A stretch of 44,757 bases of DNA from Gemmatimonadales bacterium (GCA_045803515.1 JBJMOX010000144.1:1-44757), one strand, 5' to 3'. Positions 1 to 44,757 are shown, counted from the stretch's first letter. Numbers and translations are program-made. The notes: generated by a model not told the origin, from the letters alone.

Positions 1-37
1 AAACACTTACCCTAAACCACACTAATACGATCTTCCG

Positions 38-604
38 CGCCACCTGCTGGCCCGGAGTGGCTGGGCCGACCACGACGGAGACGGAGTGGTCGATCGGGGC
101 GGACGGCCGATGAGTCTCACGCTGAGCCTGCCCAACACCAGCGCCATACGAAAGCAGCTCGCGTTGCTGGTGCAGGAGCAGCTCCGGCAGGTGGGCATCC
201 GGGTCGAGGTGCAGCAGTACGACGCGCCGGTGTGGAATCAGCGCCGATCCGCGGGCCTCTTCGACATCGACTTCTCATCCCTGCTCCAGGATCCGTCCCC
301 GTCCGGCATGAGCCAGAGCTGGTCGTGCCGCGGGGCGAACAACGTCGCCCACTACTGCGACCCGACGGTCGATTCGCTGATCGACCGCGCCACCCGCGGC
401 GGACTCGGGACGGCCGAGACCTGGCGCGCGACGCTAACCCGGATCGAGGACGACACCCCCGCTGTGTTCATGTACGCGCCGCTCTACGTCTACGTGGTCA
501 ACCGGCGCTTCACCAACGTGACCATTCGACCCGAGTCGTCCTGGCTGGCGCTCCGGGAGTGGAAGGTCGCGCCGGCGCAGGCCAGCAAGGGCACGGGGAA
601 CTGA
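38..604 (+). CDS. Peptide ABC transporter substrate-binding protein (family 5), C-terminal part, 5'-truncated
   Basis: Frame reads LLARSGWADHDGDGVVDRGGRP...QEQLRQVGIRVEV...NVAHYCDPTVDSLIDRA...DTPAVFMY, a typical OppA/DppA-family C-terminus; lies directly upstream of the permeases. Confidence 0.9.
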   Translation, partial: RHLLARSGWADHDGDGVVDRGGRPMSLTLSLPNTSAIRKQLALLVQEQLRQVGIRVEVQQYDAPVWNQRRSAGLFDIDFSSLLQDPSPSGMSQSWSCRGANNVAHYCDPTVDSLIDRATRGGLGTAETWRATLTRIEDDTPAVFMYAPLYVYVVNRRFTNVTIRPESSWLALREWKVAPAQASKGTGN

Positions 605-605
605 G

Positions 606-1577
606 GTGGGTCGCTGGCTGCTCGGGCGCACGCTGCAGGCGCTCGTCACCCTTCTGATCGCCCTCCTGCTCCTCTTCGTCCTGATGCGGCTGGCCCCGGG
701 AGACCCGCTCTCTCGCCTCTCCGAGGACCAGGCGCTCTCGGCGGCGGAGATCGCCTCGCTCAGGGCAAAGTACGGACTCGACCGGCCGATCGCCGCCCAG
801 CTCACCGACTATCTCCGGGGTGCCGCCCAGGGCGACCTCGGCACCTCGATCGAGTACGGGCGGCCCGTGGTCGCGCTGGTGGCCGAGCGGCTTCCCGCCA
901 CCCTGCTGCTCGGCGGGGCGGTGCTCCTGCTCAACTTCACGGTGGGGATCTGGCTCGGCGTGCGCCAGGCGGTGGCCCGCGGTGCCGCCGCCGACCGATG
1001 GCTCACGACGCTTTCTCTGGCCGGGTACGCGACGCCGTCGTTCTGGCTTGGACTGGTGCTGGCCTGGCTGGTAGGGGTGCGATGGCGCCTGCTGCCGGCT
1101 GCCGGCATGCACGACCCGCTGCTCGACCCGGACGCGGGGCTCCTGGTCCGCTCGGGCGACGTGCTGCGGCACCTGGTGTTGCCGGCGCTCACCCTCTCGG
1201 TGGTGAGCATCGCGGGCACCATGCGGCACCAGCGGAGCGCCATGCTCGAGGCTCTCCGCTTTCCTTATATAATGACGGCCCGCGCCAAAGGTCTCTCGGA
1301 AGCGGCGGTCATCTGGCGTCATGCCTGGCGCAACGCCTTGTTCCCGGTCCTGACCCTGTTCGGACTCTGGCTTCCGGTGCTGGTGACCGGATCGGTGTTC
1401 GTCGAATCGGTCTTCGCGTGGCCGGGACTGGGGTCGCTGGCCGCCCGGGCCGTGGGATACCGCGACTATCCGCTCCTCATGGGCACGTCGCTGCTGGTTG
1501 CCGTCCTGGTGGTGCTCGGGAGTCTGCTCACCGATCTGGCCTACGCGTTCCTGGATCCACGGGTGCGATTCTCGTGA
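606..1577 (+). CDS. dppB: Peptide ABC transporter permease (DppB/OppB)
   Basis: LAPGDP N-terminus, GDLGTS, EAA-loop YIMTARAKGLS...HAWRNAL, DPRVR C-terminus. Confidence 0.93.
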   Translation: MGRWLLGRTLQALVTLLIALLLLFVLMRLAPGDPLSRLSEDQALSAAEIASLRAKYGLDRPIAAQLTDYLRGAAQGDLGTSIEYGRPVVALVAERLPATLLLGGAVLLLNFTVGIWLGVRQAVARGAAADRWLTTLSLAGYATPSFWLGLVLAWLVGVRWRLLPAAGMHDPLLDPDAGLLVRSGDVLRHLVLPALTLSVVSIAGTMRHQRSAMLEALRFPYIMTARAKGLSEAAVIWRHAWRNALFPVLTLFGLWLPVLVTGSVFVESVFAWPGLGSLAARAVGYRDYPLLMGTSLLVAVLVVLGSLLTDLAYAFLDPRVRFS

Positions 1578-2416
1578 CCGAGCTGCTGGATCTGCTCGGA
1601 CGGGCATGGGACACGCCGCGCGGCCGGGCCGGCGCTCTGCTGCTCCTGGCCTTCTCGGCGGCTTCACTCCTGGGCCCGCTCGCACTGGCCGACCCTCTGG
1701 CCCAGCCCAACATTCTGGGCGGCGCCGTTCAGCCACCCAGCCTGGGGCACCCGTTCGGCACCGACGAGCTCAGCCGCGACGTGCTCTCGCGGGTGGTGAG
1801 CGGCGGGCGGGTCTCGCTCACGGTGGCGGTGCTCGCGGTGGCGCTGTCGATCACGCTGGGCGCGGCGGTCGGGCTGGTCGCGGGATATTTCGGTGGCAGA
1901 GTGGACGCGGCGCTCATGCGCCTGGTGGACGGGGCACTCGCGGTGCCGCGCCTTTTTCTCCTACTCCTGCTGCTCGCGGTCACCGAGCGGGTGCCGCTCG
2001 CGCTGCTGGTACTGCTGATCGGAACCACCGGGTGGTTTACCACCAGCCGCCTGGTGCGTGGGGAGATCCTCCGCCTTCGGGAGGAGAGCTACGTCTGGGC
2101 CGCCGAGGCGCTGGGCGCGAGCCGGCGCCGAATCATGTTGCGGCACCTGCTGCCCAACACCCTGGGGCCGCTGCTCGTGGCCGCCACGCTCGCGGTGGGC
2201 GACGTGATCCTGCTCGAGGCCGGGCTCTCCTTTCTCGGACTCGGAATCCAGCCGCCGGCCCCATCCTGGGGAGGCATGATCATGGACGCGCGCCAGGTGC
2301 TGGTGACCGCCCCCTGGGTCGGTATCTTCCCGGGGCTCGCCATCACGCTCACCGTGTTGTCGGCCAATCTGTTCGGCGACGCGCTGCGCGACGCCGTAGA
2401 TCCGCGAGGCGCATGA
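1574..2416 (+). CDS. dppC: Peptide ABC transporter permease (DppC/OppC)
   Basis: GTG overlaps the dppB stop (GTGA); HPFGTDELSRD, EAA-loop AAEALGAS...RHLLPN, EAGLSFLGLG, PSWG. Confidence 0.93.
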   Translation: MTELLDLLGRAWDTPRGRAGALLLLAFSAASLLGPLALADPLAQPNILGGAVQPPSLGHPFGTDELSRDVLSRVVSGGRVSLTVAVLAVALSITLGAAVGLVAGYFGGRVDAALMRLVDGALAVPRLFLLLLLLAVTERVPLALLVLLIGTTGWFTTSRLVRGEILRLREESYVWAAEALGASRRRIMLRHLLPNTLGPLLVAATLAVGDVILLEAGLSFLGLGIQPPAPSWGGMIMDARQVLVTAPWVGIFPGLAITLTVLSANLFGDALRDAVDPRGA

Positions 2417-3384
2417 CCCGAGTGCTCGAGGTAGCGAATCTGCGGGTGTCGTTCCCCGATGGGACCGGCCGGCGCTTTCATCCGGTGGACGGCGTGAGCT
2501 TCGAGCTGCGGAAGGGCGAGACGCTCGCGCTGGTGGGGGAGTCCGGGTGCGGGAAGAGTCTCACCAGCCTGGCGCTGCTCCAGTTGGTCCCGCCGCCCGG
2601 GCGAGTTGATGCCGGAAGCGTGATCCGTCTCGGCGATACGGACGTGCTGTCGCTCGCCGGTGAGGCCCTCAGGCGGATCCGGGGTCGCCGGATCGGCATG
2701 ATCTTCCAGGACCCGATGACCAGCCTCAACCCGGTGTTCACGGTCGGCGACCAGATCGCCGAGGGGGTCCGGGCCCACTTTCGGGTGAGCCGGGCGGAGG
2801 CGCGGGAGCGGGCGCTGCGACTGCTGCAGGAGGTCGGCATTCCGGACCCGTCCGCACGGCTGGATACCTATCCGCATCAGCTCAGCGGCGGCATGCGCCA
2901 GCGGGTGATGATCGCCATCGCGCTCTCCGCCGAGCCGGAAATCCTGGTGGCCGATGAGCCGACCACCGCGCTCGACGTGACCGTGCAGGCCCAGATCCTG
3001 GAGGTGCTGGAAGGGCTCCGCCAGAGCCGGGGGATGGCGGTGTTGCTGATCACCCACGATCTCGGCATCGTCGCCGGACGGGCTGATCGGGTGGCGGTGA
3101 TGTACGCGGGACAGATCGTCGAGGAGGCGCCCACGGCGGAGCTCTTCGCGCATCCCTCGCATCCCTATACCCAGGGGCTGTTCGCGTCGGTGCCGCGGAT
3201 CTCGGGGCCGGTGCAGCGGCTCACACCGATCGGCGGCTCCGTGCCTCCGCCGGATGCGTGGCCTTCGGGGTGCCGGTTCCGTCCGCGCTGCCCCAAGGCG
3301 TTCGCCAAGAGCGAGCTGGCGCCGGAGCTCTTGCCCGTTGGGCCGGACCACCGGATGCGGTGCTGGCTGGCGGATCCTGATTGA
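2413..3384 (+). CDS. oppD: Peptide ABC transporter ATP-binding protein (OppD/DppD)
   Basis: ATGA overlap; Walker [29 protein letters not shown] and C-terminal Cys motif. Confidence 0.95.
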
Positions 3385-3619
3385 GCTCCTGATGCTCGGC
3401 TCCTACGGTTCACGTCGTTCCGTGATTCACCACGGAATCACGGAACACACGGAAGGGTCACGGAAACCGCCCAGGCAAGGCAGTATTTCCCAATGCCGTG
3501 TGATGGTATGTCGAGACTCAGGTTCAGCAACAATTCAGAGGAGACCTTCTCAGGCGCATTCCGTGCTACCTCCGTGCATTCCGTGTTTCCGTGGTGACCC
3601 TTGGAACTGTGAGCTCCTG
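3382..3619. mobile_element. Non-autonomous MITE/REP-like insertion with 39-bp imperfect inverted repeats built from CACGGAA units
   Basis: Left arm 3427-3465 (tcaccacggaatcacggaacacacggaagggtcacggaa) matches the reverse complement of right arm 3559-3597 with the same unit spacing; 10-bp direct repeat TGAGCTCCTG at 3382-3391 and 3610-3619; visibly lower GC; separates oppD from oppF. Confidence 0.65.
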
Positions 3620-3655
3620 CAATCGTGACCGCACGCACACGAGTCCGTCCGCCAC

Positions 3656-4696
3656 ATGGCTGAAGCCGCAACCTGGGCTGCCCAGGTGACACCACTACCC
3701 GAGCCGCTGCTGGTGGTCCGCGACCTGGTCAAGCACTACCACGCGACCGGGCTCTTCCGGAAAGCCGCGCCGCCGGTGCGGGCGGTGGACGGGGTCTCCT
3801 TCGCGGTCGGCCGGGGCGAGACGCTGGCGCTGGTGGGGGAGTCGGGATGTGGCAAGTCCTCCGTCGGGCGCACCATCCTGCGGCTGCAGGAACCGACCAG
3901 CGGCAGCGCGCGGTTCGAGGATACCGAAGTGTTCGCTCTCGACCGAGCCGCGCTCCGCCGGGCACGGCGGCGGATGCAGATCATCTTCCAGGATCCTTAC
4001 AGCTCGCTCAATCCGCGCATGTCGATCGGCGCGGCGATCGCGGAAGGGATCGAGATTCACCGCCTGGCCGCGGGGGCGGAGGTCGGCCGCCGGGTCGCGG
4101 CGCTGCTGGAGGAGGTGGGGCTCGACCCCGGCTACGCGCGTAAGTACCCGCACGAGTTCTCCGGAGGGCAGCGGCAGCGCATCGGGATCGCCCGCGCGCT
4201 CGCGGTCGAGCCCAGGTTCATCGTCTGCGACGAGCCGGTCTCGGCGCTCGACGTGTCGGTCCAGGCACAGGTGCTCAACCTGCTCTCGGATCTCCAGCGC
4301 GACCGGGGCCTGTCCTACCTCTTCATCGCGCACGATCTCGCGGTGGTGCGGCAGATCGCCCAGCGGATCGCGGTCATGTACCTGGGACACATCGTGGAGG
4401 AGGGTCCAACGGAGCCGCTGCTCGCCGCCCCACGTCACCCCTACACCGTGGCCCTGCTCTCAGCGGTTCCCGAGCCGGACCCCGGGCGGCGACGGTCACG
4501 CATCGTGCTCCGCGGCGACCTCCCGAGCCCCTCCAACCCGCCGTCCGGGTGCCCCTTCCACACCCGCTGCTTCCATCCCCTGCGGGATGATCGGTGTGTC
4601 CGGGAGGTGCCCCCGCTCCGACCCGTCGGAGCGACCATTGCCGCCTGCCACTACGCCGAGCAGACGCCACTCCCCGACGCCGCACCGACCAGCTGA
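3656..4696 (+). CDS. oppF: Peptide ABC transporter ATP-binding protein (OppF/DppF)
   Basis: [48 protein letters not shown]; start may be the GTG at 3686. Confidence 0.95.
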
Positions 4697-4779
4697 GAGG
4701 TGAGGCCGGTCACGGTCGGCCGGCCGAGGAGCGGCCAGCTTCCCCGGGAGCACGGACCAACTCTCTCAGGAAGGCGATC

Positions 4780-5046
4780 ATGCCGGACAATCGGGATACC
4801 ATGGACAATCGCGACACGACAGACAAGCGCGAGGACAAAGACCTGGCCACGGAAGGCGCCGAGGACCGCATCAAAGGCGCGGCCAAGGTCGTGGAGGGAC
4901 GGGTGCGGAGTGCGGTGGGTGGTGCGGCTGGTGACACGAGCGAGCAGGTGAAGGGGAAGGGTCAGGAGATCAAGGGAAAGGCCAAGCAGGCGCTGGGCAA
5001 GGCGAAGCAGCGTCTGGATCCCAACCCCGGGGTCGAGGAGGAGTAG
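4780..5046 (+). CDS. csbD: CsbD-family stress response protein
   Basis: EDRIKGAAKVVEGRVRSAVGGAAGD...KGKGQEIKGKAKQALG pattern; AGGAAGG RBS; short DNRDT repeats at the N-terminus. Confidence 0.8.
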   Translation: MPDNRDTMDNRDTTDKREDKDLATEGAEDRIKGAAKVVEGRVRSAVGGAAGDTSEQVKGKGQEIKGKAKQALGKAKQRLDPNPGVEEE

Positions 5047-5056
5047 GCAGCCCTTC

Positions 5057-5437
5057 CTAGACGCTCCGGATCGCAGTGGAGACGAGCTCGAACTCCACCG
5101 CGATTCGTCCGACCCAAAGCCAGGCATCATCCAGCCGGCCCGCGGCGCCGTCCTTCTCCAGGGCGGCGCAGGCCTGCCCCAACCGCATCGCGCCGATGGT
5201 CCATGCCCCGCCCTTGATGGCATGCGCCGCACGGTGCACCGCGATCGCGTCAGCCCGGGCGATCGCCGCTTCGAGCTCCCGGATCCGGCGGCCGGTATCC
5301 GCAAGAAAGACGGTGGTGATCTCGAGCAGGAAGTCGGGTTGCCCCGGTTCTTGGAGACCTCGCAGGGTGGCCAGTGCCGTCTCGTCCAGCACAGGCGTTC
5401 CCCCGGAGAGCCATGGTTGGCTCAACCGGGCGATCAC
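5057..5437 (-). CDS. Stand-alone Hpt (histidine phosphotransfer) protein
   Basis: VLDETALATLRGL...FLADT...AAHAIKGGAWTIGA (HxxKG motif); GTG overlaps the upstream stop. Confidence 0.88.
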   Translation of the reverse strand: MIARLSQPWLSGGTPVLDETALATLRGLQEPGQPDFLLEITTVFLADTGRRIRELEAAIARADAIAVHRAAHAIKGGAWTIGAMRLGQACAALEKDGAAGRLDDAWLWVGRIAVEFELVSTAIRSV

Positions 5438-6033
5438 GGCCCTTCCGGAGCCGGCAGGTTGGCGATGCCCAACCGGTTGATCTCGGGAGCGATCTTCGAG
5501 TGGTAGCACTCGGGACAGATGCTGTGGGAGAGGACCAGCTCGGTGCGTTGAGCGAGGTAGCTTTCCAGGGTCGACCAGGTGTCTTGCTGGTCGCGGATTC
5601 TCCGGCAGTAGGAGCAGGTTGGCAGCAGGCCGTGAAGCTGGTGGATCTCGGTCTGCAGGTTGATGATTCGCTGGGCAACCCGGAGCCGCGCGCCCATCTC
5701 GTCGAGGTCGAATGGCTTGGTGACGAAGTCGTCGGCGCCGGCGTCCATCCCTTCCAGATAGCATCCCTTTCCGCTCAAGGCCGTCACCAGGATCACGTAG
5801 GTGTAGCGCTCCCGCCGGTCCGCCCGGATCATGCGGCAGAGCTCGAGACCGCTCAGGCCGGGCATGAGCCAGTCGGCCAGGATCACCGACGGCTGGCTCT
5901 CCTGGTACGCCTCCCACGCCTGCTTCCCATCGACCGCGACGACGCACTCGTGGCCCATCCGGTTGAGCCCGGCCAGAAGGAACTTCCGGGCAACCGTATC
6001 GTCGTCGGCGATGAGAATCTTCAGCTGGCTCAT
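5434..6033 (-). CDS. Response regulator: PleD-like receiver plus C-terminal Cys/His-rich domain
   Basis: IADDD, LADWLMP, GADDFVTKP; tail LLPTCSYCRRIRD...SHSICPEC. Confidence 0.88.
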   Translation of the reverse strand: MSQLKILIADDDTVARKFLLAGLNRMGHECVVAVDGKQAWEAYQESQPSVILADWLMPGLSGLELCRMIRADRRERYTYVILVTALSGKGCYLEGMDAGADDFVTKPFDLDEMGARLRVAQRIINLQTEIHQLHGLLPTCSYCRRIRDQQDTWSTLESYLAQRTELVLSHSICPECYHSKIAPEINRLGIANLPAPEGP

Positions 6034-6866
6034 TTTCCCTCCTGTGGGCGCAGCCGGAAGTAGGAGCCGGTCTTGGCAACGACGTCGCGGTGGTACGCGT
6101 CATCCAGATTCATGGTGGTCTCGGCGGCCCCGAGGAGGAGGTATCCGTCCGGACGGAGCACCCGGCGCAGCTTTGCCAGCACCGCTCGCTTGGTCTCCAC
6201 ATCGAAGTAGATCAGGACGTTGCGCATGAGGACGAGGTCGCAGAGCGGCACCTTCGACCAGGCCTCGTTGAGGTTCAGCTCGACGAACTCGACCATGCTG
6301 CGGATCTCTTCCACCACCTGCCACTCGACGTTTCGCTTCCGGAAGTACTTCACCAGCAAGGCAGCGGGCAGGCCGCGGTTCACTTCCGCCTGGTTGTACC
6401 GACCGGTCTTGGCGCGGTCCAGCACTTCGCTCGAGAGGTCGGTGCCGAGGATGCGGACCTGCCATCCGGCGAGCGCGGGGAAGTGCTCCCGGAGCAGCAT
6501 GGCGATGGTGTAAGGCTCCTGCCCGCTGGAGCAGGCGGCGCACCAGATCGTGAGCTGCCGTTGGATCTGCCTGCGCTGCATCAGCTCCGGAATAAGCTGA
6601 ACCCGCAACGCCTCGAAGGGATGCACGTCGCGAAAGAAGGCCGTCTCATTGGTGGCCATGGCCTCGATCACTTTCCGATGGAGACCGTTTCCCGGACTCC
6701 GTCGGAGCTCCGCCACGAGGTGGTCGATCGAGGTGAAGCCCTCGGTCCGTGCCACGGTGGAGAGGCGGGACTCGACCAGGTATTCCTTCCCGGCCTCCAG
6801 CACGATCGCCGATCGCTTGCGGACCAATTCCTGGATGTACTCGAAATCGCTCGCGCCCATTGTCAT
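6030..6866 (-). CDS. cheR: Chemotaxis methyltransferase CheR
   Basis: [44 protein letters not shown]; ATGA overlap with cheB. Confidence 0.96.
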
Positions 6867-7945
6867 GACGCGCTTCTCATCGACCGGGCGCGGCCGGCAC
6901 GACGGACGATTTCCCCGGCAATCTGATCCAGCGGAAGGACCCGATCGGCCAGGCCGGCCTGGGCGACGTATCCGGGCATGCCCCAGACCACCGACGTGGC
7001 CTCGTCCTGCACGACGATCTGGCCGCCCGCCTCCTTGACCAGCTCGCAGCCACGCAGCCCGTCCTGGCCCATGCCGGTGAGCACGACGGCCAGCACCCGG
7101 CGGCCGTAGATAGACGCCACCGAGCGAAAGAGCACGTCCGCCGCCGGGCGGCAGGAGTTTTCCTGGGGCCCCTGATGGGTACGGATGAGCACGCCGCCCT
7201 CGGATCGTTCCAGCTCCATGTGCCAATCGCCAGGCGCCAGCCAGGCGACGCCAGGCTCCAGCCTGACCCCCGCGGCCGCCTCTCTCACCCGGATCCGCGA
7301 TCTGGCGTTGAGACGGTCGGCCAAGAACGTGGTGAACAGCGGCGGCATGTGCTGCACGACGAGGATGGGCACCGCGAAATCGGCGGGGAGCTCCGGCAGC
7401 AAGCCGGCCAGTGCGTTGGGACCGCCAGTGGAGACCCCGATGCACAACACTTCGATCGGGCCGGGGCCGGCTGACACCCGGGACTTCGCGCTCGGTGGCG
7501 TGGAGATTCGCGCCGGCGAAGATGACAGCCCGCCCGCCGGCCGGCACAGAGCCTTGATTCGGGGGATCAGCTCCTCACGAACCCGCTGGGTGGCGAGCAC
7601 TACGCCGCCCAGGCTGACCGGCTTGGTGATGTAGTCGCTGGCGCCCAGAGTCAGCGCCTCGATGGTGATCCGGGCGCCGCGCTCGGTCTGGGTGCTGAAC
7701 ATGATCACCGGGAGCCGGGGCCGCCGCGCGCGCAGCTCGGCCAGGGTCTGGAGCCCGTTCATCTCGGGCATCTCGACGTCGAGAATCACGACGTCCGGAT
7801 TGACCTGGTCCAGCTTGGCGAGCGCGATGTGCCCGTTCGCTGCCGCCCCGGCGATCTCCAGCGCGCTGTCGTCGGCCAGCACGTTGGAGAGCATGCGACG
7901 GATCACCACCGAATCATCGACGACGAGCACCCGGATCCTGGGCAT
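6863..7945 (-). CDS. cheB: Chemotaxis methylesterase CheB (REC plus methylesterase)
   Basis: VVDDS receiver; [34 protein letters not shown]. Confidence 0.97.
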
Positions 7946-7947
7946 GG

Positions 7948-8394
7948 TCAGCCGGGCTCGGCGCTGGAATCGAGATCGATCGCCCGATCGACGTCGAGGA
8001 CCAGCAGGAGACGATCCGTCAGCTTGTAGACCCCGCTGATCAGGCCCTGCGCCGCCTTGTCCACGGTCTCCGAGATCGGCTCGAAGCTCTCGGTGGAGGG
8101 CTCGATGACATCGCCGATCTCGTCGACCAGCAGGCTGACCGCACCGTCGCTCGTCCGGATGACGACGTTCACCGGCTGGTGCCCCTCCGGCCGGGGCGCG
8201 AGGCGCAGCCGGCGGCGGAGATCGATGGCGGTCACGATTTCCCCCCGCAGGTTGATCAGTCCGCTCACCGCCGGGGCCGCCAGCGGAACCGGGGTCATTT
8301 CCTGGCTGCGGATGACCTCGTGGACGTTGAGCACCTCGATGCCCATGTACAGCTCGCCCACCTGGAAGGTGCAGAACTGCCGGTCCTGAGACAC
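7948..8394 (-). CDS. cheW: Chemotaxis coupling protein CheW
   Basis: FCTF...VHEVI...TPVPLA...[16 protein letters not shown]...LLVDEIGDV. Confidence 0.95.
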
Positions 8395-10566
8395 CTATGC
8401 CTCCACCGCGACCAGGTCGCGCACGATGGTCTCGACATCCAGCAGATCGGTGACCCGGTCCTGGATGACCGCCGAGCCGTAGAAGATGCCGCGCTCCGAC
8501 CGGCGCTGGACCGCCAGCGTCTCCTCCACGATATCGAGGATGTTGTCCACCACGAGGCCGGCGCTCCGGCCGCCGTCGGAGTACACCACCACCTGCATCG
8601 GGTCTCGAAACACCGCCTCGCCGCCATCCAGCAGCGCGGAGAGGTGGATCAGGGGCATGATCTTGCCACGATACTGCACGACCCGACCATCGCCCGCACG
8701 CTCCACCAGCGCCGCGGGGAACTCCTCCAGACGGGAGACGACGGAGAGCGGGATGGCCAGGCGCCGGCCGTTGCCGAGCGCGAAGACCAGCAGCGCTTGC
8801 CGCGCCGGCCCGCCCTGCTCCGGCTGGGCCACCGTCTCGCTCCGGTTCCGGTCCCGGACCTCACTGACGATGCCGCCCAGGCGCGCCACCCCCATGACAT
8901 CCAGAATCAGGGCCACACGCCCATCGCCCATGATGGTGGCGCCCGCGAAGGCGGCGATCCCCTTGATCTGCCTGCTCAGGGGCTTCACCACGATCTCTTC
9001 GGTGTCGCTGACCCGATCGACCACCAGCCCGAACTGGCGCTCGCCGGCCTGGAGCACCACGATATTGACTGCTTCCGCCTCGCCGCCCGCCGGGGTCTCC
9101 GCGGGGAGGCCGAGGACCCGGCTCAGGTACGCCAGGGGAAGAAGATTGCCGCGGAGTCGGTAGACCGGGGCGCCGTACATGGTCTCGATTCCGGCACGAG
9201 CGCCCGCGCCTTCCAGCCTGATGAGCTCGACGAGACTCACCCGGGGAATGGCATACTGATCGCGCCCCGAGCCGATGATCAGGACGGGGATGATGGCCAG
9301 AGTGAGCGGGATTCTGATCTTGATGGTAGTCCCCTCGCCCGGCGCGCTCTGGAGGTCGACCATGCCGCCGATCTTCTCGATGTTGGTGCGGACCACATCC
9401 ATGCCTACACCCCGGCCGGAGACGTTGGTGACCCGCTCCGCCGTCGAAAAGCCCGGCATGAAGATCAGCAGAAGCGCCTCACGGTCACTCATCCGGCCGG
9501 CCTGATCGGGTGGAATGAGTCCCCGCTCGACCGCCTTCTGCTTCACCCGCGCCACGTCGATGCCGCCGCCATCGTCTGCGACTTCGATGGTGACCAGGCC
9601 GTTCTCATGATAGGCGCGAAGAACGAGACGTCCCTCGACCGGCTTGCCGGCCGCGAGTCGGACCGCCGGAGACTCGAACCCGTGATCCACCGAATTGCGA
9701 AGGATATGGGTGAGCGGATCCTTGATGGCCTCGATGATGGTCTTGTCCAGCTCGGTATCACCGCCCTCCATTTCAACCCGCACCTGCTTGGCGCAGGCCA
9801 GGGCAAGATCCCGGACGACTCTGGGAAACTTGCTCCAGATGTTACCGATCGGCTGCATCCGGGTCTTCATCACGGCTGCCTGCAGCTCGCCGGTGATCAG
9901 GTTGAGCCGTTGAGCCGCGGTGTGGAGGATGGCGTCCTCCGAGCTCTCGCCGCACTGCAGAATCTGGTTTCGGGTGAGCACCAGCTCGCCCACGAGATTC
10001 ATCAGGCGGTCCAGGAGGCTGACATCGACCCGGATGTTGCCGTCGGAGACGCTCACGGCTCGGCTCTCGCCGTCCGCGAACGGCGGATGGTCCGTCTCCC
10101 GGCGGGTCTCCCGCCGGCGGTCATCGATGCGGCGCTGGGCAATGGTCGGGGCCGCGGGCACGGCGCCGGGCATTGCAGACTCCGAGCTCTGGAGCCGCGT
10201 GAGTAGCTCGATCAGCGGAGCATAGTCGACCTCGCCCTCGTTCTGGTCCCGTTCGATGCTGCGCAGGATCCGGCGAACGGCGTCCACCAGCTCCAGCAGG
10301 GCGCTGGTGATCTCGGGCGTGAGCTCCAGGGCCCGGTCGCGCAGCAGGGAAAGCAGGTTCTCACCCGCATGGCTGACGGATTCGAGTTTGTCGAACCCGA
10401 GGAAGCCACAGGTGCCCTTGATCGTGTGAATACAGCGGAAGATGGCGGCCAGCAGCTCCTCGTCGCGGGGTCGCTGCTCCAGGGCCACCAGATCGCGGTC
10501 CAGGCGGTCGAGACCCTCGTGGCTCTCGACCAGAAACTCCTTGACGATGTCGTCCAGATCGCTCAT
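8395..10566 (-). CDS. cheA: Chemotaxis histidine kinase CheA lacking P2, with an extra C-terminal CheW-like domain
   Basis: P1 [10 protein letters not shown]; P3 [20 protein letters not shown]; [24 protein letters not shown]; P5 followed by a second CheW-like domain ([13 protein letters not shown]...[11 protein letters not shown]). Confidence 0.96.
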
Positions 10567-10639
10567 TCGGGCCTCGGTCGGGTCCAGCACCACGCAGCTG
10601 CCTCACCGGGCTGGGCGGGCTCCACCGGTCAGGCCCTGA

Positions 10640-10667
10640 TTATCGGCCCCAAGGGGAGCCGACTTGA
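10640..10667 (-). promoter_or_regulatory. Sigma28 (FliA) promoter upstream of cheA
   Basis: Minus strand TCAA-N16-GCCGATAA with a perfect sigma28 -10; same layout as the promoter at 17821. Confidence 0.8.
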
Positions 10668-10763
10668 GTCGATACCCCCCGGTTCCACCCCCGACATCGG
10701 CGGGTGTAGCTTTCCCACATTCAAACCCCTGACGCTCCCTCCGCACGGCCAGAGCTCCTCCTC

Positions 10764-11450
10764 GTGGCCGCCAATCGCGCCGCCGTCTACGGTCAGGTGT
10801 CGCGCTGGCTGATTCACGACCTCCGCAATCCGGCTCAGGCACTCACGCTCGTCACCGAGCTCATGGGCGGAGAGCCGGACCGGGGCGGCGATGCGGTCCG
10901 CCGCAGCGTGGAGGATGCGACCACCCAGCTGACCCGCTCGCTCGAGCTGCTCGACCGTGCTCTCCGGACGCCTTCCTGGGGCTCCGATCGCGGGCCGGTC
11001 TCCCTGGCCGATGTCCTGAGGTATCTCGGGTCGCTTCACCGGGCGCATCGCTCGTCGATCGAGCTGGATCTGGGCCCCGCCCTCGCGGTGACGCTGCCGG
11101 CGGTAATCGGCGTGGAAGACCACGTGGAGCACGCGCTGCTCAACCTGATGGTGAACGCCCTCGAGGCCTTTGGCGATCAGCCCCAAGGGCGAATCTCGGT
11201 GAGAGCAGAGCTGGACGGGGGACGATTGACACTGCGCATCACCGACGACGGCCCAGGCGTGGCGGAGAAGATCCGCGATCGGCTGTTCGAGCCGTTCATC
11301 ACGACCAAGCGTGACGGGCCGACCACGGGGCTGGGTCTCGCGGTGGCTCGCATGCTTCTCAGATGGTATGGAGGGGACGTGCGCTGCCTTTCGAAGGACG
11401 GGCCGGGGGCCAGTTTTGCCGCAGATTTCGCGATCTGGGCTAGCGGTTGA
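10764..11450 (+). CDS. Histidine kinase without a sensor domain (HisKA plus HATPase)
   Basis: H-box LIHDLRNP, N-box NLMVNALEA, DDGPG, LFEPFITTK, GLGLAV; an in-frame stop at 10707-10709 leaves no room for a sensor domain. Confidence 0.85.
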   Translation: MAANRAAVYGQVSRWLIHDLRNPAQALTLVTELMGGEPDRGGDAVRRSVEDATTQLTRSLELLDRALRTPSWGSDRGPVSLADVLRYLGSLHRAHRSSIELDLGPALAVTLPAVIGVEDHVEHALLNLMVNALEAFGDQPQGRISVRAELDGGRLTLRITDDGPGVAEKIRDRLFEPFITTKRDGPTTGLGLAVARMLLRWYGGDVRCLSKDGPGASFAADFAIWASG

Positions 11451-11464
11451 GGCCCCGGCCCCGA

Positions 11465-11875
11465 CTAGCCGGTCCGCCGCGTTCTGTACCTGTGGGCCTG
11501 CAGGACCCGTTCCACCGCCGCCAAGAGCTCAGCTCCGCTGAACGGCTTCCGGAGGGCGTGACGGCGTAACGGACTCGACTCGAGGAGCCCGGCGTTGCCG
11601 GACACAAAAACCACCGGTACTACAGGTGCATGTTGCGCCAGCCACTCGGCGAGATCCTCCCCGCCCAGGCGCCCTATCCGGAGATCGGCGATGATCAGGT
11701 CCGGCGGCATCCGAAGGCCTCGGAGCAGGTGTGCCGCGGCTGCTCCATCGGTCGCGATCAGGGTGTCGTAGCCCGCCATGGAGAGCGCACGCACCATGAC
11801 CGGCCGCGCGGCGCAATCGTCATCAATCAGCAGAACGAGCGAGCGCCTACCGACGGCAGGTGCCGAGGTCAGCAT
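11465..11875 (-). CDS. Single-domain response regulator
   Basis: LLIDDD, IIADLRI, FVSG, LRKPF. Confidence 0.82.
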   Translation of the reverse strand: MLTSAPAVGRRSLVLLIDDDCAARPVMVRALSMAGYDTLIATDGAAAAHLLRGLRMPPDLIIADLRIGRLGGEDLAEWLAQHAPVVPVVFVSGNAGLLESSPLRRHALRKPFSGAELLAAVERVLQAHRYRTRRTG

Positions 11876-11909
11876 CGCGGGGCCTTGGAGAGAGATGGGA
11901 GGAGAGCCG

Positions 11910-12335
11910 TCACGCGCTTCCGCGCTCTTGCCCTGGGGGTGAGCCGAGCAGTTGGTGCACTCTCTGCAAGAGCGTCTCCCTGGAGAACGGCTTCTGCAGG
12001 ACACTGACGCCAGCGAGCGTGGGTCCGAAGCGTGCGCCTTCCCCCGTCATGAAGAGAAGATGGCGGCTCACATGCCGGTCGGAGAGAGCCGCGATCAGCT
12101 CTTCCCCGCCCATGGCGGGCATCCGGACGTCGGTGATGATCAGATCGACCGGGTGCTGCCGTTCGTCTATCACGGCCAACGCGGCACGCCCATTCTCGGC
12201 CAGGAGCACTTCGTAGCCTGCCAAGGTGAGAACCCGGGACAGGACCCGCCGCAATTCCTCGTGATCGTCCACCAGGAGAATGGTGGGGCTGGCGGCTCCC
12301 GGGGGCTGGTGACTGCTCGCGACGCGCCTGGTCAC
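11910..12335 (-). CDS. Single-domain response regulator
   Basis: ILLVDDH, IITDVRMP, FMTG, LQKPF; start codon uncertain. Confidence 0.85.
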   Translation of the reverse strand: MTRRVASSHQPPGAASPTILLVDDHEELRRVLSRVLTLAGYEVLLAENGRAALAVIDERQHPVDLIITDVRMPAMGGEELIAALSDRHVSRHLLFMTGEGARFGPTLAGVSVLQKPFSRETLLQRVHQLLGSPPGQERGSA

Positions 12336-12558
12336 ACAGGCTGTTCCCCGTGGGGCAAATGGGTCGCCTCGGGGCACACCCGGGCAACGCGTTGAGTCGC
12401 GGTTGATAGGTCGGCCATAGTGTCGGTCATGCCAAACAATGTGGGGGAGGGACGGAAATATAGCAGATCGAGGTTTGCCCGGGAGGGCCGCCCTGTCCAC
12501 CCAAGCCGCCGGGCAGCCGCTCTCGAAGGGCTCCCTCGAGCAGATGAGAAATGGTCCC

Positions 12559-13665
12559 TCATGAAGTCACCGCAATGCGCGAGATCCGAGGTGCCGTTTG
12601 GGAACCAGCGGATTCGCGCGCGCGAATCCGTTGAAGCGCCTGGCGCACATCGGTACGCTCCAGCAGCGCAGCAATGCGCGGATCGAACCGTTTCCCGGCG
12701 TATTGCCGAATGTACGCCATGACTTTGTCGACAGGCCAGGCCTTCCGATAGACCCGGTCGGAGGTCAGGGCATCAAAGACGTCCGCCACCATCACGAGTC
12801 GTCCGGCAAGCGGTATCTCCTCGCCCCCAAGCCCACCGGGATATCCCTGCCCGTCCCACTGCTCATGGTGAGAAAGAGCGATTTCCTCAGCGAACCGCAC
12901 CACGCCGGATCGCCCACCGGAGAGGATCCTGGCGCCTATCCTGGCGTGTCCCTTCATGACTTCCCATTCTTCGCCCGTCAGCGGACCGGGCTTGCGCAGG
13001 ATCGCGTCGGGAATGCCGATCTTGCCCACGTCATGCAGGGGAGCGGCGCGTCGAATGAGGAAGACACTCTCCTCGGGCAGTCCGAGCACCGCCCCAAGCA
13101 GCGCGGCGATCTCACCGACCCGCTCGGTATGGCGTCCGGTCTCGTCGTCCCGGAACTCGGCAGCGATCGCGAGCCGCTCGAGGGTATCCAACGAAGCGCC
13201 TTCCAGCTCCGCCATGCGCTCCCGCACCCGCTGCTCGAGGGCCTGGTTCTGATTGTTGAGCTCGCGGTAGAGTCGTCCGGTCTCCAGGAGGTTGCGGATC
13301 CGCAGCAGCACCTCATCGATGTCGAACGGCTTGGCAACGAAGTCCTTGGCACCCGCGGCCAGCACGCGGCGGCGGGCGTCCGGGGAAGTGTCACCGGTCA
13401 ACACCAGGACCGGGAGAAAGGCCCGGGATGGGGCGAGCTGCTTCAGCCGATTGATCACGCCGATGCCATCGAGCTCAGGCATGTGCAGGTCCAGCAGCAT
13501 GACGTCCGGGGCCTGCTCCTGATACAACGTCACGGCTTCGGCGGGGTTCGTTGTCGTCACGATCTGATAGCCCGCCGCCGTCAGCACCCGGCCAAGTGCG
13601 CTGATGTTGGGAAGCTCGTCGTCGACGATCAGTATTCTCGCGTTTGCTGCAGCGGTCGGAGTCAT
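12559..13665 (-). CDS. REC-HD-GYP c-di-GMP phosphodiesterase (RpfG-like)
   Basis: Receiver plus ETGRHTERV, APLHDVGKIG, HHEQWDGQGYP, ADVFDALTSDRVY. Confidence 0.93.
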   Translation of the reverse strand: MTPTAAANARILIVDDELPNISALGRVLTAAGYQIVTTTNPAEAVTLYQEQAPDVMLLDLHMPELDGIGVINRLKQLAPSRAFLPVLVLTGDTSPDARRRVLAAGAKDFVAKPFDIDEVLLRIRNLLETGRLYRELNNQNQALEQRVRERMAELEGASLDTLERLAIAAEFRDDETGRHTERVGEIAALLGAVLGLPEESVFLIRRAAPLHDVGKIGIPDAILRKPGPLTGEEWEVMKGHARIGARILSGGRSGVVRFAEEIALSHHEQWDGQGYPGGLGGEEIPLAGRLVMVADVFDALTSDRVYRKAWPVDKVMAYIRQYAGKRFDPRIAALLERTDVRQALQRIRARESAGSQTAPRISRIAVTS

Positions 13666-14096
13666 TGAGGCTGCCCTGGGATTGGGGGAATCGCGTCCGA
13701 AAAGAGCCGCTGCCGGAATGCCTCCTCCGCCTCGAGCGCGCGGCGGAGAACGTCCTGGTTGATCGCCACGTCACCGGCGATCGCCTCCCCGGCGCGGCGT
13801 ACTCTCTCGCGGACCTCGGTGAATCCGGCCGGCAGGGGAATGGCCAGGTGTCCCTGCAGGTCCTCGAGCGCGACCCCCGGGTTACCGATCACCAGGGTGA
13901 TCAGGGCGGCCCGTCGGCGTCGGGCCTCGTCCAGCGTCAGCAACGCGCGGCTGATGGCTTGCGCGGTGGATTCGATGACCTCCGGATCGTCCGCCGCGAC
14001 TCCTGCCCGCTGACGGAGCAGCATCCGGTCCAGATCCTCCATGAGGAACTGTTCTTCCGAGAGGGCACTTTCGAGCTCGTCCAGTGGTTGCTCCAC
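13662..14096 (-). CDS. flgN: FlgN-like flagellar export chaperone
   Basis: 144-aa helical protein (LDELESALSEE...QRAGVAADDPE...DVAINQDVL) immediately after fliA. Confidence 0.6.
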   Translation of the reverse strand: MEQPLDELESALSEEQFLMEDLDRMLLRQRAGVAADDPEVIESTAQAISRALLTLDEARRRRAALITLVIGNPGVALEDLQGHLAIPLPAGFTEVRERVRRAGEAIAGDVAINQDVLRRALEAEEAFRQRLFSDAIPPIPGQPQ

Positions 14097-14104
14097 AACG
14101 CGCC

Positions 14105-14884
14105 CTAGTCGGCTTGAATACTGAGTCGGTCACGCAGCCGCCCGAGCGCTTTGGTGCGGATCTGCGACACCCGCGATTCCGTCACGTGGAGCACCTCGGC
14201 GATCTGGCGGAGATTCAACTCTTCGTAGTAGTACATCGCAAGCACGGTTCGCTCCTTCTCCGGGAGCATCCCGATCGCCTGCCGCAGCCCGTGAGCCTCT
14301 TCCCGATGGGCGAGCTCTTCGCCCGGCAAGGTCGCCTGCGGGTCGTTGATCGTCTCGCCCAGCGTTGCTGCACCGCGACTGCACGGTGCCACGGCGTCAA
14401 ACGAGACCATCACGCCTCCTTCGGCTGCCCCCTGCCATTGCCAGTAGGTCTCGAGGTCGATCTCCAGTGCGGCGGCGATCTCACCCGGCTCTGCCGCCCG
14501 GCCGAGGCGACCCTGCAGCGTTGCCGTCACGGCCAGGAGCTTTCGGTTCCGCGCCCGGACCGACCGCGGTGTCCAGTCCCGGCTGCGCAAGTCATCGAGC
14601 ATGGCGCCCCGGATGCGCCGAACGGCGTAGGTGCTGAACGCCAGACCTCGCGAGAGGTCAAAACTGTCCAAGGCGCGCACCAGCCCGATGCTGCCGGCGC
14701 TCACCAGCTCTCCCAGCTCCACCGCTGGAGTGCGGGCGCCGACCTCCCTCGCGACATGATAGACCAGCCCCAGGTAGCGCTCGAGCAGCTGGGCTCGAGC
14801 CTCACGGTCGCCGGTCGATCGGTATCGCACCCAAAGGGTGTCGGCGAGGCTAGCGGGGGTGCCTTCGGTGCGAATCGCGGTCAT
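14105..14884 (-). CDS. fliA: RNA polymerase sigma28 factor (FliA/WhiG)
   Basis: FSTYAVRRIRGAMLDDLRSRDWTPRSVR; YYYEELNLRQIAEVLHVTESRVSQI. Confidence 0.95.
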   Translation of the reverse strand: MTAIRTEGTPASLADTLWVRYRSTGDREARAQLLERYLGLVYHVAREVGARTPAVELGELVSAGSIGLVRALDSFDLSRGLAFSTYAVRRIRGAMLDDLRSRDWTPRSVRARNRKLLAVTATLQGRLGRAAEPGEIAAALEIDLETYWQWQGAAEGGVMVSFDAVAPCSRGAATLGETINDPQATLPGEELAHREEAHGLRQAIGMLPEKERTVLAMYYYEELNLRQIAEVLHVTESRVSQIRTKALGRLRDRLSIQAD

Positions 14885-15738
14885 TCGGCGCTCCGGGCCA
14901 TCGCTGGCAGGTCAAGGCGGTCCAACACGGTGGATTTCAGCGTCTGAGCCGCTTGGCTGGACTGAATGCTCTCCAGCAGGCGGCTGGGGTTACGAACGGC
15001 AAGACGGATCGACGCATCCTCCGGGAGCGCTCCCGCGTAGTCGACGGCTCGGCGGAGAAACCGCTCGCAGGCGGTCGCCAGCTTCAGATAGGCGTCCCGT
15101 CCCTCAGTGGCGTTGAGGCAGCGGTTGACCAGGATACCGATGGGGAAGTCGGGTAGCTGCAGATGGAGGATCTTGATCAGCGCATAGGCATCGGTCAGTG
15201 CGGTCGGTTCCGGAGCCGTGACCAGAAGCAGCGAGGTGGCCCGCATGGTCGCCGCGCGCACCACGTTCTCGATTCCCGTTCCGGTGTCGACCACGACGAC
15301 CTCAAACCGGCGGTAGACCTCGCTGAGCCGGTGCTGCAGGCGCGCCCGGTTCACCGACTCGAGCGCGTAGAGCGACTCCGCCCCTGATTCGCCGGCCAGC
15401 AGCCAGAGGTTCGGCGACACCCACTGGACCAATTCAGGTGCGTCGGCCCTGCCGGAGAGCACCGACTCTATCCGAGCCTTGGGGCGCACACCGAGCAGGA
15501 CGTGCAGGTTGGCGAGGTTCTGGTCGCCATCGAGGAGCAGGACGCGGCGACCCTGGGCCGCGACCGCGGTGGCGATGAGCACACTCACCACCGACTTGCC
15601 TACCCCACCCTTGCCGCTGCCGACCACGATCGTCGGCGTCTCCGGCGCGGGGGGTTCGAGGCGGGGCGCGAAGCTGGAACGGCCCCGGGGGCAGTCCATC
15701 TCCCGCTCTTGCGGCGCCTTCGCCGTGCTCGCGTGCAT
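14881..15738 (-). CDS. flhG: FlhG/FleN MinD-like ATPase
   Basis: SGKGGVGKS, LANLHVLLG, DTGTGI, PEPTALTDAYALIK (FlhG signature); ATGA-coupled to fliA. Confidence 0.85.
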   Translation of the reverse strand: MHASTAKAPQEREMDCPRGRSSFAPRLEPPAPETPTIVVGSGKGGVGKSVVSVLIATAVAAQGRRVLLLDGDQNLANLHVLLGVRPKARIESVLSGRADAPELVQWVSPNLWLLAGESGAESLYALESVNRARLQHRLSEVYRRFEVVVVDTGTGIENVVRAATMRATSLLLVTAPEPTALTDAYALIKILHLQLPDFPIGILVNRCLNATEGRDAYLKLATACERFLRRAVDYAGALPEDASIRLAVRNPSRLLESIQSSQAAQTLKSTVLDRLDLPAMARSAE

Positions 15739-15791
15739 GGGGGTCCGTGTCGTGAGTCGTAGAGGAGTTCGTGCCGCCGGTCGGACGTAAG

Positions 15792-15807
15792 AGCAACCGG
15801 CATACCA
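15792..15807 (-). promoter_or_regulatory. Sigma54 -24/-12 promoter of flhG-fliA-flgN-HD-GYP
   Basis: Minus strand TGGTATG-CCGG-TTGCT against consensus TGGCACG-N4-TTGCW, about 54 nt upstream of the flhG ATG. Confidence 0.8.
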
Positions 15808-15919
15808 CGCGACCCGTACCCCATCGGGGCGGACCCACTCGACTGCCCGTGCTACGCTATGTCGTTGCTGAACAGGAACTAGCAGGATGGGGGCGAGCCA
15901 GGCGCAGGAGCGAGGGCGT

Positions 15920-15988
15920 CTGCCGGACGAAGAATCCTTCCGGGTTCATGGGGAAGGGACTGCCGGTCGGGGCGGCGGGATATGCCGG
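15920..15988. promoter_or_regulatory. Candidate enhancer (UAS) for the adjacent sigma54 activator
   Basis: Three TGCCGG copies (15921, 15961, 15983), including the dyad CGGC-N7-GCCG at 15973-15987, 110-180 bp upstream of the -24 element. Confidence 0.4.
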
Positions 15989-16068
15989 GCTAGGCGGCGA
16001 CCAGTGGAGAACGGGTGGATAAGTGCAAACGTGTTCGTGACACGGCGAGCGCTGATTGTGACAAGGCC

Positions 16069-17517
16069 TCAGGCTGGGCGTCTCGAGGTTTCCTCGGTCA
16101 CGGGCCGAGGTGTGTTGAGTCGGCTTCGGAGCGTGCGCTCGCTGATTCCGAGGAGTTTGGCGGCCCGCGTGCGGTTCCCGCCGGTGGCCTCCAACGCCCG
16201 CTCGATCGCGCGGCGCTCGATCTCCTCCAACGCGAACGGAAGTGGCTCGGCGAGCACGTCAGCCGCGGCGGCCATCGGCACCGCGGGGGCCGTCGGTGTC
16301 GGGATGGGCGCTCTGGCCGCCAGGCCGGCCGGTGCGCCGAGCCCCGCCATATCCTGCAGAGACTCGTCGAAGGCGGAGGGCAGCAGAACACTGCCCCGGC
16401 AGAGAATGACCGCGCGCTCAATGGCGTTGGCCAGCTCCCGCACATTCCCTGGCCAGGAGTAGCCTTGAAGCCGGTGAATGGTTTCGGGCGGGATCGCCAA
16501 TACGGCGGTTCCCAGCTGCTCAGCCATTCTCTGAATGAAGTGATGAACCAGTCGGGGAATATCCTGCACCCGTTCGCGGAGAGGCGGGGTGCGAATCGGC
16601 ACGACGTTGAGCCGGTAGTAGAGATCGCTCCGGAACTTGCCGGCATCGACCTCGGCCTTGAGGTCCCGGTTGGTTGTCGCGATGAGGCGCACATCCACCT
16701 TGATGGGCTGGGTCCCCCCGACCCTCTCGAATTCCTGCTCCTGGATCACGCGCAGCAGCTTCGACTGAAGATCGAGCCTCATCTCGGACACCTCGTCGAG
16801 CAGCAGGGTCCCGGTATGCGCTCGCTCGAAGGCGCCCGCAGTGCGAACGGTGGCGCCCGTAAAGGCCCCCTTCTCGTGCCCGAACAGCGCACTTTCAACC
16901 AGCCCCTCAGGCATGGCGGCGCAGTTCATCGTGATGAATGGCGCGTCCTGGCGGGGGCTCTGCCCATGAATGGCGCGGGCGAACAGCTCCTTCCCGGTGC
17001 CCGACTCACCCTGGAGCAGCACCGTGGCCCGGGTGGGCGCGACGGTGCTGACCACCTCCATCACCCGGCGGAACTGCTCGCTCTCGCCGATGAGGGCGCG
17101 AGTTGCTCGGATCTTGAGGATCTCCCGCCGGAAGGTCTCGTTCTCCCTCCGGAGGCGAACCACCTCCAGCGCCTGGTGGACGGCAATCTCCAGCGTCTCG
17201 GCTCGGATCGGCTTGGTGAGGTAGTCGATGGCTCCGGTCTTGATGGAAATCACGGCGTGCTCGATGCTGGAGTACCCGGTCATGATGATGACCGGGATCC
17301 GGTAGCCTTCTTTTTCCAACAGCCCGAGCAGGTCGAGCCCCGTCAGGTTAGGCATTCGGTAATCGGCGATGATCAGGTCGAGCGGGGTGCGTGCCACCAG
17401 CTGCATCGCCTCTTCCACGCTCGACACCAGCAGCGGCCGATGGCCGATCTTCGCCAGGGTGTGCTCAAGGAGCACGCCGACGGAGGGCTCGTCGTCAATG
17501 CAGAGGATGGTAGCCAT
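16069..17517 (-). CDS. Sigma54-dependent enhancer-binding response regulator (REC-AAA+-Fis HTH), probable flagellar-type regulator
   Basis: IDDE/IADYRMP receiver, GESGTGKE, GAFTGA, FRSDLYYRLNV, WPGNVREL, GNRTRAAKLLGIS. Confidence 0.93.
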   Translation of the reverse strand: MATILCIDDEPSVGVLLEHTLAKIGHRPLLVSSVEEAMQLVARTPLDLIIADYRMPNLTGLDLLGLLEKEGYRIPVIIMTGYSSIEHAVISIKTGAIDYLTKPIRAETLEIAVHQALEVVRLRRENETFRREILKIRATRALIGESEQFRRVMEVVSTVAPTRATVLLQGESGTGKELFARAIHGQSPRQDAPFITMNCAAMPEGLVESALFGHEKGAFTGATVRTAGAFERAHTGTLLLDEVSEMRLDLQSKLLRVIQEQEFERVGGTQPIKVDVRLIATTNRDLKAEVDAGKFRSDLYYRLNVVPIRTPPLRERVQDIPRLVHHFIQRMAEQLGTAVLAIPPETIHRLQGYSWPGNVRELANAIERAVILCRGSVLLPSAFDESLQDMAGLGAPAGLAARAPIPTPTAPAVPMAAAADVLAEPLPFALEEIERRAIERALEATGGNRTRAAKLLGISERTLRSRLNTPRPVTEETSRRPA

Positions 17518-17820
17518 CGGCTCCGAAGAGCAGGAGGAGAGGGGGGCGCCGGGGCGCCGGGCTCAACCTCACCCGACAAAAAACCGACACTGAAACATAG
17601 TACCATCCCTGCCGAACGTCAGCACATCCCACCCGGCGGCTCGGTTCCGCCGTGGCTCGGCGCACTGCTTCATGGCCCAGGGCCTCTTTGGACGGCACAG
17701 GTGCAGGCATATGCTTGTTGAAAAACGACTTACTCGGCTAGACTTGGGCCAGGGCCCTGAGCTGCCGGCCGGCGTTCCTCGGTTCGGCAATCTCGTCCAA
17801 CGCAATGCGGGTTGCGGCGC

Positions 17821-17848
17821 TCAAGTAGGCAGCGGTTCGCGCCGATAG
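17821..17848 (+). promoter_or_regulatory. Sigma28 promoter of flgM-cheY-cheZ
   Basis: TCAA-N16-GCCGATAG; shares CTCAAGT-N14-GCCGATA with the cheA promoter; followed by GAGGAG RBS and ATG at 17872. Confidence 0.8.
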
Positions 17849-17871
17849 TTTCACCACTGATGAGGAGAACG

Positions 17872-18216
17872 ATGCCGGACGAGTCCTTGAAGTCTCCTGC
17901 CGTTCCTCCCGCCGATGCCGACACGGGGGCTCCAAGTCCGGCGGCACGGCAGCCGGACAGCCCCGCTCCTGGCGAGGGGAATGTCGACGCGGTGGACGTA
18001 CTCCGGGATAAGGTCGAGCTCCCGATGACTTTGCGCACTCTGCCGGATGGGTCGGACGCCGAGCGGGTACCACAGGGGACGCTCCCCCCCGAGCGAATGC
18101 GGGAGGTGCTCCGCCGCTTGGCCGAAAACGTGTATGACAGCAGCGAAGTGCAGGACGTCATCGCGCGCCGCCTTCAGAGGGATCTGGGACTTTCACCAGA
18201 GAGTGAAGCACCATGA
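17872..18216 (+). CDS. flgM: FlgM-like anti-sigma28 factor
   Basis: Low-complexity N-terminus, then DKVEL...ERMREVLRRLAENVYDSSEVQDVIARRL, resembling the FlgM C-terminal sigma-binding helices; preceded by a sigma28 promoter. Confidence 0.6.
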   Translation: MPDESLKSPAVPPADADTGAPSPAARQPDSPAPGEGNVDAVDVLRDKVELPMTLRTLPDGSDAERVPQGTLPPERMREVLRRLAENVYDSSEVQDVIARRLQRDLGLSPESEAP

Positions 18217-18590
18217 AATGTCTAGTGGTCGACGATTCCGCTACCATGCGGCGCATTGTGATCAATGCGCTCAAGACCATCGGCTACCAGGATGCGGTCG
18301 AGGCCGCCGATGGGAGAGAGGCGCTGGCAAGATGGGACGCCTCGATCGAGATGCTCATCACCGACTGGAACATGCCCAATATGGGCGGCCTCGAGCTGGT
18401 CCAGCACCTGCGGAGCGATCCGAAGACCGCGAGAATTCCCATCCTCATGGTGACCACGAGGAGCTTGAAGGAAGACATCGTCCAGGCGCTCGACGCCGGC
18501 ATCAACAATTACGTCCTCAAGCCGTTCACACCGCAGGTGCTCAAGGACAAGCTGGATCAGGTCGTTGCGTCCGCATCGGGTGCGGCCTGA
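18213..18590 (+). CDS. cheY: Chemotaxis response regulator CheY
   Basis: LVVDDSATMRRIV, ITDWNMPNMGG, ILMVTT, NYVLKPFT. Confidence 0.92.
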   Translation: MKCLVVDDSATMRRIVINALKTIGYQDAVEAADGREALARWDASIEMLITDWNMPNMGGLELVQHLRSDPKTARIPILMVTTRSLKEDIVQALDAGINNYVLKPFTPQVLKDKLDQVVASASGAA

Positions 18591-18593
18591 GCG

Positions 18594-19310
18594 GTGGAAA
18601 CCACCGGCGCGTCAGCCCTCGGCATGGAGCTGCAGACCTCGCTCGATCTGCTGCACCGACTGTTCCTCGAGGTCGAAGCCGGCAGTCCCGCGGTCAATCA
18701 GGACCACCAGGTACGCCTGGCTGTCGATGCGGTCCGTCGCCGGCCCAATCTCGCAAAGCTGCCCGATCTCCTCCTTCGCGTCTACGGCGATCTTGCGGTG
18801 GCGCTCAGTGGAATCCGGGTCACCCGCGAAACCATTCAGGAGCACTCCATGGAGCGGCTTCGCAACACACACGCGAAGCTCAGCGAGGTATCGTCGGCCA
18901 CCGAGATCGCCGCCGTGGAAATGCTCAACGGCCTGGACCGCACGCTCGGGATGATCGACCAGCTCGAGGTCGACACGAAGGAGAATCGCCGAGCCTCGCA
19001 CGAGCTGTGCGACGGGCTGCGGATGGAAGTGAACCAGCTCTACGGGTGCCTCCAGTTTCAGGACATTGTCACGCAGCAGTTGAGTGGCGTGGGCGCGCTT
19101 CTGGCCGAGATCGAGCAGCGGCTGGAGAGCGTCGCTCAGCTCTTCGACGAGCCGCCGGCCACGGATCAAACCGACGAGCAGGCGGCCAAGCTGCATCTGA
19201 ACGTGACCGCGTTCAATCCCGACGCCACCATGCGAGATGCCGCCGGGCGGCAGGCCATGATCGACGCCACCATCCGCTCCACCCGTTCCGCTCCAAGCCG
19301 TTCCAACTGA
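18594..19310 (+). CDS. cheZ: CheZ-like phosphatase
   Basis: LSEVSSATEIAAVEML and LQFQDIVTQQL (DxxxQ catalytic motif); follows cheY. Confidence 0.75.
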   Translation: METTGASALGMELQTSLDLLHRLFLEVEAGSPAVNQDHQVRLAVDAVRRRPNLAKLPDLLLRVYGDLAVALSGIRVTRETIQEHSMERLRNTHAKLSEVSSATEIAAVEMLNGLDRTLGMIDQLEVDTKENRRASHELCDGLRMEVNQLYGCLQFQDIVTQQLSGVGALLAEIEQRLESVAQLFDEPPATDQTDEQAAKLHLNVTAFNPDATMRDAAGRQAMIDATIRSTRSAPSRSN

Positions 19311-19439
19311 TGGACCCGATGCAGACCCGCCGGCGGCTCCTCCTCCCGGAGGTGGCAGTCGGCGTCTGACCCCTTCACTTCCCTCCCGTCCCATTCTTAC
19401 TTCATAGCGCGCCGCACCAATCCCCTTTTCGAGCTCGCC

Positions 19440-20234
19440 ATGCCGCCACAGCCATTCTCGCAGGTGGATGCGTTCACCGACCGACCCTTCAGCGGCAACC
19501 CCGCCGCCGTCTGCTTGCTTCCAGCCGTGCGGGACGCAGAATGGATGCAGCTCGTCGCCGCCGAAATGAACCTGGCCGAGACCGCCTTTTTGATCCGCGG
19601 GCCGGACGGATTCGGTCTCCGCTGGTTCACGCCCACCTGCGAGGTCGATCTCTGCGGGCACGCCACCCTGGCCAGCGCGCACGCGCTCTGGGAGGACGGC
19701 CAGCTCCCGCCCGGGACGGCGGCCCAGTTTCACACCCGGAGTGGCCTGCTCACGGCAGAGCGGCGCGATGGAACGATCTGGCTCGACTTCCCGGCCACGC
19801 CGGCCACGCCGGTTCCCGCCCCCGCCGATCTCGCCGAGGGGCTCGGTGCCCCTCCACGCTTCGTCGGCAAGTCGCCGTACGATTATCTCGTCGAGCTGGA
19901 ATCGGAGGCGAGCGTGCGTGCGCTGGCTCCCGATCTCGCCCGACTGGCGCGGCTGCCGGCGCGTGGCGTCATCGTCACCGCCGTCTCGGCTGATCCGGCA
20001 CGGCACTTCGTGTCCCGCTTCTTCGCCCCCGCCGCGGGTGTCCCCGAGGATCCGGTTACCGGCTCGGCCCATTGTGCGCTGGGACCGTTCTGGGGCGAGC
20101 GTCTTGGCCTGAGCGAGCTGGTCGGATACCAGGCCTCCTGCCGCGGGGGCACGGTTCGGGTTCGTCTGGCCGGTGACCGCGTCCTGCTCGGCGGCCAGGC
20201 GGTGACCGTGCTTCGGGGCGAGCTGCTCGCGTGA
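19440..20234 (+). CDS. PhzF-family isomerase/epimerase
   Basis: QVDAFTDRPFSGNPAAV, MNLAETAF, EVDLCGHATLA, EDPVTGSAH. Confidence 0.93.
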   Translation: MPPQPFSQVDAFTDRPFSGNPAAVCLLPAVRDAEWMQLVAAEMNLAETAFLIRGPDGFGLRWFTPTCEVDLCGHATLASAHALWEDGQLPPGTAAQFHTRSGLLTAERRDGTIWLDFPATPATPVPAPADLAEGLGAPPRFVGKSPYDYLVELESEASVRALAPDLARLARLPARGVIVTAVSADPARHFVSRFFAPAAGVPEDPVTGSAHCALGPFWGERLGLSELVGYQASCRGGTVRVRLAGDRVLLGGQAVTVLRGELLA

Positions 20235-20578
20235 CCGGCGCGGCCGGCCTGGATCCCGTCGCCGCGTTTCGAACGTTGGACCTGCGCGTGGGTCGGGTGC
20301 TGCGCGTCGAGCCCAACGAGCGCGCGCGGCAGCCCTCCTACAAGCTCTGGATCGATTTCGGGCCGCTGGGCCAGCGCACTTCGAGCGCGCAGCTCCGGGC
20401 GCTCTATCGGTCCGACGAGCTGGTCGGGCGGCTGGTCATCGCGGCGGTCAACCTGGGGACTCGCAACATCGCGGGCTTCACGTCGGACGTACTGGTGCTG
20501 GGGCTGCCCAACCAGGAAGGCGACGTCGTTCTGCTGAGCGCCGAGCGGGAGGTTCCGCTCGGCGGCCGCGTATACTAG
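20231..20578 (+). CDS. csaA: CsaA tRNA-binding/export chaperone (OB fold)
   Basis: LDLRVGRV, YKLWIDFGPLG...SSAQL, VNLG.RNIAGF.SDVLVLG. Confidence 0.88.
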   Translation: MTGAAGLDPVAAFRTLDLRVGRVLRVEPNERARQPSYKLWIDFGPLGQRTSSAQLRALYRSDELVGRLVIAAVNLGTRNIAGFTSDVLVLGLPNQEGDVVLLSAEREVPLGGRVY

Positions 20579-20594
20579 GCGGGACGGAGGGCGC

Positions 20595-20999
20595 TCAGAG
20601 GGAGTCGCCCGGCACCGGACGGAGTACCAGACCGGTGACTTCGCCGTTCTTGGCCAGACTCCACTCGATCAGCATCCGGTGGCGGGAACGGTTGAACGAG
20701 GCGGTGCGCTGATAGATCTGAAACGACGCCTCGCTGGAGACCCGCTCGTCGATGGCGCGCTTTTCCTGGCCGAGCCGGGTCACCGCCCGCCCGGCGAAGC
20801 TGGCGAGATCGCCGACGCTCCCGAAGGTCTGGCGCATCTCGGGAGAGAAGCGGTCCCACAGCTTCTGGTACTCACTGCCGTAGAGCCAGGCCGTGTAGAG
20901 TCGCCCCTGCTCGAGCAGCGTCCGGGGCTGCTGATCCCCGTGCGCGGTGCACCCCGCGGCGGCCACGACCAGCACGAGTCCAAGCTTCCACCTGCGCAT
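20595..20999 (-). CDS. Hypothetical lipoprotein
   Basis: MRRWK, hydrophobic stretch, AAGC lipobox; coding-like sequence. Confidence 0.65.
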   Translation of the reverse strand: MRRWKLGLVLVVAAAGCTAHGDQQPRTLLEQGRLYTAWLYGSEYQKLWDRFSPEMRQTFGSVGDLASFAGRAVTRLGQEKRAIDERVSSEASFQIYQRTASFNRSRHRMLIEWSLAKNGEVTGLVLRPVPGDSL

Positions 21000-21046
21000 C
21001 GCGGGTCCTCACTGCTCTGTGCCGGATCACCCCTGCTGGAGTGCCC

Positions 21047-21871
21047 ATGCGGGTCTACATCTCGGTCGATATGGAAGGTGTCGCCGGCGTCGTTCACCAG
21101 GATCAGACCGACCCCACCGATCCCCGGCATGGGGGGGAGTATAATCGTTTCCGCCGCCTGATGACGGCGGAGGCGAACGCGGCTATCGAGGGCGCCGTGG
21201 CCGCGGGCGCCGAAGCGGTGCTGGTCAACGACAGTCACTGGCTCATGCGCAACCTGCTGGCGGAGGAGCTGCATCCCGCGGCCGAGCTGCTGAGCGGTGG
21301 GCCCAAGCGCCACTCCATGGTCGAAGGCATCGAGGGCGGCTTCGACGCCGCGCTGTTCGTCGGCTATCACGCGCGCGCCGGGGCGCACCACGCCATCATC
21401 GATCACACCTACACCGACCTGGTGCACGAAGTCCGGCTGAACGGCCAGCCGGCCGGCGAGCTGGCGATCAACGCGGCGCTCGCCGGCACGTACGGGGTGC
21501 CGGTCGTCCTGGTGAGCGGCGACCAGGCGCTCGCGGCCGAAGCGCGGGAGCTCCTGGGCGACACGATCGAGACCGTGGTCGTGAAGCAAGCGGTCGGGCG
21601 CTTTGCCGCCCGGAGCCTGGCGCCGGTCGAGGCCTGCCGCCGCATCCGCGCCGGCGCCATCGCGGCACTGAGCCGGCCGCATCAGCCGTTCCGGCCGGCG
21701 TCGCCGGTTCGCCTGGAGGTGGAGTTTGCCGCCACCCAGATGGCGGACATGGCGGAGCTGGTACCGGGCACCGTGCGGTCGAGCGGGCGCACCCTCGCCT
21801 ACGCGGACGACGACTACCGCGAGGTCTTCCGCGCCTGGCGCGCGATGTACAATCTCGCCTCGGTGGAGTGA
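21047..21871 (+). CDS. dppA: D-aminopeptidase, peptidase family M55
   Basis: MRVYISVDMEG, VNDSH, FVGYHARAG, HTY, GELAINA, VSGD. Confidence 0.93.
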   Translation: MRVYISVDMEGVAGVVHQDQTDPTDPRHGGEYNRFRRLMTAEANAAIEGAVAAGAEAVLVNDSHWLMRNLLAEELHPAAELLSGGPKRHSMVEGIEGGFDAALFVGYHARAGAHHAIIDHTYTDLVHEVRLNGQPAGELAINAALAGTYGVPVVLVSGDQALAAEARELLGDTIETVVVKQAVGRFAARSLAPVEACRRIRAGAIAALSRPHQPFRPASPVRLEVEFAATQMADMAELVPGTVRSSGRTLAYADDDYREVFRAWRAMYNLASVE

Positions 21872-22009
21872 GATCCGCATCCCCAGGCTCAGCGCCACAC
21901 TCTTCCTGACCAGCACCGTCAACCGCTCTCGTCGAGGAATCGGCCTCGCCGCCGGACTGCGGCGTTCGCCTCCGCGGGTGTAATGCCGCGCGGGCCGGGG
22001 AGGTTTCCG

Positions 22010-22035
22010 GGAACCAACCGCCGCGTGCCCGCATT
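22010..22035 (+). promoter_or_regulatory. ECF-sigma promoter (glcG-cupin-lactonase unit)
   Basis: GGAAC-N17-CATT, 50 nt upstream of ATG 22086. Confidence 0.7.
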
Positions 22036-22085
22036 AGAGCGCGTGTCACCCAACCTCGATTTCCCCAGCAGAGGAGAGCTCGCCC

Positions 22086-22580
22086 ATGAGATTCCACGGA
22101 TCCTTCCTGGCCGCCCTGGCGCTGGCGGCTCTGACCGGCCGGGCCCACGCGCAGACCACCATCAGCAAAAGGACGCTCACGCTGGACGGAGCCAAGGCCA
22201 TCGCCGCCGCGGCGGCGGCGGAGGCGAAGAAGGGGAATGAAGGGGCATCGGTGGCCGTGGTGGATGACGGTGGGAATCTGATGTACCTGGAGCGGCTCCA
22301 GCCGACCTTCCCGATGGGTGCCACCATCTCCACCGAGAAGGCGCGCACGGCGGCCCTCTTCCAGAAGCCGACTAAGATCCTGGAGGATGCCATCGTGGGC
22401 GGCCGCACGCCCCTGCTGAACGTCTGGTCCGCTCCACTCAACGGCGGCGAGCCGATCGTGGTCGACGGGCAGGTCGTCGGCGCGGTGGGCGTGAGCGGTG
22501 CCTCGAGCGCCGCCCGGGACGCGGCGATCGCTGTCGCCGGCGCGGCCGCACTCGGCTCCAAGACCAGCGCGACCAGGTAG
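22086..22580 (+). CDS. Secreted GlcG/HbpS-family heme-binding protein
   Basis: Signal peptide; SVAVVDDGGNL, KARTA, GGEPIVVDGQVVGAVGVSG. Confidence 0.9.
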   Translation: MRFHGSFLAALALAALTGRAHAQTTISKRTLTLDGAKAIAAAAAAEAKKGNEGASVAVVDDGGNLMYLERLQPTFPMGATISTEKARTAALFQKPTKILEDAIVGGRTPLLNVWSAPLNGGEPIVVDGQVVGAVGVSGASSAARDAAIAVAGAAALGSKTSATR

Positions 22581-22590
22581 GGAGATCACC

Positions 22591-23064
22591 ATGCGACTCC
22601 TGAGACTCGCCGCGGTCGCCGCGTTCGTGGCGCTGCCGCTCGGCACGGCTCGCGCGCAGTCCGACGACGCGAGCGTCAGGTACTTGAGGCACGATGAGGT
22701 CATTGCGGCCTTCGCCAGAGGCAAGCCGATGATCGAAGTGGGAGACTACAAGATCCACGCGAGCCGGCGGGAGGGTCCCGGTCTGGTCGAGGTGCATACC
22801 CGGGACACCGACCTCGCCTACGTCCTGCAGGGGTCGGCGACCCTGGTGACGGGTGGTACCGCGGTCGGTCTCAAGGAGATCGCCAGAGAAGAGTTCCGCG
22901 GCAGCGCCATCCAGGGCGGTGAGACTCGCCAGCTCAACCCGGGCGACGTCGTCGTCATCCCCAACGGCACGCCCCACTGGTTCAAGGACGTGAAGGCCCC
23001 ATTCCTCTATTACGTGGTCAAGGTGCGGCAGGCCGAGCGCCGGACGACCGCAGGAGCGATGTGA
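22591..23064 (+). CDS. Secreted cupin-domain protein
   Basis: Signal peptide; EVHTRDTDLAYVLQGSATLVTGG and GDVVVIPNGTPHWF cupin motifs. Confidence 0.85.
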   Translation: MRLLRLAAVAAFVALPLGTARAQSDDASVRYLRHDEVIAAFARGKPMIEVGDYKIHASRREGPGLVEVHTRDTDLAYVLQGSATLVTGGTAVGLKEIAREEFRGSAIQGGETRQLNPGDVVVIPNGTPHWFKDVKAPFLYYVVKVRQAERRTTAGAM

Positions 23065-24683
23065 TGCGGCGCCCCCCTCCCATGCTTGTCCGGGCGATGC
23101 TCGCCCTCCTGGCCACACCGGCGCTCGGGACGGCGGTGGCGACGCTGGCGACGGCCCAGGCCACGGTGGATCTCCCCGTCGTTCTTCCGGCCGCGGTGCT
23201 GGATCTCCGCACAGCCGAAGGCGCGGCGCTGGTCCAGGCGCAATGGCGCTATAGCGATGTCAAGGTGATCGACGTAGACCGCACCAACGACATCAGCCCC
23301 CACGCGGAGGCGGTGGGCTTCGACGACTCCGCCTGGGAGCCGATCGAGCCGGCGGCCCTCGAGGTCCGCCGGTCGAAGGGGAGGCTCGCCTTCAACTGGT
23401 ACCGAACGACGATCACCCTGCCCCGGAGGCTCGGCGGCTTCGACGTCGCCGGCGCCACGGTCGTCTTCGAGCTGGTCATCGACGACTACGCCGAGATCTG
23501 GGTGGACGGGAAGCTTCCGCTGGTGCTGGGTCAGACCGGCGGCCAGCTGATCAAGGGATTCAACGCGCCCAACCGCGTGTTGCTCACCCGCGATGCCCGA
23601 CCCGGCCAACAGATCCAGCTCGCCGTCTTCGGCATCAACGGGCCAATCTCCAGCCCCCCGGTGAACTTCATCTGGGTGCGCTCGGCGACGCTCGATTTCT
23701 ACCGCCCGGGCCAGGTGGGCACGTCCGCGGCCTCGCCGGCCAAGGTGGTCCGGCTGGACGCCTCGCTCGACCGCATCGTGCCCCGCGGCGCGACCATCGA
23801 GAAGCTGGCGGGCGGATTCCAGTTCATCGAGGGACCGGTTTGGCACCCCGACGGTTACCTGCTCTTCAGCGACCCCAACGCCAACACGATCTATCGCTGG
23901 ACGCCGGATGGCGCCGTCTCGGTGTTCCGCAGCAAGAGCGGCTATACCGGTGTCGATATCGGCGAGTACCACCAGCCCGGCTCCAACGGGCTCACCTTGG
24001 ACCGGAACGGCCTGCTCACGATCAACGAGCACGGCAACAGGCGGGTGACCCGTTTGGAGCGGACTGGACAAATTTCGGTGCTCGCGGACCGCTACGAGGG
24101 CAAGCGGCTCAACAGTCCCAACGACCTGGTGTACCGCTCCGACGGCACGCTCTATTTCACCGATCCACCGTTCGGCCTGCCCAAGGGGTTCGACGATCCG
24201 ACGAAGGAGCTGCCGTTCAGCGGGGTCTACATGGTGAAGGACAGCCAGGTGACGCTGCTGACCCGGGAGCTGAGCGGACCGAACGGTATCGCCTTCTCGC
24301 CGGACGAGCGCTACCTCTACGTCGACAACTGGGACCTCGAGCACAAAGTGCTGATGCGCTACGAGGTGAACCCGGACGGGACGATCGCCAACGGGAAAGT
24401 GTTCTACGATTTCACCAGGGACCCGGAGCCGGTGGCGCTGGACGGCATCAAGGTGGACCGAGAAGGCAACGTCTATGTGTCGGCGCCCGGCGGTTTGTGG
24501 ATTCTCTCGCCGGCCGGCAAAGCCCTGGGGCGAATCGTGCCGCCGGAGCACGACGCCAACTTCACCTTCGGGGACGCGGACGGAAAGTCGCTTTACCTGA
24601 CGGCGAGCACTGGACTGTATCGGGTCCGGGTCAACCTGCCGGGGATTCGTCCCGGCGCCGTGCAGCAGGCGGCGGCGCGATGA
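23061..24683 (+). CDS. Secreted SMP-30/gluconolactonase with N-terminal jelly-roll (sugar-binding-like) domain
   Basis: WYRTTI...DDYAEIWVDG N-domain; EGPVW, GSNGL, LNSPND, PNGIAFSPDE, DGIKVD propeller motifs. Confidence 0.9.
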   Translation: MMRRPPPMLVRAMLALLATPALGTAVATLATAQATVDLPVVLPAAVLDLRTAEGAALVQAQWRYSDVKVIDVDRTNDISPHAEAVGFDDSAWEPIEPAALEVRRSKGRLAFNWYRTTITLPRRLGGFDVAGATVVFELVIDDYAEIWVDGKLPLVLGQTGGQLIKGFNAPNRVLLTRDARPGQQIQLAVFGINGPISSPPVNFIWVRSATLDFYRPGQVGTSAASPAKVVRLDASLDRIVPRGATIEKLAGGFQFIEGPVWHPDGYLLFSDPNANTIYRWTPDGAVSVFRSKSGYTGVDIGEYHQPGSNGLTLDRNGLLTINEHGNRRVTRLERTGQISVLADRYEGKRLNSPNDLVYRSDGTLYFTDPPFGLPKGFDDPTKELPFSGVYMVKDSQVTLLTRELSGPNGIAFSPDERYLYVDNWDLEHKVLMRYEVNPDGTIANGKVFYDFTRDPEPVALDGIKVDREGNVYVSAPGGLWILSPAGKALGRIVPPEHDANFTFGDADGKSLYLTASTGLYRVRVNLPGIRPGAVQQAAAR

Positions 24684-24700
24684 GGTACGGTCGTCCCGAG

Positions 24701-25657
24701 CTAGGCCGGAATTGGAATCTGATCCTTGTGCCGCGCCAGCCACTGCTCGAATGACTGCAGCTCCGGATTCAGGCTCCGGGTGAATTCGAGGTCGCGCACG
24801 CCGCGGAAGTAGTCGTTGAAGTCGCGCTTGAACTGGAACATGTTGCCCATGTCGTCGGCGCCGGGGAAGCCGAAGCTTCGGTACACCTCGGGGGGCACGT
24901 TGGTGTAGCCGATGTCCGTGCCCAACGCGCGACTTAGCGCTGCGGCCATCTCGGCCCCGGAGAGGTGCTCGCCGGCGATCGCCACCGTCTTCCCGATGAA
25001 CTCCTTGCCCTTCTTGAAAATGGCATAGGCCGCCTTGCCGATGTCCTCTGCGGCGATGCCTGGGAGCTTCTTGTCATCGAGCGGGTAGACCAGGGCGAGC
25101 CGGCCGTCCGGCCCGCGCTGCGGCCCCGCGCCGAAATAGATCAGGTTGTCCCAATAGAACGAGGTGAGCAGAAAGGTCGTCGGCACCCTCTCCCGGCGGA
25201 ACAGCTCGTCGGCCTCTCCCTTCGCGTCGAAGTGCGGGACTTTGTACTTGCCCTGGAGCGTGGGTAAGCGGTCGTCGCTCAACGGCACCCATTTCCTGGT
25301 GTCCTCCAGGGTGGACCAGATCACGTGCTGCAGGCCCGCGGCCTTGGCCGCCCGCGCGATGTTCCCCGCCTGGGCGAACTCCTTTTCCGGGGAGAAGTGC
25401 TCCCAGAAGTTGGTGACGCCGAACGCGCCATATGCCTCGGCGAATGCCCGCTCGAGGCTCTGCTGGTCGTCGAGGTCCGCCGGCACAACCTCGGCTCCGG
25501 CGGCGGAGAGCGCCTTGCCCTTGTCGGAGTCCGGATGCCGCGTCAGTGCCCGGGCCCGGAACGGTCCGTTTCGGTCAGCCAGGATGGCCCGCACCAGGCC
25601 GCCGCCTTGCGCGCCGGTGGCGCCCACGACCGCGATCACTTTCTTCTGCTCTGCCAT
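24701..25657 (-). CDS. NmrA/HSCARG-family NAD(P)-binding protein
   Basis: VVGATGAQGG, TNFWE, VPHFDAKG. Confidence 0.93.
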   Translation of the reverse strand: MAEQKKVIAVVGATGAQGGGLVRAILADRNGPFRARALTRHPDSDKGKALSAAGAEVVPADLDDQQSLERAFAEAYGAFGVTNFWEHFSPEKEFAQAGNIARAAKAAGLQHVIWSTLEDTRKWVPLSDDRLPTLQGKYKVPHFDAKGEADELFRRERVPTTFLLTSFYWDNLIYFGAGPQRGPDGRLALVYPLDDKKLPGIAAEDIGKAAYAIFKKGKEFIGKTVAIAGEHLSGAEMAAALSRALGTDIGYTNVPPEVYRSFGFPGADDMGNMFQFKRDFNDYFRGVRDLEFTRSLNPELQSFEQWLARHKDQIPIPA

Positions 25658-25689
25658 GACGAATCTCCTGCCAAGGGAAAAAACAGCGC

Positions 25690-26142
25690 CTATGGTACCA
25701 GCGCATCGCACAGTCGGGCGAGCTGTCGGAGCTTGGGCTCGGTCAGCGCGGCGGTGATGGCCTTCTGCACCACCAGCACCTCGGGATCGATCCGGTCCAG
25801 CAGCGCGAGCCCCGCCTTGGTGATGGTGGCGACCGATTCCCGGCGATCATCCGCGTTCCGGAGCCGGGCGACCAGTCCCCGCCGCGCCAGCCGGTCGAGC
25901 ATGCGGGTGACGTCCGGGGCCCGATGGATCATCCGCCGAGCCACCTCGTTCCGCGGATGGCCACCCGGATACACGCCCCGAAGGATGCGGAGCACATTGT
26001 ACTGGTCGGCCGTGATGCCGTGACGCTCCCAGACCGGGGCGACGGCCTGATCGACATGATCGGCCGCGACCATCAGGCTCACCACCGCTTCGTCGGCGAT
26101 GCTGTGGAAGCGTCGCTGCTGGAGCCGCTCGCGGATCGACAT
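25690..26142 (-). CDS. MarR-family transcriptional regulator
   Basis: QYNVLRILRG, PDVTRMLDRL, DRRESVATITKAG. Confidence 0.92.
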   Translation of the reverse strand: MSIRERLQQRRFHSIADEAVVSLMVAADHVDQAVAPVWERHGITADQYNVLRILRGVYPGGHPRNEVARRMIHRAPDVTRMLDRLARRGLVARLRNADDRRESVATITKAGLALLDRIDPEVLVVQKAITAALTEPKLRQLARLCDALVP

Positions 26143-26149
26143 GGCGCCG

Positions 26150-26177
26150 AATATGTGTTGCGAACACGGATTGTCAA
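26150..26177 (-). promoter_or_regulatory. Sigma70 promoter of marR-nmrA with operator-like palindrome; probably leaderless
   Basis: TTGACA-N16-CATATT ending 7 nt before the ATG; palindrome GTGTT-N3-AACAC (26155-26167) across the spacer. Confidence 0.7.
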
Positions 26178-26342
26178 GAGTCGGCCCCCAGCCCGGGCAG
26201 TAGCGCGCGTGCCATTGAGCTCCGGAGCAGGTTCGAGCAGATTGCCAACTGCAATGCTTAAGTGACTATCCTACAGTTGGTTGCGATACGGCATCTCATG
26301 TCATATCTCAGCACATTTCGCGGCGTGCGCTCCGCCCTGAGC

Positions 26343-27875
26343 TCAGTGGCCTGCCGTGCGCTCCATACTCAGCTCCGTCTCGAGACTCTCCCGGTCCCGG
26401 AAGATCGTGGCGAGCGCCAGCACCCGTCCGCCATGTACGAAGCGGACGGCGCAGTCCCGTCCCTCGATGTCGCCATCGACCTCAACCGTGTCCCACCGCT
26501 CCGCGTGGCCGACATAGTTGATGCTCACGTCGTAGTGCTGGCTCCAGAAGAAAGGGACCGCGTCGAACCGCTCGCGGAGACCGAGGATGTTGCGGGCGGC
26601 CGTCCGGCCCTGTCGCTGTGCCACCACCCAGTGCTCCACCCGGATCCGGTCGCCGGTCTGCGGGTCGGGCCACCGCGCGATGTCCCCGGCGGCGAAGACG
26701 CCGGGTGCGCTGGTCTCGAGGAACTCGTTCACCGCCACACCGCGATCGAGCGTGAGCCCCGCCGCCTCGGCCAGCTCGACGTTGGGCTTGACGCCGATCC
26801 CGGCAACCACGAAATCGGCGGCGAGTCGTTCACCGTTCTCCAGGACGACGCCGCCCTCGGAGATCTCCCGCGCCTTGTGGCCGAGGTGGAATCGGACGCC
26901 GTGCTCCTCGTGGAGCCTGCGGACGAAGTCGCCGAGCTGGGGACCGATCACGCGCTCCAGCGGCCGGGACTCCGGCGCCACGACCTGGACCTCCAACTCC
27001 CGGCTCCGAAGCGAGGCCGCGACCTCGAGTCCGATGAAGCTGGCTCCGAAGACGATCGCGCGTCGCCCTGGCTTGGCGGCGCCGATGATGGTACGGCTGT
27101 CCGCGAGGCTTCGCAGATAGTAGACCGGCAACCCTCCCCGATCCACGCCCGCAGGGAGCCCGATCGGCGTGGCCCCGGTGGCGAGCAGCAGGGCGCCGTA
27201 AGGGAGCGTGCGCCCGTCGTCGAGCAGGACCTGCCGAGCTCCCGGCCGGAGCTCGTTCACCCGCTGCCCACGCAGGCGCTCGACCCGGCAGTCCCGGTCG
27301 AACTCGGGCGCTCGCAGGGGCATCCATTCTTCCTGGGCGTTGCCCGCGAGGTAGTCCTTGGAGCAGTTCGGTCGGTCGTAGGGTGCGTCGGGGTCGGAGT
27401 CGACCACGGTAATCGTCCCCTCGTAGCCCTCCGCTCGGAGCGCCGCGACGGCGCTGTCCCCCGCTGCCCCACCGCCCACGATCACGACGCCGTCCACATC
27501 GCGACCCGACCGCGCGGCACGCGGCACCGGGGCCACTGCTCTGCCGGTGACGTAGACTCGCCCGCCCCGCTCCTCCGCCGTCCATCGGCTCAGGGGATGC
27601 AGCGCCGGCGGGCGAACCGGATGACCGGTGCGCAAGCTGAAGCAGGCGTGGTGCCAGGGGCAGCGCACGGTATCGCCCACCATCAAGCCCTCGGCCAGCG
27701 GGCCACCATAATGGGTGCAGGTCGCCCCGAGGGCGAACCACTCCGAGCCGCGCCGGGCGAGCAGCACCGCCTCCCCATCGACGTGACCCGCGAGCATACC
27801 GCCATCCAGCACCTCACTGGTCGGAATCCCCTGTTTCAGGTCCGGGCCGGCCGGAGCCTGCTGATCTGCGGACAT
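26343..27875 (-). CDS. Rieske [2Fe-2S]-FAD/NAD oxidoreductase fusion (AIFM3-like)
   Basis: CTHYG...CPWHH Rieske motif; GGGAAG, YDRP, ATG, GASFIGLE, AAGD, RVEHW, VPFFWS. Confidence 0.92.
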   Translation of the reverse strand: MSADQQAPAGPDLKQGIPTSEVLDGGMLAGHVDGEAVLLARRGSEWFALGATCTHYGGPLAEGLMVGDTVRCPWHHACFSLRTGHPVRPPALHPLSRWTAEERGGRVYVTGRAVAPVPRAARSGRDVDGVVIVGGGAAGDSAVAALRAEGYEGTITVVDSDPDAPYDRPNCSKDYLAGNAQEEWMPLRAPEFDRDCRVERLRGQRVNELRPGARQVLLDDGRTLPYGALLLATGATPIGLPAGVDRGGLPVYYLRSLADSRTIIGAAKPGRRAIVFGASFIGLEVAASLRSRELEVQVVAPESRPLERVIGPQLGDFVRRLHEEHGVRFHLGHKAREISEGGVVLENGERLAADFVVAGIGVKPNVELAEAAGLTLDRGVAVNEFLETSAPGVFAAGDIARWPDPQTGDRIRVEHWVVAQRQGRTAARNILGLRERFDAVPFFWSQHYDVSINYVGHAERWDTVEVDGDIEGRDCAVRFVHGGRVLALATIFRDRESLETELSMERTAGH

Positions 27876-27950
27876 GTCTTGGCTCCTCCCTGTCGCGGGA
27901 TTCAATGGTTCAGGAAGTGTAACGTCGCAGTGGGGATCGTGGCTCGGCCG

Positions 27951-27976
27951 GGAACCTGGGGACCCGATTCGGCATT
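27951..27976 (+). promoter_or_regulatory. ECF-sigma promoter (FMN reductase to ECF-ZAS operon)
   Basis: GGAAC-N17-CATT, 43 nt upstream of ATG 28020. Confidence 0.7.
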
Positions 27977-28019
27977 ACACCCCCGAGACTTCACCCATCC
28001 AACCAGTCCAGAGGGCTCC

Positions 28020-28586
28020 ATGGCAGACCCCCGTCCGCTCGGCATCCCGGTGATTCTCGGCACAGCCCGAAAGGGCAGGATGAGTGCCCACGCGGCGCGG
28101 TTCGTCCTCGGGGAGCTGCAGAAGCGGGACGGGGTGGTGACCGAGCTGATCGACGTGGCCGAGCTCTCGCACCGGCTCGACGACAATGGGCAGGACACCG
28201 CCGATCCGGCGTTCTCGGCCTGCATGAACCGGGCGGATGCCATCGTGCTGGTCGCCCCGGAATACAACCATGCGATGCCCGGCCTGCTGAAGCATGTGCT
28301 CGACAGCTGCCTCAAGGAGTACATCCACAAGGCGGCGGGCATCGTGGCGGTCTCGGCCGGGCCGTTCGGCGGCACCCGGGTGATCGAGACCTCGCTGCCG
28401 GTGCTCCGCGAGCTGGGCCTGGTGACCATCTTCTGGGACGTGAACGTCGGCAGTGTCTCCAAGGTCTTCGACGAGAGCGGCACGCTGCTCGATCCGGCGT
28501 TCGTCCGGCGCACGGAGAAGTTCCTGGGCGAGCTGATCTGGATGGCCAGGACTCTGCGCTACGGCCGCGAGTCGATTGCCCTGTAG
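28020..28586 (+). CDS. NADPH-dependent FMN reductase
   Basis: ILGTARKGRMS, APEYNHAMPGLLK, SAGPFGG. Confidence 0.92.
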   Translation: MADPRPLGIPVILGTARKGRMSAHAARFVLGELQKRDGVVTELIDVAELSHRLDDNGQDTADPAFSACMNRADAIVLVAPEYNHAMPGLLKHVLDSCLKEYIHKAAGIVAVSAGPFGGTRVIETSLPVLRELGLVTIFWDVNVGSVSKVFDESGTLLDPAFVRRTEKFLGELIWMARTLRYGRESIAL

Positions 28587-28601
28587 CTCACCCCAGCGGA
28601 G

Positions 28602-28790
28602 ATGCGCCACATGTCCCAACGTCCGATGATCTGTCCCAAGTGCGGCGCCACCATGAACCAGCACGGCGAGAAGCTGGTGTACACCGGGGAGACGCGTGGG
28701 CCGGGCGTGGATCCGGTACTGGGTGGCGTCATGGAGGAGATGCACGCCTGCCCCCGGTGCGGGTACGTGGACTCCCGGCGGGCCGGCTGA
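28602..28790 (+). CDS. Small zinc-ribbon protein (CxxC...CxxC)
   Basis: CPKCG...NQHGEK...HACPRCG; in operon, stop overlaps the next ATG; start may be 28611. Confidence 0.65.
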   Translation: MRHMSQRPMICPKCGATMNQHGEKLVYTGETRGPGVDPVLGGVMEEMHACPRCGYVDSRRAG

Positions 28791-29143
28791 TGCGAAACGC
28801 CTGGGCCGCGCTCCTGCTGCTGGCGCTGCTGGCTGGCGGCACCCCCGCGGTCGTCCAAGGGCCCTCCATCAGCTTCCGCGCGGCTCGATGGGAGCCGCCA
28901 CCGTTCGCGGTTCGATTCACTCCCCGGGCCGGGGAACCTCGCCGCGATTACCGCTGGGCAGGAGCGGCCGTGGTCGGTACCGGCCTGGGGATCACGGGGG
29001 CGATCGTGGCGAGGGCGGCCTGCGGGAACTCGGAGAATGGCCCGCGGGATTGCACCGGCGTAACCATCGGCGTGGGCTTGCTGGGCGCCGCGGTGGGCGG
29101 CGCCATCGGGAATCTCATTGGACGAGCTCTTCCAAGACACTAA
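28790..29143 (+). CDS. Hypothetical signal-peptide/glycine-rich membrane protein
   Basis: TGATG coupling; MRNAWAALLLLALL signal; two Gly-rich hydrophobic helices flanking a Cys pair. Confidence 0.6.
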   Translation: MRNAWAALLLLALLAGGTPAVVQGPSISFRAARWEPPPFAVRFTPRAGEPRRDYRWAGAAVVGTGLGITGAIVARAACGNSENGPRDCTGVTIGVGLLGAAVGGAIGNLIGRALPRH

Positions 29144-29162
29144 ATTGGGCCACTCCCAACCG

Positions 29163-29810
29163 ATGAGTGCCGTGCTCGAGGATTCTCAGGCCAGCGCCCC
29201 CTGGTCAGCACCGGAGCCGAAGGCAGCCCGCCCTTCCGCGGAGTTCGAGCCGCTCTTCGGGGCCGTCGCCGGCACGGCGTTCGGCATCGCGGTGCGTCTC
29301 ACGCGCAACCAAGCGGATGCCGAGGACCTGGTCCAGGAGGCGGCCTTGCTCGCCTTCCGGGCGTTTGGCTCCTTCGAGCCGGGCACCAACTTCCGCGCCT
29401 GGTTCTTCAAGATCCTGACCAACTGCTACTTCTCGAAGCGCCGGCGGGAGAAGAGCCGGCCGGTCACATCCGACCTCGACGACACGCCCGATCTCTACCT
29501 CTACGCCCGTTCCGCCGAAGCAGGGTTTCCCACCCAGGGCCCGGACCCGGCGGCGCAGCTCCTTGACCAGCTGGGAACCGAGCGGGTGCTCGCCGCGATC
29601 GATCGGCTCCCCGAAGAGTACCGAGTAGTCTCGACGCTCTACTTTATGGAAGATCTGAGTTACGAGGAGATCGCCCAGGTGCTCGGCTGTCCGATCGGGA
29701 CCGTGCGGTCCCGGCTCCATCGGGGACGGAAGATGCTCCAGAAGGCCTTGTGGCAGGTCGCCGAAGAGAGCGGAATCATCAGTCATCATCCAACCGGCGC
29801 CGGCGCATGA
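29163..29810 (+). CDS. ECF sigma factor, SigR/SigH-like
   Basis: DAEDLVQE, FEPGTNFRAWFFKILTN, LPEEYR...SYEEIAQVLGCPIGTVRSRLHRGR. Confidence 0.93.
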   Translation: MSAVLEDSQASAPWSAPEPKAARPSAEFEPLFGAVAGTAFGIAVRLTRNQADAEDLVQEAALLAFRAFGSFEPGTNFRAWFFKILTNCYFSKRRREKSRPVTSDLDDTPDLYLYARSAEAGFPTQGPDPAAQLLDQLGTERVLAAIDRLPEEYRVVSTLYFMEDLSYEEIAQVLGCPIGTVRSRLHRGRKMLQKALWQVAEESGIISHHPTGAGA

Positions 29811-30070
29811 GCCATCCGCTGAATCGAACCACCTGCGAAGCGGCGTTCCGCCGGCTGGACGACTTCCTCGACCGGCGGCTGAGCGAGACCGAGATGCGCC
29901 TGATCCAGCAGCACCTCGAGATCTGCGCCGCCTGCGCCCACGAATTCACCTTCGAGACCAGCGTGTTGTCGGGAGTTCGACGGAAGCTGCGGCAGCTGAG
30001 CGTGCCGCCGGGCCTGCTGGCGCGCATCGCCGCGCAAATCCGGGCGGCGGGGGAGGTCGACCCGGACTAG
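29807..30070 (+). CDS. ZAS (zf-HC2) anti-sigma factor, RsrA/RshA-like
   Basis: ATGA-coupled to the sigma gene; TCEAAF...HLEICAAC (C...HxxxCxxC). Confidence 0.9.
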   Translation: MSHPLNRTTCEAAFRRLDDFLDRRLSETEMRLIQQHLEICAACAHEFTFETSVLSGVRRKLRQLSVPPGLLARIAAQIRAAGEVDPD

Positions 30071-30194
30071 TCTGTGTTGCCAGTCCCCAAGCTCACCGGC
30101 CTCACCCCCGACGCAGGCCGCTCCGGACGCCGCGAGGGGGATCCCAAGATCACCCAACGGTCGCCACTTGACTTCGGCTTGACCGGGGAATGCC

Positions 30195-30216
30195 ACTCAT
30201 TGAGCCGTCAATGAGT
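30195..30216. promoter_or_regulatory. Perfect 9-bp-arm palindrome (operator or hairpin) upstream of the RCC1 gene
   Basis: ACTCATTGA-GCCG-TCAATGAGT, just downstream of TTGACT and TTGACC hexamers. Confidence 0.45.
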
Positions 30217-30324
30217 TCTCCCGTTCCGGGCAGGGGCGGCCGCAGGAACACCTGGTGCCACGACTTCTGAGCACTGCCCAGGAGCTCACCCGAGCCGCTG
30301 GCACTCCTTACGCAGGAGCTCCGT

Positions 30325-31440
30325 ATGCGGCGACTCGGCTGCACCTTCTCCTCGGACGCGTGTCCGACACGCAGCGGAGGGCTGCGCCGGCTGGCTCCCG
30401 CACTCTCCGCTCTCCTGGTAGTCGCACTGGGCTGCGGAGAGGACGCGAAGTCACCGACCGCCCCGGAGCCCGGGCCGGCGCTCGCCACCACGGCGACCAC
30501 TGCGCTGGCGTTCTACCAGGTAAGCGGCGGCGGCGTCCATACCTGCGGCGTGACCACCGACAATCGAGCCTACTGCTGGGGCCGGAATCTGGTTGGCCAA
30601 CTCGGCGATGGCACGACGACCGATCGCCTGACGCCGGTCCCGGTCGCCGGCGCGCTCCGCTTCCGCCAAGTGAGCGCGGGCGACGGGTATGCCTGCGGCG
30701 TGACCACGGACGACCGGGCCTACTGCTGGGGCGACAACTCTTTCGGCCAGGTCGGCGATGGCACGATGCTCACCAATCGCTCAACGCCAGTGGCGGTCAA
30801 CGGAGGGCGCCAGTTCCGTCAGGTGAGCGCGGGCGGGGCCCACACCTGCGGCGTGACGACGTCAGACGAGGCTTTTTGCTGGGGGGTGAACGGTTACGGC
30901 CAACTCGGTGACAGCTCGACGGCTTCCCAACGTCTGACGCCTTCCCGGGTGGCTGGCACGCGCCGGTTCCGCCAGGTGGACGCGGGCGAACTCCACACCT
31001 GCGGCGTGACCACCAATGACCGGGCCTTCTGCTGGGGATATGGCCGAAACGGACAGATTGGCGATGGGAAGACCTACCTGCGCTTTTGGCCAAGGGCGGT
31101 GGCCGGCGGGCTCAGCTTCGAGCGCGTGAGCGCGGGCGTGCTCCACACCTGCGGCGAGACCACGTTGAACCGGGCCTACTGCTGGGGTGACAATGGCTTC
31201 GGTCAGCTCGGCAACGGCACGAACACGGGGCCAGAGACATGCCACTACGGTCCCTGCAGCACCAGGCCGGTCGCGGTCGCCGGCGGGCGCTTCTTCAAAC
31301 AAGTGAGCGCGGGCGTCCGGCACACCTGCGGCAGCACCGCCGCCGCCGCCTACTGCTGGGGCGGCAACTCTTTCGGCCAGGTCGGCGATGGCACGACGAC
31401 CGATCGCCTGACGCCGGTCCCGGTCGCGGGGGCGATGTGA
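30325..31440 (+). CDS. RCC1/BLIP-II repeat beta-propeller lipoprotein
   Basis: LVVALGC lipobox; six repeats of QVSAG..HTCGVT....YCWG.N..GQLGDG...TPV.V. Confidence 0.92.
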   Translation: MRRLGCTFSSDACPTRSGGLRRLAPALSALLVVALGCGEDAKSPTAPEPGPALATTATTALAFYQVSGGGVHTCGVTTDNRAYCWGRNLVGQLGDGTTTDRLTPVPVAGALRFRQVSAGDGYACGVTTDDRAYCWGDNSFGQVGDGTMLTNRSTPVAVNGGRQFRQVSAGGAHTCGVTTSDEAFCWGVNGYGQLGDSSTASQRLTPSRVAGTRRFRQVDAGELHTCGVTTNDRAFCWGYGRNGQIGDGKTYLRFWPRAVAGGLSFERVSAGVLHTCGETTLNRAYCWGDNGFGQLGNGTNTGPETCHYGPCSTRPVAVAGGRFFKQVSAGVRHTCGSTAAAAYCWGGNSFGQVGDGTTTDRLTPVPVAGAM

Positions 31441-31462
31441 ACGTCAGTCCGACGCCAGGGTA

Positions 31463-31493
31463 GCGCCGACCCGTTCACCACTCGGGTCGGCGC
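31463..31493. terminator. GC-rich hairpin between convergent genes
   Basis: GCGCCGACCCG-N9-CGGGTCGGCGC, an 11-bp perfect stem without a U-tract. Confidence 0.45.
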
Positions 31494-31579
31494 CGATGGT
31501 GCATCAAGGTGATGCGGAGCAGTGCTAGGCTGGATGCGGCGGCACCTCGGCGGAGCATACCGAGAAGCGAGAGGAGGGT

Positions 31580-32416
31580 CTAGCCGCTTACCGCCGTGCT
31601 CGCCGCGCGAAGCGCCGCGATCGCCCCACGCTCGAGTCCCATCCCCTCGAGCAACTCGTCCGAGAGCGTCGCCAGCCCGGACCGCAGCGTGGCGAGGTCG
31701 ATCGAGGACGGGCTGAGCAGCTCCAGCGTGTCCAGTCCGCGCGCCCTGCCGAAATCTGGGCACCGCGCGATGACGGTCTGCGAGAGCAGCGCGGACGAGA
31801 AGTCCGCGCCCGCCAGCGCCGTCCCGTTCAGGACCGCGAAGGTGAGGTCGGTATGGCGCAGCGACGCTTCCTCCAGGTCGACCGCATTGAACAGCGCGCT
31901 CACCAGCATGGCGTAACTCAGATCGGCGCCACGCAAGTTGGAATAGCTGAAGTTGGCTTCGGTCAGATTGGCCCCGGTGAGGTCGGATCCGGAGAGATCG
32001 ACGTGGGTCAGGTCGATCCGCCGCATCTCGGCGTCGGCGAAGATCGAGGCGGACAGGTTCGAGTTTTTGAGGTTGACCCGGGTGAGCTCGGCGCCGCGAA
32101 AATCGGTGCGGGCGGGCCCGCTCTGGTCCAGGGACACCGCCTGGAGGCGGGCGTCGGCCAGGATTGCGTTCTGGAAGCTCGCGCCCGCGAGGCTGGCGAG
32201 GGTGATATCCGCACCGGCCAGGTTGGCATCATCGAACACCGCATCCCGGAGATCCGCCTGGCAGAGGTCGGCCGCCCGAAGGTCCGCGCCCCTGAGGTCC
32301 GCTCCGCGGAGATCGGCGTAGAGCAGGACGGCGTTGGCCAGCTCGGCGCCGGCGAGCGTCTGCCCGGGATACTCGAGCAGGGAATCACCGGTTTCCCGGT
32401 GGCGGATCGTGATCAT
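31580..32416 (-). CDS. Pentapeptide repeat protein
   Basis: ADLRG-ADLRG-ADLRA-ADLCQ-ADLRD... A[DN]L repeats throughout. Confidence 0.93.
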   Translation of the reverse strand: MITIRHRETGDSLLEYPGQTLAGAELANAVLLYADLRGADLRGADLRAADLCQADLRDAVFDDANLAGADITLASLAGASFQNAILADARLQAVSLDQSGPARTDFRGAELTRVNLKNSNLSASIFADAEMRRIDLTHVDLSGSDLTGANLTEANFSYSNLRGADLSYAMLVSALFNAVDLEEASLRHTDLTFAVLNGTALAGADFSSALLSQTVIARCPDFGRARGLDTLELLSPSSIDLATLRSGLATLSDELLEGMGLERGAIAALRAASTAVSG

Positions 32417-32580
32417 GGGGTCGGCCTGGAGAGAAACCAGCCGGCGTAGTACTCGGCCCAGTCCTGGCTCGGCGCCTTCGCCCGATGCTCGGCGTCCGCG
32501 GTTCTGAGCTGCTCGGCGAGCGCGTCCGGCGCCAGCGCGACGCCGAGCAGCTCCGCGATTCTCCTCTTGGAATCGCTCAT
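32413..32580 (-). CDS. Small hypothetical protein (55 aa)
   Basis: ATGA overlaps at both ends, GAGG upstream; C-terminal DWAEYYAGWF. Confidence 0.5.
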   Translation of the reverse strand: MSDSKRRIAELLGVALAPDALAEQLRTADAEHRAKAPSQDWAEYYAGWFLSRPTP

Positions 32581-32864
32581 CGATCCTCGCGCCTCGGCCG
32601 AGCACCCTCGCGCTCGCCGCCGCGCTCGCTCCCGCCCCGGAACTCGAAATGCGCGTCCAGCAGGAGCCGGCCGCGAATGGCGACGTCGTTTCCGCGGAGC
32701 AGCCACCCCGCGAGTACCCGATCGGCGAGGGTGGCCGCCGACTCCCACCGCTCCGGCCGGATGCCGGGATACCGGTGCGCATGCTCCGGCCGGACCCGGG
32801 CCTCGCGCGGTGCATGCGCGCCCGCGCTTATGAGGGTTCCCTCGACGTCGGTCGATGGAAACAT
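32577..32864 (-). CDS. Small hypothetical protein (REARVRPEHAHRYPG...HFEFRGG type)
   Basis: GAGAGG RBS just after the dehydrogenase stop; resembles a small protein type I associate with Gemmatimonadales (recollection, unverified). Confidence 0.6.
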   Translation of the reverse strand: MFPSTDVEGTLISAGAHAPREARVRPEHAHRYPGIRPERWESAATLADRVLAGWLLRGNDVAIRGRLLLDAHFEFRGGSERGGEREGARPRREDR

Positions 32865-32872
32865 ATGCCCTC

Positions 32873-34066
32873 TCAGATTTCGGCGACTTCGCAGTAGACC
32901 TTGATGGCGCCTTTGGCGTTGGTCAAGGTGTCCAGCAGTTGCTGCCAGTTTTCCAATCCCTTGACCGGATGGGTGAGCAGCCGCTTGAGCCATCCGGGGT
33001 ACTGCGCCTCGGCGTGGGCGAGATCCTTCACGCCCATCTCGAAATACTCGCGGTTTGCGTTGACCGTGCCCACCATGACCTTGTTCCCCAGCACGAACTC
33101 CAGGTTGATCCGGTCGGCAGGCACCTGGATCATCTTGTCTCCGCCCGTGACGCTCGACAGCACCAGGACGCCGTTCTTCCCCAGCGCCTGCATGCTTTCG
33201 AACACCACCGGGGAGGCGCCTGTGGCCTCGAAGATCAGGTCGAACGGGCCATATTTCCTGCCACCCTCGAGTATCGGCAGGGTGGCCGTCGACTCGTAGC
33301 GTGCCCCCAGCGCCTCGATCAGATCGGAGTTGAGATAGGGCTTGGGAGTCCGGCCGAAGACCGTCACCTCGAGTCCGCGGAGCCGGAGCGCCATGGCCGC
33401 GAGCAGCCCGATCGTCCCTGCCCCCATGACCGCGACCTTCCGCGGCCGCCAGACCCGGAGCCGGCGCTGGATCTCGTAGGCCTGCGCGATCCCCTTCTCC
33501 ACGACCGTTGTCGGCTCGAGGAGCACGCCAACGTCGCGCAGCTCGCAGGGAATCTTCACGATGTATTCGGGGTCGTCCACGTAGTACTCGGTGAGGAATC
33601 CATGCCGCAGATTGATTCCCCGCTCGAAGTATACGTCGTCGGTCGTCATGTCATAGGTGCCGATCCGGTCGTAGATGCTCGAGCCGGGCCGGCGCACGGT
33701 GGCCACGACGTAGTCCCCGGGGGCGAACTCGGTGACATTGGGGCCGACCGCCTCCACCCGGCCGAAGCCCTCGTGTCCGGTCACCAGAAAATCGTACCCC
33801 GGAGGCGCCGCGCCATACTCGGCCGCGTTGATCTCCTTGTCGGTCCCATCCACGCCCACACGCAGCACCTTCACCAGCACGCCGCGGCCGTCGGGAATCT
33901 CGTCCACCGACGGCTTCGGGAGTTGCGCCAGGTGCATCGAGTTGGGGATGCCGGGGCGGACGGCCACCGCATTCATCACGGACCGGGTGGGCTCCGGGGT
34001 GGCAGCGGCTGGCGCGCGCTTGGAGGCCGACACCGTGGGGCCGCCGGCGCGATCACTGCTGGGCAT
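32873..34066 (-). CDS. Glucose 1-dehydrogenase, archaeal-type zinc MDR family
   Basis: [47 protein letters not shown]; AAGGAG RBS. Confidence 0.85.
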
Positions 34067-35168
34067 GGACTTCTCCTTCGTGTTCTACGAGTTGGATGAC
34101 GTGACCGTCGGGATCGCGGACCAGGATGCCGCGCTGAAAGCCGAGCGCGGTGTCAGGCAGCTCCACCGGTGCGGGAGAGAGGAGGCGGAAACGGCCTCGC
34201 CGGGCGGCGGCGGCCGCGGTGCCGGCATCGGGCACCCACAGCGTGGTCTGCCAGTGGACCAGATCGTTCGCCCGCTCGTCGCCGGGATAGGGCCGGCCGT
34301 CCCGCGGGTTCAGGTACTCGAGGAACTCGATCCCCGGCCCCGCCGGAGCGCGCAGCGCGGTAATGTGCAGCCGCGCGCCCTGCACGTTGTTCAGATGCTC
34401 CTGCTCGGTTCCAAAGTTCATGCTTTCCCCCGCCACCCGAAAGCCGAGCACGTCGCGATAGAACGCCAGGCTGGCCTTGGTGTCGCTCACCACGATAGCA
34501 GTGTGGTCGATGCCCAGGAACAACCGTTCACTCGCTGCGTGCCACTTCGGGTCCCCCTTGTCCGGCGGGAACTGTAGCACCTCCAGCGGGTGGCCGTCGG
34601 GGTCGCGAAAGTAGAAGGCCCGGATGCCCGCCGCGCCGGGGATGGTCTTGGGCAGGAGCTGGGGACCGGTGGAGGCGTGCTGCACCTTGTTCAGGCGCAG
34701 GCGGGCGTAGGCGCTGTCCATGTCGCTCACGATGATGGCGACATGCTGGAACCAGCGGTCGTTGCTGCGGGAGTCGACCGGCGCGGGACGCCCATGCGGC
34801 GCGAGATATTCGGTGAGCTGAAGATACTCTTCGCCGAGCCTCAGGCGCACCACCCGCATCCTGACGCCGAAGACGCCCTCCAGCTCCTCATAGGCGCTAC
34901 CCGCCACCTCGTCGTCCGACACCTTCTGAAAATCCAGCACCGAGGTGTAGAAGGCGATCGACCGATCCATGTCGCCGACGGTGAGGCCCACCATTGCTAC
35001 CGCCTGGGCCGGCGCCATGGCAGCGCCCTCTCCAGCCGGCTGTTGCGGAACCGCGCCGCGGCCGGACCAGGGATGGCTGGTTTGTGCCTCCAGGGAAGCC
35101 GCGCCGAGAACGGCAGCCGCGACCAGCGACCAGCGGAGCACCAACGCGGTCCTCCCGGGCGCGTTCAT
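34053..35168 (-). CDS. Secreted two-domain VOC/glyoxalase-family protein
   Basis: Signal peptide; [43 protein letters not shown]. Confidence 0.88.
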
Positions 35169-36781
35169 GCCGGGACACTCGCCGTCTGACCCGCGGCGGC
35201 CTGGCTGCGACGTGTGCTGAGCTGCTCGAGGATCCGGTCTCCCACGCGGAGCGCATTGGCCATGATCGTGAGCGCGGGGTTCACCGCCCCGCTGGACGGG
35301 AAGAAGCTCCCATCGACCACATAGAGGTTGTCCACTTCGTGCGCCCGGCAGTCGGTGTTCAGGGCCGAGGTCCTGGGATCGCGCCCGAAGCGAATGGTGC
35401 CGTTCTGGTGCGCCACGCCCGCCAGCGGAATGCGCTGGCCGAGGAACAGGTTGCGGGCGAAGAGGCCCTGGTGGCAGCCGTCGCCGTGCACCGCGCACTT
35501 GGTCTGCTGCTGCATCAGGTGCTCCAGCTTCTGGATGAGCCGCCGGTGGGCCTCTCCGTTGTTCGGCGTGTAGCTCAGCACGATCTTCCCCTCACGATCG
35601 AGAGTGACCCGGTTGTCGGGATCGGGGAGATCTTCCGAGGTGAGCCAGAAGTCGAGCGAGTGCTTTCCCATCAGCTCCAGGGTCCATCCCGGGGCGATCG
35701 CCGGCGCACCGGCCGAGAGCGTGGCGCCGTCCAGTTTGCCGACGAAGGAGATATGGCCCATGGGGAACTGCCACTCCGGCGAGCCGAAGTAGAAGTCGTT
35801 CACTCCCAGGGTCTTCTGGAACACGGTCGGGTTGGGGCACTTGGACAGTGCCATCAGGACCGAGTTGACGTGCCCCATGTAGTGGCGGCCCACCACGTCC
35901 GAGCCGTTGGCCAGGCCGCGGGGATGCTGATCGCTCATCGAGCGTAGCAGCAGCGCCGCGGAGTTGATGGCCCCGGCGGAGACCACGACCACATCGGCCG
36001 AATAGCTCTCCCGGGTGCCATCCCGCTCGACCAGCACGCGCGTGACCTCTCGGCCCGAGGCGCTGGTCTCCAGCCGCGAGACGTAGGCACCCGTGAGCAG
36101 CGTCGCGTTGGGGTACTGCAGCGCCGGATCCACGCAGACCACCTGCGCGTCCGACTTGGCCTGGACCAGGCAGGGATGGCCGTCGCAGGTGGCGCAGCGG
36201 ATGCAGCGGCTCTGCCGCCGGTTCGACTCGTCGAGCATGATCCCCAGCGGCACCGGGAAAGGACGGAGGCCCAGGCGGGAGAAGTCGTCGCTCAGCTGCT
36301 GAATCCGCGGCTCGTGACTCACCGCAGGGTACGCGTAGGGCGCGCTGGCCGGCGGATCGGTCGGATCGGCCCCGCGTTGACCGTGCACCTGGTAGAGGCG
36401 CTCGGCCTCGGTGTAGTAGGGCTCGAGCTCGTCGTAGCTGATCGGCCACGCCGGCGAGATGCCGCCGTGGTGCTTGAGCTCGCCGAAGTCCTCCCGCCTG
36501 AGCCGGAAGAGCGCGGCGCCGTAGAATTTCGTGTTGCCGCCCACCCAGTAGTTGGTATGCGGATGCAGGTCCTTTCCATCCGTGTCTCGCCAGTGCTCCT
36601 TGGTCTGATATCTCCCGTCGACGTTGACCGCCCGGGTGTTCCAGTTCTCCGGCTCCCGCGGCACGTAGTCGCCACGCTCGAGGAGCAGGATCCGCTTGCC
36701 CGAGGGTGCGAGCCGGTGAAACAGCGTGCCGCCGCCCGCGCCGGAGCCGATGATGATGACGTCGTAGTGAGAGGAAGACAT
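35165..36781 (-). CDS. GMC-family flavoprotein oxidoreductase with Cys cluster
   Basis: IIGSGAGG, VGGNTKFYGA, CIRCATCDGHPC, SAGAINS, HQNGT, VNPALTI. Confidence 0.93.
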   Translation of the reverse strand: MSSSHYDVIIIGSGAGGGTLFHRLAPSGKRILLLERGDYVPREPENWNTRAVNVDGRYQTKEHWRDTDGKDLHPHTNYWVGGNTKFYGAALFRLRREDFGELKHHGGISPAWPISYDELEPYYTEAERLYQVHGQRGADPTDPPASAPYAYPAVSHEPRIQQLSDDFSRLGLRPFPVPLGIMLDESNRRQSRCIRCATCDGHPCLVQAKSDAQVVCVDPALQYPNATLLTGAYVSRLETSASGREVTRVLVERDGTRESYSADVVVVSAGAINSAALLLRSMSDQHPRGLANGSDVVGRHYMGHVNSVLMALSKCPNPTVFQKTLGVNDFYFGSPEWQFPMGHISFVGKLDGATLSAGAPAIAPGWTLELMGKHSLDFWLTSEDLPDPDNRVTLDREGKIVLSYTPNNGEAHRRLIQKLEHLMQQQTKCAVHGDGCHQGLFARNLFLGQRIPLAGVAHQNGTIRFGRDPRTSALNTDCRAHEVDNLYVVDGSFFPSSGAVNPALTIMANALRVGDRILEQLSTRRSQAAAGQTASVPA

Positions 36782-36785
36782 GGGA

Positions 36786-37958
36786 CTACCTGCTGCTCAT
36801 TGGGTCGGTGCTCGGCGTGACGGTGAGCCGCAGCACCTCGTTGGTACGGGGGTAGCTGAATCTATCATGGACATGGGCGATGCCCTGGTGCTCCACCATC
36901 CCGGCGTCCGGCGTCTTCTGCCGGGGACCTTGGTTGGGGCCCAGCCCGGGCTCCTCGTTCGCTTCGGTGCCGGCATCCCAGAGCGCGAGCTGCCGCGTCA
37001 TGTCGCCGGTGACCGGCTTGCCAGCCGCGTCGAACAAGGCGATCGGCCGGTCGTTGGAGTAGAACAGATCGTTCGATTGGCCGAACATCCAGGCCAGCGA
37101 GAGGGCCTGGCCCGGCGCGGCGTTCACTTCGAACGAGTAGCCCTTTCCCGGGGGGATGGGCCCGCCGGCGTCGGAGCCGACCGGTCGGTCGTCGGCACCC
37201 ACCGCCGCCACGCCGGCAGCCCCGGTGAGGGACTTGGCCAGGGGCGCCGGGTTCCCGGTCTCGGCCAGCGTCTCCAATCCCTTTCCGGCGTCGACCCGGC
37301 CGGCGACGAAGATCGGGTTCGCGGTCCCGGTATGCACCGCCCACAGCACGGGAGCGGAGACGAACGGAGCAGTCTTGCCGTTGGACAGCTTGAGCACTTC
37401 ACCCTGCGAGATGTTCTCGACTGTGATCGTGAACGTGGTGGTGGCCGGCGCACTTTGCCCACTCGTGAGTGGCGCCGTGGCGAAGTTGACGCTGAAGCGG
37501 TGACACCAGATCGTGACGGCGCGGTACTTGGTGAGGTCGGCGCCGGCGGGGATCTCGTAGTTCTGGTCGCCCTGGTTGCCCTTGAGCCTTCCGAGCTCGA
37601 TATAGCCGGCCTTGGTAACGGTCGCGTTGTCCGAGGCGTCCTGAGCCGCCACCAGGTAGACCCGGACATCCGGGCCGTTGGACGTCGCGAAGTCAGTCAA
37701 TCGCAACACCCGACGGCCACCGCCGAGATCGTGCACCGACGCGTTGCCCTTGGTCTCGTGGGCCACCGAGTGGAACTGCCCGGCCAGGATGCTCGCCGGC
37801 GCCGTGGCGCCCTCGCTCGATGATCCCGCCGTGGAAGCACTGGCGGTGACGAGCCCTTCATTGACCTTCTTGTTCACCAACAGCAGCTCCGGGCGGAACA
37901 GGTACCATCCTACCCCACCCAGCACGACCAGACCCAGAATCCAGGTGCGCCGTTTCAT
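36786..37958 (-). CDS. Membrane-anchored DM13 domain / Spondin_N domain fusion
   Basis: N-terminal TM helix; DM13 (GQFHSVAHETKG...NGPDVRVYL...LKGNQGDQNY...IWCHRFSVNFA), then Spondin_N (FTITVENIS...GLETLAETG...MFGQSNDLF...WDAGTE). Confidence 0.85.
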   Translation of the reverse strand: MKRRTWILGLVVLGGVGWYLFRPELLLVNKKVNEGLVTASASTAGSSSEGATAPASILAGQFHSVAHETKGNASVHDLGGGRRVLRLTDFATSNGPDVRVYLVAAQDASDNATVTKAGYIELGRLKGNQGDQNYEIPAGADLTKYRAVTIWCHRFSVNFATAPLTSGQSAPATTTFTITVENISQGEVLKLSNGKTAPFVSAPVLWAVHTGTANPIFVAGRVDAGKGLETLAETGNPAPLAKSLTGAAGVAAVGADDRPVGSDAGGPIPPGKGYSFEVNAAPGQALSLAWMFGQSNDLFYSNDRPIALFDAAGKPVTGDMTRQLALWDAGTEANEEPGLGPNQGPRQKTPDAGMVEHQGIAHVHDRFSYPRTNEVLRLTVTPSTDPMSSR

Positions 37959-38011
37959 CCTTCGATCTCCTTGAGCAGTGGCGGAACCGAATGTGACCCC
38001 GAGGACGCGGG

Positions 38012-38851
38012 CTATAATGTCGACGGGTGCAGGTTGGTTCCCTCCGGGAGCAGCGCGGTGGCGCGGCTGGCCTGGTACTCGCAGAAGATGCAGCGCTTCG
38101 AGTTCCGGTGATGCAGCTTGGCGCAGGCGATCGCCTGCCGGCCCCTGCGTGCGAGGTAGAGTTGGGCCGCGGCGAGCATGCCCAAGGGCGGTGCCGTGAA
38201 GTAGATCCAGATCGCGGTCCAGTTGCCGCCGAAGAACGCGGATCCAAAGGTGCGCGCGGGGTTCATGCTCATCCCCGACAGTGGCGCCTCGAACGTGATG
38301 TAACTGGCTACCAGGACGCCCGCACAGAGCCCGGTGTACGCCGCCCACCGGGGATGGTTGGACACCGACAGCACGACCAGCACCAGCAGGCAGGAGATCC
38401 CGGCCTCGGCGACGAAAGCGACGGCCACTCCGCTCGAGCCGGGGAGGGTGGCGGCATATCCGACCCGCGGGTCGGCCAGGAGGCTGCCCAGCGCCAGGCG
38501 CGCGATCAGTACGCCCCCGACTCCCCCGGTGAACTGGGCGAGCATGTAGGCTGCGGCGTCCCGCGGCGCGACCTTACCCAATCGGGTGAAGGTGAGCGTG
38601 ATGGCCGGATTCATGTGCGCGCCGGATTGCTTGCCCCACGGTGAGTAGATCAGCAGGATCGCGGTCGCTCCCATGGCGAGCCCTATCAGCAGTCGGCGGC
38701 TGAACGGGTCGGGAATGGCGCCGTGCACCGGCGATGCGGGATGCTCCAGCAGCACGGTGAACCCGCAGGCCGAGATCATGAACAGCCCAAGCAGCGCCCC
38801 CTCCATCAGGTATTCCGCTAGATGATGCTCAGCGAGCGACGGACTGCGCAC
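38012..38851 (-). CDS. Aquaporin (MIP family) with Cys/His-rich C-terminal tail
   Basis: SGAHMNPA and SMNPART NPA motifs, six hydrophobic helices; tail CAKLHH...RCIFC; start uncertain. Confidence 0.92.
   Translation of the reverse strand: MRSPSLAEHHLAEYLMEGALLGLFMISACGFTVLLEHPASPVHGAIPDPFSRRLLIGLAMGATAILLIYSPWGKQSGAHMNPAITLTFTRLGKVAPRDAAAYMLAQFTGGVGGVLIARLALGSLLADPRVGYAATLPGSSGVAVAFVAEAGISCLLVLVVLSVSNHPRWAAYTGLCAGVLVASYITFEAPLSGMSMNPARTFGSAFFGGNWTAIWIYFTAPPLGMLAAAQLYLARRGRQAIACAKLHHRNSKRCIFCEYQASRATALLPEGTNLHPSTL
38016..38041 (-). promoter_or_regulatory. Internal ECF-sigma promoter upstream of DM13/spondin-GMC-VOC-GlcDH
   Basis: Minus strand GGAAC-N17-CATT within the last codons of the aquaporin gene. 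Confidence 0.65.
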
Positions 38852-40810
38852 GACGCGGTCTTTCCGGCTGGGGAAGCTCCGGCCCGCCGAGGACCAGGCG
38901 ATCCAGCCTGAGCGCCTCGCCCACCGACCACGCCTGGAACGGGCAGCCCCGCGGCGTGTGAGGCGGCTCCGCGTCGGCGATCTCCGAAATGTGGCCCACG
39001 CCCGCCTCCGACAGGTGATCGAGCAGCGGTTGGAAGAACCGCCGCCGTGCCTCGGCCCGCACATCGCTACCGCCTCCACGCACCCGCACCCAGGCCTCCA
39101 CGAACGGACCGAGCAACCAGGGCCAGACGGTGCCCTGGTGGTACCCGCCGTCGCGCTCCCGAATGCCACCCTCGTATCGCGGCGTGTAACCCTCCGCACC
39201 GGGTGCCAGCGTCCGGAGACCGAGCGGGGTCCAGAGCTGACGCTCGACCGCGTCGACGATCTGGCGGGCCCGCTCGCCTTCCACCAGGGCGTGCGGCAAT
39301 CCGCCGATCGCGAGGATCTGGTTGGGCCGCATGGTGGCGTCCAGGCGGCCGGGCACATGGTCGGCATCGATCACGTCATTGAGCCAACCAGCCGCCGGGT
39401 TCCAGAAGCGCCGGCCGAAGCTCTCCACACCCCTGGCGTAGAGCGCCCGGTATTCCGCCGTGAAGCGCTCGGCGATGCTCAGCGCATTGAGCCACAATGC
39501 CTGGATCTCGACCGGTTTGCCGATCCGCGGCGTCACCACCCAGTCGCCGACCTTCGCGTCCATCCAGGTGAGCTGCGCGCCGGGCACGCCGGCGGCGAGC
39601 AGGCCATCCTCCGCGGCCTTGATGCCGTAGCGGGTGCCGTGCACGTGTCCGGCCAGGATCGCCTGTATCGCCAGACCCAACGTCTTCCGGTCGCGCGCGC
39701 GGGCCGGCCGGCCCGCGGCCTCGGCGGCCTCGAGATACTCGTGGGCGGCGACGATATACCAGAGCGAGGCGTCGACCGTGTTGTACTCGGGGGCATCGCC
39801 CTGGTCGACGAAGCGGTTGGGGAGCATGCCTTCGGACACGAGGCCGGCCCACTCGAGCAGAATCGAGCGGGCGTCCGCCAGGCGTCCGGTCGCGAGGCAG
39901 AGTCCTCGCAGCGCAATGAAGGTGTCGCGCCCCCAGTCGGTGAACCAGGGATAGCCCGCGACGATGGTCTTGCCCGGGTCGCGCCGCACCAGGTACGCGT
40001 CACCGGCGCGCTCCAGGCGGGTGGCGAACCGGGCACGCCGGGCGCGCTCCGAGCGGCGGAAGCGGCTGAACCCGTCCGCGGCGCCGAGGTCGTCCGGGAG
40101 CGCGCCGTCGGTCCCCAGGAGGAGAACGGCATCGGTCTTGGAGAGGTCCCAGTGGAAGACGCCCGGGGCCGCCAGGTCCTCGGCGTCGTCCAGGCCCCGC
40201 GCCCGCTCCTCCGAGTAGAGGAAGCCACGATACCATTGCGGCTCCGCATGGTAGCTGCCGTTGGAGAGGGCGCGCACCGCCGGCACGCCATCATAGGGAT
40301 GCCACTCCACCCGCTGAGGCGACGTCACCTCCATGAAGCGGAATGCCGGATTCTCGTGATGCAGGGCATGCGAGTCGCGCCCGGAGAGGAAGGGGCGCAC
40401 CGCGAAGGACAGCTCGGTGGCGCGCGGGCCGATCAGCCGCCAGCGGAGCGCCACGACAGCCCGCCCTTGCGGCACGAACAGCTCGTGCTCGATCCGGGTG
40501 CCGTCGCCGAGGCGATAGGTCCAGGTCGGCCACGGCTCGTCGGCGAACGACTCGAGCGTGGCTCCGTGCTCCGGCGCGAGCACTCCCGGGACGTAGCGCT
40601 GGCGGGTGAGAAATTCCGGCCCGGCGCCGGACTCGGTCCAGGCGTCCAGCCCGTTCACCAGGACCATGCGGCCGGTCGGCGGAGTCGTGGCCGTCAGCAG
40701 CAAGGCGTGGTAGCGTCGGGTGCGCACGCCGAGCGTGGTGCCGGAGGCGAAACCGCCCTGGCCATCGGCCTCCAGCCATTCGGTGCGGTCGTCCACCGCG
40801 ATCGGCCCGC

Positions 40811-40814
<4 letters not shown>
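38829..40814 (-). CDS. Amylo-alpha-1,6-glucosidase / glycogen debranching enzyme (archaeal-type)
   Basis: [70 protein letters not shown]. Confidence 0.92.
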
Positions 40815-43531
<2,717 letters not shown>

Positions 43532-43605
43532 GAGATGCCTCCCGACGCGAGGCTACGGCTCGCGTCCTCCATCGGTTGATGTTGTGGGTGGTGACTTCCG
43601 GTTAG

Positions 43606-43631
43606 AACGCCATGTGAACGGGATGGGTTCC
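43606..43631 (-). promoter_or_regulatory. ECF-sigma promoter of the GH63 operon, with -35 inside a dyad
   Basis: Minus strand GGAAC-N17-CGTT; the -35 sits in CGGGATGG-AAC-CCATCCCG. Confidence 0.72.
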
Positions 43632-43651
43632 ATCCCGGCCGCGCCGCGGAC

Positions 43652-43864
43652 TTACCCCGCCGTCTCCGCGTCGAGCCGCAGCTTGATCCTGGTCATGAGG
43701 TCACCCGGCGGGGCGATCCGTCGAAGGCGGGCACGAATGTCGTGGATCAGCCTGATCTCGAACCGGTACCGGCTGGCGCAGTCGCTGCACTCCTCGAGAT
43801 GCCGCTCGACCAACTGCAGGTCGTCCGCCGAAAGCTCGCGGTCGAGGTAATCATCGAGCCGCTG
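43652..43864 (-). pseudogene. Second ZAS anti-sigma paralogue with degenerate N-terminus
   Basis: QRLDDYLDRELS...HLEECSDC...RLRRIAPPGDL aligns by eye with the 29807 protein but lacks the first Cys and a nearby start; nearest in-frame ATG is 43999. Confidence 0.6.
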
Positions 43865-43920
43865 AAGGAGCCCTTGAGCCCTGCGGGTGACCTGCTTGGA
43901 ATATGCTCGACTGGCGGAAA

Positions 43921-43946
43921 AACGTGGCGTCGTGGGGAATGGTTCC
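43921..43946 (-). promoter_or_regulatory. ECF-sigma promoter upstream of the second ZAS gene
   Basis: Minus strand GGAAC-N17-CGTT. Confidence 0.65.
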
Positions 43947-43997
43947 AGGGTAGGTTCCGGTGAACCCGTTTGCCAAACAAGAACGCCGGGGAGCTTC

Positions 43998-44757
43998 ATG
44001 ATCCTCCTCACGCACAGCGGCCAGCTACCACGCGCCCTGCCAGCCTGGCTGGCGACTCTGGTCCTGCTCGGGCTGCCATTCGGGACCCAGGCACAAACGA
44101 CCGCCACTAGCCTGGCAAGCCGGATCCCGGCGCCAACGGGTCCGTTCGCCGTCGGGCGAGTGGAATTGCAGTGGACCGACTCCTCGCGCACGGAACCGTT
44201 CGTGTCCGCCCTCTCCGCGCGGCGTGAGCTGCTCGTGTATCTCTGGTATCCCGCTGACGTAGGTCCCGGCGCGCCCTTTGCGGATTATATCCCGCACATT
44301 GCCACGATCGCCGCGGCGATCGGGGACAGCGCTCTGAACCAGGAGCTGGGCAGCGCGCGATCGGCCATCATGTCGGGAGCGCTGCGATCTCATTCGGTCG
44401 ACAATCCGCCGGTCCGAGCGGCCGGGCGGCCGTTCCCGGTCCTGGTCTTCTCCCCCGGGTTTGGGGAATCGAGTCTCACCTACTCGGCGCAGCTCGAGGA
44501 TCTCGCCAGCCACGGATACGTCGTGATCGGGATCGAGCACCCGTTCGACACCTATGCCGTCCGACTGTCCTCAGACCGCGTGGCACGCTTCGCGGCGGCA
44601 CAATGGGATTCGGCTCGCGCCAGGCCGAACGGCGCAGTCGGCTATCAGCTCGCGCAGGTGCCCCTCCGCGCGGGCGACGTGCGCTGGGTGCTCGGCCAGC
44701 TGGGCCGGTCCGGCGTCCTGCCCGGCATGGCACGCTTTGCCGGCGCTCTCGATCTCC
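43998..44757 (+). CDS. Secreted PAF-acetylhydrolase-like alpha/beta hydrolase, 3'-truncated (absent from the ORF track)
   Basis: My translation: MILLTHSG...PAPTGPFAVG...WTDSSR...RELLVYLWYPA...PVLVFSPGFG...EDLASHGYVVIGIEHP; open to the window end. Confidence 0.88.
   Translation, partial: MILLTHSGQLPRALPAWLATLVLLGLPFGTQAQTTATSLASRIPAPTGPFAVGRVELQWTDSSRTEPFVSALSARRELLVYLWYPADVGPGAPFADYIPHIATIAAAIGDSALNQELGSARSAIMSGALRSHSVDNPPVRAAGRPFPVLVFSPGFGESSLTYSAQLEDLASHGYVVIGIEHPFDTYAVRLSSDRVARFAAAQWDSARARPNGAVGYQLAQVPLRAGDVRWVLGQLGRSGVLPGMARFAGALDL

Follow-up and report, generated by a model that had tools for sequence, protein, structure and literature searches.

A candidate ECF sigma factor regulon confined to one gene cluster of a Gemmatimonadales bacterium

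Does the ECF sigma factor encoded in this stretch of DNA (44,757 nucleotides, here called the window) control the sugar and redox genes that surround it, and if so, which signal would release it? A preliminary description had proposed a self-contained regulon island of about 22 kb, marked by five matches to a SigR/SigH-type promoter. We conclude that this accessory Gemmatimonadales gene cluster probably is a complete ECF sigma regulon, released by a redox signal and with a glucose-releasing and glucose-oxidising output.

The promoter motif

All five matches to GGAACC-N16-CRTT lie at the positions and on the strands originally described. Dinucleotide-preserving shuffles (n = 100) gave a mean of 0.07 matches and a maximum of 2, and none of the 100 reached five. 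The strict motif occurs eight times in the 4,313,864 bases of the genome, five of them in this cluster; the Poisson estimate for at least five of eight strict matches in one 21,970-base span is 9e-10. GGAAC with spacers of 15, 16, 18 and 19 occurs 18, 45, 23 and 41 times in the genome and never on this contig. The predicted enrichment relative to the rest of the genome is borne out by a weight matrix (PWM) of 32 columns built from related genomes: all six matches above 18 bits in the whole assembly fall inside 21977-43946, and the reversed genome yields none. Between 12 and 18 bits the real genome has 12 matches and the reversed one 11, and since these counts are alike, we regard the matches outside the cluster as background. 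The term "self-contained" is justified in that all six sites above 18 bits are here, but its scope is limited to an 80% complete assembly in 438 contigs, from which sites may be missing. The six sites are:

22010..22035, plus strand: candidate ECF-type promoter, HbpS-like/cupin/lactonase operon (PWM 29.7 bits)
27951..27976, plus strand: candidate ECF-type promoter, sigma operon, implying autoregulation (24.6 bits)
38016..38041, minus strand: candidate ECF-type promoter, DM13/GMC/VOC/GDH operon (28.4 bits), within the final codons of the MIP gene
43606..43631, minus strand: candidate ECF-type promoter, GH63/GDE/MIP operon (21.4 bits), -10 element GGCGTT
43921..43946, minus strand: candidate ECF-type promoter before ZAS2 (21.1 bits), -10 element CACGTT
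21977..22008, minus strand: sixth, orphan promoter-like site GGAAACC...GGCATTACACC (24.4 bits)

Four of these head operons, one heads a 5'-truncated ZAS2 and one is an orphan. The motif ends 50 nt before the start codon of the HbpS-like gene, 43 nt before FMN reductase, 57 nt before DM13-spondin and 74 nt before GH63. For these four first genes the placement shortly upstream of a coding region, in the right orientation, is as had been claimed. Two cases need correcting: the 38041 site, before DM13-spondin, is embedded in MIP codons, and the 43946 site precedes a ZAS2 that has no start codon. The site before FMN reductase heads the operon that ends in the sigma and ZAS genes, as proposed. The orphan lies back to back with the HbpS promoter and is followed by no ORF before a convergent M55 peptidase gene; its counterpart in relatives would drive a secreted cupin-ABM gene (G009, L042) or GH63 (G020, L045).

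The consensus signal is (G/T)GGAACC-N15-GCATT-N2-A. Columns that had not been selected for are informative, with G before CATT (92%), A three bases after it (80%) and a T-rich stretch after GGAACC. The assignment to the SigR/SigH type is appropriate for the GGAA of the -35 element but not for the -10 element, which is GCATT rather than GTT; 94% of 49 related sites have A where SigR/SigH promoters have G. CGTT serves as the -10 element in two of the five window sites.

Weak sites before TlpA-like, MsrA and DinB-domain genes were considered as regulon members and rejected because another motif stands there; before the TlpA-like gene this is the related GAGAACC-N15-GCGTT, which is also kept by congeners without the local sigma factor.

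Genes of the cluster and of related loci

The sigma operon comprises FMN reductase, a zinc-ribbon protein, a small membrane protein, the ECF sigma factor and a ZAS protein:

28020..28586, plus strand: NADPH-dependent FMN reductase family protein (Pfam FMN_red 7.5e-25)
28602..28790, plus strand: 62-aa zinc-ribbon-like protein with two CxxC pairs (family matches sub-threshold only)
28790..29143, plus strand: small hydrophobic protein without family match
29118..29810, plus strand: ECF sigma factor, regions 2 and 4 only (Pfam Sigma70_r2 5.7e-13, Sigma70_r4_2 1.5e-18)
29807..30070, plus strand: ZAS1, 87-aa soluble anti-sigma, Cys10/His36/Cys40/Cys43, overlapping the sigma stop
43652..43900, minus strand: ZAS2, second RsrA-like anti-sigma paralogue, 5'-truncated, outside the operon (Pfam zf-HC2 35.6 bits, cut-off 22.2)

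The sigma factor has no region 3, as expected for the ECF class (group 4), and scores 101.4 bits with TIGR02937 sigma70-ECF (cut-off 42.9). Its best NCBIfam model, the actinobacterial equivalog TIGR02947 SigH_actino, gives 153.8 bits, under the cut-off of 251.55, and its closest solved structure is M. tuberculosis SigH (8.5e-33). ZAS1 contains neither a hydrophobic segment nor an extra domain; it reaches 46.7 bits with NCBIfam antisig_RsrA, under the cut-off of 62.5, and matches RsrA 5frf at 2.3e-4. It has the RsrA-like arrangement of ligands, HX3CX2C plus an upstream Cys as the fourth, and all 59 aligned orthologues keep C10, H36, C40 and C43 unchanged. ZAS2 here lacks both the start codon after its promoter and the first Cys, compared with the intact copies in G009, G012 and L043, which are preceded by orthologous promoter sites. 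The 62-aa zinc-ribbon-like gene after FMN reductase is conserved in relatives.

The other three operons encode an HbpS-like protein, a cupin and an exported gluconolactonase; a DM13-spondin protein, a GMC dehydrogenase, an exported VOC protein and an archaeal-type glucose dehydrogenase; and a GH63 protein, a GDE protein and a MIP channel:

22086..22580, plus strand: exported HbpS-like (GlcG/DUF336) protein with signal peptide (Pfam PF03928 1.1e-27)
22591..23064, plus strand: exported cupin protein with signal peptide (Pfam cupin families)
23061..24683, plus strand: exported SMP-30/gluconolactonase beta-propeller protein (Pfam SGL 2.7e-39)
36786..37958, minus strand: membrane-anchored DM13 and spondin-domain protein (domain matches)
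35165..36781, minus strand: GMC-family FAD dehydrogenase (7w2j 2e-35, 6a2u_B 5.5e-34)
34053..35168, minus strand: exported two-domain VOC (glyoxalase/dioxygenase superfamily) protein (family matches)
32873..34066, minus strand: archaeal-type zinc glucose 1-dehydrogenase, GDH (Pfam Glu_dehyd_C 3.5e-51)
40811..43531, minus strand: GH63-like glycoside hydrolase, 906 aa, MGH1-like domain (Pfam PF22422 1.3e-25, PF03200 2.9e-09)
38829..40814, minus strand: GDE_N/GDE_C amylo-alpha-1,6-glucosidase-like protein (Pfam 2.1e-105 and 2e-55)
38012..38851, minus strand: MIP-family channel, aquaporin or glycerol facilitator type (family matches)

These families agree with the earlier characterisation of the clustered targets as sugar-releasing, sugar-oxidising and exported redox proteins without thioredoxins. 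The gluconolactonase starts with about 250 aa without family match, followed by the beta-propeller, and is closest to the solved structures of a putative gluconolactonase (3e5z, 9.3e-42) and an exported gluconolactonase (3dr2). GDH is closest to the Haloferax (2b5v, 5.7e-56) and Sulfolobus (2cd9, 5.7e-43) enzymes, and the GMC protein, which has no signal peptide though its neighbours are exported, is nearest to the catalytic subunits of fructose dehydrogenase and FAD-glucose dehydrogenase. The GH63 protein has no NCBIfam match and only a marginal match in the PDB; the GDE protein, which likely starts at 40814, directly after the GH63 stop, scores 331 bits with TIGR01561 against a cut-off of 364. 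DM13-spondin is a single ORF here versus two ORFs in all relatives examined.

The span also holds genes without the motif:

24701..27905, minus strand: passenger block of the next three genes
24701-25711, minus strand: NmrA-like
25690-26142, minus strand: MarR/HpaR-like, with its own sigma-70-like promoter
26343-27905, minus strand: Rieske-ferredoxin/reductase fusion
30325..31440, plus strand: RCC1-repeat lipoprotein, a passenger unique to the cluster of this genome
31580..32416, minus strand: pentapeptide-repeat protein, true start at Met134 of the long ORF

The proposal that the whole island of about 22 kb is a regulon is to be narrowed, leaving out these NmrA, MarR, Rieske-reductase, RCC1 and pentapeptide genes. 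The passenger block is missing from the G020 cluster, and in relatives the pentapeptide gene lies tail to tail with the ZAS gene, with no motif upstream.

Seven congeners hold the gene set in differing module orders, and the motif moves with each module. In related loci it stands before the first genes (HbpS 11/12, FMN reductase 11/11, DM13 10/15 by the strict pattern, sigma 15/50) and before none of the internal genes (cupin 0/13, lactonase 0/12, zinc-ribbon 0/11, ZAS1 0/42, GDH 0/10, VOC 0/13, GMC 0/9, MIP 0/10, GDE 0/4). Among DM13 orthologues the PWM also picks up GGAAACC variants, and sites orthologous to the GH63 promoter are present in G009, G018, G020, L043 and L045. Across 79 loci (1.2 Mb) there are 68 PWM matches of at least 18 bits, 57 of them within the 450 nt that precede a homologue of one of these genes, the matrix having been trained on the same related loci whose motif positions were counted.

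The distribution of the cluster is patchy among close relatives, as is typical of horizontally acquired genomic islands: 7 of 24 congeners carry a sigma orthologue of at least 75% identity, and 8 of 24 carry the DM13 gene, namely the seven sigma-bearing ones and G001, with a sigma factor 51% identical and the same motif; the 16 genomes from other families of the order all lack DM13. Composition does not deviate (GC 0.66-0.70 across the window), the island check found no tRNA, and integrase and transposase families are absent among the ORFs scanned. Sigma factor and targets are thus jointly present or absent among congeners, which is the co-occurrence that had been anticipated. At least one target homologue is found in 21 of 23 loci whose sigma is at least 70% identical, in 5 of 26 at 50-69% and in 1 of 30 below 50%; one locus (L046) has the sigma, ZAS and pentapeptide genes and lacks target homologues in the 10 kb flanking it on each side. 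The core regulon reading draws its support from the genome-wide enrichment, from the placement of the motif ahead of orthologous first genes where the clusters are reshuffled, and from this co-occurrence.

Mechanism and alternative explanations

The sequence comparisons support an autoregulated ECF sigma factor with a small soluble ZAS protein and adjacent targets of sugar and exported redox functions. The sigma factor (29118-29810) would be co-transcribed with ZAS1, and the promoters of their operon and of three more share one signal. In the resting state ZAS1 would hold the sigma factor via its zinc site (Cys-His-Cys-Cys); oxidation of this site by a thiol-reactive oxidant or electrophile would free the sigma factor, which would amplify its own operon and turn on the cluster. 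Where a genome has ZAS2 intact, induction of this second anti-sigma may provide negative feedback. GH63 and GDE would free glucose from a stored alpha-glucoside or glucan, and its oxidation by the NAD(P)-dependent glucose dehydrogenase and the GMC flavoenzyme would supply reductant for FMN reductase and related systems. The HbpS-like, cupin, gluconolactonase, VOC and DM13-spondin proteins, predicted to be exported, may act in the envelope, and the MIP channel may transport water or a small polyol. We infer the transcription starts, recognition of the promoters by this sigma factor, zinc binding, the inducing signal and the physiological role, and the same applies to "stress" and thiol sensing. 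Only tentatively do we extend this to a portable, self-sufficient stress module, in which sigma factor, sensor and regulon might be gained or lost as a unit among Gemmatimonadales and rearranged at promoters, a redox signal would turn stored glucoside into reducing power through a direct glucose dehydrogenase route and also deploy the exported redox proteins, and the sigma-induced second anti-sigma would be the off switch.

An alternative explanation, which we consider unlikely, is that the regulon is the same but its zinc anti-sigma is redox-insensitive and the signal is not thiol oxidation; the cluster would then serve a general, osmotic or desiccation-rewetting response, breaking down glucosides or compatible solutes, oxidising sugar and passing water or a polyol through a channel. 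The promoter fits this explanation, as the accessible text of PMC7826278 lists GGAAC (-35) and CATT or CGTT (-10) at a spacing of 16-17 nt for the general-stress sigmas of ECF15. So do the GH63 relatives, which include compatible-solute glycoside hydrolases (the Pfam family is named for the mannosylglycerate hydrolase MGH1), and the MIP channel in the same operon. The motif precedes no thioredoxin or Msr gene; in the assembled genome no thioredoxin, Msr or thiol-cofactor gene belongs to the regulon, and all sites above 18 bits are confined to the cluster. Furthermore, of the RsrA redox determinants E39, E40, L45 and E46 (HFEECSPCLEK) given in the accessible part of PMC3177212, a rule derived from actinomycetes only, alignment finds one of four in ZAS1 (HLEICAACAHE) and two of four in ZAS2 (HLEECSDCASR). 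However, the four RsrA-type ligands are invariant, the N-terminal Cys included, and a flavin reductase gene opens the sigma operon. At distant orthologue loci, genes of NDH-2-like, rhodanese and DUF417 type, likewise of redox function, follow the motif. Pfam NepR (PF18557) has no match in this 80% complete genome, with a positive Caulobacter control. On balance, we prefer release by thiol oxidation.

It is improbable that the motif is read by another ECF sigma factor encoded elsewhere, with the local sigma operon merely one of its targets. The genome has at least 17 sigma-like matches, GGAAC-type -35 elements are common to many ECF groups, and the GAGAACC motif described above persists where the local sigma factor is absent. 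Against this, the high-scoring sites and the sigma orthologue share genomes and contigs, the motif stands before the sigma factor's own operon from this genus to Longimicrobium (orthologues at 53-55% identity), and GGAAC-N15-19-[CG][GA]T[TCA] occurs within 400 nt upstream of 0 of 9 paralogous ECF genes here. Finally, the cluster might mainly be an island for breaking down an aromatic compound or a glycoside of plant or fungal origin, with ECF/ZAS as a substrate-responsive switch. This would account for the hydrolases, GMC dehydrogenase, VOC and cupin proteins, the secreted cupin-ABM protein of relatives and the MarR/HpaR-like, NmrA-like and Rieske-reductase genes, but is very improbable, as the last three genes lack the motif and are missing from the G020 cluster, the cluster encodes no glycoside transporter or downstream pathway, and we know of no cytoplasmic ZAS protein that acts as a substrate sensor.

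Significance and comparison with known systems

The sigma factor, its zinc-binding inhibitor and all its promoters apparently lie in one 22-kb cluster of an uncultured soil bacterium. This is a known regulatory type in compact and testable form, in a phylum, Gemmatimonadota, for which our literature search turned up no ECF sigma factor or stress regulon that has been studied. One sigma factor, one or two anti-sigmas, six promoters and about fifteen target genes make a small complete test system, and the whole regulon could be transferred to a heterologous host. An RsrA-type sensor is paired here with a promoter type listed for general-stress sigmas and is linked to glucose release and direct glucose oxidation instead of thioredoxins. 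If confirmed, the regulon would widen the known scope of ZAS-controlled regulons and provide a marker set for stress responses of abundant soil bacteria in metatranscriptomes.

SigE-ChrR of Cereibacter sphaeroides (ECF11) likewise pairs a soluble zinc anti-sigma with an oxidative signal, which here is presumed. It differs in that ChrR carries a cupin domain at its C-terminus and its promoter reads GTGATC/CGTA (accessible text of PMC7826278), whereas the ZAS here lacks additional domains and the motif is unrelated. The EcfG/NepR/PhyR system of Alphaproteobacteria (ECF15) shares the promoter consensus, and its regulons include sugar and solute genes, possibly clustered, as here; it belongs to a different phylum and uses NepR as anti-sigma in place of a ZAS.

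SigR-RsrA of Streptomyces coelicolor and SigH-RshA of Mycobacterium tuberculosis (ECF12) share with this locus the order of sigma factor and then a soluble zinc anti-sigma at +1, the N-terminal Cys with HX3CX2C, an autoregulated sigma factor and a -35 element beginning with GGAA. The soluble zinc-finger anti-sigma at +1 by which the accessible text of PMC7826278 defines ECF12 is present here as ZAS1, and the ECF12 taxon list in that text does not include Gemmatimonadetes. The differences are that the ECF12 promoter is GGAAT/GTT rather than GGAACC-N15-GCATT, that the sigma factor and ZAS1 here fall below the curated family cut-offs (SigH_actino, antisig_RsrA), and that ECF12 regulons include thioredoxin, Msr or thiol-cofactor genes, whereas here none of the targets is of these kinds, all targets lie beside the sigma factor, and some genomes carry a second, sigma-dependent ZAS paralogue.

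Gene map and promoter sites of the cluster

The window has a G+C content of 68%, which makes lists of open reading frames ambiguous; the gene map given here combines third-position GC with family searches. Operons were called because their genes overlap or sit only a few bases apart. A scan for intrinsic terminators found two, fewer than in shuffles (mean 7.1), and is uninformative for operon limits.

Features of the cluster (window coordinates, strand, description)
22010, +, putative promoter heading the HbpS-like/cupin/lactonase operon
22086-22580, +, exported HbpS-like protein, signal peptide
22591-23064, +, exported cupin, signal peptide
23061-24683, +, exported protein with gluconolactonase propeller, signal peptide
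24701-27905, -, NmrA-like, MarR/HpaR-like and Rieske-ferredoxin/reductase fusion genes, a block without motif
27951, +, putative promoter heading the sigma operon
28020-28586, +, FMN reductase
28602-28790, +, 62-aa protein with two CxxC pairs
28790-29143, +, small hydrophobic protein
29118-29810, +, ECF sigma, regions 2 and 4
29807-30070, +, ZAS1, RsrA-like zinc anti-sigma, 87 aa
30325-31440, +, RCC1-repeat lipoprotein
32416-31580, -, pentapeptide-repeat protein, separated from the glucose dehydrogenase gene by a 457-base gap
34066-32873, -, glucose dehydrogenase
35168-34053, -, exported VOC protein, signal peptide
36781-35165, -, GMC dehydrogenase
37958-36786, -, DM13-spondin protein, N-terminal anchor
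38041, -, putative promoter within the final MIP codons
38851-38012, -, MIP channel
40814-38829, -, GDE-type amylo-1,6-glucosidase-like protein
43531-40811, -, GH63-like hydrolase
43631, -, putative promoter upstream of GH63
about 43900 down to 43652, -, gene for ZAS2, the second ZAS paralogue
43946, -, putative promoter upstream of ZAS2

The preliminary description had reported five correctly placed matches to GGAACC-N16-CRTT, and a pattern search of the window recovered all of them in the places and on the strands described: 22010-22035 (+), 27951-27976 (+), 38016-38041 (-), 43606-43631 (-) and 43921-43946 (-). In 100 dinucleotide-preserving shuffles the pattern occurred 0.07 times on average and at most twice. 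The whole assembly (4,313,864 bases in 438 contigs, 80% complete) contains eight strict matches, five of them in the window, and the Poisson probability of at least five of eight falling inside a span of 21,970 bases is about 9e-10. GGAAC with a spacer of 15, 16, 18 or 19 has 18, 45, 23 and 41 genomic matches, respectively, and none on the contig of the window (C99); the motif spacing is thus fixed. The enrichment scan that had been proposed as a check was run with a weight matrix on this assembly only. The six best sites are all on C99 (29.7, 28.4, 24.6, 24.4, 21.4 and 21.1 bits), and the next best site in the assembly reaches 16.7 bits. The reversed genome has no match above 18 bits, and between 12 and 18 bits matches are about equally numerous in the real and reversed genomes.

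The left 21 kb of the window, with chemotaxis and flagellar-type regulators and an oligopeptide ABC system, is unrelated to the cluster. Positions 5057-20234 encode CheA, CheW, CheR, a MinD/FlhG-like ATPase, a sigma-54 activator, CheY-like and CheZ-like proteins and then a PhzF-family protein; a FliA-like sigma (14105-14884) lies within this chemotaxis/flagellar regulatory cluster. Among the genes between the modules, the MarR/HpaR-like gene has a sigma-70-like promoter, TTGACA-16-CATATT, directly upstream (26150-26177, -), which would fit regulation of the MarR-NmrA unit independently of the ECF sigma. A 53-aa small ORF without family match (32425-32583, -) overlaps with its end the start of the pentapeptide gene (ATGA).

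Motif position and gene content in relatives

Presence/absence and whole-genome comparisons covered 41 genomes, which are kin and not independent samples; one of them, G003, is flagged as unpublished, and none of the claims depends on it alone. Sigma orthologues at 75-82% identity occur in seven of the 24 congeners (G009, G010, G012, G013, G018, G019 and G020), and comparison of up to 60 kb around each revealed the same genes in all seven, in differing module order. In G020 the order runs pentapeptide, ZAS, sigma, lactonase, cupin, HbpS, then GH63 through glucose dehydrogenase, and the cluster contains no NmrA, MarR, Rieske-reductase or RCC1 genes. The motif precedes the orthologous first gene of every module in each of the seven congeners.

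In 79 further public loci, GGAA[CT][CT]-N16-C[AG]TT was sought from -200 to +30 nt of the extrapolated gene start; homologues with less than 50% identity, not beginning near the N-terminus, or without 200 nt of upstream sequence were dropped.

Loci with the motif before each gene
HbpS, 11 of 12
FMN reductase, 11 of 11
DM13, 10 of 15
sigma, 15 of 50
GH63, 1 of 4
ZAS2, 1 of 8
cupin, 0 of 13
lactonase, 0 of 12
Zn-ribbon, 0 of 11
ZAS1, 0 of 42
glucose dehydrogenase, 0 of 10
VOC, 0 of 13
GMC, 0 of 9
MIP, 0 of 10
GDE, 0 of 4

The consensus of 49 sites, (G/T)GGAACC(T/A)TTCC-N-GCATTAnA, has informative columns outside the search pattern: CATT is preceded by G in 92% and followed at three bases by A in 80%, and GGAACC never has an A directly in front. 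The weight matrix was trained on these same 79 loci, so that its scores are not independent and the result lies in the positions relative to genes: 57 of the 68 matches of at least 18 bits are on the same strand and at most 450 nt upstream of cluster-gene homologues (sigma 16, DM13 14, HbpS 11, FMN reductase 11, GH63 3, small membrane protein 1, lactonase fragment 1). Among the 79 loci, those whose sigma falls below about 50% identity (mostly Acidimicrobiia) have no match of at least 18 bits. Loci of distant orthologues have the motif upstream of NDH-2-like, rhodanese and DUF417 genes. The pentapeptide gene was considered as a target and rejected, its best score being below zero in 30 of 30 related loci and in the window.

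The co-occurrence analysis of the gene set, also proposed beforehand, revealed that the targets follow the sigma factor. At least one target homologue is found in the examined flanks of 21 of 23 loci whose sigma is 70% identical or more, of 5 of 26 at 50-69%, and of 1 of 30 below 50%; the two exceptions in the first class are a 5.6-kb contig and locus L046 (10 kb on each side). The DM13 gene is present in eight of the 24 congeners, namely the seven with the sigma orthologue and G001, and in none of 16 genomes from two other families of the order. The G001 sigma is 51% identical, and the same motif stands before it and before the G001 DM13 gene. The trio of sigma, ZAS and convergent pentapeptide gene also occurs in other Gemmatimonadota and in one Eisenbacteria MAG.

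The promoter architecture is conserved, the sigma operon occupies an autoregulatory position, and the motif is confined to the cluster within the 80% complete assembly. The compact ECF/ZAS regulon of the preliminary description is real and well supported by motif enrichment, by position before first genes and by joint presence with the sigma. That these promoters form a regulon of the local sigma is probable.

Several differences between relatives concern single genes. DM13 and spondin domains form one 390-aa ORF in the window (36786-37958, -); in 13 of the 13 related loci listed, a DM13 ORF (157-171 aa) is separate and followed by a spondin ORF. The single ORF reflects either fusion of the two genes or an artefactual frameshift. 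The RCC1-repeat lipoprotein gene lies between the ZAS1 and pentapeptide genes in this genome only; in more than 30 related loci these two stand tail to tail, about 25-100 bases apart. In L038, a locus of congener G018 (contig C24), the ZAS and pentapeptide genes are duplicated, with one ZAS copy right after the Zn-ribbon gene and no sigma between. G024, a 99%-complete congener lacking the cluster, carries at C18:144824-145081 the motif and, 29 nt on, a fragment that matches sigma residues 12-79 over 68 residues with 60% identity; this looks like the remnant of a lost cluster.

The orphan sixth site and weak sites elsewhere

The sixth site, at C99:21977-22008 (-), reads GGAAACC...GGCATTACACC and directly adjoins the HbpS promoter in back-to-back orientation. 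Downstream of it, no coding sequence was found before the end of a convergent M55 peptidase gene. At orthologous, working positions the GGAAACC variant also stands upstream of DM13 (G009) and of GH63 (G020). The homologous back-to-back partner site precedes GH63 in G020 and L045; in G009 and L042 it precedes the gene for a secreted cupin-ABM protein. The orphan site is probably a promoter relic of rearrangement; it could also drive an antisense transcript toward the 3' end of the M55 peptidase gene. The cluster's two back-to-back sites are separated in G009 by an inserted mercury-resistance operon with merR, merT, a gene for an HMA-domain protein, merA and two merB (locus L016, contig C370, about 1700-12900).

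Outside the cluster, weaker matches of 13.9-16.7 bits lie before genes for a TlpA-like redoxin, cytochrome b561, MsrA and a DinB-domain protein. The reading of these as a classical thiol regulon of this sigma was rejected: matches in this score range are as frequent in the reversed genome, and the TlpA-like site also occurs without the sigma. They are therefore assigned to another sigma or to chance. Four sites of the approximate form [CG]AGAACC-N15-GNCGTT, at C351:7829-7860 (-), C170:863-894 (+), C302:1784-1815 (+) and C104:563-594 (-), are 23-117 nt before the genes for the secreted TlpA-like redoxin, cytochrome b561, secreted MsrA and the DinB-domain protein. The redoxin-gene motif is kept in congeners with and without the cluster; before the TlpA-like gene, [CG]AGAACC-N15-G[GAT]CGTT is best-scoring in five of ten rows from genomes without the sigma (G024, G014, G004, G017, G006). 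The motif may mark a second, resident thiol-redox ECF regulon.

In three soil metatranscriptome runs, 6% of sampled words were present in each. Short contigs with 0-2 differences cover parts of the sigma gene (29284-29488, 29292-29486, 29612-29829) and of the MarR and RCC1 genes; because such contigs tell nothing of transcript start, strand or level and may stem from DNA carry-over, no conclusion on expression is drawn.

The regulators, the targets and known systems

The sigma matches only regions 2 and 4 in Pfam. Among NCBIfam models, SigH_actino scores highest (153.8 bits, under the cut-off of 251.55), and the closest solved chain is M. tuberculosis SigH (8.5e-33). For ZAS1 the best model is RsrA (46.7 bits against a cut-off of 62.5), with a match to RsrA structure 5frf at 2.3e-4. 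Its Cys10, His36, Cys40 and Cys43 correspond in the alignment to the RsrA ligands, and all 59 aligned orthologues keep the four unchanged (67 rows extracted, 8 empty). Intact ZAS2 copies in G009, G012 and L043 start with GTG and carry Thr/Ser-Cys-Glu/Asp ahead of HX3CX2C; each has a site with a CGTT -10 upstream. The window copy (43652-43900, -) lacks about 38 bases relative to L043, so that it has neither a ribosome-binding site nor a start codon, and the first Cys is gone too; this may be real decay to a pseudogene or an assembly error.

The target proteins had been characterized as sugar-releasing, sugar-oxidising and exported redox proteins, a fair description given their closest relatives and signal peptides. 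For the glucose dehydrogenase the best matches are enzymes of Haloferax (5.7e-56) and Sulfolobus (5.7e-43), for the GMC protein catalytic subunits of fructose dehydrogenase and FAD-glucose dehydrogenase (about 1e-35), and for the propeller protein a putative (9.3e-42) and an exported (8.4e-32) gluconolactonase. Both Pfam GDE domains are matched in the GDE protein, and the GH63 assignment has Pfam support only. A role of the DM13-spondin protein as Tat hitch-hiker carrier for the signal-less GMC dehydrogenase was discarded, as the twin arginine is unconserved in orthologues.

In the mechanism we propose, ZAS1 would sequester the sigma via its zinc site, and a thiol-reactive agent would free the sigma to raise its own operon and three others. 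GH63 and GDE would release glucose, from which the NAD(P) dehydrogenase and the flavoenzyme would draw reductant by oxidation; the exported proteins would work in the envelope, and ZAS2, if intact, would close a negative loop. A thiol or electrophile as inducing signal has somewhat less than an even chance. E39, E40, L45 and E46 of RsrA are proposed as redox determinants by Jung et al. (PMC3177212); by our own alignment reading, ZAS1 keeps one of these four and ZAS2 two. A reductant-supply role of the cluster is less likely than not.

Our literature searches found no paper on a Gemmatimonadota ECF regulon or on this gene set, and the Pfam NepR model has no match in the 80% complete assembly, with a positive control in Caulobacter. 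In the ECF reclassification (PMC7826278), ECF12 is defined by a soluble zinc-finger anti-sigma at +1 and GGAAT/GTT promoters, with a taxon list that does not name Gemmatimonadetes; ECF15 is listed with a -35 of GGAAC and a -10 of CATT, and ECF12, 26, 15, 206 and 207 are close groups that cross-score. By these group definitions, the present system shares its anti-sigma partner with ECF12 and its promoter with ECF15, and a matching subgroup may be described in the supplement of that work. The regulation is of a known kind; its phylum is unstudied and its output unusual.
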